Shown: positions 1 through 64,000 of the stretch, in pieces
Position numbering within the stretch: the stretch's first letter is position 1
How the letters are laid out: every line of letters begins with the position of its first letter
Source: Rhodocyclaceae bacterium
Lineage (GTDB): Bacteria; Pseudomonadota; Gammaproteobacteria; Burkholderiales; Rhodocyclaceae
Length of the DNA: 64,000 bases
NCBI GenBank assembly: GCA_028687645.1
Contig: JAQTZQ010000004.1
Span: forward strand, 5,124-69,123
Direction of reading: 5' to 3'
Program-made: the position numbers and the translations under genes
Notes under the pieces: generated by a model
Told to the model about the DNA's origin: nothing
Seen by the model: only the letters and a program-made list of their open reading frames with translations
The model's database searches: none

Positions 1-56
1 GTGACGAAACCGTTGATTCTTCGGTGGTCGTGCCGATCACTTTTGCCCTTGAGTAA
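1..56 (+). CDS. tonB: 3' end of a TonB-family energy transducer (gene starts before the window)
   Basis: Frame from nt 3 reads DETVDSSVVVPITFALE*, resembling the TonB C-terminus, and lies directly upstream of exbB-exbD. Confidence 0.6.
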   Translation, partial: DETVDSSVVVPITFALE

Positions 57-84
57 ATTGCACTTGAATAAGGAAAGTTAAAGC

Positions 85-819
85 ATGGAATCGCAAATGG
101 GCCTTGCCCACTTCTGGAACCAGGGGGATCTGGTCACCCACACCACCGCCATCATTCTGGCGCTGCTCTCCCTTTCATCGTGGACCGTGATCCTCGGCAA
201 AATGATGTCGACTTGGCGCGCCTCACGCTCACAAGAGAAAGCACTCAACAGCTTCTGGAGCGCCAATTCGCTGCCTGAAGCACTGGAAGCCCTGCGCCGT
301 GACGATCCTTCGGGGATTTTCGCCGGTCTCGCGCTGACTGGTGCCCATTCAGCTCAAGCGCACCAACAAAATGCCGCGCGCGGGATTGGCGCTGGTGTCA
401 ATGCCAGCGAATTTGTCACCCGTTCGATGCGCTCGCACATTGTCAATTCTCAAGCACGCATTGAGCAGGGGCTAACGTTTCTTGCTTCAGTCGGGTCGAC
501 CGCACCTTTCATTGGTCTCTTCGGCACCGTTTGGGGGATTTACCACGCGCTGGTCGGTCTTTCTGGTGCATCACAAGTGGTGCTCGACAAGGTGGCCGGG
601 CCAGTGGGCGAAGCATTGATCATGACCGCCGCCGGCCTCTTCGTCGCCATTCCCGCCGTTCTCGCCTATAACGCCTTCACCCGCGCCAATCGCTTGGTCG
701 CCGTGCAACTCGATGGTTTTGCCCACGACCTGCACGCCTACCTGACGACCGGCGTGCGCGTTGGCGGCAACGTCAATCTGGTCGACATCGCTGCCGCCCG
801 CAGCAGCCGGCAGGCCTGA
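85..819 (+). CDS. exbB: MotA/TolQ/ExbB proton channel protein
   Basis: LASVGSTAPFIGLFGTVWGI and EALIMTAAGLFVAIPAVLAYN motifs. Confidence 0.93.
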   Translation: MESQMGLAHFWNQGDLVTHTTAIILALLSLSSWTVILGKMMSTWRASRSQEKALNSFWSANSLPEALEALRRDDPSGIFAGLALTGAHSAQAHQQNAARGIGAGVNASEFVTRSMRSHIVNSQARIEQGLTFLASVGSTAPFIGLFGTVWGIYHALVGLSGASQVVLDKVAGPVGEALIMTAAGLFVAIPAVLAYNAFTRANRLVAVQLDGFAHDLHAYLTTGVRVGGNVNLVDIAAARSSRQA

Positions 820-821
820 TT

Positions 822-1232
822 ATGGCTTTCGGAAGCTTTGACGAAGCCGGCGTGACCCAGCCGATGGCCGAGATCAACACGACGCCACTGGTCGACGTGA
901 TGTTGGTGTTGCTGGTTATTTTCATCATCACCGCGCCGCTCTTTCACCAGGCCGTGCCCATCGACCTGCCGCAAGTTACGGCCACCAAGCTGGAGGACAA
1001 ACCGGAAGTCATCCAGCTGGCAATTGATGCAGACGGCAAGATTTTCTGGAATGGCGAAGCCATTGAACGTACGGAACTGGATGCCCGCTTTGCCGCCGCC
1101 AGCGCCCGCCAGCCGGAACTTCACCTGCGCGCCGACCGCAAGGTGGTGTACGAAAAAGTGGCCGATGTGATGGCTGCAGCACAACGCGCCAGCATTGTGA
1201 AAATTGCCTTTTTAACTGAGCCGGCGCGCTAG
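822..1232 (+). CDS. exbD: Biopolymer transport protein ExbD/TolR
   Basis: EINTTPLVDVMLVLLVIFII motif; follows exbB. Confidence 0.93.
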   Translation: MAFGSFDEAGVTQPMAEINTTPLVDVMLVLLVIFIITAPLFHQAVPIDLPQVTATKLEDKPEVIQLAIDADGKIFWNGEAIERTELDARFAAASARQPELHLRADRKVVYEKVADVMAAAQRASIVKIAFLTEPAR

Positions 1233-1240
1233 ATGCCGCA

Positions 1241-3694
1241 TTGATTCATATCCCGCCGAGGCGGAAAAATAACAGGGGTTTTAAAGTGGGACAAAATAAT
1301 TTCAGGCTCAAGCGCCTTTCACTGGCGCTGCTCGCCATCTTCGCCCAAGCTACGCCAGCCTTGGCTGCCGAGCAGGATGAAGACAAGCAACTGGGTGAAA
1401 TGGTCATCAAGAGCGACAAGGCGGCAGTGCCGGCCAACGTGCCATCAATCACCGAGAGCTTTACGGCCAAACAGGTAGCCGAAAGCGTCAATTCGGTATC
1501 TTCTTCAGGGGTTCTCCAATATCTACCCAGCGTTCACGTTCGCGAACGCTTTATCGGCGACGTCAATGGCGGCCTCGCCATGCGCATGTATGGCGTCAAT
1601 TCCAGCGCCTCAACTATCGTCTATGCCGATGGCCTGCTACTCTCCAACTTCCTGACTAATAGCTGCTGCCCCGGCCCGCGCTGGGGCTTGGTATCGCAAC
1701 ATGCCATTGACCGCGTTGATGTCATGTACGGCCCGTTCTCGGCGCTTTATCCGGGCAACTCGATAGGCGGCGTGGTTTTGATGAGCACCAGCATGCCGAC
1801 GAAAATGGAAGCGCACGTCCAGTTCGACACCTTCGGTGAGAATTTCAAGCTTTACGGCACCGACAAAAATTTTATCGGTAGCCACGGCGCAGCGATGGTC
1901 GGCAACAAAATCGGTGACTGGTCTTTCTCGATCAGCGCCGACCGCCTGGATAATCACAGCCATCCCACCGACTTCACGCCAGCGACAGCCAAAACCGGAG
2001 CGGCTGCGGCGAGCGGACAATACACCGTCGTCACCGGCGCGCATTACGACAGCGATATCGCCAACAAGCCACGGGTCACGACCGCCGCTATCAGTGCCGA
2101 CCATACGGTAAAAGACGATGGCACCTTTAAGCTGGGCTATGACTTTACCCCGTCAACCCGTGCGATCTACACCTTCAATATCTGGCAAAACACCTCAGAT
2201 AAAAAGGTGGAAAGCTACCTGCGCGATAGCGCCGGCAACACCATCTACGGCACCAGTAGCACTGCCGGCCCCTATCGTTACCTGCGCATCGATGGCAAGG
2301 ATTATTCAGTAAGCGCGCCCAGCGCCAGCCACGCCGAAGCGGAATATCTGATGCACGGTTTGACGGTCAAATCGGATGATGGCGGTGCCTGGGCCTGGGA
2401 GATGGCGGGCAGTTACTTCACCCAGCGCAAGGATGAGACCCGGGCATCTTCCGGCAACTTTGGCCTGACTGCTAGCGATGATGCCACCGCCGGCACTCTG
2501 ACCATCCTCGACGGCACCGGCTGGAAAAATCTTGATCTGCGTGGCGAATGGCGCCCTGACGGCAACAAGAAAAGCGCGCATCAAATCAGTTTTGGCTTCC
2601 ACACCGACACCTATACGACCAAATCGGATCAATACCGCCTCAACACTGGCAACTGGCAAAGCAGCACGCCGGGCGCACTGAATACCAATTCGCGTGGCCA
2701 GACGTCAACCGATGCCATCTATATACAGGATGCCTGGCAGATCTCTCCTGACTGGAAACTGGTTGTCGGTGGTCGTCAAGAAAGATGGGAAGCAAGTGAC
2801 GGGAGCAATTTCGCTAATGGCAAAGAGGTCAGCTATCAGGATAAAAGCGACAGCGCCTTTTCGCCCAAAGCCGCACTCTCCTACCAAATGTCTGATGCCT
2901 GGGCCTTGCGCGGTTCTTATGGTCGCGGGGTACGCTTCCCGACAGTGGGCGAGCTGTTCAAGAACGTCGGGATAACCAGGGTCGGTGGCGGAACACCAAC
3001 GGCTGCCGAAATCGCTGCTTTCCCTTCCCCGTATAACGTTGCACTGACCAATAATCCGAACCTCAAGCCAGAAACTGCGGACTCATGGGAGTTTGCCGTC
3101 GAACGCTTCCTGCCCAATGGCTTGTGGCGAACCTCATTGTTCGGCGAGGAAAAAAAAGATGCGCTGGTTTCGCAGAGCGACATTTCCACCCTGCCCGGTT
3201 ACAGCATCAGCAGCGTGCAAAATATCGACAAGGTTCGCAGCTACGGGGTTGAAACCTCGCTGCAAAGCAATGATCTGCTGATTCGCGGCCTCGACCTGAT
3301 GGGCAGCGTTGGCTATGTTCATACCCGAATCAAGGAGGACATCGCCAATCCAGGGCTGGAGGGGACAACCTTGCCGCTCATTCCGGAATGGCGCGCTGCC
3401 TTGCTTGGCGTTTATCATCAATCGGATGCGCTGTCCTACAGCCTCGGCTGGCGCTATAGCGGCAGGCAGCACAGCGGTTTGTACAACACCGCCACCCAGC
3501 AATATCCCGATCCGAATCCAAATACCTATGGCGGTCGGAGCAGCTTCAGTGTTTTTGATGTAAAAGTGCTCTACAAGGTGAATAAGCAGTGGTCAGCGTC
3601 GCTCGGCGTCGACAACCTGACCAACGTCAAGTACTACACGCTGTATCCCTATGCGCAGCGGACTTTCTTCGCTGGCGTCAAGTTTGACCTTTGA
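1241..3694 (+). CDS. TonB-dependent outer membrane receptor (start may be GTG 1286)
   Basis: Signal peptide, plug with RVDVMYGPFSALY, C-terminal VDNLTN...GVKFDL; next to tonB-exbBD. Confidence 0.9.
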   Translation: MIHIPPRRKNNRGFKVGQNNFRLKRLSLALLAIFAQATPALAAEQDEDKQLGEMVIKSDKAAVPANVPSITESFTAKQVAESVNSVSSSGVLQYLPSVHVRERFIGDVNGGLAMRMYGVNSSASTIVYADGLLLSNFLTNSCCPGPRWGLVSQHAIDRVDVMYGPFSALYPGNSIGGVVLMSTSMPTKMEAHVQFDTFGENFKLYGTDKNFIGSHGAAMVGNKIGDWSFSISADRLDNHSHPTDFTPATAKTGAAAASGQYTVVTGAHYDSDIANKPRVTTAAISADHTVKDDGTFKLGYDFTPSTRAIYTFNIWQNTSDKKVESYLRDSAGNTIYGTSSTAGPYRYLRIDGKDYSVSAPSASHAEAEYLMHGLTVKSDDGGAWAWEMAGSYFTQRKDETRASSGNFGLTASDDATAGTLTILDGTGWKNLDLRGEWRPDGNKKSAHQISFGFHTDTYTTKSDQYRLNTGNWQSSTPGALNTNSRGQTSTDAIYIQDAWQISPDWKLVVGGRQERWEASDGSNFANGKEVSYQDKSDSAFSPKAALSYQMSDAWALRGSYGRGVRFPTVGELFKNVGITRVGGGTPTAAEIAAFPSPYNVALTNNPNLKPETADSWEFAVERFLPNGLWRTSLFGEEKKDALVSQSDISTLPGYSISSVQNIDKVRSYGVETSLQSNDLLIRGLDLMGSVGYVHTRIKEDIANPGLEGTTLPLIPEWRAALLGVYHQSDALSYSLGWRYSGRQHSGLYNTATQQYPDPNPNTYGGRSSFSVFDVKVLYKVNKQWSASLGVDNLTNVKYYTLYPYAQRTFFAGVKFDL

Positions 3695-4965
3695 TGACGG
3701 GAGATGAGATGAGAACACTCAGCAACGATACCCGCACGCCCAAGCGGCACAAGAATCCAGCTGGCCGCAAGCTGCGGTTAATTATCGAGCTGGGTGTTGC
3801 ACTCATCGCCACAATCAGCGCAGCTCAGGCAGCCGACAGCATGCCCGCCATGTCAAAAAAGGCAGCACGGCCAGAACTCGGCTCGTCAGCTATTTTTGCT
3901 CCAGACGGCAAGCTGCTGGTGGCCGCCAAACAAGGCGAACATGTGATGCTTTACCGCAGTGCCGACGAGGGCAAAACCTGGTCGGCACCTGCTGCGGTCA
4001 ACGCCCAACCCGAGGCTATTTCTGCCGATGGTGAAAATCGGCCTAAGCTTGCCTTTGCTGCCGACGGCGGTTTGCTGGTCTCGTGGACGCATCCCTTCCC
4101 CAAATCCAACACCGGTTCGGTACGCCTGGCGCGCGCCGATGATGGTTTGAACTTCGCCCCCCCGATCACCGTGCATCAAGATCAGGCGATCATCACGCAC
4201 CGCTTCGAATCCATGCTCACCACCCCGGATAACAAGGTGATCCTGGCCTGGATCGACAAGCGCGACCTGGAAGCAGCCAAAGCCAGCAAAACCCCCTATC
4301 GTGGCGCCGGCATCTACGCCGCTGTTTCCAAAGACGGTGGCCGCAGCTTTCAGCCCGAATACAAACTGACCGATCATTCCTGCGAATGCTGTCGCGTAAC
4401 TAGCGCTCTTGACCATGATGGCGCCCCGCTCTTCATGTGGCGCCACGTTTACGCGCCCAACGAACGCGACCACGCGCTGGTCCGTTTAAAGCCGGATGGC
4501 ACGCCAGAAACCGTCAAACGCGCCACCTTTGACCGCTGGAAGGTTGATGGCTGCCCGCATCACGGGCCATCGCTGGTGGTCGACACGCAAGGCGTTCGGC
4601 ATGCGGTCTGGTTTAACCAAAAAGAAGGTGGCGGACCGGTTCATTACGGTCGACTGCTAAAAAGTGCCGAAAATTCTGATGAATTGCGCGTCGAAGGCCA
4701 GCGCACCGTCGGTGGTCCGCGTGCGGCGCATGCAGATATAGCCAGTGCGGGCGACAAGCTGGCCATTGTCTGGAAGGAGTTTGATGGCGAACGAACGCAA
4801 CTCCAGGCATTGCTTTCCAGTGATGGCGGCAAAACCTTTACGGAAAAAAACCTGACGGCAACCGATGGTGCCTCCGACCAGGCTCGGGTCATTCATCATC
4901 GCGGTAAGCTTTACGCCTTCTGGCGCACCAACAATGAAAACTTCAGGCTCTTTGCTTTGCCATGA
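3691..4965 (+). CDS. BNR/Asp-box (sialidase-like beta-propeller) periplasmic protein
   Basis: Asp-box motifs SADEGKTW, SKDGGRSF, SSDGGKTF; Cys/His motifs DHSCECCR and DGCPHHGP. Confidence 0.75.
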   Translation: MMTGDEMRTLSNDTRTPKRHKNPAGRKLRLIIELGVALIATISAAQAADSMPAMSKKAARPELGSSAIFAPDGKLLVAAKQGEHVMLYRSADEGKTWSAPAAVNAQPEAISADGENRPKLAFAADGGLLVSWTHPFPKSNTGSVRLARADDGLNFAPPITVHQDQAIITHRFESMLTTPDNKVILAWIDKRDLEAAKASKTPYRGAGIYAAVSKDGGRSFQPEYKLTDHSCECCRVTSALDHDGAPLFMWRHVYAPNERDHALVRLKPDGTPETVKRATFDRWKVDGCPHHGPSLVVDTQGVRHAVWFNQKEGGGPVHYGRLLKSAENSDELRVEGQRTVGGPRAAHADIASAGDKLAIVWKEFDGERTQLQALLSSDGGKTFTEKNLTATDGASDQARVIHHRGKLYAFWRTNNENFRLFALP

Positions 4966-5420
4966 ACAAGATCATATTCATTTTGCTGGTGATCCTTGGC
5001 GGCTCAAGCCAGGCTGCTGAATTCGCAAGCATTGATCGTACTGCTGCTGCCAAGCTGTTTGCAGCTGGCAACTATCGCGAACCCACCATCATCACTTTGT
5101 GGTCGTCCGATTGCAGCCACTGCAAGAAAAACCTGCAATTTCTCTCCGAGCACGTCAAAACCAACAAGCACCTGCGCATTATCACCCTTGCCGCTGAACA
5201 GGAAAGTAACGAACTCGCCCCTATCCTCAATCGCTACCCCTTGCCGGGGCCGCGCTACGTCTATGGCAGCGATAACCCCGAGGCGATTGCTTATGCGATT
5301 GATCCCAACTGGGCTGGCGAGTTGCCGCGCAGCTATCTATTCGATGGTCGCGGCGGAAAAGAGAAAATTTCCGGTGTAATTAGTGCCGCAACGCTTGAAA
5401 AGGCTTTTATGCCGAGATAA
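4962..5420 (+). CDS. Exported thioredoxin-fold (TlpA-like) protein
   Basis: Signal peptide, WSSDCSHC CxxC motif, GELPRSYLFD cis-Pro region. Confidence 0.7.
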   Translation: MNKIIFILLVILGGSSQAAEFASIDRTAAAKLFAAGNYREPTIITLWSSDCSHCKKNLQFLSEHVKTNKHLRIITLAAEQESNELAPILNRYPLPGPRYVYGSDNPEAIAYAIDPNWAGELPRSYLFDGRGGKEKISGVISAATLEKAFMPR

Positions 5421-5433
5421 ACCTTGGGTGGGT

Positions 5434-6948
5434 TTATTTTCGCCCAATGCCGCCCAAAAGAGCCGCGACCACCCGCTTGGGTTTGTGCGGGTCGACCTTG
5501 GGCGGGGCGTTCGGTGAGTCAGGAATCTCGCCGCGCGGCTTGTTGTCTTCGTAGGGCTTGCTGAAATCAAAGCCATCAGCGGCAATCATCGGGTTGCGGC
5601 GGGGTGCTCGCCGATCGTTGCGATCACTGCGCTCGTGGCGATCAGGGCGTTCAGTCCGCTCCGGACGCTGTGCCAAAGGCGCTTTAGGCGGTGGTAGCGC
5701 ACGCTTTTTCTTGTTACCCGGCGGATATTCGTATTCCGCTTCCGGCTCAAAGCCGACGACCTCAACTTGCTCAATCGGGCGCTTGATGAGTTTCTCGATA
5801 TCAACGAGGTAGCCGACTTCATGCGCACTGACCAGCGAAATGGCGTTACCCAGCTTGCCAGCGCGACCGGTACGACCGATGCGGTGCACGTAATCTTCCG
5901 GCGTGTGCGGTAATTCATAATTGATGACGTAAGGCAGGTCGTCCACATCAAGACCGCGCGCGGCGACATCGGTAGCGATCAGGGCATGCGTTTCACCCGC
6001 CTTGAAGGCTTCCAGCGCCTTGATGCGCTCAAGCTGGCTCTTGTCGCCGTGGATCGCGTCGGCGTGAATGCCGGCACGCTGCAGTTCGCGTGTCAGACGC
6101 GAGCAACCCTGCTTGGTGCGCATAAAGATGAGGCATTGACGAATCTCGCTCGATTTGAGCAGCTTGATCAACAGGCCGCGCTTGCCGTATTCAGAGACGG
6201 GATGAACGCGGTGGGTAATATTGTCGGAGACCTGATTGCGCCGGGCGACTTCAATCAGCACCGGGGCGCGCAGCATTTTGTCGGCGAGTTTTTTGATTTC
6301 TTCGGAGAAAGTCGCTGAAAACAGCAGGCTTTGCCGTTGTGCCGGCAACATGTTGAGAATGCGCGTGACATCGGGAACAAAGCCCATGTCGAGCATGCGG
6401 TCGGCTTCGTCAAGAACCAGCACTTGCACCGAGGCAAAACTGACGCTCTTGTTTTCAACGTGATCGAGCAAACGACCGGGGGTGGCGACGAGAATTTCGA
6501 CGCCGCGTTTGAGTTCAGCGATTTGCGGCTTGATATCGACACCGCCAAAAGCGCACATGGCGCGCAGCGGCGTGTGAATGCTGTACGCCTTGACCGATTC
6601 GAAAACCTGCATCGCCAGTTCGCGTGTTGGCGCGAGAATCAGCGCACGAACCGGGTGCTTGGCCGGTGAAGGGCTGCTGCTGGCAAAGGGCAGGATGCGC
6701 TGCAAAATCGGCAGCGTGAACGCAGCGGTTTTGCCGGTGCCGGTCTGGGCGCCGCCCATGATGTCCTGGCCGCCAATAACCAGCGGGATGGCCTGGGCCT
6801 GGATCGGGGTGGGTTTGGTATAGCCTTCGTCGAGCACGGCGCGCAGCAGTTCCGGCGCGAGGCCGAGATCGGCAAAGGTGATTTCGGGGGCTACATCGGC
6901 AGCCTCTATGATGGCGCTGGCGCCTTGTAAGGTATTGATTTCAGACAT
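5434..6948 (-). CDS. rhlE: DEAD-box RNA helicase (RhlE-like)
   Basis: Q motif, AQTGTGKT, PTRELA, DEAD, SAT, HRIGRTGR. Confidence 0.9.
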   Translation of the reverse strand: MSEINTLQGASAIIEAADVAPEITFADLGLAPELLRAVLDEGYTKPTPIQAQAIPLVIGGQDIMGGAQTGTGKTAAFTLPILQRILPFASSSPSPAKHPVRALILAPTRELAMQVFESVKAYSIHTPLRAMCAFGGVDIKPQIAELKRGVEILVATPGRLLDHVENKSVSFASVQVLVLDEADRMLDMGFVPDVTRILNMLPAQRQSLLFSATFSEEIKKLADKMLRAPVLIEVARRNQVSDNITHRVHPVSEYGKRGLLIKLLKSSEIRQCLIFMRTKQGCSRLTRELQRAGIHADAIHGDKSQLERIKALEAFKAGETHALIATDVAARGLDVDDLPYVINYELPHTPEDYVHRIGRTGRAGKLGNAISLVSAHEVGYLVDIEKLIKRPIEQVEVVGFEPEAEYEYPPGNKKKRALPPPKAPLAQRPERTERPDRHERSDRNDRRAPRRNPMIAADGFDFSKPYEDNKPRGEIPDSPNAPPKVDPHKPKRVVAALLGGIGRK

Positions 6949-7002
6949 GGGGCAGGATTATACCCCTAGCGTCTTCGGGCAAGCTTTTCTCTGCGCCAAC
7001 GA

Positions 7003-7365
7003 TCAGGCTTGCTTGAGCAAATCTTCAAGCCGCTGGCGGTTGATGGGTTTGACCAAAATTTCATCAAAGCCCGCTGCCAGAAAGCGTTCCCGCTCTTCCG
7101 GGAAGGCGTGTGCGGTGTAGGCAATGATACGCACGCCGTCACCATTGGGCATGGTTCGCAGGCGCGTGCAGGTTTCTTCGCCGGAGATGCCGGGCATGCT
7201 GATGTCGAGCAGAATCAACGAAAAGCGGGTCTGGCTGACCAGTTCAATGGCTCGCTCGCCGCTGTCGGCTTCCTCGGTCTTCCAGCCCAGCTTGCTGAGC
7301 AGGGTGCAGCCTAGCAGCCGGTTGGTGGGATGGTCGTCGACAACGAGCGCGAGGCGATCAGACAT
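7003..7365 (-). CDS. Single-domain response regulator (receiver)
   Basis: LVVDD, LLDISMPGISG, TA and KP receiver motifs. Confidence 0.9.
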   Translation of the reverse strand: MSDRLALVVDDHPTNRLLGCTLLSKLGWKTEEADSGERAIELVSQTRFSLILLDISMPGISGEETCTRLRTMPNGDGVRIIAYTAHAFPEERERFLAAGFDEILVKPINRQRLEDLLKQA

Positions 7366-9895
7366 GGTGCTTTTCCGGTAGATAGACGGTGAACGTAGAG
7401 CCTAACCCAATTTCGGACTCAAGGGTGATGCGCCCCCCCATATGTTCAACCAATTGTTTGACCAGTGCCAGGCCCAAACCGGTGCCATCATGCTGGCGAG
7501 TCAGGAAATTTTCGAGTTGCTTGAATTTTTCAAAGACCTGCTCACGAGCTTCCGGGGGAATGCCGGGGCCGGTGTCGGCAACGGCAAAAGCGATATCGCT
7601 CCCGGAACGACTGGCGCGAACGGTAATGCTGCCCTGGTCGGTAAATTTGACCGCGTTGCTCAGCAAATTATTGAGGATCTGCAGCAGACGCGTGGGGTCG
7701 GTTTCAATCGTTCCCGGCAGCGTTTCGGCAAGCTCGAGCGTCAAGCTCAGTTGCTTGGCGGTAGCTGTCGATTGGTGAGCCATGGCAGCTTCATTGAGCA
7801 GTGAGTTAAGCGGCGTGTTTTGGTAATTGAAACTGAGCTCACCGGCTTCAATTTTTGAGAGATCAAGAATTTCATTGACCAGATTGAGCAAGTGCGTGCC
7901 ACTATTTAAGATAACTTCGGCGTATTCCTGAGCATCCGGTTCGCTGGCTTCGGACTTGATCAGCTCGGCAAAGCCAAGAATGCCATTGAGCGGCGTGCGC
8001 AGCTCGTGCGACATATTGGCCAGGAAAGACGATTTGAGGCGGCTGGCTTCTTCGGCTTTTTCTTTGGCTTCTTCAAGGCGCTTGAAGGATTCAGCAACGG
8101 AATCGGCCATGACGTTGAATGAATCGGCCAGTTCGCCCATTTCGTCCTTGCTGGAAGCGTCAAGGCGATGCCCGAGATCGCCCTGCTGGAAGCGCTTGAT
8201 GCCGCCGATCATGTCGGTGATCTGGCGCGTCAGGAGATTGGCCATCCAGATTGCCACACCAATGACGAAGATGACCATTAGCAGTGTCGAACCCCAAAGA
8301 CCCAGGGCAGTGGCGCCCAGGCGTTCGGTAATATTGCTCAGCATGTCGGCGCGTTGGGCCTTGAAGCTGGCATCCTTTTCATTGACCAGGGTGTTGATTT
8401 TTTTCGCGGTTTCAGTTGCCGATTTATGGAATTCATCGACATTGGCACCAATCGTCACAAAACCGAAGCCTTGCGGTGAGTTGGCGTATTGGCCCGTGTA
8501 ATAAGGGATGGCGGCAGCGGTGGTGAGTTTCCAGAGCCCGGAGAAGAAAATGACGAAGGAACCAGAGCCGCCGTGTTCCGTGAGCGCATTCCAGCCATCG
8601 CATTGCGGGGAGAAATTCAAATAGCGACAGTCAAGGGCAATGGTGCCGGCCTTGATCAAGGCCTTGGCCGGCTTTTTCTTGAGGTTCTGATCCTTGAAGG
8701 CCGGGGTGGCCGCGAGGAATTCATGTGCCGGCTTACCGCTCGCTTGCCATTCGGTGTACAACTCTTCATCCATCCAAGGCGTTTCTGGCAGGCCGGTTTG
8801 CGGGTTGTAGCCCACGATAAAGTAGTCGCGCGGGTGCGAGATTGAACGGCTTTTGTGATCCCACAAAAAGGCGTAATTGCCTTTGATTGCATCGGCGATG
8901 GGGGTGTAGCGTTCCTCAGTCGGCATCAGGCGGTCAGAAAACTGGCGGATGTGATCGTGATCAAGCGCCAGCGTCACATAGCCGGTAATTTGCCCGTTTT
9001 TGACCACTGGTGTCGCCCAGCGGACGATACCGCGAAAGCGTTTGCCAACCGGGTTTTCGGTGCCGGCATAGGCGGATTCTTCCGGTTTGAAGGGCTTGCC
9101 GGCCTTTTCAAGTGCCGCCGGCAGGTAGGGGCCGATGGCCTGGGTCGGCACATAGGCGCCGATGACGTCAGAAACGAATATTTCGCCCGCTTTGAGCTTT
9201 TTGAGTTCAGAGAAGTAGGTTTCGGCACGGACGAAGGTGTTGTTACGGTCAACGACGTTTTTGAGCGATTTTTCTGTCAGGTCGCTGGTCGTGACCTTGA
9301 TCTTTTCCTGACCATTGAGATCAACCAAAGTCATTTCGACGAAGAGTGGTCGCTGTTCGGCTTCGCCAAGATATTCAGGGGGGCGAATATGGAAATTTTT
9401 GGCATTATCAACCAGCACCGGGCGGGTGATTTTGGCTTCCTGGCTGACCAATTTTTCCGGCACCCAGGACTTGCCATCTTCCGCCAGTTTCCAGGGGCCG
9501 TGCTGGTTCAGTGTCCGGCTACGTTCGCTGAGAAAACGCCGAAAGGCCGCCTCGGAAGGCTCAAGCCCGGCGGCTTGCTGGATGTCACGGTCGCGGTCAT
9601 AGAGAAAACTGGCAATCTCCTTGGCGGTATCGGTCGTCAGCGCTTCAATGGCCTCCCGCGAGCGCAGGTCGAGGGCGTCGATCGAGTCATCGGTCACTGT
9701 CTGGCCCATCGATCTGATGCTGGAAAGCATCGAATCAGCCATGCTGCCAGCCTGGCTCGAAACATCTTCACCCAACTGCTGGGAAGCGTGCCAGGCATAC
9801 CAGGCGATGAGAATGAGGGGGATCACCTTGATCAGGATAAAAATCCCGATCAGTTTTGCACGTATTCCTTGTAACCAACCTGCGTATTTCATCAA
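7358..9895 (-). CDS. Sensor histidine kinase: large periplasmic domain, HAMP, HisKA, HATPase
   Basis: Two TM segments; DEMGELADSFN HAMP; FLANMSHELRTPLNGI; NAVKFT, DTGPGI, GTGLGL boxes. Confidence 0.92.
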   Translation of the reverse strand: MMKYAGWLQGIRAKLIGIFILIKVIPLILIAWYAWHASQQLGEDVSSQAGSMADSMLSSIRSMGQTVTDDSIDALDLRSREAIEALTTDTAKEIASFLYDRDRDIQQAAGLEPSEAAFRRFLSERSRTLNQHGPWKLAEDGKSWVPEKLVSQEAKITRPVLVDNAKNFHIRPPEYLGEAEQRPLFVEMTLVDLNGQEKIKVTTSDLTEKSLKNVVDRNNTFVRAETYFSELKKLKAGEIFVSDVIGAYVPTQAIGPYLPAALEKAGKPFKPEESAYAGTENPVGKRFRGIVRWATPVVKNGQITGYVTLALDHDHIRQFSDRLMPTEERYTPIADAIKGNYAFLWDHKSRSISHPRDYFIVGYNPQTGLPETPWMDEELYTEWQASGKPAHEFLAATPAFKDQNLKKKPAKALIKAGTIALDCRYLNFSPQCDGWNALTEHGGSGSFVIFFSGLWKLTTAAAIPYYTGQYANSPQGFGFVTIGANVDEFHKSATETAKKINTLVNEKDASFKAQRADMLSNITERLGATALGLWGSTLLMVIFVIGVAIWMANLLTRQITDMIGGIKRFQQGDLGHRLDASSKDEMGELADSFNVMADSVAESFKRLEEAKEKAEEASRLKSSFLANMSHELRTPLNGILGFAELIKSEASEPDAQEYAEVILNSGTHLLNLVNEILDLSKIEAGELSFNYQNTPLNSLLNEAAMAHQSTATAKQLSLTLELAETLPGTIETDPTRLLQILNNLLSNAVKFTDQGSITVRASRSGSDIAFAVADTGPGIPPEAREQVFEKFKQLENFLTRQHDGTGLGLALVKQLVEHMGGRITLESEIGLGSTFTVYLPEKHHV

Positions 9896-9921
9896 TGTCT
9901 CCAGGCGATTTTAAGAATCGC

Positions 9922-10347
9922 TCAGTGTTTGGCGGTGCTCTTGCTTTCTTCTTTGGGCGCCGCTGCTTTATCGCTACTTGGCTTTGTCTCGTCTTTGTCG
10001 ACGGCTTCTTCTACCGGGGCCGGGGCCGCCTTCTTTTTCTTCACGGTGCCCGGCTTTTCCGGAGGTGGCAAAACAGGAACGATGGTTTCCAGCTTGTTTT
10101 CACGCATGTATTCGTCCATCTCTCGCCAGCCGGCAAAAATGGAGGCTTTGGGCAACCAGGTGTAGATCGCGTAACAGTCTTCAATGGCACGACCTGACTG
10201 GCGACAGCCACTGCCTACTGCCTTGCCGTCCGGTTCGAGGCGAGCCTCTTTTTTGGCGGGATCTTCCAAACCCAGTTTTTGGGTGATCTGGTCGCAGCCT
10301 GAGAGTGCGAGCAGGGCGATGACGAGTAAGGAGGTACGCTTGATCAT
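9922..10347 (-). CDS. Hypothetical lipoprotein
   Basis: Lipobox LALSGC; conserved-looking core GCRQSGRAIEDCY; low-complexity tail. Confidence 0.65.
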   Translation of the reverse strand: MIKRTSLLVIALLALSGCDQITQKLGLEDPAKKEARLEPDGKAVGSGCRQSGRAIEDCYAIYTWLPKASIFAGWREMDEYMRENKLETIVPVLPPPEKPGTVKKKKAAPAPVEEAVDKDETKPSSDKAAAPKEESKSTAKH

Positions 10348-10496
10348 GCTTTGAATTTTCGCACATTCGCCGAATCATTGACCATTGCCAAGAGAATTTG
10401 CCTGCGAATTCAATTGGTTTTTAAAGGTTTGCTGTGAAGTTGCTTGAAAATTGGGCGCGTATAATGAGGCCTCTGCAAAACCGCTTCGGAGTGTTC

Positions 10497-11789
10497 ATGT
10501 CTTTCCTTATTCGACCATTAGTAGTTGCGATGGGTGTTGCGTTGGCTTTTCCCGTTCAGGCAGCCAAGCCCAGCAAGCCAGTCGCCAAACCTGCCGCTGC
10601 GGCAGCTGCCAAGTTTGAGTTGGCGCACAACCTTGGGCCAACAGGCGAGGCGCATTTGCAGGCGGTGGTCGAGCGTTTCAATAAAGAATCCAACACCAAC
10701 CTGCAACTGACGCGTCTTGAAAAAGGACAAAAGCCAGCCAGTTTGAACTTGGTCAGTCGCTACGATATGGCCGATATTCTGGCGCGGCCAAAAAGTTTTG
10801 TGCCGATGTACGAAATGATGGCCAAGGCGGGGCTGCCACTCAAACTGAATGGCATGTCCGCTGATCTTAAAGCTGGCGTACTGGATGGCAAAGGTCGTTT
10901 GGTGGCGCTGCCAGTCGCTTATTCGACGCCGGTGCTGTTCTTTAACAAAAATGCCATGCGCAAGGCTGATCTGGACCCGGAGCAGCCGCCCAAAACCTGG
11001 TTTGAAATGCAGGGCATGCTGGATAAGTTGCAGAGCGCCGGTTATGCCTGCCCTTATACGACCTCCTGGCCGGTGTGGGTGCATATCGATAACGTCAGTG
11101 CGGTGTCCGGCGTCCCTTCGATGAGCGAGAAGGGCACGCTGACTTTCAACGGCATGCCGCAAGTCAAACATTTGGCGATGATGACGACCTGGGTCAAGGC
11201 GGGTTACTTCAAAACCTACGGGCGTCGCAATGAGGCCAGCGCCAAGTTTCAAGATGGCGAGTGCGCCATGATCACCACGGATTCCCGCGAGGCTGCTGAT
11301 TTTCGTGAAGCCAAGGGGATTGATTTGGGGGTGGCGCCGATGCCGTTCCACGATGATATCTATGGTGGCCGCCAAAATACCCTGGCCGATGGTGCTTCAT
11401 TGTGGGCGGGGGCTGGGCAGTCAGCCGCCAATTCAAAGCTGGCCGCCAAGTTCGTCAGTTTCATGCTGAAACCAGAGATGCAGGTTGAAATGGTGCGTGC
11501 CTACGGCCAGATGCCACTCACCTCGGCAGCGCGCGAAGCCTCGCGCAGCAAGATTTTGAAGAACGACGACGATACCTTGCAGATCGCCTACGCCTCGACC
11601 ATGGGTAAAGGGGCGCTACCCAGCGTCCGTACTGCCAATATTGACCCGGTGCGCATTATCGCCAATGAGGAATTGGAAGCCGCCTGGGCTGACCAAAAGC
11701 CACCCAAGGCAGCGCTCGATGCCGCTGTTAGCCGAGGCAACGCGGTACTTAAGGCCAAGCCTGGCTTGAAAAAATCACAACCGTTCTGA
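10497..11789 (+). CDS. Extracellular solute-binding protein, UgpB-like (ATG 10497 chosen; ORF track starts at 10434)
   Basis: Signal peptide; LPVAYSTPVLFFNK and GGASLW-like family 1 SBP motifs; stop overlaps the ugpQ start. Confidence 0.75.
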   Translation: MSFLIRPLVVAMGVALAFPVQAAKPSKPVAKPAAAAAAKFELAHNLGPTGEAHLQAVVERFNKESNTNLQLTRLEKGQKPASLNLVSRYDMADILARPKSFVPMYEMMAKAGLPLKLNGMSADLKAGVLDGKGRLVALPVAYSTPVLFFNKNAMRKADLDPEQPPKTWFEMQGMLDKLQSAGYACPYTTSWPVWVHIDNVSAVSGVPSMSEKGTLTFNGMPQVKHLAMMTTWVKAGYFKTYGRRNEASAKFQDGECAMITTDSREAADFREAKGIDLGVAPMPFHDDIYGGRQNTLADGASLWAGAGQSAANSKLAAKFVSFMLKPEMQVEMVRAYGQMPLTSAAREASRSKILKNDDDTLQIAYASTMGKGALPSVRTANIDPVRIIANEELEAAWADQKPPKAALDAAVSRGNAVLKAKPGLKKSQPF

Positions 11790-12523
11790 TGCCGCATTTG
11801 CCACTCGCGCTGCCGCGCTGGTTTGCCCATCGCGGTGGCGGCAGCTTGGCACCGGAAAATACGCTGGCCGGTATTCGATTGGCTGCCCGTCTTGGTTTCA
11901 AGGCGGTTGAATTTGATGTGATGTTGAGTGGTGACGGTACGCCTGTCCTCATTCACGATGAAACACTGGAGGGCACCACCGATGGCGTCGGCAATGTTTG
12001 CGCAACACCCGACGCCGTACTTTTTGCGCTCGATGCCGGCGACGGTGAGCCGATTCCCCGTTTTGCCGAGGCTGCGCTGCTGTGCCGTCAGCTTGGTCTG
12101 GTGGCCAATGTTGAAATCAAACCGGCAACCGGCTTCGAGCGATCCACGGCTGAAATTGTTGCCCGGATGACCGGCGAGTTGTGGCGTGATGCGCCTGTGC
12201 CGCCGCTAATTTCATCCTTTTCGCTGGAAGCCTTGGAAATTGCGCGCGATCTTGCTCCACAAATCCGGCGCGGCATTCTTTACGAAGCGGTGCCGGCTGA
12301 CTGGCTGGCCGAAATGCAGCGTTTGCAAGCAGTGTCGCTGCATGGCGATGCTGATTTGCTGACCGATCAAGTGCTGGCCGAGGCGAAGGCTGAGGGCATT
12401 CCCGTTTTGTGTTACACGGTCAACGCCGAAAATCAGGCAAAAAATCTGCTTTCACGCGGTGTTTCCGGCATGTTCACCGATAGGCTTGATCTCTTTGCCG
12501 CCGAGGCCGGGTTTTTCTTTTAA
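11789..12523 (+). CDS. ugpQ: Glycerophosphodiester phosphodiesterase
   Basis: AHRGGG, APENTLA, VEFDVML, VLIHDETL, NVEIK. Confidence 0.88.
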   Translation: MPHLPLALPRWFAHRGGGSLAPENTLAGIRLAARLGFKAVEFDVMLSGDGTPVLIHDETLEGTTDGVGNVCATPDAVLFALDAGDGEPIPRFAEAALLCRQLGLVANVEIKPATGFERSTAEIVARMTGELWRDAPVPPLISSFSLEALEIARDLAPQIRRGILYEAVPADWLAEMQRLQAVSLHGDADLLTDQVLAEAKAEGIPVLCYTVNAENQAKNLLSRGVSGMFTDRLDLFAAEAGFFF

Positions 12524-12565
12524 AATCGGGCGCTTCAAATTCAACGCCTTTAAGGCTGAACCGCC

Positions 12566-15181
<2,616 letters not shown>

Positions 15182-15248
15182 CTCCAAAATCCGGGCGCCC
15201 CCTGTTTTTGTGGTGGCGGTCCCGGACTCATGCCGCCACGAGTTCGCC

Positions 15249-15668
15249 ATGAAACAAGCGATCAGCTTCATCACCCTCGGCGTTGTGGACCTGCCCCGCA
15301 GCCGTGCTTTCTACAAGGCGCTGGGCTGGCAGGAGTCGCCGGCCAGCCAGGAGGGCATCGCCTTCTACCAGGCTGGCTCGGTGGCCTTTGCCCTTTTTCA
15401 GCGAGACGCTCTGGCGGAGGACGCCAACCTACCCTCAGCGGGGAGCGGCTTTGCCGGCTTTACCCTGGCCCACAATGTCGAATCCGAAGCTGCCGTACAG
15501 GTTTTGCTGGATGAAGCCGTTGCCGCCGGTGCCACACTGGTGCGGCCTGCTGACAAGGTTTTCTGGGGCGGCTTTCGCGGTTACTTCGCCGACCCGGATG
15601 GCTTTCTCTGGGAAGCCTGCTACAACCCCTTCGTCGCCCTGGATCCGAACGGGTTTATCCAGCTGTAA
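15249..15668 (+). CDS. VOC/glyoxalase family protein
   Basis: ISFITLGVVDL..SRAFY and FWGGFRGYFADPDGFLWE motifs; ATG 15249. Confidence 0.85.
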   Translation: MKQAISFITLGVVDLPRSRAFYKALGWQESPASQEGIAFYQAGSVAFALFQRDALAEDANLPSAGSGFAGFTLAHNVESEAAVQVLLDEAVAAGATLVRPADKVFWGGFRGYFADPDGFLWEACYNPFVALDPNGFIQL

Positions 15669-15727
15669 AGCTTACGGTCAACGCCGAAATCAGGCCAAAA
15701 AATCTGGTTAGCACTACGTTGGCTGGA

Positions 15728-15976
15728 CTATTTTTTTGAGGCTTGTGCTGCCGCACGATCGGCATCCTCATCGCCAAGAGAATGTCCTTCTTCGCCCGCT
15801 GCATGCAACAGCCAGCAAAGGTCGCTGCCTTGCACCGGCATCGGGATCATCTGATTCCAGCCCCAGCGAAAAACCGGGCCATAAGGTACATAGCGCGCTA
15901 ATACATCACCCTGCGGACTGACGCCAAAGAACGGCCAATGAGAAGTAATGCGTTCTTTAAGTTGCGATTCGGTCAT
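15728..15976 (-). CDS. Small hypothetical protein
   Basis: 82-aa ORF MTESQLKERITSHWPFFG with a plausible RBS; fills the intergenic gap. Confidence 0.6.
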   Translation of the reverse strand: MTESQLKERITSHWPFFGVSPQGDVLARYVPYGPVFRWGWNQMIPMPVQGSDLCWLLHAAGEEGHSLGDEDADRAAAQASKK

Positions 15977-16192
15977 GATCGTTTCCCTTTGTTGATCTTC
16001 ATTTAGACGAGTCTGCACCTGTCTTTTGCATCGATCAAGAGTAAAAAAACTAGCGTGCCTTTTATGAAAAAAACAGGTTTGTAATCAATTGATCTAGACC
16101 CCTTTGGTTTTTGGCGGTGCTTGTACTGGGCTTAATTACCAGAAACACAATTACGCCATCACAAATGGCGTGGGCAATCCATGGGGGCTGCC

Positions 16193-16513
16193 TCAGCGCA
16201 GTAGGCGCTCAGGCCGGCTTGCTGGTTCGTGTTCGCGGATCACTTCGCCTTCGATGATTTGACCGTCGCTGAAGTCGTTCGTCATTGGTCCTTGGGCTAG
16301 GTCTTGCTCGCGGATTTGTTGGCGAATGGCGCGGGTTTTCCACCACAGCCAGCCCCAAACCATCAGCCCGCCAACGGCGACGACGGCGAGAGCGACCAGT
16401 GAAAACATGAAGCCCAGTACCAGCATGGCGGCTGCGACGATAAAGGCTAGCATCTTGCCGAGTGGGCCGGGTTGCTGGGGGCTGCTCGGCGCAGAAGATT
16501 GTTCAGTAGTCAT
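16193..16513 (-). CDS. Hypothetical membrane protein
   Basis: MTTEQSS start; two hydrophobic helices; C-terminal IIEGE motif. Confidence 0.6.
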   Translation of the reverse strand: MTTEQSSAPSSPQQPGPLGKMLAFIVAAAMLVLGFMFSLVALAVVAVGGLMVWGWLWWKTRAIRQQIREQDLAQGPMTNDFSDGQIIEGEVIREHEPASRPERLLR

Positions 16514-16614
16514 TGAATTCCAAGTGGGACCATCAGGTTGTTCAGTTTGCCGCAAGAATGGCTCAGGGTCTGTTGCCTCTGTGTCGCGCTTCTGTAACGC
16601 TTGGCTTGTGGCAC

Positions 16615-17883
16615 TTAGTTTGTGGCTTTTTCCTGGCCGATGCTGTTGGCCCATTGCAAGGCGCTGGTTTGTGCCTGGTTGAGCAGCTTGGGCGTTAGTT
16701 CGGAGAGGCGGGCGAGATTGCCGCTGAGTTGCGCGAGGTCGCCGCTCTCGCTGCTTTCGGCGAGATTGAGCATGTCGCCCAAGACGCCGCTGCGATCGCA
16801 CAAAGCATCGCGCACCGCGCCGGTTAAGCCCAGCGGGGCGACAATTTCAGCAATTGGTAAGCCAACCAGCGCTGGCATGAGTGACATGATGCCAGCCATG
16901 AAGGCTTGGTCGGCAAAGGGTGTGTCGCCAGAGTGCAAATCGGCGGCGAGCAACTCCATCAGTCGGCCACGCGTGGCGGCGAGCATGAGTAGCGGATTGC
17001 TGGGGCCGGCTTCCTTGTTGGAGGCAAAAAGCAGCAATTGCAGCCAGCGCTGTAATTGACGGCGACCAAGAACGGTAATCGCATGCCCCAGCGAGGTGAT
17101 TTTTGCTGTGCTGCCGGTAGCAACCGAATTGGTCATGCGTAGCAGGTTGATGGTCAGGCCGGGTTCTGACTTGAGTGCGGCTTCGATTTTTGCCGTATCG
17201 GCATCGCTGAGTAACAGCCCCATCAGTTTCATCAGCGAGAGTTGCGAGTGGTCGAGCTTTTTGCCGGATATGATCGTCGGTTTGGCGAAGTAATAGCCCT
17301 GGAAAAGGGTGAAGCCAAGCGTCAGGCATTGCTCCATCTGCTCGCGTGAATCGACTTTTTCAGCCAGCAATTGCTTGCCTATCGGTTTCAGTTTCATCAC
17401 CAGCTGCATTAACTCGACGCGCGAGAGGGGCTGAATATCGACCTTGATGATTTCGACTAGCGCCAGCAGTTCGGCAAATTCCGGCTCCAGTTGAATCACA
17501 TCGTCGAGTGCGAGGGTGAAACCAGCGGCTTTCAGCGCGATACAGCGCTCAATGACAGCCGCAGTTGGCGGTACTGTTTCGAGAATTTCCAGTACCACGG
17601 ATTGGTGTGGCAAGAGTTCGAGCATGTCGCTGAAGAGAAATTCTTCATCGACATTGATGAAACCACGGCAACTGCCGAGTGCCGCTTCAACACCGAGTTC
17701 GGCAAAGGCATTGACGATCACCGTGGCCGTCGCCTGGACGCCATTGGTGACATTGGCAAAGTTGCGGCTGCCGTCGCGGAACAGGAGTTCGTAGGCGAAC
17801 AGGCGCTGATTGCGGTCAAGGATCGGTTGGCGACCCAGAAAGAGTTGATCTTCGGCGTTGTCGCTCATGACCTTTTCGCTCAC
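16615..17883 (-). CDS. EAL + HDOD domain protein (YuxH-like)
   Basis: GRQPILD, YELLFR, LALDD, LAEKV, FQGYYF followed by an HDOD region. Confidence 0.88.
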   Translation of the reverse strand: MSEKVMSDNAEDQLFLGRQPILDRNQRLFAYELLFRDGSRNFANVTNGVQATATVIVNAFAELGVEAALGSCRGFINVDEEFLFSDMLELLPHQSVVLEILETVPPTAAVIERCIALKAAGFTLALDDVIQLEPEFAELLALVEIIKVDIQPLSRVELMQLVMKLKPIGKQLLAEKVDSREQMEQCLTLGFTLFQGYYFAKPTIISGKKLDHSQLSLMKLMGLLLSDADTAKIEAALKSEPGLTINLLRMTNSVATGSTAKITSLGHAITVLGRRQLQRWLQLLLFASNKEAGPSNPLLMLAATRGRLMELLAADLHSGDTPFADQAFMAGIMSLMPALVGLPIAEIVAPLGLTGAVRDALCDRSGVLGDMLNLAESSESGDLAQLSGNLARLSELTPKLLNQAQTSALQWANSIGQEKATN

Positions 17884-17892
17884 GGAGTTTGC

Positions 17893-19284
17893 TTAAAACG
17901 GTAATTGTATGCCCGGCAAGACGGCATTGAGGGCGCTACGGAAAGTTTGCTGGATGCGCTCCAGCGCCGCAGCGTTATCCGCCTCAAAGCGCAGGACGAC
18001 GACCGGCGTGGTGTTGGACGGGCGGGCAAGGCCGAAACCATCGGCGAATTCGACGCGCAGGCCGTCGATGGTGATTTTCTCGATGGCGCCCTCAAACTGG
18101 CCTTCGGCCTTGAGCTTGTCGATGATGGCGAACGGCTCGCCTTCGGCCATCTTGATGTTGAGCTCCGGGGTCGATGGCGAATTGGGTAAATTTTTGAGCA
18201 CAGAATTACCGTCGACCGTACGACTCAGGATTTCGAGCAGGCGTGCTCCTGTATACAGGCCATCATCGAAGCCGTACCAGCGTTCCTTGAAGAAGGTATG
18301 GCCGGACATTTCGCCGGCCAACGGGGCGCCGGTTTCTTTCAGTTTTTTCTTGACCAGCGCGTGGCCGGTGTTCCACATCAGTGGTACCCCGCCGTGTTGT
18401 TTGATCCACGGGGCGAGCAAACGAGTGCATTTGACGTCGTAAATGATCTGGCCGCCGGGCACGCGCGACAGCACATCAGCGGCGAAAAGCATCAGTTGGC
18501 GGTCGGGGTAGATGATCTCGCCATCTTTGGTGACGACGCCGAGACGGTCGCCGTCGCCGTCGAAGGCAATGCCGATTTCGGCGTCGGTTTCCTTGAGCGC
18601 CTTGATGACATCGGCCAGGTTTTCCGGCTTGGAGGGATCGGGATGGTGGTTGGGGAAGTTGCCATCCACTTCGCAAAACAGCGGCACGATTTCGCAGCCG
18701 AGGCGCTTGAAAAGTTCGGGGGCGATTGCCCCGGCGACGCCGTTGCCGCAATCCATGACGATTTTCATCGGCCGTGCCAGCTTGACGTCGCCGATGATTT
18801 TTTCAACGTAGGCCGGCAGGACGTTGGCTGAGCGGCGCTCGCCTTTGCCGTGTTTGAGATTGCCGGATTCGGCGCGGCGTTTCAAATCCTGTATCGCCTC
18901 CAGCGCCAGCGTGGTGCCGGCGATAACCATTTTCAGGCCGTTGTAATCTGGTGGGTTGTGGCTGCCGGTAACGGAAACGCAGGAGTTGCAGCCAAACTCG
19001 CAGCCGAGTTCGTATGCGGCAAAGTAGGTGACCGGGGTTGGTACGCAGCCGACATCAATGGCGTCGACACCGGCGGCGCAGATGCCGTCCATCAACGCGC
19101 CAGCCAGCTCGGGGCCGGAGAGGCGACCGTCGCGACCGACGGCGATGGCGCGTTGGCCTTGTTCGGCAGCCAGCGAACCGAGGGCGTGGCCGATGCGGCG
19201 GACGATGTCAGCGGTCAGGGATTTATCGACGATGCCGCGAATGTCGTAGGCTTTGAAGATTTCGGCGGGGAGTAATTGGCTCAT
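17893..19284 (-). CDS. Phosphomannomutase/phosphoglucomutase (AlgC-type)
   Basis: TGSHNP, DGDGDR, GEMSGH, ARPSNTTP motifs. Confidence 0.95.
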   Translation of the reverse strand: MSQLLPAEIFKAYDIRGIVDKSLTADIVRRIGHALGSLAAEQGQRAIAVGRDGRLSGPELAGALMDGICAAGVDAIDVGCVPTPVTYFAAYELGCEFGCNSCVSVTGSHNPPDYNGLKMVIAGTTLALEAIQDLKRRAESGNLKHGKGERRSANVLPAYVEKIIGDVKLARPMKIVMDCGNGVAGAIAPELFKRLGCEIVPLFCEVDGNFPNHHPDPSKPENLADVIKALKETDAEIGIAFDGDGDRLGVVTKDGEIIYPDRQLMLFAADVLSRVPGGQIIYDVKCTRLLAPWIKQHGGVPLMWNTGHALVKKKLKETGAPLAGEMSGHTFFKERWYGFDDGLYTGARLLEILSRTVDGNSVLKNLPNSPSTPELNIKMAEGEPFAIIDKLKAEGQFEGAIEKITIDGLRVEFADGFGLARPSNTTPVVVLRFEADNAAALERIQQTFRSALNAVLPGIQLPF

Positions 19285-19290
19285 GGCGGC

Positions 19291-20247
19291 TTATGACGTT
19301 TCGTGAAGGAAGAAGTGTAAGAGTCTTTGCGCTAACCAGTCCAGATTTCCCGGAAAGGCGCCACTGACGAAGCCGACATGCCCCCCCTCGGCGGGGTGTT
19401 CGAGACGTACAAAAGGGCTGACTTCGCCGGCTTTGGGTAAGTAGCTGGCGGGTAAAAACGGGTCGTTTTTGGCGTTGACCGCAAGACTTGGGATGGCGAT
19501 GGATTTTAGCCACGGTTTGGCTGACGAGCGCGCCCAGTAATCGTCGGCGCCGGCAAAGCCATGGACCGGGGCGGTGACGGCATCATCAAACTGGTAGAGA
19601 TTGATCGCCGCACGCATTTTGGCTTCGTCGAACAAGCCGGGGAATTGCTGGAGACGGGCCGCTGAAACGGTGCGCATGGTGTTGAGAAAGTGGCGGGTAT
19701 AAACGCGATTAAAGCCACGCGCCAGATGGTGGCCGCAGGCGGCGAGGTCAAGCGGGGCGCAGATGGCAGCGGTGCCGGTGACGACTTCAGCAGCAGAAGC
19801 CCCGCGCTCGCCGGCCCATTTGAGCAGCGCGTTGCCGCCGAGTGAAACACCGGCAGCGTGGATAGTGCGCCCTTGGTTGGCCACTTGCAGGCGGCGCAAA
19901 ATCCAGTTGATTTCCTCAGAGTCGCCAGAGTGGTAGGAGCGCGGCATGCGGTTAAGTTCGCCCGAGCAGCCACGAAAATGCGGCAGTGCTAGTCGCCAGC
20001 CGGCCTTGCGGCAGGCTTGGGCGGTGGAACGGGCGTAATGGCTGTTGGCGCTGCCTTCGAGGCCGTGAAAAAGTACGAGTAGTGGTGCGTTTGGCGGGCC
20101 GTCGAGATGATCGACGTCGATGAAGTCGCCATCCGGCGTTTCCCAGCGCTCGCGGCGTAATTTGAGCGGCTGAGGTTTGATCAGCAGCGGCCAGATCGTT
20201 TGTGCGTGGCCGCCGGGTAGCCAGGCCGGAGCGTGGTAGGGCTTCAA
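19291..20247 (-). CDS. YheT-family alpha/beta hydrolase
   Basis: FHGLEGS, GVSLGGN, NDPF, GGHVGF. Confidence 0.85.
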   Translation of the reverse strand: MKPYHAPAWLPGGHAQTIWPLLIKPQPLKLRRERWETPDGDFIDVDHLDGPPNAPLLVLFHGLEGSANSHYARSTAQACRKAGWRLALPHFRGCSGELNRMPRSYHSGDSEEINWILRRLQVANQGRTIHAAGVSLGGNALLKWAGERGASAAEVVTGTAAICAPLDLAACGHHLARGFNRVYTRHFLNTMRTVSAARLQQFPGLFDEAKMRAAINLYQFDDAVTAPVHGFAGADDYWARSSAKPWLKSIAIPSLAVNAKNDPFLPASYLPKAGEVSPFVRLEHPAEGGHVGFVSGAFPGNLDWLAQRLLHFFLHETS

Positions 20248-20675
20248 TGCAGGGTATGCGGGTAGGCTTCGGCCATCGCCTGATGGCCGTCATCAGCCGC
20301 TGAGGCGTGACGGCTGAGCAGGCGCCAGCCGTGCGCGCCGCGTCCGTAAACGTGGGTAACGTAAAGTGGGCCATGCGGGCTGGGGTCATTGCCGACGAAC
20401 AAAATTTCGGTCAAATGATGGATGGCCAGCACGCTGCCTTGCCAGCGCGCCACCGTTTCGGCCTGGACGCGTAATTTGGTGTTGGCAAAAATACCCTGCC
20501 AACTCTCGCGGATCGACAGGAGGCCAAGCAAACGCACGCCGGTGGGATGAACGCAGAGTGTCTCCTCTTCGTCCGACCAGAGTTGCATCAGCAGATCAGC
20601 GTCGCCTTTGGCGATCAGCTGGTAGAAATTTTGTTCAACATCTTCAGGCGAGGCGTAGGCGGCAGGCTTGCTCAT
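20244..20675 (-). CDS. NTF2/SnoaL-like protein
   Basis: FY..I..GD....M.LW, CVHP and GWRLLSRHAS pattern. Confidence 0.7.
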   Translation of the reverse strand: MSKPAAYASPEDVEQNFYQLIAKGDADLLMQLWSDEEETLCVHPTGVRLLGLLSIRESWQGIFANTKLRVQAETVARWQGSVLAIHHLTEILFVGNDPSPHGPLYVTHVYGRGAHGWRLLSRHASAADDGHQAMAEAYPHTLH

Positions 20676-21715
20676 TTTGCGATCCGTTTCAGGCAGGCGT
20701 CGAAAACGATGTCAGGGGTGAGCTGCTTGAGGCAATTCAGGTGACCCAGCGGACATTCTCGCTTGAAGCAGGGGCTACAGTCGAGCTTGAGACTGAGGAT
20801 GTCGGCCTGATCCGAGAGCGGCGGCGTGAAGCCGGGCGAGGAGGAGCCGTAAAGCGTGACCAACGGGCGATTGACCGCCGCAGCAACGTGCATCAGGCCG
20901 GAATCGTTGCAGACCACGAGATCGGCCATGGCGATTAAATCAAGCGCCTGATCCAGCGAAGTGGTGCCGCACAGATTGCGGCACAGACCGGGGGCGAGTT
21001 GCGAAATTTCTTCGGCGACGGCATGGTCTTTGGGCGAACCGAAGAGCCAGATGGCGTAGCCATGAGCCGCCAGCCTTTTGGCCAGTTCGGCAAAGTGGAC
21101 GGCGGGCCAGCGCTTGGCGGGGCCATACTCGGCACCGGGGCAGAAGGCGGCGATGCGTTCCAGTCGCGCTATGGCGAGTTCGGCCAGGGTTTTTTGCTGA
21201 TCTGTTACGGTCGACCGGATTTTTGGGTGAAAAATTGGTTTGGGTAAAGCACTGCCCGGGGCTTCGGCCAGAATGGCAAAGCGTTCAACCATCAGCGGCA
21301 GGGCGGTTTTATCGAGATGATGGCGAACATTGATCAGCCCATAGCGCGATTCGCCGGTGAAGCCGATACGCTTGGGAATGCCCGCCATAAAAGGCACCAG
21401 CGCCGATTTCAGCGAGTTGGGCAGGACATAAACGGCATCGTAGTTGCTGGCTGCCAATTGCCGGGCCAGTCGCCAGCGCGGCTTGATGGACAGTTGCCCG
21501 TGGCCGAAGGGACTGTCGATGACCTCGCTGATTTCGTCCATGCGCTTAAGCACCGGGGCAACCCAGCGCGGGGCCAGGGCGTCAAGCTGCAAACCGGGAT
21601 GTTTGGCATGCAGCCGCGCAAACAGCGGCTGTGCCATGATCGTGTCGCCAATCCACGAAGGAGCAATGACCAGCGCTTTGCGCTGGTCGGTAATTGGGGA
21701 TTGGTCATTGGTCAT
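20672..21715 (-). CDS. waaF: LPS heptosyltransferase II
   Basis: PSWIGDTIM, LPNSLKSAL, CPGAEYGPAKRWP, NDSGLMH. Confidence 0.93.
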   Translation of the reverse strand: MTNDQSPITDQRKALVIAPSWIGDTIMAQPLFARLHAKHPGLQLDALAPRWVAPVLKRMDEISEVIDSPFGHGQLSIKPRWRLARQLAASNYDAVYVLPNSLKSALVPFMAGIPKRIGFTGESRYGLINVRHHLDKTALPLMVERFAILAEAPGSALPKPIFHPKIRSTVTDQQKTLAELAIARLERIAAFCPGAEYGPAKRWPAVHFAELAKRLAAHGYAIWLFGSPKDHAVAEEISQLAPGLCRNLCGTTSLDQALDLIAMADLVVCNDSGLMHVAAAVNRPLVTLYGSSSPGFTPPLSDQADILSLKLDCSPCFKRECPLGHLNCLKQLTPDIVFDACLKRIAK

Positions 21716-21773
21716 TGGGGTACAGCTGGCTCCGCGATGCTTTGTCCCAATTCCCTATCCCTAAGCCAATCCC
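21693..21773. repeat. Heptamer-based imperfect palindromic repeat (ATTGGKS x4 ... CCCAATT-like units)
   Basis: ATTGGGG ATTGGTC ATTGGTC ATTGGGG ... CCCAATT CCCTATC ... CAATCCC. Confidence 0.5.
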
Positions 21774-21783
21774 TGCCTTAAAC

Positions 21784-21972
21784 CTAATGACCGCCTTTGG
21801 GTGCTTCACCCGTGAAGACATACTTGGCGCTGCAATACGGGCAAACTACTTCACCGCTCTTCAGGACATCCAGAAAAACGCGCGGGTGCAAACTAGACAA
21901 TTGTGCACCCGGCTGCGGGCAATGCAGCGGCAGGTCGTGGGCGGTGACTTCGATGGTCTTGTTGTCGGACAT
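21784..21972 (-). CDS. Small zinc-finger (CHCC-type) protein
   Basis: LHCP...HPRVFL...CPYC motif; 62 aa. Confidence 0.8.
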   Translation of the reverse strand: MSDNKTIEVTAHDLPLHCPQPGAQLSSLHPRVFLDVLKSGEVVCPYCSAKYVFTGEAPKGGH

Positions 21973-21988
21973 CTTTTTCTCCCTGAGC

Positions 21989-22909
21989 TTAAATGTAGGC
22001 CAGCCAGTCGTCATGCTGGGCTGAGCGGCCATAGACCACGTCGAAGTATTTGGCCTGAATTTTTGCGGTAATCGGGCCGCGATGGCCAACGCCAATCTGC
22101 CGGCCATCGAGTTCGCGAATTGGCGTCACTTCAGCGGCGGTGCCGGTGAAGAAAGCTTCGTCGCAACAATAAACTTCGTCGCGCGTGATGCGCTTTTCCT
22201 GAACGGAAAGGCCGAGTTCTTCGGCGATTTGCAGCACGGTGGCGCGGGTGATGCCTTCCAGGCAGGAGGTCAAATCCGGCGTGTACAGCTTGCCCTTCTT
22301 GACGATGAACAGGTTCTCGCCAGCGCCTTCGGCAACGTAGCCTTCGGGATCGAGCAGCATGGCTTCGTCGTAACCTTCGTTGGTCACTTCGTTATTGGCC
22401 AGAATGGAGTTGATGTAATGGCCGGACGCCTTGGCGCGCACCATCGAAATATTGACGTGGTGGCGGGTGTAGCTCGACACTTTGACGCGAATGCCGCGCT
22501 CCATGCCCTCTTCGCCGAGGTAAGCACCCCACGGCCAGGCGGCGATGGCGACGTGCACTTTGGCACCTTTGGGCGACACGCCCATTTTCTCGGAGCCGTA
22601 GAAGGCGATTGGGCGCAGGTAGCCAGAATCGAGATTGTTGGCGCGCAGCACTTCCTTGTGCGCTTCGTTGATGGTTGCCTTGTCGAAAGGCATCGCCATC
22701 TGGAAGATGTGGGCGGAGTTGAAGAGGCGGTCGGTGTGATCTTCCAGACGGAAAATCGCGGTGCCACGCTCGGTTTTATAGGCCCGGACGCCTTCAAAAA
22801 CGCTCATGCCGTAGTGCAGCGAGTGCGTGAGGACGTGGGTGGTGGCTTCGCGCCAAGGCACGAGTTTGCCGTCTTGCCAAATAAATCCGTCGCGGTCAGA
22901 CATCGACAT
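21989..22909 (-). CDS. ilvE: Branched-chain amino acid aminotransferase
   Basis: LHYGMSVFEGVRAY, EGAGENLF, CLEGITR, FFTGTAAEVTPI. Confidence 0.95.
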   Translation of the reverse strand: MSMSDRDGFIWQDGKLVPWREATTHVLTHSLHYGMSVFEGVRAYKTERGTAIFRLEDHTDRLFNSAHIFQMAMPFDKATINEAHKEVLRANNLDSGYLRPIAFYGSEKMGVSPKGAKVHVAIAAWPWGAYLGEEGMERGIRVKVSSYTRHHVNISMVRAKASGHYINSILANNEVTNEGYDEAMLLDPEGYVAEGAGENLFIVKKGKLYTPDLTSCLEGITRATVLQIAEELGLSVQEKRITRDEVYCCDEAFFTGTAAEVTPIRELDGRQIGVGHRGPITAKIQAKYFDVVYGRSAQHDDWLAYI

Positions 22910-22997
22910 AGTGATTTCTCCGTGGTGCGCGTGTCAAAGCGCACAATTCTAGCCGAATTCAGCGGGTAAAATAATGCCTTTACCGACGAATAACGCG

Positions 22998-23444
22998 ATG
23001 ATCTGGAAACCGAATGTGACTGTTGCCGCCGTCGTTCAACGCGATGGCAAGTTTCTGCTGGTTGAGGAAGAAACTGACGCCGGGCTGGCCTTCAATCAGC
23101 CGGCTGGTCATCTAGAAGAAGGCGAGTCGCTGATCGCTGCCGTCGTGCGCGAAACGCTGGAAGAAACCGCCTACCACTTCAAGCCAACGCATTTAATTGG
23201 TGTGTACAACTGGAAGCACCCGAGCAAGGACGTGACTTATTTGCGTTTTGCCTTTGGCGGCGAGTTGCGCGGTTTTGAGGCAGAGCGCCAGCTGGACGAC
23301 GGCATTGTCGCCGCCCGCTGGTTGACGTTGGCCGAGGTGAAGGAAACGCAGGCGCGCCATCGTAGCCCTTTGATTTTGCGCTGTATTGAGGATTTGATCG
23401 CTGGCAAGCGCTATCCGCTGGATTTGCTGGTGCATTACGATTGA
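22998..23444 (+). CDS. NUDIX hydrolase (NudJ/YmfB-like)
   Basis: WKPNVTVAAVV, NQPAGHLEEGESL..AVVRETLEET Nudix box; upstream of mnmA. Confidence 0.88.
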   Translation: MIWKPNVTVAAVVQRDGKFLLVEEETDAGLAFNQPAGHLEEGESLIAAVVRETLEETAYHFKPTHLIGVYNWKHPSKDVTYLRFAFGGELRGFEAERQLDDGIVAARWLTLAEVKETQARHRSPLILRCIEDLIAGKRYPLDLLVHYD

Positions 23445-23992
23445 TGTTGCGCGCCTGGTTCCTGGGTTTGCTGCTGGCGGGGAACGCAGCTTTTGCCGAC
23501 GAAATTGTGCCGATCTGCCACGGTTATGGCTGCTTGGCTCAGGCGACGATTCAATACGACGAGTCAAGCCTCAATGAAATCGGTGCCGCGCTAAATGTTG
23601 CGGTCGACGCCGAAAATGAGCGGAAAATTTTGGCCGGGGTGATTGGGCAACTGTATGCCTGGGCCGGCGAGCAGTCGGATATCCGCAATGATCGCGGTGG
23701 CAATTTTGCGGATGGAGAGGTGCTTGGCAAAATGGATTGCATCGATCATTCGACGTCAACCACGCGCCTGTTGAATCTGCTTGAAGCGCGGGGCTATTTG
23801 CGTTGGCATCGGGTGCTGGCACCTGAAGTACGCAATTTGATCTGGATTTTCACCGTTCATTGGTCGGCGGTGATTGAAGAGAATGACGGCGCGGCACGTT
23901 TTGTCGTTGATAGCTGGTTTGTTGATAATGGTCAGCCAGCGGTGATTTTGCCGCTGGAAGAATGGAAGAAAGGGGCTGGGCCCGATGTCTAA
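23441..23992 (+). CDS. Exported hypothetical protein
   Basis: Signal peptide; [24 protein letters not shown]; overlaps both neighbours. Confidence 0.7.
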
Positions 23993-25082
23993 AGGTACTG
24001 TGGTCGTCGGGCTGTCCGGCGGTGTGGATTCGTCCGTAGCGGCGTTGTTGCTCAAGCAGCAGGGCTGGAACGTTATCGGCCTGTTCATGAAAAACTGGGA
24101 GGACGACGATACCGAGGAATACTGCTCGTCGCGCCAGGATCTCGTCGATGTCATGAGCGTCACTGATCGTATCGGTATCGACGTTGAGGTGGTTAATTTC
24201 TCCGCTGAATATCGCGAGCGGGTGTTTGCCGAATTCCTGCGTGAATACAAGGCCGGGCGCACGCCGAACCCGGATGTGCTGTGCAATTCGGAAATCAAGT
24301 TCAAGGCTTTTCTCGATCACGCCATGCAAATGGGCGCCGACAAGATCGCCACCGGCCACTATGCCGGGGTGCGTGAATTCGATGGCGAATTCCAACTGCT
24401 GAAAGCCGAAGACGGCACCAAGGATCAGAGTTATTTTCTCTATCGACTGAATCAGGCACAGCTCTCCAAAACCTTGTTTCCGCTGGCCAATATTTACAAG
24501 CGCGAGGTGCGCAAAATCGCCGAAGCGGAAAATCTGCACGTCGCTGCCAAGAAGGATTCAACCGGCATTTGCTTCATCGGCGAGCGGCCATTCAAGGATT
24601 TTCTCAGCACCTATTTGCCACCGAACAAGGGCGAAATCCGCCGCCTGGATGACGGCAAAGTCATGGGCGAGCACGATGGCTTGATGTACCACACCCTCGG
24701 TCAGCGCAAGGGTTTGCATATTGGCGGGATCAAGGAAAAAGGCCAGCCCGGCGGCAGCGATCACGACGCCTGGTTTGTCGCCGGCAAGGATATGGAAAAG
24801 AACGTGCTGTATGTGGTTCAGGGCCACGATCACCCGGCCTTGTTTAATTCAAGCCTGGTGGCCGAGCAGTTGTCCTGGATTTCAAATCGCCCACCGCATC
24901 CGCATTGGGTGTACACCGCCAAGCCGCGTTACCGCACCACAGATCAGGCCTGCGAGGTTGAGCGTGTTGATGCTGAGAGTTGTCAGATCAATTTTGCCGA
25001 AGCCCAATGGGCATTAACGCCAGGGCAATCGGTGGTGCTTTACGAGAGCCGGGTATGTCTGGGGGGCGGGGTGATTCGCTAG
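23985..25082 (+). CDS. mnmA: tRNA 2-thiouridylase
   Basis: [41 protein letters not shown]. Confidence 0.97.
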
Positions 25083-25087
25083 CAATA

Positions 25088-25112
25088 AAAAGGGCGCCAG
25101 CAGCGCCCTTTT
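25088..25112. terminator. Bidirectional intrinsic terminator between mnmA and gst
   Basis: AAAAGGGCGC-CAGCA-GCGCCCTTTT hairpin between convergent genes. Confidence 0.75.
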
Positions 25113-25116
25113 TAGC

Positions 25117-25725
25117 TCAGTCGTGCGGAACAGTCTCCGCTAGCGAGGGCCGCAGCATCAGCTTGGCGTAGAGCTTGCCCAGATTCGGGTGGCTTTCTTG
25201 CCAGTTGATATCGGCAAAGCGAAATGCCAGGTAACCCAGTGCGGTGCCTACGGCAATGTCGGCCATCGAAAAATGGGTGCCGGTACAGAAAGGCTTTTCC
25301 CCGAGTTGCTCAGACATGAATTCCAGCGAGCGGGTGATTTTGTCTTGCTGGCGGCTGATCGCGCTGGCGCTTTGTTCCTTTTTGGGGCGTTTGGCCTCAA
25401 GGAAGGCGCTTGTAGCGGCATCGCAAATGCCATCGGCCAGCGCTTCCCAACGCTTGACTTCGATGCGCTCGCGGTTGGGGGCAGGGAACAGCTTGTTGTT
25501 CGGCGTCACGGCGTCGATGTATTCAACGATGACGCGTGAGTCGAATAACGGCGTCTCGTCGTCAAGCAGCAGCACCGGAATTTTGCCCAGCGGGTTGAGA
25601 TTGGGAACGCCACTTTCGGGCAGCCATGGGGAGTCGATCACAAAATCGTAGTCGATTTTCTTTTCGGCCAGCACGGCGCGTACTTTGCGGACGTAAGGGC
25701 TGGTGTAGGAACCGATCAGCTTCAT
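25117..25725 (-). CDS. Glutathione S-transferase family protein
   Basis: SPYVRKVR, NPLGKIPVL, FDSRVIVEY, ADIAV. Confidence 0.9.
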   Translation of the reverse strand: MKLIGSYTSPYVRKVRAVLAEKKIDYDFVIDSPWLPESGVPNLNPLGKIPVLLLDDETPLFDSRVIVEYIDAVTPNNKLFPAPNRERIEVKRWEALADGICDAATSAFLEAKRPKKEQSASAISRQQDKITRSLEFMSEQLGEKPFCTGTHFSMADIAVGTALGYLAFRFADINWQESHPNLGKLYAKLMLRPSLAETVPHD

Positions 25726-25807
25726 CGCATACTCTTGGATTTGGGGAGCCCGATTATAGCGTATGGCGCTGGGTCGGCTAGGGCAGGTAAAATTATCGGC
25801 TTACTGA

Positions 25808-27202
<1,395 letters not shown>

Positions 27203-27478
27203 ATGCAGTGCGCCAAATGTGGCCAGGAGGTGCCGGCGGAGGCGATTTATTGCCCGCATTGCACCGGTGATCGTAAAACCACTGACCGCCAGGTGATGCA
27301 GGGGGGCGTTAAAGGCGCACTCATCGGCTTTTTTATCGGGCTGTTACCAGCCATCTGGTTGCTAAATCAATACGGTGCTGTGCGCGGCATCAAGGCCATT
27401 GCTGTCATCCTGCCGTTGACCGGTCTGGCCACCGGCCTGACTTATGGGTTGGTGCGCGCCAAGAGGGAATGGAAATAA
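27203..27478 (+). CDS. Zinc-ribbon membrane protein
   Basis: CAKC...CPHC followed by two TM segments. Confidence 0.65.
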   Translation: MQCAKCGQEVPAEAIYCPHCTGDRKTTDRQVMQGGVKGALIGFFIGLLPAIWLLNQYGAVRGIKAIAVILPLTGLATGLTYGLVRAKREWK

Positions 27479-27796
27479 ATGTCTTTTGCTGAGAATTTAA
27501 AAAAACTGCCGGGGATTTCTCATCTGGCTGCGGTCAATCTGCTGGATGGCGAAGAAAAAATTGTTGCCAGTATCGAAAACAAACCAGGTAGCCAGGGCTC
27601 ACTGGCGGTGTACAACCATCTGGCCCAGACCTACGGTTCGATCAATCTGGAGGCGGCCAAAAAAGGCTTGGAGATATTTGCAGAGCATACGGATGATGCG
27701 CGTGCCAATCCGGGCAAACATCCCAATATCGATCGCCTGATTGCGATTGAGTGCGGTCAACCGGCTTTACGGGTCAAACACGCTTTTGCTGTGTGA
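27479..27796 (+). CDS. DUF2322-family protein
   Basis: IENKPGSQGSLAVY...AAKKGL..FAEH..DA..NPGKHPNIDRL. Confidence 0.75.
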   Translation: MSFAENLKKLPGISHLAAVNLLDGEEKIVASIENKPGSQGSLAVYNHLAQTYGSINLEAAKKGLEIFAEHTDDARANPGKHPNIDRLIAIECGQPALRVKHAFAV

Positions 27797-27926
27797 GTCG
27801 CTGTTTAAAAAACATCAGTTGGAGGATGAAAATTAATCATCATTGAAGATCTTGGGCGAAGTTGACAGCGGCTATAATCTTCGTTTGTTAGCATTTGTTA
27901 ATATACCAACCCACGGAGAAGCAATA

Positions 27927-28382
27927 ATGAAATCCAAGCTACTACTCGCTTTGCTGGCCCTTACCTTGACGGGTTTTGCCAATGCTCAGGTCAAGCCGGA
28001 AGAGGCAATCAAATTCCGGCAGTCCGGTTATGGCTTCATGGCCTGGAACATGGGGCGGATTAAATCCAACGTTGAAGGTGCCTACAATAAGGACGAGGTC
28101 ATCAAGGCTGCCAACGCCATTCAGGCCATAGCCAATTCTGGCATGGGCGCGCTCTACCTCCCGGGGACCGACAAGGGGACGGGCTGGGAAAAGACCCGCG
28201 TCAAACCCGAATTTTTTACCAACAAGGAAGGCGTGACCAAGGTTGCCCTTGCCTTTGGTAAAGAAGCCAACGAAATGGCCAAAGTCGCTGCGACAGGTGA
28301 TGCCGCTGCCGTCAAGGCTCAATTGGGAAAATTGGGCAGCACCTGCAAAGGCTGTCATGACGACTTCAAAATCAAGGACTAA
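27927..28382 (+). CDS. Cytochrome c' (class II c-type cytochrome)
   Basis: Signal peptide; C-terminal CKGCH heme motif; ATG 27927 with GGAG RBS. Confidence 0.9.
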   Translation: MKSKLLLALLALTLTGFANAQVKPEEAIKFRQSGYGFMAWNMGRIKSNVEGAYNKDEVIKAANAIQAIANSGMGALYLPGTDKGTGWEKTRVKPEFFTNKEGVTKVALAFGKEANEMAKVAATGDAAAVKAQLGKLGSTCKGCHDDFKIKD

Positions 28383-28404
28383 GTTACCTGAGCTTGCATG
28401 ATTT

Positions 28405-28435
28405 AAAACAGGCACCGTTTGGTGCCTGTTTTTTT
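28405..28435 (+). terminator. Intrinsic terminator after cytochrome c'
   Basis: AAAACAGGCACC-GTTT-GGTGCCTGTTTTTTT. Confidence 0.75.
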
Positions 28436-28462
28436 CCAGATCATAAAAATGGCAGGATCAAA

Positions 28463-29155
28463 ATGAATCGCAAACGTATCCGTCTTTGGGATTTGCCAAC
28501 ACGCCTGTTTCACTGGCTACTCGCCCTCTGCGTCGCCGCCTCCATCGTCAGCGGGCAACTGGGCGGTAATTTGATTGACTGGCACGGCAGAATTGGCGTT
28601 TTTGTCGTCGGCCTGATTGTGTTTCGTCTGGTTTGGGGTCTGCTGGGCTCGACTTATGCACGCTTTGCTCAGTTTTTTCCGACGCCGAGTAAGGTTAGTA
28701 CCTATTTGCGTGGTGAGTGGCAAGGTTTGGGCCATAACCCGCTGGGGGCGTTTTCGGTTTTTGGACTGCTTGGGCTGCTCGCCTTCCAGGTTTTTTCCGG
28801 CCTGTTTTCCAATGACGACATCACCTTTGTCGGGCCGCTCTTTGATTTGGTTAGTAAAGATTTAAGTAATCAGCTCACCGGTCTACACAAACAGGCGTCG
28901 ACATTGCTGTTTATCCTGATCGGCCTCCATCTGGCGGCGATTGCCTTTTATGGGCAGGTTAAAAAGGACAATTTGATCAAGCCGATGATTTCAGGCTGGA
29001 AAGAAGCCGAGCAGGGAGAGTCTGCCCAGGGTGGTGGCGTTTTATCCTTGATTTTTGCGCTGATCATCGCGGCGGCTGCGGTCTATGGCGCCAGCGGTGC
29101 CTGGTTGCCGGATCAGCCACCACCCCCGCCAGCGGCCGAGACGCCCAGTTGGTGA
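28463..29155 (+). CDS. Cytochrome b/b6 domain protein
   Basis: WDLPTRLFHW, WH, GHNPLGA, LHLAAI heme-ligand His motifs. Confidence 0.85.
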   Translation: MNRKRIRLWDLPTRLFHWLLALCVAASIVSGQLGGNLIDWHGRIGVFVVGLIVFRLVWGLLGSTYARFAQFFPTPSKVSTYLRGEWQGLGHNPLGAFSVFGLLGLLAFQVFSGLFSNDDITFVGPLFDLVSKDLSNQLTGLHKQASTLLFILIGLHLAAIAFYGQVKKDNLIKPMISGWKEAEQGESAQGGGVLSLIFALIIAAAAVYGASGAWLPDQPPPPPAAETPSW

Positions 29156-29242
29156 TGCATCGGCTTGTTCAAGGCCACGACATTCCAGAAGAATGCTTGG
29201 GGTCTTCTGTTAAAATCGCCGGTCTTTTTCAGGAATAACACT

Positions 29243-30055
29243 TTGTCTGACGACATTCTGGTCGACATTCAGGACCTGCATTTCAAGTTTGATGAGCGCC
29301 CTGTGCTTGAGGGAATCAACATGAAGATTCCGCGCGGCAAGGTGGTGGCCATCATGGGCGGGTCCGGGTGCGGCAAGACAACCCTGTTGCGTTGTATCGG
29401 TGGTCAGTTACGGCCGACTGCGGGGTCGGTGCGTCTCGATCAGCATCAGGTTCACCAGATGTCGCATAAAGATTTGTATCGGTTGCGCCGCAAAATGGGC
29501 ATGCTGTTCCAGTTCGGTGCGCTGTTTACCGACATGAGCGTGTTCGAGAATGTCGCATTTCCGATTCGTGAGCACACCGATATGTCGGAAGCCATGATTC
29601 GTGATCTGGTCTTGATGAAGCTGGAGGCAGTTGGTTTGCGTGGCGCCAGCGAACTGATGCCGGGCGAGCTTTCCGGCGGCATGGCGCGGCGTGTGGCGCT
29701 GGCGCGGGCGGTCGCACTAGACCCGATGTTGATCATGTACGACGAGCCGTTCACCGGTCTTGACCCGATCGCCCTGAGCGTCATTGGTCAGTTGATCCGC
29801 AAATTGAACGATGCGCTCGGCGCGACTTCAATCATGGTGACGCACGATGTGCAGGAGTCGCTGCTGATCGTCGATTACATTTATTTTGTCTCGCAGGGGC
29901 GCATTGTTGCGCAAGGCACGCCGGACGAAATCCGTGCCTCGAAGGATCCGTTTGTGCATCAGTTTGTCCATGCCGAGCCGGATGGCCCGGTGCATTTTGA
30001 TTACCCGGCCCCACCGGTGCGTCAGGCATTTTTAGGCGAGGTGGCGCGTGCTTAA
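29243..30055 (+). CDS. mlaF: Mla ABC transporter ATPase (TTG 29243 chosen; ORF track starts at 29165)
   Basis: GGSGCGKT, LSGGM, YDEPFTGLDP; heads the mla operon. Confidence 0.9.
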   Translation: MSDDILVDIQDLHFKFDERPVLEGINMKIPRGKVVAIMGGSGCGKTTLLRCIGGQLRPTAGSVRLDQHQVHQMSHKDLYRLRRKMGMLFQFGALFTDMSVFENVAFPIREHTDMSEAMIRDLVLMKLEAVGLRGASELMPGELSGGMARRVALARAVALDPMLIMYDEPFTGLDPIALSVIGQLIRKLNDALGATSIMVTHDVQESLLIVDYIYFVSQGRIVAQGTPDEIRASKDPFVHQFVHAEPDGPVHFDYPAPPVRQAFLGEVARA

Positions 30056-30842
30056 TCCGGTCAGTTGGGCGCAGAAAATTGGCCATGCAACTGTTGATGC
30101 CATCTGGCGCCTGGGATTTGCCGCACGCTTCTTCTTCGCTGTCCTGATGTATTCCGGCACCTCGTTTCGTCGCCTGCATCTGACGCTGCGCGAGATTTTT
30201 TTCAGTGGCGTACTGTCATTGCTGATTATTCTGGTCTCAGGCTTGTTCGTTGGTTTGGTGCTTGGCTTGCAGGGCTACGAAACCTTGCAGCGCTATGGCT
30301 CGACCGAGGCGCTGGGCACGCTGGTGGCGCTGTCCTTGACGCGTGAATTGGGCCCGGTGCTGGCGGCGATCTTGTTTGCTTCGCGTGCCGGTTCGTCGGT
30401 GACTGCTGAAATTGGCCTGATGAAAGCGACCGAGCAATTGAAGGCGATGGACATGATGGCGATCAATCCGATTGCCCGCGTCGTCGCGCCGCGCTTCTGG
30501 GGCGGCGTCATCGCCATGCCGCTGCTGGCCGCCATGTTTTCCGCCATGGGTATTTTTGGCGGCTGGCTGATTGGTGTCGTCTTTATTGGCGTCGACGACG
30601 GAGCCTTCTGGTCGCAGATGCAGGCCTCTGTCGATTTTCGCTACGATATCTGGAACGGTGTGATCAAAAGCCTGGTTTTTGGGGTGGCGGTGTCGCTGAT
30701 TGCGGTTTTTGAAGGCTATGACTCGGCGCCAACTGCCGAGGGCGTATCGCGGGCTATTACCCGTACTGTCGTGACTTCCGCGCTGACTATTCTGGCGTTG
30801 GATTTCGTTTTAACCTCGTTCATGTTCCGGGGAACATCATGA
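30048..30842 (+). CDS. mlaE: Mla permease
   Basis: RELGPV, GSSVTAEIGLMKATEQL. Confidence 0.93.
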   Translation: MLNPVSWAQKIGHATVDAIWRLGFAARFFFAVLMYSGTSFRRLHLTLREIFFSGVLSLLIILVSGLFVGLVLGLQGYETLQRYGSTEALGTLVALSLTRELGPVLAAILFASRAGSSVTAEIGLMKATEQLKAMDMMAINPIARVVAPRFWGGVIAMPLLAAMFSAMGIFGGWLIGVVFIGVDDGAFWSQMQASVDFRYDIWNGVIKSLVFGVAVSLIAVFEGYDSAPTAEGVSRAITRTVVTSALTILALDFVLTSFMFRGTS

Positions 30843-31309
30843 GCCGTAAAATTCTCGACCTGTGGGTTGGATTCTTTGTCCTGATCGGCATCATCGCCCT
30901 GTTGTTTTTAGCTTTGAAAGTGGGGAACCTTTCCTCTGCTCACATGGCCCAAACTTACGAGCTGGAAGCCAAGTTTGATAACATCGGCGGCTTGAAAGTC
31001 CGTGGCCCGGTCAAGAGTGCTGGCGTTGTCGTTGGACGGATTGCAGAAATAAAATTTGATCCGGTTTCGTATGAGGCAGTGGTGATAATGACCATCGATG
31101 GTCGTTATCAATTCCCCAAAGATACCTTTGCTTCAATTTATACGGCGGGTTTGCTGGGTGAGCAATACATAGGGTTTGATGCCGGGGGCGATGAAAAAAT
31201 GCTCAAGGCGGGTGACAAGATCATGAAGACACAATCAGCGGTAGTGCTTGAAAAATTGATCAGTCAGTTCTTGTTTAGCAAGGCAGCAGATGGACAGGAT
31301 AAAAAATGA
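30839..31309 (+). CDS. mlaD: MCE-domain protein
   Basis: FDNIGGLKVRGPVKSAGVVVG, TAGLLGEQYI. Confidence 0.93.
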   Translation: MSRKILDLWVGFFVLIGIIALLFLALKVGNLSSAHMAQTYELEAKFDNIGGLKVRGPVKSAGVVVGRIAEIKFDPVSYEAVVIMTIDGRYQFPKDTFASIYTAGLLGEQYIGFDAGGDEKMLKAGDKIMKTQSAVVLEKLISQFLFSKAADGQDKK

Positions 31310-32034
31310 ACAGGTTTTTTGGTGCAATCGAGGCAAAAGCCAGGGCTAGATGGCTGATTGGTGCTCTGTTTGTGCTTTGTGCCGGGATGGTTTTGGCCGA
31401 CGAGAATCCGCGTGACCCTTATGAGGATTTCAACCGCTCCATGTATTCAGTGAATGACGCACTGGATCGTGCTGCACTCAAGCCAGTTGCCAAAGCTTAT
31501 GACAGCGTTTTGCCCTTGCCGGTACGTGCCGGGGTTGGTAATTTTTTCGGCAATGCCGGTGATCTCTGGATTGGTATCAATGATGTGATGCAGGGTAAGT
31601 TTGCCGATGCTGGTATTGATGCCACACGTCTGCTGGTGAATTCGACCTTGGGTATTTTTGGCTTTTTTGATGTGGCTAGCGAGATGGGGCTCGACAAGCA
31701 TGACGAAGATTTTGGTCAGACCATGGCTGTTTGGGGAGTGCCGAGTGGCCCTTATCTCTTTTGGCCTTTTATCGGCCCGCGTTCTGTTCGCGACACGGCC
31801 GGTTGGTTAGCCGACACCTTTGTTGATCCGGTATGGAGCGTGCGCACGCGAACAGAGTTAGTGCGCAATAGTTTGGTTGTAACCCGCTTTGTTGATGTGC
31901 GTGCGGGACTGTTGCCTGCCGACAGGGTGGTTGACGAAGGTGCGCTAGATAAATATGCCTACATCCGCGATGCTTACATGCAGCGTCGTCGTAACCAGAT
32001 TTTCGATGGCCGTCCGCCACGTATTGATGATTAA
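31306..32034 (+). CDS. mlaA: VacJ/MlaA family protein
   Basis: DPYEDFNR, NSTLGIFG, EDFGQT, GPYL.WPFIGP.SVRD. Confidence 0.9.
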   Translation: MNRFFGAIEAKARARWLIGALFVLCAGMVLADENPRDPYEDFNRSMYSVNDALDRAALKPVAKAYDSVLPLPVRAGVGNFFGNAGDLWIGINDVMQGKFADAGIDATRLLVNSTLGIFGFFDVASEMGLDKHDEDFGQTMAVWGVPSGPYLFWPFIGPRSVRDTAGWLADTFVDPVWSVRTRTELVRNSLVVTRFVDVRAGLLPADRVVDEGALDKYAYIRDAYMQRRRNQIFDGRPPRIDD

Positions 32035-32052
32035 CCTCTGCTCCGAACCATA

Positions 32053-32673
32053 ATGAAAAATTTTTTTCCTTTTCTTTTTGCCGCTTTTATCTCAGCGGGC
32101 GCTTTTGCTCAAGAGGCGCCTGATGTACTGATCAAAAAAGTCACCGATGAAGTGCTGGAAATCGTTCGTAATGATAAAGATATCCAGAATGGCGACACGC
32201 ACAAGGCAATCGCGCTGGTTGATGCGCAGATTTTGCCGCATTTCAATTTTCCTCACATGACCGCTTTGGCGGTTGGCAAAGATTGGCGCAAGGCCACTAC
32301 GCAGCAGCAGCAGCAGCTGACGGCGGAGTTCAAAACTTTGCTGGTGCGGACTTATTCAAATGCCCTGACTGGTTATCGGGATCAGAAGGTCAAATTCAAA
32401 CCCATCAAAATTGGCGCTGCAGATACCGATGTGCTGATTCGTTCCGAAATCCAGCAATCCGGTTCCAAGCCAGTGCAACTCGATTACAGCATGGAGAAGC
32501 TGGATAGCGGCTGGAAGGTTTACGACGTAACGGTTGCCGGGATTAGCCTGGTGACCAATTATCGTGATCAATTTGGTCAGGAAATCCGTAACGGTGGCAT
32601 TGATGGACTGATTCAAACCATCGCCGCTAAAAACAAATCACTTGAGTCCACGCTGGTCAAGGCGAGCAAGTAA
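32053..32673 (+). CDS. mlaC: Periplasmic phospholipid shuttle
   Basis: LLVRTYS, WKVYDV.VAGISLV.NYR. Confidence 0.92.
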   Translation: MKNFFPFLFAAFISAGAFAQEAPDVLIKKVTDEVLEIVRNDKDIQNGDTHKAIALVDAQILPHFNFPHMTALAVGKDWRKATTQQQQQLTAEFKTLLVRTYSNALTGYRDQKVKFKPIKIGAADTDVLIRSEIQQSGSKPVQLDYSMEKLDSGWKVYDVTVAGISLVTNYRDQFGQEIRNGGIDGLIQTIAAKNKSLESTLVKASK

Positions 32674-32981
32674 TGATTGAAACGGCGCCGGGACGCCTGA
32701 TCGTGACCGCGCCGTTGGTCATGGACAATGCCTGCAAATTGCTGGCCGCCGGCTGCTCGGCCTTGCAACCTGGCGAACAGGTGATTGATCTGGGCCGGGT
32801 CACTGAAGCTGATTCGTCCGCGCTGGCCGTCATGCTGGGCTGGTTGCGGGCGGCTGAATCATTACACCCCAAGAGTGCTTCCTGCGGGGCGCGGTCAACC
32901 GTCAAATTTGCGAATATTCCTGCGGGTGTGCGTTCGCTGGCCGAACTCTACGGCATCACTGAACTTCTGCCGCTCGCCTGA
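32673..32981 (+). CDS. mlaB: STAS-domain protein
   Basis: IDL..V...DSSALA; LAELYG. Confidence 0.85.
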   Translation: MIETAPGRLIVTAPLVMDNACKLLAAGCSALQPGEQVIDLGRVTEADSSALAVMLGWLRAAESLHPKSASCGARSTVKFANIPAGVRSLAELYGITELLPLA

Positions 32982-32986
32982 GCGCT

Positions 32987-33706
32987 TTGCCGATGACCGC
33001 TGCTGTTTCCATTATTGACGCCGTCAAGCATTTTGGCTCGCTAAAAGCGCTGGCCGGTGTCTCGCTGGAGATCGAACAGGGAGAATTTTTCGGTTTGCTT
33101 GGTCAGAATGGCGCCGGCAAAACCACGCTGATTTCCTCCCTCGCCGGCCTCGTGCGGCCCGATTCTGGCACCCTGAAAGTGCTAGGTTACGACGTCATCA
33201 AGGATTTTCGTGAGGCACGTCGGCGTTTGGGCGTGGTGCCGCAGGAACTGGTTTTTGACCCCTTCTTCAATGTTCGCGAAACCTTGCAGATTCAGTCCGG
33301 CTACTTTGGCATTCGCAAGAATGATGACTGGATCGACGAAATTCTGGCCAATCTTGATTTGACCAGCAAGGCCAACGTCAATATGCGCCGCCTGTCCGGT
33401 GGCATGAAGCGCCGCGTGCTGGTGGCCCAGGCCCTGGTGCACAAACCGCCGGTGATTGTGCTGGATGAGCCAACGGCGGGGGTCGATGTCGAGCTGCGTC
33501 AGGGCTTGTGGCAATTTGTCCGGCGCCTGAATAGCGAAGGCCACACGATTATTTTGACCACCCATTACCTGGAAGAGGCGGAGAGCCTTTGCGGGCGAAT
33601 CGCGCTGATGAAGCAGGGCAGGGTGATGGCGCTTGATACAACGGCCAACCTGATGTCTGCCGGCGATACGCTGGAAGAGGTGTTTGTCCGGACGATGCGA
33701 CTATGA
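32987..33706 (+). CDS. ABC transporter ATP-binding protein (YadG-like)
   Basis: GQNGAGKT, LSGGM, LDEPTAGVD. Confidence 0.9.
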   Translation: MPMTAAVSIIDAVKHFGSLKALAGVSLEIEQGEFFGLLGQNGAGKTTLISSLAGLVRPDSGTLKVLGYDVIKDFREARRRLGVVPQELVFDPFFNVRETLQIQSGYFGIRKNDDWIDEILANLDLTSKANVNMRRLSGGMKRRVLVAQALVHKPPVIVLDEPTAGVDVELRQGLWQFVRRLNSEGHTIILTTHYLEEAESLCGRIALMKQGRVMALDTTANLMSAGDTLEEVFVRTMRL

Positions 33707-34455
33707 TCGGCTTCTGGACGCTTTTCTATAAAGAAATCCTGCGCTTCTGGAAGGTGGCTTTTCAGACGGTGGGCGCCCCCGTCTTGACTGCTCTGCTTTA
33801 CCTGATGATTTTTGGTCATGTACTGGATGAGCACGTCAAGGTTCATGGCGTGCCTTACACTTCCTTTCTGGTGCCTGGGTTGGTGATGATGCAGGTGCTG
33901 CAAAACGCCTTTGCAAATTCATCATCCAGCCTAATTCAGGCCAAAATAACTGGCTCCATTGTTTTTGTCCTGTTGCCGCCGATTCCCTACAGTGCATTTT
34001 TTGCCGCCTACGTTCTGGCCGCCATGGCGCGTGGCTTGATGGTTGGCGTCGGTGTCTTGCTCGCTACCTTGTGGTTCACCGAATTGAAGCTGGTCGCGCC
34101 GCTGTGGATACTGGCGTTTGCCTTGTTGGGCGGCTCGCTTTTTGGTGCGTTGGGCATGATCGCCGGCATCTGGTCGGAAAAGTTTGACCAGCTGGCCGGT
34201 TTCCAGAATTTTTTAATCATGCCCCTGACCATGCTTTCCGGGGTTTTCTATTCGATTTACACTTTGCCAAACTTTTGGCAGCATGTGTCGCATTACAATC
34301 CTGTCTTTTACATGATTGACGGCTTTCGTTATGGCTTTTTCGGCGTCTCTGACGTTGCACCGGAAATTAGCCTGGCAGTCGTCTTTGCCTGCTTTACGGC
34401 GGTGTCCTTGCTGACACTCAGCCTCTTAAAGCGCGGTTGGAAGTTGAGAACCTAA
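33703..34455 (+). CDS. ABC-2 type permease (YadH-like)
   Basis: FLVPGLVMM, NAFANSSSS, LSGVFYSI, NPVFYMIDGFRYG. Confidence 0.9.
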   Translation: MIGFWTLFYKEILRFWKVAFQTVGAPVLTALLYLMIFGHVLDEHVKVHGVPYTSFLVPGLVMMQVLQNAFANSSSSLIQAKITGSIVFVLLPPIPYSAFFAAYVLAAMARGLMVGVGVLLATLWFTELKLVAPLWILAFALLGGSLFGALGMIAGIWSEKFDQLAGFQNFLIMPLTMLSGVFYSIYTLPNFWQHVSHYNPVFYMIDGFRYGFFGVSDVAPEISLAVVFACFTAVSLLTLSLLKRGWKLRT

Positions 34456-34459
34456 AAAC

Positions 34460-35948
<1,489 letters not shown>

Positions 35949-36158
35949 GAAATTGTTGTTTATTACGGTCAACCGCGAAAAATCGCGAAAAACAGCAAAA
36001 AATTCTTGGACGAATCCCGAATAACCGGCATACTCCGGGCTTCGGGATTTCCAGCCAGTGTTTTGTTCCTGCGCCGTACGTCGGTTTGTCAGTTCCTAGG
36101 TCTTGATTCTCGTATTTTTTGGGCATTAGCCCGTTATTTTTTTCTTAGGAAGCTTCAA

Positions 36159-36362
36159 ATGGCAAACGGTACCGTTAAGTGGTTCAACGACTCCAAAGGT
36201 TTTGGTTTTATCTCCCCGTCTGATGGTGGTGAAGATCTCTTCGCTCACTTCTCAGCAATTCAAGGCAACGGTTTCAAAACCCTGGCCGAGAACCAAAAGG
36301 TAACCTTCGACGTCGTTACCGGCCCGAAAGGCAAGCAAGCTGCAAACATCCGTCCTGAGTAA
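36159..36362 (+). CDS. cspA: Cold-shock protein
   Basis: [15 protein letters not shown] and LFAHFSAI (RNP1/RNP2). Confidence 0.93.
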
Positions 36363-36392
36363 TTTATTACTCGGCTGGTTTTAGCAAGCAAG

Positions 36393-36418
36393 AAAAGCCC
36401 GGTTTTCCGGGCTTTTTT
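36393..36418 (+). terminator. Intrinsic terminator after cspA
   Basis: AAAAGCCCGG-TTTT-CCGGGCTTTTTT. Confidence 0.8.
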
Positions 36419-36451
36419 CGTTAACGCTTGCGGTAAAATCCAGTCTTTGCC

Positions 36452-37108
36452 TTGAGAGTTCCTGTGAACGGCATCACCATCGCCCTGTCCAAGGGCCGCA
36501 TTTTTGACGAAACCTTGCCGCTGTTGGCTGCCGCAGGGATCGTCCCGACCGAAAACCCGGAAACTTCGCGCAAGTTGATCATCGAGACCAACCAGCCGAA
36601 TGTGCGCGTCGTCATCGTCCGCGCCACCGATGTGCCGACTTATGTGCAGTACGGCGCCGCCGATATTGGCGTTGCCGGCAAGGATGTGCTGATCGAGCAT
36701 GGCGGCGAGGGGCTTTATTCACCGCTTGACCTGAAGATCGCCAAATGCCGGATGATGGTCGCGATTCCTGAAGGTTTTGATTACGCCAACGCGGTTCGTC
36801 AGGGGGCGCGCCTGAAGGTGGCCTCCAAGTACACCAAGACGGCACGCGAACATTTCGCCAGCAAGGGTGTCCACATTGACCTGATCAAGCTCTACGGCTC
36901 GATGGAGTTGGCGCCGTTGGCTGGTTTGGCTGATGCGATTGTCGATCTGGTATCGACCGGCGGTACGCTGAAGGCCAACAGGCTGGTTGCCTGTGAGCAC
37001 ATCATGGATATTTCCTCGCGCCTGGTAATCAATCAGGCCGCGCTCAAGGTCAAGCGCGAAACTTTGCAACCCATCATCGACGCCTTTGCTCAGGCGGTGG
37101 AGAAGTAA
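36452..37108 (+). CDS. hisG: ATP phosphoribosyltransferase (short form)
   Basis: [29 protein letters not shown]. Confidence 0.95.
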
Positions 37109-38410
37109 ATGGTCGCGATCAAACGACTTGTTACGGTCGACGCCGATTTCACGGCAAAAATGGATGCGCTGCTGGCCTTTGAGGCGGCTGCCGATGAAGG
37201 TATCGAGCGCACCGTTGCTGGCATTCTGGCGGACGTGAAAACGCGCGGCGATGCGGCAGTGGTTGAATACAGCAACAAATTTGATCGGCTATCGGTGGCT
37301 TCGATGGCCGATCTTGAGCTCTCCAAGGCTGAAATGCAGCAGGCACTCGACGCCTTGCCGGCTGACCGCCGTGCCGCGCTGGAAGCCGCCGCCCACCGCG
37401 TCCGTATTTACCACGAGCGGCAGCGCCTCGAAGGCTGGTCTTACACAGAGGCCGATGGCACCATGCTCGGCCAGATGATCACCCCGCTCGACCGCGTTGG
37501 CCTCTACGTGCCGGGCGGCAAGGCGGCGTATCCGTCGTCTGTGCTGATGAACGCGATTCCGGCCAAGGTGGCGGGGGTCAAGGAATTGATCATGGTCGTC
37601 CCGACCCCTGACGGCGAAAAGAACCAGCTGGTGCTGGCTGCCGCTTGTCTGGCCGGCGTTGATCGGGTCTTTACCATTGGCGGGGCGCAGGCGGTGGGTG
37701 CGCTGGCTTATGGCACGCAAACCGTGCCGCAGGTGGACAAGATCGTCGGCCCGGGTAATGCCTATGTAGCGACGGCCAAGCGCCGGGTGTTCGGTATTGT
37801 CGGCATCGACATGGTGGCCGGCCCGTCAGAAATTTTGGTGGTCTCTGATGGTTCGGGTAACCCGGACTGGGTGGCGATGGACCTTTTCTCGCAGGCCGAG
37901 CACGACGAGCTGGCGCAGTCCATCCTGATTTGCACCGATGCCGGTTTTATCGAGCAGGTACAGGCCAGTATCGAAAAACTGCTGCCAACCATGCCGCGCC
38001 GCGCCACGATTGAAACCTCGCTGACCAATCGCGGTGCTTTCATTCTGGTCCGCGATCTTGAAGAGGCGGTCGCTATCGCCAATCGCGTTGCGCCGGAACA
38101 CCTTGAGCTGTCGCTGGCCGACCCCGATCCGTGGGTTGAGAAAATCCACCACGCCGGTGCCATTTTCATTGGTCACTACACCTCCGAGTCGCTCGGTGAT
38201 TATTGCGCCGGCCCGAACCATGTGCTGCCAACCTCCGGTAGTGCACGTTTTTCATCGCCACTTGGCGTCTATGACTTCCAGAAGCGCACCAGCCTGATCA
38301 AGGTTTCCAAGGCCGGTGCACAGACTTTGGGTCGTATCGCCTCAACTTTGGCGCATGGCGAAGGCCTGCCGGCACACGCCAAATCGGCTGAGTTCCGGCT
38401 GGAAAATTGA
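37109..38410 (+). CDS. hisD: Histidinol dehydrogenase
   Basis: [39 protein letters not shown]. Confidence 0.96.
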
Positions 38411-38432
38411 GCCAAAAACGCCGTTGACCGTC

Positions 38433-38987
38433 ATGATTTCAGAATCCCAAAGCCGCCCGGACCTCCGGGCGCTTTTTTTGGGCTTTTCCTCGGTCGGCCT
38501 CTCCGGCTTTGGCGGCGTCTTGCCCTTCGCCCGACGCATGCTGGTTGAGGAGCGCCAATGGATGAGCGCCGAAGAATTCAACGCCCAACTTGGTCTTTGC
38601 CAGTTTTTGCCGGGGCCGAATGTGATCAATCTGGCGGTGGTTGTCGGCAAACGCTATCAAGGCCTGCGCGGCGCCCTTGTCGCGCCGTTCGGCCTGCTGG
38701 CCGGCCCATTGCTGATCGTCCTGCTGCTCGCCATGCTCTACGACCGCTACGGCAGCCTGCCGTTGGCGCAAGGCATGCTGCGCGGTATCGCCGCCGTGGG
38801 TTGCGGACTGCTACTGACGATGGCCTGGCGCATGGGAATGGCGCTCAAGGACAAACCCATTTTTCTGCCATTTACGGCGTTGACCGTAACAGCCATCGCT
38901 TTTTTGCGTTGGCCGATGCCGTTGGTCATGATCGCCGGCCTCATCCTCTCGGGCGGCGTCGCTTACTGGCAATTGGGGCGAAAATGA
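38433..38987 (+). CDS. chrA: Chromate transporter, short-chain subunit 1
   Basis: GLSGFGGVLP, CQFLPGPN. Confidence 0.8.
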   Translation: MISESQSRPDLRALFLGFSSVGLSGFGGVLPFARRMLVEERQWMSAEEFNAQLGLCQFLPGPNVINLAVVVGKRYQGLRGALVAPFGLLAGPLLIVLLLAMLYDRYGSLPLAQGMLRGIAAVGCGLLLTMAWRMGMALKDKPIFLPFTALTVTAIAFLRWPMPLVMIAGLILSGGVAYWQLGRK

Positions 38988-39502
38988 TTGTCCTTGAGCT
39001 TTTCCTGGAATTTGCGTTGCTGTCTTTCGTCGCCTTTGGCGGCGCCACCGCACTGCTGCCGGAAATGCACCGGGTAGTGGTCGAAAACCATCATTGGCTG
39101 GACGACACCACCTTTACCCATCTGTACGCCATCGCCCAAGCTGCGCCGGGGCCGAATGTGCTGGTCGTTACGCTGATCGGCTGGAAAGTGGCGGGGCTGG
39201 CCGGGGCGCTGGCGGCAACTTTGGCCATGTGTCTGCCGATGAGCGTGGTGATTTACCTGCTGATTGATCGCTGGGAGGGTTTTGCCGGCGCACGCTGGCA
39301 AAAGGCGATCAGTCTCGGTGTGGCACCGCTGGCAGTTGGGCTGATTTTCTCTGGCGCGACCCTGATTGCGCAGGCCGCAGCCTTTGGTTGGGCAGCATGG
39401 CTACTGGTGGCGGCAACCGTGATCGCCAATTTGCGCAGCAAACTGCATCCGCTGTGGTTCATCGGTGTTGGTGCCACCCTTGGTTTGCTCGGTCTGGTCT
39501 GA
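38984..39502 (+). CDS. chrA: Chromate transporter, short-chain subunit 2
   Basis: SFVAFGGA, AQAAPGPN; ATG 38984 overlaps the subunit 1 stop. Confidence 0.8.
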   Translation: MIVLELFLEFALLSFVAFGGATALLPEMHRVVVENHHWLDDTTFTHLYAIAQAAPGPNVLVVTLIGWKVAGLAGALAATLAMCLPMSVVIYLLIDRWEGFAGARWQKAISLGVAPLAVGLIFSGATLIAQAAAFGWAAWLLVAATVIANLRSKLHPLWFIGVGATLGLLGLV

Positions 39503-39503
39503 G

Positions 39504-40355
39504 ATGGCTATCGTTCCCTTTGCCTCCCTGGCTTGCCCGCTCGATGGCGCACCGTTAAAACGCATTGGTGCAGCCTGGCGCTGTGCCGCCGGCCACAGTT
39601 TTGACGTTGCCAGTCAGGGCTACACCAACCTGCTGCCAGTGCAGAAAAAGCGCTCGCTTGATCCGGGTGACAGCAAGGAGATGGTCGCCGCCCGGCGGCG
39701 CTTCCTTAATGCCGGGTTCTATCAACCGATTGCCGCAGCGGTGAGCCGCGCCGTGCTGGCCGATTTACCGGTCAACGCCACGGCCAGTTGTCTCGATGCC
39801 GGATGCGGCGAGGGCTATTACCTGCGCCAGTTGGCTGCCGCCGCTGACGATGAGGGTAAAGCGCTGGCCATCCTCGGGCTGGATATTTCGAAATGGGCGG
39901 TGCTGTCCGCCGCGAAACAGGATAAAAGGCCCAACTGGGTGGTTGGTAGTAATGCCAATCTGCCGGTATTAACGGGTACCGTGGATCGCTTACTCTGCCT
40001 CTTCGGCTTTCCCGTTTATCCCGAGTTTGCCCGCGTGCTAAAGCCGGGTGGCTTGTTGTTGCAGGTCGATACAGGGCCGGATCACCTGCGCGAGTTACGC
40101 GAAGTGATCTACCCGATGTTGAAGCCTGAACGCCTTGCGCTGGCGCAGATTCCCGAAGGATTTAGCGATCAGGGGTGCGAAACCGTGCGTTTGGGGCTGG
40201 AAGTTGCCGGCGCCGAACAGATCGCCGATTTACTGGCGATGACCCCGCATCTGTATCGCGCCACTGCCGAGGGGCGCGCCCGAGCAGCGGCGCTGACGGA
40301 GATTTCGTTGACCGTCGATGTCCGCTTGCGGCGCTTTGAGCGGCTAGCCCTGTGA
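39504..40355 (+). CDS. RlmA-like rRNA methyltransferase
   Basis: N-terminal CPLD...C..GHSFD zinc finger; [13 protein letters not shown] motif. Confidence 0.75.
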
Positions 40356-41450
40356 CCCAGTTATCTGGCGCAGGGCGTCAGTCAGGGCCTTGCATTCGCC
40401 TTCAGTGCCGACGGTAATGCGCAGGAACTGATCGATACGCGGCAGCTTGAAATGGCGGACGATGATGTTCTTTTCGCGCAGTGATTTGGCCAACTGCGCA
40501 GCGTCATGTTGCGCATGGCGGGCAAAAATGAAATTGGCGGCAGAGGGCAGCACTTCAAAGCCGATATCATGGAGTTCGGCGGTCAGTGAGTCACGGGTAG
40601 CGATCACGGCGCGGCAGCATTGCTCAAAATAAGCCTGATCTTCCATCGCTGCAACGGCGCCGACAATGGCCAGCCGATCCAGCGGGTAGGAGTTGAAACT
40701 GTTTTTGACCCGCTCCAGCGCCTCAATCAGTGCCGGGTGGCCGACTGCAAAACCGACGCGCATGCCAGCCAGTGAGCGGGATTTGGATAGCGTGTGCACA
40801 ACCAGCACGTTGTCGTAGTGCTCGACCAGCTTGATCGCCGTCTCACCACCGAAATCGACATAGGCCTCATCAACGACGACCGGCGTATCCGGATTGGCCT
40901 TGAGGATCTGCTCAATGGCATCCAGGGCCAGCAGGCGGCCAGTGGGGGCGTTGGGGTTGGGGAAAATGATGCCACCAATTCTGCCCATTTTTCCCGGTTG
41001 ACCGTAAGATTCACCGCAATAATCTGCCGGATTGATCGAAAAATCCTCAGCCAGCGGCACAGTGCGGTGGTCAACGCCATAAAGGCCGCAATAAACCGGG
41101 TAAAAGCTGTAAGTGATATCCGGGAACAAAATCGGCGCATCGTGCTTGAGTAGCGCCATGAAAACATGCGCCAGCACCTCGTCCGAACCGTTGCCGACGA
41201 AAACCTGCTTTGCTGTAACGCCATGCTGTTGGGCGATGGCGTTTTTGAGCAGGTCAGCATTCGGATCAGGATAAAGGCGCAGGCGTGCTGCGTCGTCACC
41301 CAATTCCGCCAGAATCCCCGCCAGCACCTTGGGCGAGGGGGGAAAAGGGTTCTCGTTGGTATTGAGCTTGATCAGGTTGGCGATCTTGGGCTGCTCGCCG
41401 GGGACGTAGGGGGTAAGGTCGCGGACGACCTGGCTCCAGAAGCGACTCAT
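40344..41450 (-). CDS. hisC: Histidinol-phosphate aminotransferase
   Basis: [41 protein letters not shown]. Confidence 0.9.
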
Positions 41451-41528
41451 GGGATATTCACGAAAGGCGTAAAAGTGGACTGAAATGGTATCATGGTCGT
41501 CCATTTAACGCCTGTTAAGCCCCCTCTC

Positions 41529-42116
41529 ATGCGGCAAGTTGAAATTACGCGGAATACGCTGGAGACGCAGATTACCGTGCGTCTCAATCTTGATGGTACC
41601 GGTCAGGGCAAGTTTGCCACCGGCGTGCCTTTTCTCGATCACATGCTCGACCAGATCGCCCGGCATGGCCTGATTGATCTCGATGTCGAGGCCAATGGCG
41701 ATTTGCACATCGATGCGCATCACACGGTTGAAGATATCGGCATTTCCATTGGCCAGGCGCTGGCCAAGGCCTGGGGCGACAAAAAAGGGCTGACCCGCTA
41801 CGGCCACAGCTATGTGCCGCTCGATGAGGCGCTATCGCGTGTAGTCATCGATCTCTCTGGGCGTCCGGAGCTGGAATTCAATGTGCCGTTTACGCGCGCA
41901 GTCATCGGTCAGTTTGATGTTGATCTGGTCCATGAATTTTTCCAGGGGCTGGTCAATCACGCCGGCATGACGCTGCACATCGACAACTTGCGTGGCGTCA
42001 ATGCCCACCATCAGGCTGAAACGGTGTTCAAGGCGTTCGGTCGCGCGCTGCGCATGGCGGCCACGCCTGATCAACGCATGGCCGGCGCCATGCCGTCCAC
42101 GAAAGGCTCGCTGTGA
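41529..42116 (+). CDS. hisB: Imidazoleglycerol-phosphate dehydratase
   Basis: [21 protein letters not shown]. Confidence 0.96.
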
Positions 42117-42769
42117 CGGCTGGCAGTGAATGCAAAGGCGCCATCGCCGTCATCGACTACGGCATGGGCAACCTGCGCTCGGTGTCGAAGGCGCTGGAGC
42201 ATGTCGCTGGTAATAACCAAGTTATCGTTACCGCTGATCCAGCAGTCGTTGCTGCCGCTGAGCGCGTTGTTTTCCCCGGCCAAGGCGCGATGCCGGATTG
42301 CATGCGTGAGCTTGATGCGCGTGGTTTGCGCCCGGCTGTGCTGGCGGCGGCCAAAGACAAGCCGTTTCTCGGTATTTGTATCGGTCTGCAAATGCTCTTT
42401 GGTCACAGCGAAGAAGGCAATGTCTCCGGCCTGGGTGTATTTGATGGCGACATCAAGCGCTTCCCGGAAACCAAAATGATCGGTGCCGATGGTCAGCGCC
42501 TCAAAGTGCCGCACATGGGCTGGAATAATGTGGCGCAAAAGCCGCATCCTTTGTGGGCCAATATTGAAGATGGTGCCCGTTTTTATTTCGTCCATAGCTA
42601 CTGCGTGCAGCCTGCCGATACAGCGCTAGTCACCGGCACGACCGACTATGGCATCCCCTTTACCTGCGCAGTGGGGCGGGATAATATCTTCGCGGTGCAA
42701 TTCCACCCTGAGAAAAGTGCTCGTGACGGCCTGCAACTGCTGCAAAATTTTGTAGAGTGGCGTCCCTAA
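42113..42769 (+). CDS. hisH: IGP synthase glutamine amidotransferase subunit
   Basis: DYGMGNL, LGICIG, VPHMGWN, QFHPEKS. Confidence 0.96.
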
Positions 42770-42805
42770 ACTGCTTCATCCAAGTTTCCTTCCCTTTATT
42801 TCCCC

Positions 42806-43546
42806 ATGCTGATTATTCCTGCAATCGATCTCAAAGACGGCCAATGTGTTCGTCTCAAACAGGGCCTGATGGAACAGGCGACTGTTTTCTCCGACAGCCC
42901 GGCTGACATGGCGCGCCATTGGGTCGCTCAAGGTGCTCGTCGCCTGCATCTGGTTGATTTGAATGGTGCTTTTGCCGGCAAGCCAAAAAATGAATCGGCG
43001 ATCAAAGCCATTCTTAAAGTGGTTGGTGACGATATTCCCGTTCAATTGGGCGGTGGTATTCGTGACCTAGACACCATCGAGCGCTGTCTTGATGATGGTT
43101 TGACTTACGTCATCATCGGCACCGCAGCGGTCAAAAACCCAGGTTTTTTGCACGATGCCTGCACCGCTTTTCCCGGTCACATCATCGTCGGTCTTGACGC
43201 CAAGGATGGCAAGGTGGCGACTGATGGCTGGTCGAAACTGACGGGTCACGATGTGGTCGACCTCGGCAAGAAATTTGAAGATTACGGCGTCGAATCCATT
43301 ATTTACACCGACATTGGCCGTGATGGCATGCTGTCTGGCATCAATATCGAAGCAACGGTTCGTCTGGCGCAAGCCTTGACCATCCCGGTCATCGCCTCCG
43401 GTGGCTTGTCGCGGCTCGAAGATATCAGGGCGCTCTGCGAGGTTGAGGGCGAAGGCGTGGTCGGCACGATTGCCGGACGCGCGGTTTACGATGGCTCACT
43501 CGATTTCAAAGCCGCGCAGCAAATGGCCGACGAGTTGGGCCGCTGA
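42806..43546 (+). CDS. hisA: ProFAR isomerase
   Basis: [30 protein letters not shown]. Confidence 0.96.
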
Positions 43547-44304
43547 TGCTTGCCAAGCGGATCATCCCCTGTCTCGATGTCACGGCAGGGCGCGTTGTCA
43601 AAGGCACCAATTTTGTCGATTTGCGCGACGCCGGTGATCCGATTGAAATCGCCCGTCGTTACGATGAGCAAGGCGCGGACGAAGTAACTTTCCTCGATAT
43701 CACCGCTTCCTCCGATCAGCGCGACATCATCCTGCACATCATCGAAGCCTGCGCAGAACAGGTTTTCATTCCGCTGACCGTCGGTGGCGGCGTGCGCAAG
43801 GTTGAAGATGTGCGTCGCCTGCTCAATGCCGGCGCCGACAAGGTATCGATGAACACCGCAGCGGTGCAAAACCCTGATCTGGTCTTTGACGCCTCCAGCA
43901 AGGTCGGCTCGCAGTGCATCGTCGTAGCGATTGATGCCAAGCAGACCGGGCCGGGCAAATGGAACGTCTTTACCCACGGTGGGCGTAACGACACCGGAAT
44001 TGATGCGGTCGACTGGGCAAAACGGGTCGAAAAATTGGGTGCTGGTGAAATCCTGCTGACCAGCATGGATAGAGACGGTACCAAAAATGGCTTCGATCTG
44101 GCGCTGACCCGTGCAGTTTCCGATGCGATCAAAATTCCCGTTATTGCCTCGGGTGGGGTCGGCAATCTTCAGCACCTCGCCGATGGTGTGGGCGAAGGCC
44201 ATGCTGACGCGGTACTTGCAGCTTCAATTTTCCATTTTGGCGAATACACCGTGCGTCAAGCCAAAGAATACATGGCCAGTCGTGGCATTGAAGTTCGCCT
44301 GTGA
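43546..44304 (+). CDS. hisF: IGP synthase cyclase subunit
   Basis: [29 protein letters not shown]. Confidence 0.97.
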
Positions 44305-44702
44305 GCGATCTGAATAACGCTTTGCCGTGGCTTGAAGCCCTGAAGTGGGATGCTGACGGGATGATCCCCGCGATTGCCCAGGATCAAAATGGGCGTGTTG
44401 TCATGTTTGCCTTTATGAGCCGTGACGCCCTGCTGGAAACGCAACGAAGTGGCAACGCAGTGTATTGGTCGCGTTCGCGCCAGCGTCTCTGGCGCAAGGG
44501 CGAAGAGTCCGGCCATTTCCAGAAAGTGAAGGCGATTCGTACCGACTGTGACGGCGATGTGCTGTTGCTGACCATCGAACAGGTCGGAGGAATTGCCTGT
44601 CACACTGGTCGGGAGAGCTGTTTTTTCAATGAGTTGAATGGTGAGCGCTGGGTGTCTGTCGATCCGGTACTAAAAGACCCCAAAGTCATTTATGGGTCTT
44701 GA
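44301..44702 (+). CDS. hisI: Phosphoribosyl-AMP cyclohydrolase
   Basis: [28 protein letters not shown]. Confidence 0.95.
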
Positions 44703-44727
44703 AAAATAATAGTGGGTGGGGTTTTGA

Positions 44728-45714
44728 ATGAGTGCATCTAGCCAGATTCGTCTGGGTCTATCGTGCTGTCTGCTGTTTCTTTTTTCACCTTTGGTAGAGA
44801 GTTCAGCTTCTACGCCATTGGAGAAGATAGAGCAGGTTGCAACTGTCGATGATCAGCCTTTGCATTTGAGTTTTTCCCCGAGCATCAGGCCTGCGGCGGC
44901 AAAACCACACAAATTTAATCTGGAAGGTGCCGAGTTTGCGGCAGCCCCTGAATATTTCCCTGCGCTGCCACGCAAAACAAACGCTAACCCCGAACCAGCC
45001 CTTGATGATTTTAAGCAGAATTCAGGCTATCAATGGCGCTCCATGCCGCCGGATCAGCCAGATTGGAGCGGGGCGATGCGTGACGCTGCTTATTTCGTTG
45101 GTTATCAATTCATTGGCGTAGCGATTCTGTATGTGGCGCCTGAGAGCATTTCTGGCTGGACTGATGAATCGAAGGAGGATTACAGTTTCCAGAAGTGGCG
45201 AGAGAATGTCTCCAATCCTGTCTGGGACAAGGACAAGTGGTACGTGAATTATCTCGCCCACCCATATTGGGGTGGCGCCTACTACATTCAGGCCAGGGAA
45301 CGCGGTCTCGATAAAACCCAGTCATTTTTATACACTGTCCTGCTGTCCACGCTCTGGGAGTATGGCGTAGAGGCCGTCGCCGAGCCGGTTTCCAAGCAGG
45401 ATTTGATCGTAACCCCCTTGCTTGGCTATCTGGTGGGCGAATATTTGTTTGCCCCTTGGCGTCAATACATCCGTGATCAAGCGGGTGAAATTGGTTGGGG
45501 CGAAAAGATTGTTTTGGCACTTACTGACCCACTGGGTGTGCTGAGTGTGCAAACGGACAAAATTTTGGGGATCAAGACCAGGGTTCGCTTGACTCAAGGT
45601 GCAACAGCGACCACGACCAGCGCGCCGCTAATGAATACGCCGAATGCCAGTCTGGCGTATGCCTCAGGTATGCCCAGGTCGACCTTGGGAATTGAACTGC
45701 GGATGGATTGGTAG
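44728..45714 (+). CDS. DUF3943-like exported/outer-membrane protein
   Basis: Signal peptide; WDKDKWYVNYLAHPYWG, WEYGVEA, S.QDL..TP pattern. Confidence 0.65.
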   Translation: MSASSQIRLGLSCCLLFLFSPLVESSASTPLEKIEQVATVDDQPLHLSFSPSIRPAAAKPHKFNLEGAEFAAAPEYFPALPRKTNANPEPALDDFKQNSGYQWRSMPPDQPDWSGAMRDAAYFVGYQFIGVAILYVAPESISGWTDESKEDYSFQKWRENVSNPVWDKDKWYVNYLAHPYWGGAYYIQARERGLDKTQSFLYTVLLSTLWEYGVEAVAEPVSKQDLIVTPLLGYLVGEYLFAPWRQYIRDQAGEIGWGEKIVLALTDPLGVLSVQTDKILGIKTRVRLTQGATATTTSAPLMNTPNASLAYASGMPRSTLGIELRMDW

Positions 45715-45791
45715 TCATTGGCGACGACCTGTGATGTAAAATCTCGCGACTACAACCGTTAGGCCTATTGAAACTAAGGAATTGACGAAAA

Positions 45792-46118
45792 ATGAGCACG
45801 CATGACATCCTGCACCGTCTTTCAGAAACGCTTGCTTCGCGCCGCAACGCTGATCCGGAAAAATCCTATACCGCCCAGTTGTTTGCTAATGGCCCGGATT
45901 CCATCCTGAAGAAAATTGGTGAAGAAACGGCTGAGCTGATTATGGCCGGCAAGGAAGGCAAGCGGTTGAATGTGGTCTGGGAATCAACCGATGTGATTTA
46001 CCATGTCCTTGTTCTGCTGGCATTTTATGGCCTGAGCATTGAGGATGTTTCCCAGGAAATGCGCCGTCGTGAGGGTATTTCCGGGATTGACGAAAAGGCA
46101 GCACGAGGCGCAAAGTGA
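45792..46118 (+). CDS. hisE: Phosphoribosyl-ATP pyrophosphatase
   Basis: SYTA.L, ILKKIGEE.AE, DV.YH.LVLL. Confidence 0.94.
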   Translation: MSTHDILHRLSETLASRRNADPEKSYTAQLFANGPDSILKKIGEETAELIMAGKEGKRLNVVWESTDVIYHVLVLLAFYGLSIEDVSQEMRRREGISGIDEKAARGAK

Positions 46119-46465
46119 GCGAGTGTATTTTCTGCAAAATCGTTGAAGGCAAAATCCCGGCCAAAAAAGTATTTGAGGATGAGGATATGCTGGCCTTCAA
46201 TGACATCAGCCCGATTCGCCCGGTGCACGTTTTGGTGATTCCGAAAAAGCACATCACGTCCTTGGCTACTGCGACGCCTGAAGATGCTTTGGTGCTCGGC
46301 AAGATGTTGGCCAAGGCCAACGAAATTGCCGTCAGCCAGGGAAGCCCGGATGGTTTTCGTGTCATCATCAACACTGGTCGGGTGGGGCAGCAGGAAGTGC
46401 AGCACTTGCATATACATATCGTCGGCGGGCCGGATCCGGTTGGCCCGATGCTTAAACGCCTCTAG
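46115..46465 (+). CDS. hinT: HIT family nucleotide-binding protein
   Basis: CIFCKI; HLHIHI triad. Confidence 0.88.
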   Translation: MSECIFCKIVEGKIPAKKVFEDEDMLAFNDISPIRPVHVLVIPKKHITSLATATPEDALVLGKMLAKANEIAVSQGSPDGFRVIINTGRVGQQEVQHLHIHIVGGPDPVGPMLKRL

Positions 46466-46474
46466 GAGACAACC

Positions 46475-46708
46475 ATGGGCAGTTTTTCAATTTGGCACTG
46501 GCTGATAGTTCTGGTCATCGTCATGCTGGTTTTTGGTACTAAAAAATTGCGTAACGTCGGCCAGGATCTGGGCGGTGCGGTCAAAGGCTTCAAGGATGGG
46601 ATGAAGGAGGCTGGCGCCACCGACAAGCCTGCTGACGGGGCTGAGCCAACCCAGCAAGTCTCCGGCCAGACCATTGATGTCGAAGTGAAGGACAAAGTGA
46701 AGAGCTAA
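46475..46708 (+). CDS. tatA: Twin-arginine translocase subunit A
   Basis: [18 protein letters not shown]. Confidence 0.94.
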
Positions 46709-46717
46709 AAGGCGGAA

Positions 46718-46785
46718 ATTGGTGATTGGTTAATGGTGATTGGGATAACCCAATTCCTCCTCACTAATTCCCTCTTACGCCTCAC
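46718..46785. repeat. Heptamer-based imperfect palindromic repeat (second copy)
   Basis: ATTGGTG ATTGGTT AATGGTG ATTGGGA ... CCCAATT ... ACTAATT. Confidence 0.5.
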
Positions 46786-46790
46786 AAACT

Positions 46791-47141
46791 ATGTTTGATA
46801 TCGGCTTTTCTGAACTCATGGTCATTGGCATCGTTGCCCTGCTCGTTATCGGGCCGGAGAAACTGCCTAAAGTGGCGCGCACGCTGGGGCATTTGCTTGG
46901 GCGGGCGCAGCGCTATGTCAATGATGTCAAATCAGATATCAATCGCGAGATTCAACTCGATGAGTTGAAAAAATTACAGACGCAAGTCACCGACTCCGCG
47001 CGCGAAATGGAAACTTCAGTGCGTAAGGAATTCGAAGGCGCTCGTTCCGCCGTTGAAACGCCTGCGCTGTCTGCGGTCGATGAATTGAATGCCGCAGCCA
47101 AACAGATCAGCAGCGATATGCCGGCAAAACCAGTCGCATGA
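46791..47141 (+). CDS. tatB: Twin-arginine translocase subunit B
   Basis: MFDIGFSEL...[11 protein letters not shown]. Confidence 0.94.
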
Positions 47142-47980
47142 GCGAAACCGCAGAAAGTACCGCCCAGGAAGCATCGTTTGTCTCGCACCTTGTCGAGCTG
47201 CGCGATCGTCTATTGCACAGCTTGATCGCCATCGCAATCGTGATGGGCGGCCTATGTATTTACCCCGGACCGGGTGAAATTTACGACATTTTGGCAGCAC
47301 CTTTGACGACAGCCTTGCCGGAAGGCACCAAGATGGTTGCCATCGGTGTGATTACCCCGTTCATGGTGCCGCTCAAAGTTACAGCCATGGTCGCATTTGT
47401 TTTGTCCTTGCCCTTCGTTCTTTATCAGGTGTGGGGCTTTATCGCACCTGGCTTGTATGCCCATGAGAAGCGTCTGGGGATTCCGCTAATCATATCCAGC
47501 AGCCTGCTCTTTATTTTGGGCATGTCTTTCTGCTACTTTTTTGTCTTTGGGCAGGTCTTCTCATTTATTAACAGCTTTGCCCCCAAGAGTATTACCCCGG
47601 CGCCTGACATTGAGGCCTACCTGTCTTTTGTCATGACCATGTTCCTCGCCTTTGGCCTGGCTTTTGAAGTGCCTGTTGCGTTGGTGGTGATGGTCAAAAT
47701 GGGTGTCGTGACAGTTGAGAAACTCAAGGAGTGGCGCTCGTATTTTGTGGTTGGCGCCTTTGTTGTTGCGGCAGTGGTCACCCCGCCGGATGTCGTCTCT
47801 CAACTGTCCTTGGCGATTCCGATGTGTATCTTGTATGAGCTTGGTATTCTGGCCAGTCGCTTGGTCAGCCGTCCCGCGCCTAAACATGTGAATGCTGCGG
47901 TCAACGCCGAAAATGAGGCAGAAATGGACGCCGAAATCGATAAGGCGGACGCCGAGTTTCGGCATTTGTCGGGTAAATAA
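47138..47980 (+). CDS. tatC: Twin-arginine translocase subunit C
   Basis: [25 protein letters not shown]. Confidence 0.95.
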
Positions 47981-48787
47981 TCAGGTGGCTTTTTTCGGCG
48001 GGGCCGGGTGGGTTGTCAGCGTCTTGGTTGGCGTGCCTTCCTCGAAATGCCACAGTGTTCCTGGCGCCATCACCGTCCATGGTTCATTGTCGGTTAATGC
48101 TTGGGTGGCGATGATCGCTACTCGATCTTCCGGTTTGGTCAGTTCGCTGAAATCAACAGTCACGTCCTGATCATTCAAATGCGCTTCGGCAAACGGCGCC
48201 TGGCGCACGATATAAGCCAGCTTGCTGGAGGCGTGAGCGAACAGGCTGTCGCCGTTCGATAGCAGAAAATTAAATTCGCCAAACTCGGTGATTGGCAACG
48301 TCAGTTCGTGCACGGCCTGAAAGAGCGTATCGCATGCGGGGGCAACGCTACCAAAGCGCTGCCGTAAATTTTGCAGTAACCAGCAAAAGGCGCGCTCGCT
48401 GTCGGTTAGCCCAACCGGTACAAAGCTGCCGTCAAGTGGCGGAGAAAAATCAATCAGGTTGCCATTGTGGGCAAAGATCCAGTACCGCCCCCATAATTCG
48501 CGCATGAAAGGGTGGGTGTTCTCCAATCCAATGGCACCCTGTGTTGCCTTGCGGATGTGCGAGATGACGTTCTTGGAGCGGATAGGGTAGTGGCTTACGA
48601 GTTCTGCAATGGGTGAAGTGCAGGACGGTTGCGGGTCGAGAAAAAGCCGCGTGCCCTTACCCTCGAAGAAAGCAATGCCCCAGCCATCGGAGTGAACGTC
48701 AGTCGCCCCGCCGCGTGCCTGAAAACCAGTGAATGAAAAGCAGATGTCGGTCGGCACATTGCAGTTCATGCCGAGTAGTTGACACAT
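47981..48787 (-). CDS. Class II glutamine amidotransferase (YafJ-like)
   Basis: N-terminal MCQLLG, DGWGIAF, HIRKAT, NTHPF, HNG. Confidence 0.88.
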   Translation of the reverse strand: MCQLLGMNCNVPTDICFSFTGFQARGGATDVHSDGWGIAFFEGKGTRLFLDPQPSCTSPIAELVSHYPIRSKNVISHIRKATQGAIGLENTHPFMRELWGRYWIFAHNGNLIDFSPPLDGSFVPVGLTDSERAFCWLLQNLRQRFGSVAPACDTLFQAVHELTLPITEFGEFNFLLSNGDSLFAHASSKLAYIVRQAPFAEAHLNDQDVTVDFSELTKPEDRVAIIATQALTDNEPWTVMAPGTLWHFEEGTPTKTLTTHPAPPKKAT

Positions 48788-48790
48788 GAC

Positions 48791-49945
48791 CTACTCCTGT
48801 TCGCGTTGCAGCGCTGGCCGCTTGCCGATCTTGACCTGAACTTCAACAATGTTTTGGTCACGACGCAGGCGGAAGTTAGCACGCTCATCAGGCTTCAGCG
48901 CCGCAATCAGGTCTAGCATCACCTGCGGATCCTTGACCGCTTTACTATTTACCGCCAGCAATACATCACCAGGTCGAATCCCGGCGATATCCGCCGGACT
49001 ATTACGCATCAGGCCGGCGATCAGTGCGCCCTCGCTGTCCGGCAGACCGAAGGACTCGGCCAGTTCGGGGGTGATTTCCTGCGCCTCGACACCGATCCAG
49101 CCACGGGTCACGGTGCCGGTCTGGATAATTTGTTCCATGATGCTGCGCACGCTGGATACCGGAATGGCGAAACCAATGCCGTGCGAACCGCCCGTGCGTG
49201 AATAAATTGCCGTGTTGATACCAACCAGATGGCCGTTGGTATCAACCAGCGCACCACCGGAGTTGCCGGGGTTGATCGCGGCATCTGTTTGAATGAAATT
49301 CTCGAAGGTGTTGATGCCCAGATGTGAGCGCCCCAGCGCCGAAACAATACCCATGGTCACTGTCTGGCCGACGCCAAATGGGTTGCCAATGGCCAGCACG
49401 ACATCACCGACGCCCAAGTTTTCCATCTGGCCAAAGGTAATTGCCGGTAGCTTTTCGGCTTTGATCTGCAGAATGGCCAAATCAGACTCCGGGTCGCTGC
49501 CAATCACCTTTGCCTTGTAGGTTTTGCCGTCGTTGAGCGACACCTGAATGTCGTCTGCCGCTTCGATAACATGGAAATTAGTCAAAATATAGCCGTTCGG
49601 GCTGACAATCACCCCGGAGCCAAGGCCGGAGTTGCGCTGTTGTTTGCCCCCCTCAGGGCGGTCGCCGAAAAAATGACGGAAGATCGGGTCATCAAATAAC
49701 GGGTGGCGCTGCGATCTAATCGCTTGCGTTGTATAAATATGCACCACCGCCGGCAAGGCCGCGCGTGAGGCATCTCGATAAGACGCCGGGTTGTGCGCTT
49801 CACGGCCCGCAGCGGGGACGACCTCCTGCAAAGTAACAGCCGCAGATTTGCTTGGCAACCATTCCGGCTTCAAGGTGGTCACGACGAACAGCACAGCCAA
49901 CGCAACCGTGACCATCTGTGTAAAAATCAGCCATAACCTGTGCAT
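48791..49945 (-). CDS. HtrA/DegQ-DegS family serine protease with one PDZ domain
   Basis: TNFHV, DLAILQ, QTDAAINPGNSGG; start MHRLWLIF at 49945. Confidence 0.92.
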   Translation of the reverse strand: MHRLWLIFTQMVTVALAVLFVVTTLKPEWLPSKSAAVTLQEVVPAAGREAHNPASYRDASRAALPAVVHIYTTQAIRSQRHPLFDDPIFRHFFGDRPEGGKQQRNSGLGSGVIVSPNGYILTNFHVIEAADDIQVSLNDGKTYKAKVIGSDPESDLAILQIKAEKLPAITFGQMENLGVGDVVLAIGNPFGVGQTVTMGIVSALGRSHLGINTFENFIQTDAAINPGNSGGALVDTNGHLVGINTAIYSRTGGSHGIGFAIPVSSVRSIMEQIIQTGTVTRGWIGVEAQEITPELAESFGLPDSEGALIAGLMRNSPADIAGIRPGDVLLAVNSKAVKDPQVMLDLIAALKPDERANFRLRRDQNIVEVQVKIGKRPALQREQE

Positions 49946-49959
49946 GAGAGACCGTATCA

Positions 49960-50706
49960 ATGAAACGTGAAGATTTTGTGGAGTATCTGGATGGCCTGTT
50001 GCAGCCGGGGAATTTCCGCGATTATTGCCCAAATGGCCTGCAAGTGGAAGGACGAGGCGAGATCCATTGTGTGGTTGCCGGCGTGACAGCCAGTCAGGCT
50101 TTGCTGGATGCAGCGGTGGCGCGTAATGCAGATGCCGTGCTGGTGCATCACGGCTATTTCTGGAAAGGTGAGGATGGGCGGATAACCGGGATACGCAAAA
50201 AGCGCCTGGGCACGCTGCTAAACCACGATATAAATTTGTTGGCCTACCACTTGCCGCTTGATGCGCATCCCGACTTGGGCAATAACGCCCAGTTTGCCTC
50301 GCAACTTGGCTGGCAGCCAGATGGGCAGTTTGGCGATCAAAATATTGCCTGTTTCGGTCATCTTCCTGCAGACTCGGCGGCTGCCGAGGTGGGTAGCCAA
50401 CTTGCAGCGCTGCTCGGGCGGGCGCCACTCATAATTGGTGATGAGGCACGCCCCATCCGGCGCATTGCTTGGTGTTCAGGCGGTGCGCAGAGCTATTTTG
50501 AGCAAGCCATTGCGCTGGGAGTGGATGCTTATGTGTCCGGTGAGATTTCCGAACAAACCGTACATTTGGCGCGCGAGAATGGCGTCGTCTACTTCGCCGC
50601 CGGCCATCACGCCACCGAGCGTTTGGGCGTTCAGGCGCTGGCCCGGCATCTAGCGCAAGACTTTGGTCTAGCTTGTGAATTTGTCGATATCGATAACCCG
50701 GTTTGA
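49960..50706 (+). CDS. Nif3-like dinuclear metal centre protein (YbgI)
   Basis: DYCPNGLQVEG, VHHG, YHLPLD, GHHATE. Confidence 0.92.
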   Translation: MKREDFVEYLDGLLQPGNFRDYCPNGLQVEGRGEIHCVVAGVTASQALLDAAVARNADAVLVHHGYFWKGEDGRITGIRKKRLGTLLNHDINLLAYHLPLDAHPDLGNNAQFASQLGWQPDGQFGDQNIACFGHLPADSAAAEVGSQLAALLGRAPLIIGDEARPIRRIAWCSGGAQSYFEQAIALGVDAYVSGEISEQTVHLARENGVVYFAAGHHATERLGVQALARHLAQDFGLACEFVDIDNPV

Positions 50707-50819
50707 CTTTCATGGCGAGAGGCCACCCGCATCATGAAACATGCTGCCCCCGCCGCCCCCTCCCGCAAGGGGAGAGAGGGGCGGTATTTCACGCTAAATT
50801 CATCTAAAAAGGACAAGCC

Positions 50820-51521
50820 ATGACTTACGTTTTTCCTCCCCATCCCCAACCGGCTTTGCCGGTGGTCGGCAGCGCTGCGCTTTTTCCGGTGCGCCGTATC
50901 TTTTGCGTTGGCCGCAACTACGCCGAACATGCTCGCGAAATGGGTGCGACGGCGCAAGCAACAGGGCTGGAACCGCCATTTTTTTTCATGAAGCCAGGCG
51001 ATGCGTTGGTCGGCGGTGATGGTGAAATAGCGGTCAAATACCCGCCTTTGACCAAAAATCTGCATCATGAAATCGAAATGGTGGTTGCCTTGGGGGCTGG
51101 CGGACAAAATGTAACGGTCAACGCCGCAAATGGCCTCATTTTTGGTTACGCCGTTGGTCTTGATCTAACGCGCCGTGACCTGCAAGCCCATGCCAAAGAA
51201 AAAGGCCACCCCTGGGATATGGGCAAAGGCTTCGATCAGTCAGCGATCTGTTCAGCTATCCATCCCGCTAGCCTCGTCGGTCATCCCGCCACTGGCCCCA
51301 TCTGGCTAAAAGTCAATGGCCAAACCCGGCAGCAAGGCGACTTGGCTGATATGGGCTGGAAGGTTGCCGACATCATCGCCAATCTCTCAATGCAGGTGCG
51401 CCTTGAAGCGGGTGACTTGATTTACACCGGAACCCCAGCAGGCGTCGGGCCGATTGTGCCGGGGGATTTGCTGGAGGGCGCGGTTGAGGGCGTGGGAGAG
51501 TTGCGGGCCAGGATTTTGTGA
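50820..51521 (+). CDS. Fumarylacetoacetate hydrolase family protein
   Basis: CVGRNYAEH, HHEIE, DLTRRDLQ, GDLIYTGTPAGVG. Confidence 0.92.
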   Translation: MTYVFPPHPQPALPVVGSAALFPVRRIFCVGRNYAEHAREMGATAQATGLEPPFFFMKPGDALVGGDGEIAVKYPPLTKNLHHEIEMVVALGAGGQNVTVNAANGLIFGYAVGLDLTRRDLQAHAKEKGHPWDMGKGFDQSAICSAIHPASLVGHPATGPIWLKVNGQTRQQGDLADMGWKVADIIANLSMQVRLEAGDLIYTGTPAGVGPIVPGDLLEGAVEGVGELRARIL

Positions 51522-51579
51522 GCTGATTTAATCTGAGAATATTGAAGAGCTCAAAACCCAATAGCCCCCCTCCCTATAC

Positions 51580-51966
51580 CTACCAGACAACCTCTGTTCC
51601 AAAAAAGCCAAATGCAGGGTCGCGTGAAATCAATGGGGCCGCTTCGAGTGTGCTTTGTGCCGCCAACATTCGATCAAACGGATCACGGTGATCGAGTGGG
51701 TAGGCGCCGGCATGCAGGGCGTGTAGATAAGTAACATGCAAGTGCTCAAAGCCGTCGGCCTCAATCAATTCATTGAAACGTCGGATTGCTTCTCTCGCTA
51801 CAGATAGCTTTCCAAGGCGGTGTTTTGTCGAAATTTCCCACGCGCTTACCGCGCTAACCAAAATGGTATTACCCTCGTCGGCAATGAGTGCTTTAGCCTG
51901 GTCCGACAACTGAGGGTCATTCGTCAGCCACCACAAAAAGGTGTGGGTATCCAGCAAGTACCTCAC
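51580..51966 (-). CDS. vapC: PIN-domain toxin (VapC family)
   Basis: LLDTHTFLWW, SAWEI, HRDPFDRML.AQ. Confidence 0.9.
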   Translation of the reverse strand: MRYLLDTHTFLWWLTNDPQLSDQAKALIADEGNTILVSAVSAWEISTKHRLGKLSVAREAIRRFNELIEADGFEHLHVTYLHALHAGAYPLDHRDPFDRMLAAQSTLEAAPLISRDPAFGFFGTEVVW

Positions 51967-52196
51967 CTGTTCTCCCAGGCCGATAATTCTTCCTCAGGCA
52001 AGGCATCAAAAAAAGCGTCTTCGACCTGACCCGCCAAGCGACCCGGCTGGCGTTTTCCGCTACTGGGAGACAAAGGCATCAGGCGCGCATAGGGCTTGCC
52101 CGCTTTGGCCAACACGATTTCCTGACCCGCGTGAGCCTGCTCAAGAAGACGTGAAAAATGAGTCTTGGCTTCATGGACATTAATCATCAGTGCCAT
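51963..52196 (-). CDS. Phd/YefM-family antitoxin
   Basis: NVHEAKTHFSRLL..A.AG.EI; overlaps vapC by 4 nt. Confidence 0.9.
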   Translation of the reverse strand: MALMINVHEAKTHFSRLLEQAHAGQEIVLAKAGKPYARLMPLSPSSGKRQPGRLAGQVEDAFFDALPEEELSAWENR

Positions 52197-52455
52197 ACGG
52201 CTCCCCGAGTTGGTTTGGTTGATGGACTAAGTCTAGCATTCTCGGAGGCTGCCTTCAACGACGTACTCTGAGAAGGCGAAAGCGATCATGCTTGCTGCTG
52301 GGGGGGGCTTGAAATGTTTCAACGTCATTCGATTGTTCTGGTGGCAGTTCAATCTGCAATAACTCGTTTCGAGGGCAAGCCACCGATCCATTTCACTTGT
52401 TTCTGGTGCTCAAGGACCTCAAGGCCTTACTTGGTGAGTGATATCCCATCTGGCT

Positions 52456-52524
52456 GATTGTGCCGGTGGATATGCTGGAGGGCGCAGTTGAAGGGGTAGG
52501 GGAGTTACGAGCCAGGGTTTGTAA
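52456..52524 (+). pseudogene. Diverged duplicate of the last ~23 codons of the FAH-family gene
   Basis: Aligns to 51452-51521 with 10 substitutions in the first 21 codons and a 1-nt deletion near the stop. Confidence 0.8.
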
Positions 52525-52572
52525 GGTAATTGATCACGGGCTTTGGCGGTGTATCATCAAAACATCTTGAGA

Positions 52573-52827
52573 ATGGAGCTTGGCATGAGAGTTGTAGGGC
52601 AGCGCAAAGAGCGCCCGGTTGGGCCGATTGCTTCCGGCCTCCTCCTTGCTGAAGGCGCGCGATTCAATGATGAGATGCATCGCCTACCCACAGGGGGCGC
52701 AACGTTTATTCCCAAAGGCGTGTATTACTTCAAAACCCACGCAGAAGCCAACCAACACCAACTAGATTGTCTCGCCAAAGGCATGGCGAAAATCGCTTTG
52801 GAGCGCTCAGGGCGGCGAAATGGATGA
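52573..52827 (+). CDS. Small protein, probable antitoxin-like partner of a nucleotidyltransferase
   Basis: 84-aa ORF from ATG 52573; stop overlaps the ATG of the next (truncated) gene; family recalled, not verified. Confidence 0.5.
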   Translation: MELGMRVVGQRKERPVGPIASGLLLAEGARFNDEMHRLPTGGATFIPKGVYYFKTHAEANQHQLDCLAKGMAKIALERSGRRNG

Positions 52828-52858
52828 GTATTGCAGGCCAGCAACCCTGGAAACGTAA
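52820..52858 (+). pseudogene. Truncated 5' end of a probable nucleotidyltransferase gene (MDEYCRPATLET*)
   Basis: ATG overlaps the upstream stop; ends where the IS remnant begins. Confidence 0.45.
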
Positions 52859-53122
52859 ACTGCCGCCCCAAATTGAGCCGCGTGACCTGGCGCACCTTGC
52901 CACCGACACGACGGCTCTCAACCAGCCGGAGGGTGATGTAGGTTTCCCCCGTCGTGCTATTGCGGGTGCGTGTGGTGCGGATGAACATACGCCAAAGGTC
53001 ACGCAAAATCCAGACCGCGAAACCATGTAGCAGAACCATTATGGCACTACATTATTAACATAAAACCCGAGTGGTCAATAAAATCAATGGCTTACTGAAT
53101 TAAACCCGTTGAGAAACCACGG
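52857..53122 (-). mobile_element. IS1634-family remnant (left end plus transposase N-terminus, ATG 52988)
   Basis: MFIRTTRTRNSTTGETYITLRLVESRRVGGKVRQVTRLNLGRQF resembles the IS1634 transposase N-terminus; similarity stops after ~44 codons. Confidence 0.65.
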
Positions 53123-53203
53123 CTTATGACAGATGTTTACAAACTTTGGCTAGGGGTTATATTTGGTAGTAAGATATCAACACCAAACCACAGGGAGTCA
53201 ATC

Positions 53204-53506
53204 ATGGCTAATTTATCCGTCAAGCTCAATGAGGCAACCCGCCTACGTTTGCAGAATGCGGCAGCAATGCAGGGGCAGACACCGCATGCTCTGATGGTGA
53301 AAGCGATTGAGTGCGAGCTAGACCGGGTTGAGGCCGAAAGTGTATTTGTCTACCAGGCATTACAAGTGCGGACTCGCGTAATCGAAGGGGGGGGCGTGGT
53401 CGATGGTGCGGCTTTTGCCGATTACCTCAAAGCCAAGGTGCGAGGGGAAACTCCAGAACGCCCAAAAGCCAAACCGCTGGTAGCTCATTTAAGCAATCTT
53501 GAATGA
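53204..53506 (+). CDS. Ribbon-helix-helix antitoxin
   Basis: SVKL....R.RL..AA...G.TPHALM pattern; overlaps the downstream toxin. Confidence 0.7.
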   Translation: MANLSVKLNEATRLRLQNAAAMQGQTPHALMVKAIECELDRVEAESVFVYQALQVRTRVIEGGGVVDGAAFADYLKAKVRGETPERPKAKPLVAHLSNLE

Positions 53507-53793
53507 CACGCTGGCTTCTCGCGCCAGAAGCAGCGGATAACCTGGATCGATTAACCGAATTTCTACAGGAAACTGCGCCAAATATGGCAGTCGAAACGGT
53601 TGATTTGATTCTCGACGCGCTCGGTGTGCTGGCTCGCCACCCTCGTATGGGACGGCCAGTGCGTAGCGGTTTGCGTGAATTAGTGATTTCCTGTGGCCGT
53701 ACTGGATACCTCGCACTCTACAGTCATGATGAACAAGCTGATATTGCGCTGGTATTAGCTATTCGCCATCAGCGAGAGCAGGATTACCACTGA
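53503..53793 (+). CDS. RelE/ParE family toxin
   Basis: A..DL.RL..FL, HP.MGR, LRELVI..G.TGY.ALY, AIRHQRE. Confidence 0.85.
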   Translation: MTRWLLAPEAADNLDRLTEFLQETAPNMAVETVDLILDALGVLARHPRMGRPVRSGLRELVISCGRTGYLALYSHDEQADIALVLAIRHQREQDYH

Positions 53794-53820
53794 GCAAACA
53801 GGTTGCCCGTGGTTTCAAGG

Positions 53821-53858
53821 GTTACGGTCAACCGCTGAAAAGCGGCAAAAATTGAATC
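53821..53858 (+). repeat. 38-bp direct repeat, copy 1 (uptake-signal-like motif)
   Basis: GTTACGGTCAACCGCTGAAAAGCGGCAAAAATTGAATC; 35/38 identical to 55046-55083. Confidence 0.85.
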
Positions 53859-54017
53859 GGCTAATTGAGCCCGAACCCTTTGGATGCATTTAAAGCCATA
53901 AAGCAGCATAGCAGCCCCTGGGTTATTGACCGGTAGTACAGGATACCTGCCCAAAAATCTTGCCAAAAATGGTTTGATAGCCAATAATCAATTAAAAATC
54001 ATAAGGGTAATCAAACC

Positions 54018-55022
54018 GTGAATGACCTTCTGAATTTTGTCACCGATAATCCCACGGGCGTTTCAGCCGGGGAAATTGAGCGTCAGCTAAAGCTCAGTCG
54101 AACCACGCTCAATCGCCGTCTGAAAGAAGCGTTGCAGGCGGGCAATATTTTAGTCACTGGTAAAGGCCCGTCTACACGCTATCACAGCGCGGATCCGCTG
54201 TCGGCGCTTCGGGCGTATATCACAAAGCCGCACACAGAACGTAAAATGGCGCCCTATCAGGAGGCCAGGTTAGACCCGCTGCCAGCATTGTCTGCTGAGA
54301 CTGAGTGCAAATTTGCAGGCACCCCAGAGTACCTACTGGATAAGCGCGAGCTTGGGCAGTTTCTGATTGACTTCGCTTGCGCGTCCTCCGCGCTGGAGGG
54401 CGGCACCTATTCCCTGCTCGACACCCAAGCCCTGATTGAATATGGGGAGAGGTCCGCAGGCAAACCAATAGAAGATGCGTTTCTGGTGTTGAATCATAAG
54501 GAGGCATTCGAGTATCTTCATGACCACATGGCGCTAGACTCAATCTACAAAGTGCAAGACTTGCTGACCAGCGACCACGATATGCCAGCGCTTGAATATG
54601 CCCAGCACTTCTTGCCTAAAGCAAGAAGGGGCGTGGTTCGTGACCATAGCAACGTTAACGTACGCTTCAGCACCTACCTGCCGTCCTACAGGCAGGGAAC
54701 GGGCTATCTCAAGCAAAAACTGGAAGAAGTCCTTCAAACGGCTGAAAGTATCCAAAACCCGATTCAGGCATCGTTCTACCTGCTATCCCGGATTGCCTAC
54801 CTTCAGCCATTTGAAGATGGAAACAAACGAACCTCCCGTGCCATGTGCAACGTGCCCTTGGTGAAAGCAAAGCTACCGCCCATCTCATTTGTCGATTTCG
54901 GCAAGCAAGACTACATTATCTCAATGCTTGCCTTCTACGAACTTGGAGACATCCGGCTATTGGAGCGTTGCTTTGCGGACGCCTATACAAAGTCGATAGC
55001 GAGACTAAGGCCAAAACGCTAA
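54018..55022 (+). CDS. Fic-domain protein with N-terminal HTH
   Basis: Winged HTH; SSALEG inhibitory-type motif; variant Fic loop QPFEDGNKRTSR. Confidence 0.8.
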   Translation: MNDLLNFVTDNPTGVSAGEIERQLKLSRTTLNRRLKEALQAGNILVTGKGPSTRYHSADPLSALRAYITKPHTERKMAPYQEARLDPLPALSAETECKFAGTPEYLLDKRELGQFLIDFACASSALEGGTYSLLDTQALIEYGERSAGKPIEDAFLVLNHKEAFEYLHDHMALDSIYKVQDLLTSDHDMPALEYAQHFLPKARRGVVRDHSNVNVRFSTYLPSYRQGTGYLKQKLEEVLQTAESIQNPIQASFYLLSRIAYLQPFEDGNKRTSRAMCNVPLVKAKLPPISFVDFGKQDYIISMLAFYELGDIRLLERCFADAYTKSIARLRPKR

Positions 55023-55045
55023 TACAGTTCTGCTTTCGATAAAGT

Positions 55046-55083
55046 GTTACGGTCAACCGCTGAAAAGTGGCAAAATTTAAATC
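55046..55083 (+). repeat. 38-bp direct repeat, copy 2
   Basis: GTTACGGTCAACCGCTGAAAAGTGGCAAAATTTAAATC. Confidence 0.85.
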
Positions 55084-55110
55084 TGGTTTGCGACGCGATT
55101 GGGCTTTGGC

Positions 55111-55125
55111 TGACAAAAAGTGTCA
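55111..55125. promoter_or_regulatory. Palindromic candidate enhancer (PilR-like) site
   Basis: TGACA-N5-TGTCA upstream of the sigma54 promoters. Confidence 0.4.
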
Positions 55126-55164
55126 CTTTTTTGGTGGGCGACCGCTTGGCTTTGACTCTATCTC

Positions 55165-55180
55165 TGGCGCAATAGTTGCG
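55165..55180 (+). promoter_or_regulatory. Sigma54 -24/-12 promoter of pilin copy 1
   Basis: TGGCGCAATAGTTGCG; GG and GC correctly spaced. Confidence 0.6.
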
Positions 55181-55215
55181 TTGAAATGTTCGCTAATCTG
55201 CGAAGGGGGTGAGAG

Positions 55216-55389
55216 ATGCAAAAAGGCTTTACCTTGATCGAACTGATGATTGTTGTCGCAATCATTGGTATTCTTGCAGCGATTGCGCTCCCCCAGTTCA
55301 GGTTTTATACGTAGAAAGCCAATGACAAGGCGGCTCAGTCAGATGTGTCGAATTTGATGCGGGTTGCAGTAATCAGCATGAGGCCTTGA
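55216..55389 (+). pseudogene. Short type IV pilin paralogue interrupted by an in-frame TAG at codon 33
   Basis: [56 protein letters not shown]; the paralogue has CAG at this codon. Confidence 0.8.
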
Positions 55390-55397
55390 TTTTTATC

Positions 55398-55413
55398 TGG
55401 CACGCTATGTGCC
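55398..55413 (+). promoter_or_regulatory. Sigma54 -24/-12 promoter of pilA-N
   Basis: TGGCACGCTATGTGCC. Confidence 0.6.
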
Positions 55414-55462
55414 TACGTTAAGCTGTCGTTCCGATGTTCATAAAATTTTGAAGGAGTTCACG

Positions 55463-55645
55463 ATGAAAAAGCTGCAAAAGGGTTTTACGCTCATTGAGCT
55501 GATGATTGTGGTGGCAATTATCGGTATTCTTGCTGCTATTGCTATCCCCCAGTTCAAGTCCTATACGCAGAAGGCCAATGACAAAGCGGCTCAGACGGAT
55601 CTGAAAAATCTTGTCACTTACGCCACGGCCAAGACCGTTAAGTAA
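55463..55645 (+). CDS. pilA: Truncated type IVa pilin (PilA-N-like; 60-aa prepilin, 53-aa mature)
   Basis: KG|[24 protein letters not shown] class III signal with E5; AAGGAG RBS; no globular head. Confidence 0.88.
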
Positions 55646-55672
55646 TTTTTGGGAATTTCAGGAGATACCTAC

Positions 55673-56032
55673 ATGAAAAAAAATCAAGTTAAGACTGCCA
55701 AGATCGCAATACTTGGTTACTCAGCTGCGATGGCGATTTCAGGCAGCATGATTTCTGTTGACGCTATTGCAGGCTGCACCAATGGCACAGCCTCAGGTCC
55801 GGTTACCTGTGGTTATGTAACGGGTGCTGCTGCTCCGTGGGCTGAAGCTTGGAGCTTTACTGGGTCTAATAATGTGGCTATGGATTCAGTCGAGAATCTT
55901 ACCGGCTATGCTGCTTGCGCATATCAAAAAGATGGTACCAAATCCTTTGGTCTGACCCTTTCTGGTGGCTCTATGACGATTCGTGACGCTACGGGCAAGT
56001 CAGGTAATATTACTTCGGGTTGCGGCGCTTAA
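55673..56032 (+). CDS. Secreted beta-rich protein, candidate PilA-C
   Basis: Sec signal ending in AIA; Gly/Thr/Ser-rich with 4 Cys; directly after pilA-N, with AGGAG RBS. Confidence 0.65.
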   Translation: MKKNQVKTAKIAILGYSAAMAISGSMISVDAIAGCTNGTASGPVTCGYVTGAAAPWAEAWSFTGSNNVAMDSVENLTGYAACAYQKDGTKSFGLTLSGGSMTIRDATGKSGNITSGCGA

Positions 56033-56052
56033 GAGGACACCCTCTTTACGCT

Positions 56053-56081
56053 AAATGCCCCGGTTGCCGGGGCATTTTTTT
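56053..56081 (+). terminator. Intrinsic terminator after pilA-N/pilA-C
   Basis: AAATGCCCCGG-TTG-CCGGGGCATTTTTTT. Confidence 0.8.
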
Positions 56082-56107
56082 GGGCACAAATTGGCCTTGG
56101 GTAATCA

Positions 56108-56899
56108 ATGTACCAGTTTTTAAAATTGACTTTGCTGGGTGGGTGGCGAGTGCGAAGCTCGCGAACCATATTGGCGCTGACATTGCTAGCGATTGCGTCA
56201 GCGTGGTTGGCTGGCACTTTTTCATTGCGCCAACCGCAAACCGTCGCCTTTGATGTCGGGTTTTCATTAATTCGCATTCTGGCGGCTCTGATGGCCATTT
56301 TTTGGGTGCAGGAGTTGATCAGTAAAGACCTGGAGCGCAAGACGGTGCTTTGGGCATGCGCCAACCCGGTTTCTCGCAGCCAATATGTACTGGGGCGCTT
56401 TTTGGGCATCGCCGGTATGAGCTTTTTGATGCTTGTCTTGATGGGCGCTGCCTTGTTCCTGATCCAGAGTTGGGTGGCGCCGCAGGTTTATCAGGCTATT
56501 CCAGTGCAATCGGGCTGGATATTGGTTTTGCTGTTTGCCTGTCTTTGGCTGGATATATTGGTGATCACGGCCTTCAGTATATTGATGGCGCTGGTTTCGA
56601 CAACCGCGTTACTACCGTTTTTTCTGTCTATCGTCTTCATGATTGTGGCTCGTGGTCTGGGGCCAACGCTAGCTTATGTGCGGTCGGGAGATTCCAGGTC
56701 GGGCGCTTGGGAACCATTGCTCGATTTTTTGCAATGGATACTCCCTGATTTGTCTCGCTACGATATCCGTGGCATGGCTCTCTATGGCCAGATCATGAAT
56801 GAAAACTCAACTTGGGCATTGGCAATGCAAGCCGGCGGCTACGTTGCCATCATATTGTTGATTGCTACCTTTGCATTTTCCCGTAGAGAATTTGAGTAA
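56108..56899 (+). CDS. ABC-2 type permease (XapD-like)
   Basis: Six TM segments; LI.KDLERKT......P.SR.QYVLGRFLG; LPDL. Confidence 0.8.
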   Translation: MYQFLKLTLLGGWRVRSSRTILALTLLAIASAWLAGTFSLRQPQTVAFDVGFSLIRILAALMAIFWVQELISKDLERKTVLWACANPVSRSQYVLGRFLGIAGMSFLMLVLMGAALFLIQSWVAPQVYQAIPVQSGWILVLLFACLWLDILVITAFSILMALVSTTALLPFFLSIVFMIVARGLGPTLAYVRSGDSRSGAWEPLLDFLQWILPDLSRYDIRGMALYGQIMNENSTWALAMQAGGYVAIILLIATFAFSRREFE

Positions 56900-56915
56900 C
56901 CAAGAGGCGTTATCC

Positions 56916-59900
56916 ATGAATTCTGTTTGGCATTTGTTGCGTCAAAATGATCGCGAGTATGACCCGATTTATCATCAGCATGCGCGCGACGACATTCTCA
57001 GCTTGAGTCTGCGCCAGCCCAGGGTGGTGCTGGATGTCGGTTGTGCCGCTGGTGCTACTGCCCGCCTGCTTAAAGAACGCTTTCCCGATGTGGTGGTGCT
57101 TGGCGTTGAGCCGAATAGCCATCTTGAATCGATGGCCAGGCAAGTTTGTTCAGAGTTTTACGCGCAAACCATCGAGCAATTCCTCGCTGATCGGCCTGAG
57201 CAATGGCTGGGTAAGGTGGATACAGTCATTCTCGGCGATGTGCTTGAGCATCTTGTCGATCCATTTCGTTGCCTTGAAGAATTACATGCGCTGCTCAGTG
57301 AAGATGCGCAGCTTCTGGTTTCGCTGCCCAATATTCGCAACGCCTCGGTTCTGGATAATTTGGCTCGGGGCGACTTTTCGTATCAGCCAGCCGGCATTCT
57401 TGATGTTACTCATTTGCGTTTTTTTACACGAAGAGATGCCGAGCAGCTATTTGTTCAGGCTGGATATGGTGTTGGTGAAACCAAGTTTGTTGTCGATCGA
57501 CGCTCAGAAAGTCTCCTCAATCGATTGGATGGGACTGAAGCTGCTACGCCTCACATGTCCATCAGAGGGGTCGATAGCTCTGATATTCAGGAGCTTACTT
57601 CCTTGCAGTTTTGTTTTTTGCTTTATCGCGAAGGGTTTGGTGATAAAAAGCGGCCGGCAGGATTGTTGGTGAATCCAGATAATGATCCCTCGCTATCTGG
57701 CACTTTGAGCGAAGATGCCAAAAAGCAAAACGATAACTTCTACCATGTATGGGCTCTGCAGCGGACTTTGTCGCCAGCGCGCAGACACGTCATACAGCAA
57801 GCCATTGTGGCTATTGAAACCCCGGAAACCTTCCACTTTGCGGTTTTTGTAGCTGAAGGCCAGTTTGATTTATTGCGAGAAACCTATTTTGCGCTGGAGG
57901 CCCAGCTCTATCCGCATTGGCAGTTGACGGTTCTATCCTTTGATGCACCCTGTGCCTGGTGGCAAGAGAGCGCTCGTCATTCATGGCATCTTCTCGGCGA
58001 TGAAGATGATTCTTTGCTTGCTGTAAATCAACAGCTCATTGATTTGGACTTTAACTGGGTAGCTACCCTTTACCCCGGTGACAGGTTGCCGCCGGAAGCT
58101 CTTTTTGCGTTTGCGGAGGCGGCAAGCCGTCATCCCGAATGGTCCTGGATTTATTCTGACGAAGATAAGTTCACCGCTGAACAAAAGCGTGTCGATCCTT
58201 TATTTAAACCCGATTTCAGCCCCGATTTGTTGCGCTCGCTTCACTATACGGGGGGGCTGAGCGTTATCAGACGTTTAGCATTTATTGCGCTTGAGGGTTT
58301 TGATAGCGAGTTCGAAGGGGTTGAGGACTACGATTTTGCCTTGCGTTTATCGGTTCACCTTAATCCTGATCAGATCGGCCATGTGGCTGACGTTTTATAT
58401 CATCGACATGAAGCGGGGCGTATTTCACATCTGGAGGAGGATGAGCTGTGGGAGCTTGGGCGCTTGGCGGTGGTACGTCATTGTCAGCACCTTGATTGGG
58501 CCGCTGAAGTATCCAAAGGGCCGGCCAAACATACTTGGCGAGTCCGTTACCGTCTCGGCCACCAGCCTTCCGTCGCAATTTTGATTCCTACCCGTGATCG
58601 CCTGGAGGATTTGCGCCGCTGCGTTGATTCCTTATTGAATCTGACTGATTACTCAAATTACGAAATTGTCATTATTGATAACCAGTCATCCGATCCATTG
58701 ATCTTGGACTATATGGCAGGGCTTGAGGCTGCAGGTAAAGCTCGCGTTATCCCGTTTGATGCGCCCTTTAATTTTTCTGCAATGAATAACCGGGCTGCAG
58801 ATAGGGTGAGTAGTGACTATTTGCTGTTGCTGAATAACGATACAGAGATACTGGGTCGCGATTGGCTTGATACCCTGCTAGGCTTTGCCGAGGTGGCAGG
58901 TGCCGGGGTGGTCGGCCCCATGTTGCTCCTGGAAAATGGATTGGTGCAGCACGCTGGCGTAGTTTTGGGCTTGGGTAACATGGTGGCCGAGCACGTATTT
59001 ATTGGCATGCACCCCAACTCAAGCGTTTTGTTGGAGCGTTTGCGCTTAACTCAAAATTACTCTGCTGTTACCGGTGCTTGTCTGTTGACCAAGCGGCAAG
59101 ACTATCTGGATGTCGGTGGGCTGGATGAAGATAACCTTCCTCGCCCTTATCAGGATATTGATTTCTGTCTGAAAATTTCTTCTCAATTAGGTAAGCGCAT
59201 TGTCTGGACGCCCGATGTGCGCTTGATTCACCAAGGCTCTAAGACATACAAAGGACTTAGCGCGGAAAGAACTGAAAAGCCTAAAGCTGATCCTGTTGCG
59301 GATGTTGACTTGCCTACCGAGGGACGCGAGGTCGAATTCATGTTCGCGAAGTGGCCAACCGCTATTGCCACCGACCCGTTTTATAACCGCAACCTTATGC
59401 TCGGAAACCGCAGCGCAGGGATTGAAACCGACCCGCTGCTGACTCTGGGTGATTGGCGCTGCGGCGTGCGTGTTGTGGCTTGCCCCAATGACAATACCGG
59501 GTGTGGTGAATATCGGATAAAAGCACCCATGCGTACATTGCTGGAGGCCGGGCGAATCGACGGTGGCTTAAGCCCTCGTATTTTTGGGCCATCAGAAATT
59601 ATGCGTCTGAATCCAGATGTGGTGGTTGTTCAGCGGCAACTGGAAGATCATCAGGTGCAGGCAATTCAGCGCTACAAAAAGAGATCTTCAAGCATGGTGA
59701 TCTATGAGCTTGATGATCTGGTTACCGTTGGCTGGAGTAAAACGGCGCCGGCCAAGAGAAAGGAGCACATCGCCAACTGTTTGCGCAAGGGGCTTGAGAA
59801 AGTTGATCGGTTTATTGCCTCAACGCCACGCATCGCTGAAGAATATGGTGATTGGTGCAAGAAGGAGACGATCATTGTTCCCAACTATTTACCGATGGAT

Positions 59901-60440
59901 CGGTGGGGTGGCGTTCATGCGCGGCGATTGGAGAGAACTCGGCCCCGCGTCGGATGGGCGGGGGGGGCGAGTCACGCGGCTGACCTTGAGATGATCGCTG
60001 ATGTGGTGAAAATACTGCAGCACGAGGTTGAATGGATTTTCCTGGGGATGTGCCCTGAGGCGCTCAGACCGTATGTTCATGAGTTTCATGAGGGGGTTCC
60101 TATTGAGGGCTATCCTGCGCGCTTGGCGGGGATGAACCTCGATCTTGCACTGGCGCCGTTGGAGAATACCGACTTTAATCAGGCACGGACTGCACTCCGG
60201 ATTCTCGAATATGGAATGCTCGGTTACCCGGTTATCGCGAGTGATATGCCATCGTATCGCATGGGTTTTCCGGTGACCTTGGTGGGGGATAACGTGGACG
60301 ACTGGGTTTCTGCTATTCGCGCCATGGTTTCAGATCGCAGCCAACTTGCCGTGGCGGGTGATCGCTTAAGGCAGCATGTTATCGATCATTGGATTATGGA
60401 TAAAAACATCGACGTCTGGTTTAAGGCGTGGACGCCGTGA
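56916..60440 (+). CDS. Multidomain SAM methyltransferase + GT2 + C-terminal glycosyltransferase protein
   Basis: VLDVGCAAGA, GDVLEHLVDP; YSDED, EDYDF; ILIPTRD, LLNNDTE, AVTGACL, QDIDFC; PRVGWAGG..H, LALAPL...FN. Confidence 0.85.
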   Translation: MNSVWHLLRQNDREYDPIYHQHARDDILSLSLRQPRVVLDVGCAAGATARLLKERFPDVVVLGVEPNSHLESMARQVCSEFYAQTIEQFLADRPEQWLGKVDTVILGDVLEHLVDPFRCLEELHALLSEDAQLLVSLPNIRNASVLDNLARGDFSYQPAGILDVTHLRFFTRRDAEQLFVQAGYGVGETKFVVDRRSESLLNRLDGTEAATPHMSIRGVDSSDIQELTSLQFCFLLYREGFGDKKRPAGLLVNPDNDPSLSGTLSEDAKKQNDNFYHVWALQRTLSPARRHVIQQAIVAIETPETFHFAVFVAEGQFDLLRETYFALEAQLYPHWQLTVLSFDAPCAWWQESARHSWHLLGDEDDSLLAVNQQLIDLDFNWVATLYPGDRLPPEALFAFAEAASRHPEWSWIYSDEDKFTAEQKRVDPLFKPDFSPDLLRSLHYTGGLSVIRRLAFIALEGFDSEFEGVEDYDFALRLSVHLNPDQIGHVADVLYHRHEAGRISHLEEDELWELGRLAVVRHCQHLDWAAEVSKGPAKHTWRVRYRLGHQPSVAILIPTRDRLEDLRRCVDSLLNLTDYSNYEIVIIDNQSSDPLILDYMAGLEAAGKARVIPFDAPFNFSAMNNRAADRVSSDYLLLLNNDTEILGRDWLDTLLGFAEVAGAGVVGPMLLLENGLVQHAGVVLGLGNMVAEHVFIGMHPNSSVLLERLRLTQNYSAVTGACLLTKRQDYLDVGGLDEDNLPRPYQDIDFCLKISSQLGKRIVWTPDVRLIHQGSKTYKGLSAERTEKPKADPVADVDLPTEGREVEFMFAKWPTAIATDPFYNRNLMLGNRSAGIETDPLLTLGDWRCGVRVVACPNDNTGCGEYRIKAPMRTLLEAGRIDGGLSPRIFGPSEIMRLNPDVVVVQRQLEDHQVQAIQRYKKRSSSMVIYELDDLVTVGWSKTAPAKRKEHIANCLRKGLEKVDRFIASTPRIAEEYGDWCKKETIIVPNYLPMDRWGGVHARRLERTRPRVGWAGGASHAADLEMIADVVKILQHEVEWIFLGMCPEALRPYVHEFHEGVPIEGYPARLAGMNLDLALAPLENTDFNQARTALRILEYGMLGYPVIASDMPSYRMGFPVTLVGDNVDDWVSAIRAMVSDRSQLAVAGDRLRQHVIDHWIMDKNIDVWFKAWTP

Positions 60441-61246
60441 TCGTTTTTCGCCCACTGATTGCGATTGTTTTGGCCCTTGCCATGTATGGCGCAGGGTCGC
60501 TGCATCTCAATTATTTGCCTCGAAAAATGGCAGCAGATCAGCTTGATATTGCCATCAACCCTGTAGTTCAGGTGATGCTCGCTGGTGGCGATAGAGCCTT
60601 GGCCGCGAATTTGAATACGATCCGCTTGATTGTGCTGGATGTACTTAATCTTGATAAGCGCGATTATCCTATTCTCGCCAAGGTGCATCGTGACATTGCT
60701 TTTTTGCAGCCCTGCCAAGAAGATAATTATTACGTGGCTCAAGCTTTCTTGCCTTGGATTGGAGAGGTGGCCTCGGCGGATGAAATATTGAAGGCAGCGG
60801 CTGAGTGTCGCGGGCGCGATACGATGCCGGGATTTTTTCTCGCCTTCAATGCCTTTTATTTCCGTAAAGATTTTATGGAAGCCGGTGAATGGTTTGCCGA
60901 GACCGCCAAGCGGGGTGATGAGAAGCAACGGGATCAATTGCTGTACATGGCCAGTAAGTTTTACGAGAAGGGCGAGGATCTGAATCTTGCTGCTGCGGTG
61001 ATTCGCGGGATGGGAATGAACGCAGCCAACGAGCAACTCAAACAATTTTTGCTGGCACGCGCTCTGCGCGTTGAGAATCTGCGTGATTTGAGAGTGGCTG
61101 CAACTGCTTACACCGAGCGTTTCGCCAAGCCTCTCGAAAACCTGCAGTTGCTGGTCGATTCAGGTGTGTTAGTGCAAATCCCTGTTGATCCTCTGGGCAA
61201 GGGATATGACATTGATAGCAGCGGCATCATTCAGTTAAGGAATTAG
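60437..61246 (+). CDS. Helical/TPR-like protein (XapA-like), pilin-locus associated
   Basis: N-terminal TM segment, helical repeats, C-terminal LVDSGVL..IPVDPLG.GY. Confidence 0.6.
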   Translation: MIVFRPLIAIVLALAMYGAGSLHLNYLPRKMAADQLDIAINPVVQVMLAGGDRALAANLNTIRLIVLDVLNLDKRDYPILAKVHRDIAFLQPCQEDNYYVAQAFLPWIGEVASADEILKAAAECRGRDTMPGFFLAFNAFYFRKDFMEAGEWFAETAKRGDEKQRDQLLYMASKFYEKGEDLNLAAAVIRGMGMNAANEQLKQFLLARALRVENLRDLRVAATAYTERFAKPLENLQLLVDSGVLVQIPVDPLGKGYDIDSSGIIQLRN

Positions 61247-61249
61247 GGT

Positions 61250-62164
61250 ATGTCTTCATTGGTTATTGAAACCAGCGAACTGGGTAAAGTTTTCAAGACG
61301 CCATGGATGCGGAAAAAAATCACGGCGGTTGCAGATGTCTCTCTGAAGGTTAGCCAAGGGGAGTCATTCGGGTTTATCGGGCCGAACGGAGCGGGTAAAA
61401 GTACAACGATCAAAATTTTGATGGGTAGCCTGAGGCCGACATCCGGGCAGGCAAAACTTAACGGGCTGGAATGCAGTGACCCAAAATCCAGAATTGGTGT
61501 CGGCTACGTACCAGAAAGCCCCTATCTTTATGATTATTTGACGCCTCTCGAAACTTTGGAGATGGGCTGCAAATTGCACCACGTTCGAGAGCAAAACAGT
61601 CGGGCTTATTGCATGGATTGGCTTGAAAAATTTAGCCTTGCGCATGTGGCATCGAGAAAAATTCGCACCTTTTCCAAGGGAATGGCACAACGAACCGCCC
61701 TGGCTTATGCCTTGGCGGTGCGCCCTCGTCTGCTGGTTCTTGACGAACCTTTGTCAGGCCTCGACCCGGTTGGGCGAAAAGAAGTCATTGATATTTTGAT
61801 GGATTACCGTATCCAGGGCGGCGCGTTGTTTTTTTCTTCACATGTTTTATACGATGTTGAGCGCTTGGCAGATCGCTTTGGATTGATTCATCAGGGGCGC
61901 CTGACTACCGTGCAATCGCCGGCAGAGTTGGTTGGCGAAACGTCAATGATGGTGGTTCGTTCGCTGGGCGAGACGGTGGTGGCCGGTATGGTCGGTGATT
62001 CTTTTGGTCACTGGTATGCAGAAATTGAACAAAACCGACTTTGGCCCTTATTGGATTTGCTCAGAACATCTGGTCACTCGATTGTTGAGGTTAGGCCAAA
62101 AATTTCTTTGGAAACTGCTTTTATGGCCTATGTCTCCAAGGAGACTCCACTAGTCTCGCGATAA
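61250..62164 (+). CDS. ABC transporter ATP-binding protein (XapB-like)
   Basis: GPNGAGKST, FSKGM, LDEPLSGLDP, FFSSH. Confidence 0.9.
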   Translation: MSSLVIETSELGKVFKTPWMRKKITAVADVSLKVSQGESFGFIGPNGAGKSTTIKILMGSLRPTSGQAKLNGLECSDPKSRIGVGYVPESPYLYDYLTPLETLEMGCKLHHVREQNSRAYCMDWLEKFSLAHVASRKIRTFSKGMAQRTALAYALAVRPRLLVLDEPLSGLDPVGRKEVIDILMDYRIQGGALFFSSHVLYDVERLADRFGLIHQGRLTTVQSPAELVGETSMMVVRSLGETVVAGMVGDSFGHWYAEIEQNRLWPLLDLLRTSGHSIVEVRPKISLETAFMAYVSKETPLVSR

Positions 62165-62251
62165 GGTGAATCGCCCCAGAACCCTTTGACTTTCCCGTTG
62201 GTCGCGTGAGCAAATTAAGGTTTCCACAAGTGGAAGCCTAATCAGTTGGAG

Positions 62252-62480
62252 CTACTCAGCTTTCCGCTTATCAATCACCCTTTTTGCCTTACCAATCGAC
62301 CGCTCAATCCCCCCGATTTCAACTACGTCAATCCGTGCCGAAATACCAATGTAGAATTTGATGTGGTGTTGCAGGTCGTGGGCGACGAACTCTTTTTCGG
62401 CGCTGCTGGCGAAGGCAAATTCCGGCTTGAGTTCGACATTGACCTTCATCGAATCGAGATGCCCATCGCGGGTGACTTCC
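62252..62480 (-). pseudogene. 3' remnant of a phenylacetate-CoA ligase (PaaK/PaaF)-like gene
   Basis: EVTRDGHLDSMKVNVE...IGISA...IERSIGKAKRVIDKR; frame closed upstream by TAA, N-terminal part absent. Confidence 0.65.
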
Positions 62481-62589
62481 TGTTACCGGTGCGGAATTTC
62501 CGCACAAATCTGGCGTCGACCGTAACATTCGCCTTGCTTTCGTGTTGGAGTAATTGACAACATTCGCTCGTCTTGTTATTTTCTCCAAC

Positions 62590-62877
62590 ATGAAAGCGCA
62601 GCAGCTACTTAACGAACGAATCCCGCAAGGTGATGATGCCTTTGCCGAACTGAGGGTGTATCGGGTGCCTTCATCGGTGCCGTGTAGTTTGCATCTGCTC
62701 AAGTACAGCCTTGTATTTATTGTGCGTGGGGTCTGCGTGCTGCGCTACGACAACGAGGCGGGCAAAGGTGACCACAAGCATATCGGCGATGTTGAAACGC
62801 CGTACAGCTTTACAACGCCTGCCGCCTTGATTGCCGACTTCTGGCGCGATGTTGATTTGTTGAAGGAGCCGAAATGA
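62590..62877 (+). CDS. DUF6516/TumE-like toxin
   Basis: KYSL..I..G.CVLRYDNEAGKGDH.H; Y.FTT...L..DF. Confidence 0.7.
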   Translation: MKAQQLLNERIPQGDDAFAELRVYRVPSSVPCSLHLLKYSLVFIVRGVCVLRYDNEAGKGDHKHIGDVETPYSFTTPAALIADFWRDVDLLKEPK

Positions 62878-63218
62878 ATACTGTGATGCTGGGTGTAGCG
62901 AGCCGGGAAGAAATCAGCCGTAGATTTATCAGGGCGATGGAGACTGGCGAGCCGGAAGGCGCGTTTATCAGTTTCGAGTCACCTGCCTTGCTCTGGAAGA
63001 TGCTGACGCCGAAGCGCTGGGATATTCTCAAGTCTATGGCAGGTGTCGGGCCGGTGTCGATCCGTGAGGCTGCCCGTCGCATTGAGCGTGATGTCAAAGC
63101 CGTGCATGGTGATATTCAGGCGCTGCTCGGGTGCGGGATACTATCAAAGACTGATGACGGGTTGATTGTGTTTCCATTCGACAGGGTGCACGTCGACTTC
63201 ATGCTGGAAGCGGCGTAG
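62874..63218 (+). CDS. HTH antitoxin/transcriptional regulator (TumA-like)
   Basis: F.S...LWK.LTPKRW.IL; SIREAARR..RDVKAVHGD. Confidence 0.7.
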   Translation: MNTVMLGVASREEISRRFIRAMETGEPEGAFISFESPALLWKMLTPKRWDILKSMAGVGPVSIREAARRIERDVKAVHGDIQALLGCGILSKTDDGLIVFPFDRVHVDFMLEAA

Positions 63219-63230
63219 GCTGAGAAAACC

Positions 63231-63407
63231 CTAGGGCTGGCGTGACTTGGCGTCCAGAGCTGTAGGTGTTTCAATCAGGAGATCGATGTCACCGCCTTTG
63301 GCATTGTCGTCTGTGCGCGAGCCGAATAGCCAGACGCGGGCATCTGAACCAAATCGCTGATGCGTGGCTTGGCGGATGATTTTTGCTTGTTCAGTGGTTA
63401 GGCGCCT
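63231..63407 (-). pseudogene. Minimal nucleotidyltransferase (MNT) remnant
   Basis: RLTTEQAKIIR...FGSDARVWLFGSRTDDNAKGGDIDLLIE; AGG at the expected start, stop after 58 codons. Confidence 0.7.
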
Positions 63408-63600
63408 ATGGATGCTTTGAATTCGTTGTACCGAATGTGGATATGCGGTAGGTGGTGTTTTCGGGTTGAAGGATTTGAGTGTGTTTCCGGATGATTTTCT
63501 GCATGCTGTAATTTTATCAAAAAGCCGGATTTTGTTGCTTTGATTGTTGGCTTGTCTAGCTACAATGAAACCGGATTACATTGTGGGCACAAGGAAAAAT

Positions 63601-64000
63601 ATGGAACTCTTCTCTGCACTCGGATTTATTTGGAACAGGTCAGCCGTGCCTGTTGCGGTTCCGACTCACTCCATTGACCGGGTGGCCTTCCGCTTTCATC
63701 GCATGCTACCCGAGTTCGTTTGGGACGCATCTGTTCTCGAAGGCAACCCGTTCACCTTCCCTGAAGTTAAAACATTACTTGATGGTGTGACCATCGGAGG
63801 CCGGAAAATCTCTGACCAGGAGCAGATTCTCAACTTGGCGGAAAGCTCCAAACACCTTCTGGGGTTGGTGAAGTCTGGGAGGTTCTCGTTGGATAAGGCC
63901 ACATTCACAGAACTGCATGGACTTGTCGCACGCAACGAAGCGTTGGAGTGGGGGCACTTCCGGGGTGAGGGTGAAGAGACGGGCTATACGCCGGATGTTG
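63601..64000 (+). CDS. Fic-family protein, 5' part (runs off the window)
   Basis: Open frame MELFSALG...DASVLEGNPFTFPEVKTLLDGVTIGG...D..QILN...LH.LVA. Confidence 0.75.
   Translation, partial: MELFSALGFIWNRSAVPVAVPTHSIDRVAFRFHRMLPEFVWDASVLEGNPFTFPEVKTLLDGVTIGGRKISDQEQILNLAESSKHLLGLVKSGRFSLDKATFTELHGLVARNEALEWGHFRGEGEETGYTPDV

Follow-up and report, generated by a model that had tools for sequence, protein, structure and literature searches.

A dispersed RCGGTCRAC motif with two phased A/T tracts, a probable DNA uptake signal in the Azonexus/Dechloromonas group

An asymmetric DNA motif of about 35 bp with the 9-bp core RCGGTCRAC recurs along the window (the whole 64-kb stretch of DNA that was analysed), and the existence of this DNA-level motif, as first reported, was confirmed. 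The motif is probably a self-DNA uptake signal of the USS type belonging to a sub-clade of Azonexus/Dechloromonas (Rhodocyclales), a reading that comes from sequence comparison. Uptake signal sequences serve self-DNA recognition in Haemophilus and Neisseria. If the reading is true, this would be the first uptake signal in a free-living environmental group.

The core had 26 exact matches in the window (18 on the plus and 8 on the minus strand), whereas 100 dinucleotide-preserving shuffles of the window gave a mean of 1.97 and a maximum of 6. The first-pass annotation had put about 26 cores against about 3 expected by chance, in line with the 26 against 2.0 obtained here. Both A/T tracts accompanied 23 of the 26 cores (16 plus, 7 minus), the same figure as counted earlier, and the coordinates and example sequences given at that time all proved correct. 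The tract-bearing copies are listed first, followed by the remaining cores.

4642..4676, plus: full copy, core 4646-4654, sense (frame YGR) in a BNR-repeat protein gene (3691-4965), PWM score 37.0 bits
9241..9275, plus: full copy, core 9245-9253, antisense in a sensor histidine kinase gene (7358-9895, minus), 32.8 bits
12412..12446, plus: full copy, core 12416-12424, sense (TVN) in a GDPD-family gene (11789-12523), 36.0 bits
13984..14018, plus: full copy, core 13988-13996, sense (AVN) in alaS (12566-15181), 38.0 bits
15670..15704, plus: full copy, core 15674-15682, intergenic, 6 nt 3' of a glyoxalase-family ORF (15084-15668), 40.1 bits
18189..18223, minus: full copy, core 18211-18219, sense (TVD) in a phosphoglucomutase gene (17893-19284, minus), 28.3 bits
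19452..19486, minus: full copy, core 19474-19482, sense (AVN) in a hydrolase gene (19291-20247, minus), 30.1 bits
21203..21237, plus: full copy, core 21207-21215, antisense in a heptosyltransferase-like gene (20672-21715, minus), 36.9 bits
23596..23630, plus: full copy and best consensus match, core 23600-23608, sense (AVD) in gene 23441-23992, 44.9 bits
25995..26029, minus: full copy, core 26017-26025, antisense in purB (25820-27202), 36.9 bits
27749..27783, plus: weak copy with a poor second tract, core 27753-27761, sense in a DUF2322 gene (27479-27796), 24.0 bits
32887..32921, plus: weak copy, core 32891-32899, sense (RST frame) in a STAS-domain gene (32673-32981), 16.9 bits
35961..35995, plus: full copy, core 35965-35973, intergenic, 17 nt 3' of an EPSP-synthase-family (PF00275; murA-like) gene (34686-35948), no terminator predicted on the motif, 37.3 bits
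37129..37163, plus: full copy, core 37133-37141, sense (TVD) at the 5' end of hisD (37109-38410), 36.1 bits
38401..38435, minus: full copy, core 38423-38431, spanning the hisD stop codon (38410), with the core in the gap ahead of a separate predicted terminator (38454-38471), 29.4 bits
38857..38891, minus: full copy, core 38879-38887, intergenic or in the unmatched 5' part of a chromate-transporter ORF (38558-39502), 39.9 bits
40975..41009, minus: full copy, core 40997-41005, sense (YGQ frame) in an aminotransferase gene (40344-41504, minus), 39.9 bits
44001..44035, plus: full copy, core 44005-44013, sense (AVD) in a hisF-like gene (43546-44304), 25.7 bits
47893..47927, plus: full copy, core 47897-47905, sense (AVN) in tatC (47138-47980), 40.6 bits
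51110..51144, plus: full copy, core 51114-51122, sense (TVN) in an FAA-hydrolase gene (50820-51521), 34.7 bits
53820..53854, plus: full copy, core 53824-53832, intergenic, about 30 nt 3' of a ParE-like gene (53503-53793), 41.0 bits
55045..55079, plus: full copy, core 55049-55057, intergenic, 27 nt 3' of a Fic gene (54018-55022) and upstream of pilin-like ORFs, 40.9 bits
62493..62527, minus: full copy, core 62515-62523, intergenic, 36.6 bits
495..503, minus: core without tracts, antisense in exbB, probably a chance occurrence or a decayed copy
3994..4002, plus: core with weak flanks and without tracts, sense in gene 3691-4965, 15.2 bits
40307..40315, minus: core without tracts, antisense in an RlmA-like methyltransferase gene

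The 23 copies share one design, tGTT followed by RCGGTCRAC, about 4 G/C, an A/T tract, about 5-6 G/C and a second A/T tract. The tracts begin at about +4/+5 and at +14 to +16, so that they are phased by about 10-11 bp, one helical turn; most are A-rich on the core strand, and A is commoner than G at the first core position. A strict regular expression for the two-tract pattern matched 3' of 21 of the 26 cores and at 6.2% of all positions (P = 2e-21), and TT stood immediately 5' of 15 of the 26 (5% background, P = 2e-13), which bears out the earlier statement that nearly all cores carry the two tracts about 10 bp apart. The top over-represented 8-mers and 9-mers of the window also derive from the motif. 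Full copies occur at 0.36 per kb, about one per 2.8 kb, and are spaced more evenly than random (coefficient of variation 0.60 versus 0.96, P = 0.006), as was also reported for USS and DUS (PMC1626085).

The copies are placed much as described before (13 sense, 4 antisense, 6 intergenic), with 13 full copies in sense orientation spread over three frames, 3-4 antisense and 6-7 intergenic. Intergenic DNA held 39% of copies in 13% of the bases, a roughly 3-fold enrichment, and 10 of the 14 sense cores encoded [TA]V[ND]. The signal had been claimed to act at the DNA level, and the in-gene excess indeed survived a codon-aware null of 1000 synonymous-codon shuffles, each within its gene (19 cores versus 3.25 +/- 1.8 expected, maximum 10). 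Across 318 kb of DNA carrying the motif, the G-rich strand held 52 copies (58%) and the C-rich strand 37 (P = 0.14), so no strict polarity was seen, and within genes the orientation bias followed the sense strand and not the direction of replication.

The window was placed in the Azonexus/Dechloromonas group, in agreement with the Rhodocyclales host suggested earlier, and the motif was found in some relatives, with conservation of the core limited to certain lineages. Densities of 0.27-0.40 copies per kb were obtained for A. hydrophilus, Ca. D. phosphorivorans and two MAGs, and the same extended motif was present in metagenome contigs of 54-65% GC. No copies were detected in D. denitrificans and three other close relatives, 80 further betaproteobacterial species yielded a single match in 1.44 Mb of sequence, and the motif was not found in 80 other betaproteobacterial alaS loci. 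Viral contigs were not enriched (65 single matches, roughly chance level). Extrapolation from the 64 kb and about 0.4 Mb of related fragments gives about 1,500 copies per genome.

At orthologous sites of motif-bearing relatives, the seven fixed core positions differed in 7 of 161 cases (4.3%) as compared with 20.2% in the flanks (P = 1.7e-8); in the same proteins of motif-lacking relatives, core (18.4%) and flanks (20.6%) diverged to an extent that was not significantly different. Copies in conserved genes arise by substitution and not by insertion. The coding-region alignments shown were gap-free at the motif sites, and AlaS has 871-873 aa with or without the motif. The tracts of the alaS copy are built by the codons gcc cta aat gag gga gaa att through synonymous and conservative changes, and the site reads GCGGTCAAT cag ctg aac in motif-lacking relatives. 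The copy at 18189..18223 (site 18219) was gained in the window lineage only, through several substitutions, with TCGGCCGAC or GCAAGCGAC in all relatives. The core at 12412..12446 is kept in motif-bearing relatives and reads ACCGTCAAC in D. denitrificans, in which site 21203..21237 reads GCCGACGAC. Both tracts of the copy at 9241..9275 are T-rich, and A. hydrophilus and Ca. D. phosphorivorans carry its orthologues.

In the proposed uptake mechanism, a DNA receptor that the type IV pilus machinery exposes at the cell surface, and that is probably a minor pilin comparable to Neisseria ComP or the predicted Pasteurellaceae ComN, would bind the double-stranded core during natural transformation, and the two tracts on its 3' side, one helical turn apart, would provide easily bent DNA from which a loop could be drawn through the secretin. 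Motif-bearing fragments would be preferentially taken up and recombined, and point mutations creating or improving the motif would spread in the population over time (molecular drive), reaching coding DNA where the protein permits. The host probably makes type IV pili because the window contains a type IV pilin-like gene; no competence gene (comEA, comEC, dprA, pilQ, minor pilin genes) besides this ORF was found in the window. Against an uptake role, the motif is missing from D. denitrificans, close relative though it is, which requires a recent gain or loss, whereas known USS and DUS are family-wide; and terminator-type inverted pairs, common for USS and DUS and proposed earlier as a feature to look for, are essentially absent here. 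Every part of the first-pass uptake proposal that can be checked in the sequence held, and the function itself is what we infer. Neither an earlier description of the motif nor a match to known USS or DUS sequences was found, Pasteurellaceae and Neisseriaceae were the sole families named with uptake sequences in the literature searched, and no record was found there of Azonexus/Dechloromonas being naturally competent or taking up DNA with a bias.

The closest known case is the Apl-type USS of Pasteurellaceae (ACAAGCGGTC + AAATTT + AAAATTTTGCAAAT; Actinobacillus pleuropneumoniae, Mannheimia haemolytica), which likewise has two A/T-rich segments 3' of an asymmetric core about 9-10 bp long, shares the octamer GCGGTCAA, and occurs in hundreds to thousands of copies of mutational origin in both orientations, coding DNA included. 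Shifting the consensus by 3 nt also aligns it with GCCGAAAAT...GCAAA of the synthetic USS-Apl, which is a lead and not a test. The two differ in the 5' half of the core (ACAA versus tGTT here), and the present motif has about 4 bp of G/C between the core and the first tract, mostly A at core position 1, tracts mostly A-rich on the core strand, and a free-living betaproteobacterial host of 56-64% GC. Its density is about half that in Pasteurellaceae, whose terminator pairs it lacks, and uptake is demonstrated for the Apl USS and proposed for the present motif. The Haemophilus (Hin) USS also has two A/T tracts in helical phase to one side of a 9-bp core, regular spacing without orientation bias and CGGT inside the core, where four inner bases dominate uptake in Haemophilus, but it differs in core sequence, first-tract spacing and host, and many Hin USS form inverted terminator pairs. 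Exact Apl and Hin cores were each absent from the window. The sole other betaproteobacterial case, the Neisseriaceae DUS (GCCGTCTGAA and dialects), which ComP, a minor pilin, recognises, is similarly abundant, split into lineage-specific dialects, enriched in intergenic DNA and tolerated inside genes, but it is a plain 10-12-mer of unrelated sequence (one occurrence in the window) without flanking A/T tracts and frequently occurs in pairs that form terminators.

An unlikely alternative to the uptake signal is that the copies are sites, spread over the whole chromosome, at which an intracellular protein of high sequence specificity binds in nucleoid organisation, segregation, replication or repair; selection on chromosome function would keep the sites, and the A-tracts would supply the bend needed by the protein. 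The regular spacing, the lineage-limited core conservation, the DNA bending implied by phased A-tracts, the presence of the motif throughout housekeeping DNA and the lack of a literature record of competence speak for it, and all measured features are also compatible with a high-specificity intracellular DNA-binding protein and its selected sites. The parS, matS, SBS and NBS site families number tens per genome. The extrapolated copy number far exceeds the tens of known nucleoid or segregation sites, abundant nucleoid proteins use degenerate sites and not ones of about 35-40 bits, its gain or loss separates very close relatives sharing the same housekeeping genes, and the design of the motif and part of its core match a proven uptake signal.

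A role as a recombination hotspot of the Chi type, as a sequence regulating RecBCD/AddAB or as a polar guide for a translocase in the manner of KOPS is improbable. Chi and KOPS octamers are likewise over-represented short words throughout coding DNA, the density here is akin to that of Chi in E. coli, and the window shows a 16:7 excess on its G-rich, presumably leading, strand; in the larger sample the skew lies far below Chi/KOPS-like values, and the in-gene bias again follows the sense strand. Chi and KOPS are single-strand signals of 5-8 nt without phased tracts and strongly co-oriented with replication, whereas the present motif is bipartite, about 35 bp long and weakly biased, if at all.

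It is very improbable that methylation/restriction or sequence-specific short-patch repair targeting GTCRAC, a sequence included in the HincII site GTYRAC, raised the motif frequency as a by-product. The hexamer lies within the core, about 40% of cores have it as the palindrome GTCGAC, and a 12-bp palindrome, ACGGTCGACCGT, is formed in some copies, but GTCRAC on its own was not enriched in the window (GTCAAC 33 versus 44 expected, GTCGAC 52 versus 45). The entire excess is due to the longer asymmetric motif, and a hexamer process leaves the conserved upstream tGTT and tracts up to 25 bp away unexplained.

A mobile or structured repeat (REP, BIME, MITE, small RNA element) or an artefact arising at the peptide level or from codon usage, to which the prevalence of [TA]V[ND] and possible 4-5-bp stems around the first A-tract of some intergenic copies (53824, 55049, 35965) might point, is largely refuted and scarcely credible, as no hairpins at copies, Rfam matches or terminators predicted on copies were found, spacer complementarity in the window was no better than in permuted pairs (P = 0.49) and only marginal across 205 copies (stems averaging less than 2 bp, z = 2.3), and the copies occupy three frames, antisense and intergenic positions, stand in frame without indels in conserved proteins and exceed the synonymous-shuffle null.

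The search for RCGGTCRAC revealed 26 cores in the 64-kb window, 18 on the plus and 8 on the minus strand, whereas dinucleotide-preserving shuffles of the window gave 1.97 on average and never more than 6. The first-pass annotation had proposed a candidate new DNA uptake signal, with a rough estimate of about 3 cores expected against about 26 seen. When the flanks were extracted and parsed, a common asymmetric architecture was recognized in 23 of the 26 cores (16 on the plus and 7 on the minus strand), reproducing the number and strand split of the copies in that annotation as well as its two AT tracts about 10 bp apart; all of its example coordinates were correct.

In the 5′ to 3′ order, the motif (consensus TGTTACGGTCAACGCCGAAAATGGGGCAAAAATT) consists of t-G-T-T, the core, a spacer of 3–5 mostly G/C bases with the consensus gcCg, an A/T tract of 4–6 bp, a second spacer of 5–7 mostly G/C bases and a second A/T tract of 5–7 bp, frequently with TT at its end. 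Counted from the core, the first tract begins at about +4/+5 and the second at +14 to +16, ~10–11 bp from start to start, which corresponds to about one helical turn. The two-tract pattern, defined by a strict regular expression, followed 21 of the 26 cores relative to 6.2% of all positions (P = 2e-21), and TT was present immediately 5′ of the core in 15 of 26 cases relative to a background of 5% (P = 2e-13). The position weight matrix made from the 23 window copies scored them at 17–45 bits and detected almost no other match in the window, so the copies form a well-delimited population. The top over-represented 8-mers and 9-mers of the window also come from the motif. Three cores look like chance occurrences or decayed copies:

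495 (-), bare core without tracts
3994 (+), bare core without tracts
40307 (-), bare core without tracts

The spacing of the 23 copies in the window was more even than random (coefficient of variation 0.60 vs 0.96, P = 0.006), and extrapolation gives a genome-wide number of about 1,500.

The gene model of the window comprised 66 genes covering 87% of bases, the functions of which were checked with NCBIfam and Pfam. The window is mostly ordinary chromosome, encoding exbBD, a TonB-dependent receptor, rhlE, alaS, pgm, purB, the mla operon, a murA-like gene (PF00275), the his operon and tatABC, followed by an accessory stretch of lower GC. Fourteen of the 26 cores were sense in genes, five were antisense and seven intergenic. 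The sense cores were read in three frames, ten as T/A-V-N/D, three as YG(Q/R) or CGQ and one as RST; copy 38887 is possibly inside a chromate-transporter ORF, in its unmatched 5′ part. Under a codon-aware null, in which synonymous codons were permuted 1000 times within each gene with the protein and the codon usage of the gene kept, 3.25 +/- 1.8 cores inside genes were obtained (maximum 10) relative to 19 observed. This places the signal at the DNA level, as had been claimed from the sequence at first pass. In a larger sample of 318 kb of motif-bearing DNA (the window and loci with at least two strong matches), 99 copies were found, 39 sense, 21 antisense and 39 intergenic. Hence 61% of copies lie in genes, whereas intergenic DNA, with its 39 of 99 copies, makes up only 13% of bases.

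The comparison of orthologous sites is the most informative result of the analysis. In motif-bearing genomes, copies occurred at matching positions of the same genes with no indels in the coding-region alignments shown, and AlaS was 871–873 aa long in all compared genomes, motif-bearing or not. At the alaS site, D. denitrificans and Sulfuritalea have GCGGTCAAT cag/gag ctg aac/aag gaa ggc/ggt gaa atc and the window has GCGGTCAAC gcc cta aat gag gga gaa att, so that rare codons and two conservative replacements make the core, the G/C spacer and both A/T tracts with the protein nearly unchanged. In pgm, site 18219 was gained in the window lineage alone, through several substitutions. Such alignments indicate that motif copies arise by point mutation and not by insertion. 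Over all alignable sites in motif-bearing relatives, the seven invariant core positions differed in 7 of 161 cases (4.3%) relative to a flank divergence of 20.2% (Fisher P = 1.7e-8), and five of the seven differences represented a single window-specific gain. In the same proteins of motif-lacking relatives, the values were 18.4% for the core and 20.6% for the flanks, a difference which was not significant. As the core is conserved only in motif-bearing relatives, a lineage-specific force therefore maintains it, and protein constraint, judging by these alignments, cannot explain the conservation.

In several motif-lacking close relatives (loci L060 and L273 (GC 68%), L266 and L271), cores or one-mismatch cores without A/T tracts were observed at several orthologous positions, in alaS for example as GCGGTCAAC or GCGGTCAAT. 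These could be a decayed ancestral signal or a protein-constrained sequence later built into the motif.

The best identity of the window AlaS in the public protein collection was 94%, with Azonexus and Dechloromonas as the nearest named genera, and neither the exact AlaS nor the exact HisD of the window was on record there. The window therefore comes from the Azonexus/Dechloromonas group (Rhodocyclales), from a species as yet undescribed or unrepresented. DNA near-identical to the window was present in landfill, groundwater and freshwater metagenomes. The survey of related genomes advised by the first-pass annotation, conducted by scanning alaS neighbourhoods with the position weight matrix, located the motif in A. 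hydrophilus, Ca. D. phosphorivorans and related MAGs and showed D. denitrificans to be without it.

Motif matches of at least 20 bits in the window and in the alaS neighbourhoods of relatives
Ca. Dechloromonas phosphorivorans MAG GCA_016709495 (56% GC): motif-bearing, 0.40 copies per kb
Window: motif-bearing, 0.34 copies per kb
ENA MAG: motif-bearing, 0.31 copies per kb
MAG GCA_041307825: motif-bearing, 0.31 copies per kb
Azonexus hydrophilus GCA_001956855: motif-bearing, 0.27 copies per kb
D. denitrificans CP075186: motif-lacking, zero matches
Azonexus sp. IMCC34842: motif-lacking, zero matches
GCA_041909275: motif-lacking, zero matches
Dechloromonas sp. STC_94: motif-lacking, zero matches

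The alaS loci of 80 other betaproteobacterial species (1.44 Mb) contained one match. Among metagenome contigs, the exact pattern was detected in more than 120 loci, 31 of which carried at least three cores and had a GC content from 54% to 65%; copies other than the one triggering the search kept the upstream T/G/T preference and the two A/T tracts. The same pattern gave 65 single matches in viral contigs, about the chance number, with no accumulation in any viral contig. In a single-gene tree of AlaS, the motif-bearing genomes were close to one another but did not form a clean clade to the exclusion of D. denitrificans. The clade of the motif is far narrower than a family. A separate "dialect" in D. 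denitrificans, IMCC34842, STC_94 and GCA_041909275 was considered and rejected, as their enriched 8-mers CTGTTCGG, AGGGCCAG and TGCTCGAC lacked conserved sequence on either side and resemble codon-pair effects; samples of 22 kb are, however, too small to exclude a dialect.

The motif was compared with the published descriptions of uptake signals (PMC1626085, PMC3458573, bioRxiv 10.1101/2025.10.24.684340), which include a degenerate-motif library sequenced after uptake by H. influenzae (PMC3458573). The only families named in the literature consulted as having uptake sequences are Pasteurellaceae, with the uptake signal sequence (USS), and Neisseriaceae, with the DNA uptake sequence (DUS) (PMC1626085; bioRxiv 10.1101/2025.10.24.684340). 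Like USS and DUS, the motif is abundant, long and asymmetric, occurs in both orientations, is tolerated in coding DNA in preferred frames, is born by mutation and not inserted, is enriched between genes and regularly spaced, and is restricted to a clade with varying degenerate positions. Inverted pairs acting as transcription terminators, common but not defining in the known systems, were almost lacking for the motif. The shared features match the published picture of uptake signal sequences. We regard the motif as probably a USS-type self-DNA uptake signal, spread by uptake bias and recombination, and hold this reading with moderate confidence. Under such a mechanism, a type IV pilus-associated receptor would bind the motif, the A/T tracts would serve DNA bending, the host would be naturally competent and biased uptake followed by recombination would spread the copies. 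Literature searches gave no report of natural transformation or competence in Azonexus or Dechloromonas and nothing relevant for the motif strings, and type IV pilus or Com genes within the window were limited to a 60-aa type IV pilin-like ORF (PF07963) and a pilin fragment.

The design of the motif, a 9-bp core and two A/T tracts phased to the helix on its 3′ side, corresponds specifically to the Pasteurellaceae USS; unlike in segment 2 of the USS, the first tract of the motif is set off by a G/C spacer of ~4 bp. The USS core (global consensus ANNNGCGGT) contains GCGGT; in the motif, CGGT is invariant and preceded in the window cores by G in 9 and A in 17 of 26 cases. The upstream bases are tGTT in the motif vs A-NNN in the USS. 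The Apl-type USS consensus, ACAAGCGGTC followed by AAATTT and AAAATTTTGCAAAT, has GCGGTCAA in common with the motif, and with a 3-nt shift the motif aligns to GCCGAAAAT...GCAAA of a synthetic USS-Apl fragment, which is possibly part filler; the preference of the motif for GC ahead of the second tract is mild. The resemblance to the Apl-type USS may serve as a lead only. The DUS, a 10–12-mer of the GCCGTCTGAA type without flanking tracts, is unrelated to the tract-bearing motif. Exact Hin and Apl USS cores were absent from the window and DUS GCCGTCTGAA occurred once, so the motif is outside both known sequence families. A more far-reaching reading adds to a functional uptake signal in free-living Rhodocyclales that its likeness to the Apl-type USS, in GCGGTCAA and in the two phased A/T segments, stems from a receptor of related kind; in our estimate, this reading as a whole is unlikely.

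In the main rival explanation, the copies form an array bound by an intracellular DNA-binding protein, which would account for the conservation, the spacing and the bending. The number of sites, their information content and the presence or absence of the motif among very close relatives agree less well with this explanation, and we consider it possible but unlikely. The chance of a Chi-like or KOPS-like role is slim. Chi and KOPS are words of 5–8 nt strongly co-oriented with replication, whereas the motif is ~35 bp long, a length that speaks against such a role, and its strand bias is weak: 52 copies of the 318-kb sample were on the G-rich and 37 on the C-rich strand (58%, n = 89, P = 0.14), with the leading strand assigned approximately from the GC skew of short loci. 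Strict polarity, which the first-pass annotation would have taken as a sign of a KOPS-like role, is absent in motif-bearing DNA, and the plus-strand excess in the window (16:7) chiefly tracks the sense-strand preference in plus-strand genes. Enrichment driven by methylation or repair has a very slim chance, since the hexamers GTCAAC and GTCGAC alone were not enriched in the window. A mobile repeat or a coding artefact is essentially excluded: REP, BIME and MITE elements are intergenic, hairpin-forming, inserted units, whereas most motif copies lie in genes without indels and hairpin covariation is absent or marginal.

Several structures were tried and rejected. The G/C spacers around the first A-tract look complementary (e.g. 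CCGCTgaaaAGCGG), and a hairpin was therefore evaluated as a defining feature; permutation tests spoke against it, as swapped spacer partners formed stems equally well in the window (P = 0.49) and 205 copies gave a marginal excess of complementarity (z = 2.3) with a mean stem under 2 bp. Rfam gave no match in the window. A larger repeat around the near-identical copies 53824 and 55049 was discarded, the similarity stopping at ~45 nt. The paired inverted copies at terminators envisaged at first pass did not materialize: no convergent motif pairs occurred in the window, inverted pairs were almost absent elsewhere, and none of the four intergenic copies covered by a consensus scan was assigned a terminator, so that a terminator role was rejected. 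Most apparent inverted pairs were single copies with a spacer starting with CG, which completes the palindrome CGGTCGACCG, and one or two true double copies were present in ~0.8 Mb of loci.

38401-38435, motif copy
38454-38471 (+), canonical intrinsic terminator just 3′ of hisD (CGCCCGG-ACCT-CCGGGCG followed by a T-run), separate from the motif copy and directly after it

The rare true double copies were observed in a few relatives (L267 at 17916-17927 and 20104-20145, L161 at about 226 and L235 at about 1800). They consist of two motifs in opposite orientation with the palindromic centre CGGTCGACCG in common and A/T tracts on both sides. An alternative form, a convergent pair 32 bp apart, was noticed at a gene start in A. 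hydrophilus. The double copies of relatives were not terminator-like.

Pending an uptake assay, the motif is apparently a new uptake-type sequence, no earlier description having been found in the literature. Pasteurellaceae and Neisseriaceae are both host-associated, and Rhodocyclales would be the third case. The carriers are environmental and include the wastewater polyphosphate-accumulating Ca. Dechloromonas phosphorivorans and the cultured Azonexus hydrophilus; if the uptake reading is true, self-DNA recognition evolves beyond pathogens and commensals. If a related receptor were involved as well, USS-type specificity would extend beyond the two host-associated families, as a trait of greater age or of horizontal spread that can be gained and lost between close environmental species. 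With a cultured carrier, A. hydrophilus, and the close motif-free D. denitrificans, the uptake hypothesis is directly testable, and this natural gain/loss contrast could lead to the receptor by comparative genomics. A third case would also permit testing whether phased A/T tracts help DNA to bend in uptake, and addition of the motif to transforming DNA might make genetic manipulation of the Azonexus/Dechloromonas group practical.

The 8-mers containing AAGGACA were also over-represented in the window (~10 vs 1.4 expected; 15 sites, e.g. 10723, 12926 and 50809). They were rejected as a signal, having no common flanks and no fixed position relative to genes and mostly encoding K-D-K/Q, and the excess is probably a codon-pair effect.

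The accessory stretch (51500-64000, GC ~50–51%) contained three motif copies, all intergenic (0.25 per kb vs 0.38 in the rest of the window, not significant). It also encodes an ABC-2 transporter, a 1192-aa glycosyltransferase-like protein and the following features:

51580-52196, PIN/Phd toxin-antitoxin-like pair
53503-53793, ParE-like gene with an upstream partner, toxin-antitoxin-like
54018-55022, Fic/MarR-domain gene
55213-55314 (+), second pilin N-terminal fragment, 33 aa, ~250 bp upstream of the pilin-like ORF
55463-55645 (+), 60-aa type IV pilin-like ORF (Pfam N_methyl) closed by a stop codon
55649-56032 (+), 127-aa ORF without a Pfam match, almost directly 3′ of the pilin-like ORF in the same frame
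62554-63218, TumE/HVO_A0114 toxin-antitoxin-like pair

The ORFs at 55213-56032 may represent a pilin that is short or split, or else a pilin gene that was disrupted and left a duplicate behind. The his operon was interrupted (36452-46465). After hisG and hisD, the chromate-transporter ORF and an RlmA-like methyltransferase gene were located, followed by a class I/II aminotransferase (hisC-like) gene on the opposite strand and by hisB, hisH, hisA, hisF and hisI, with a DUF3943 gene inserted ahead of hisE.
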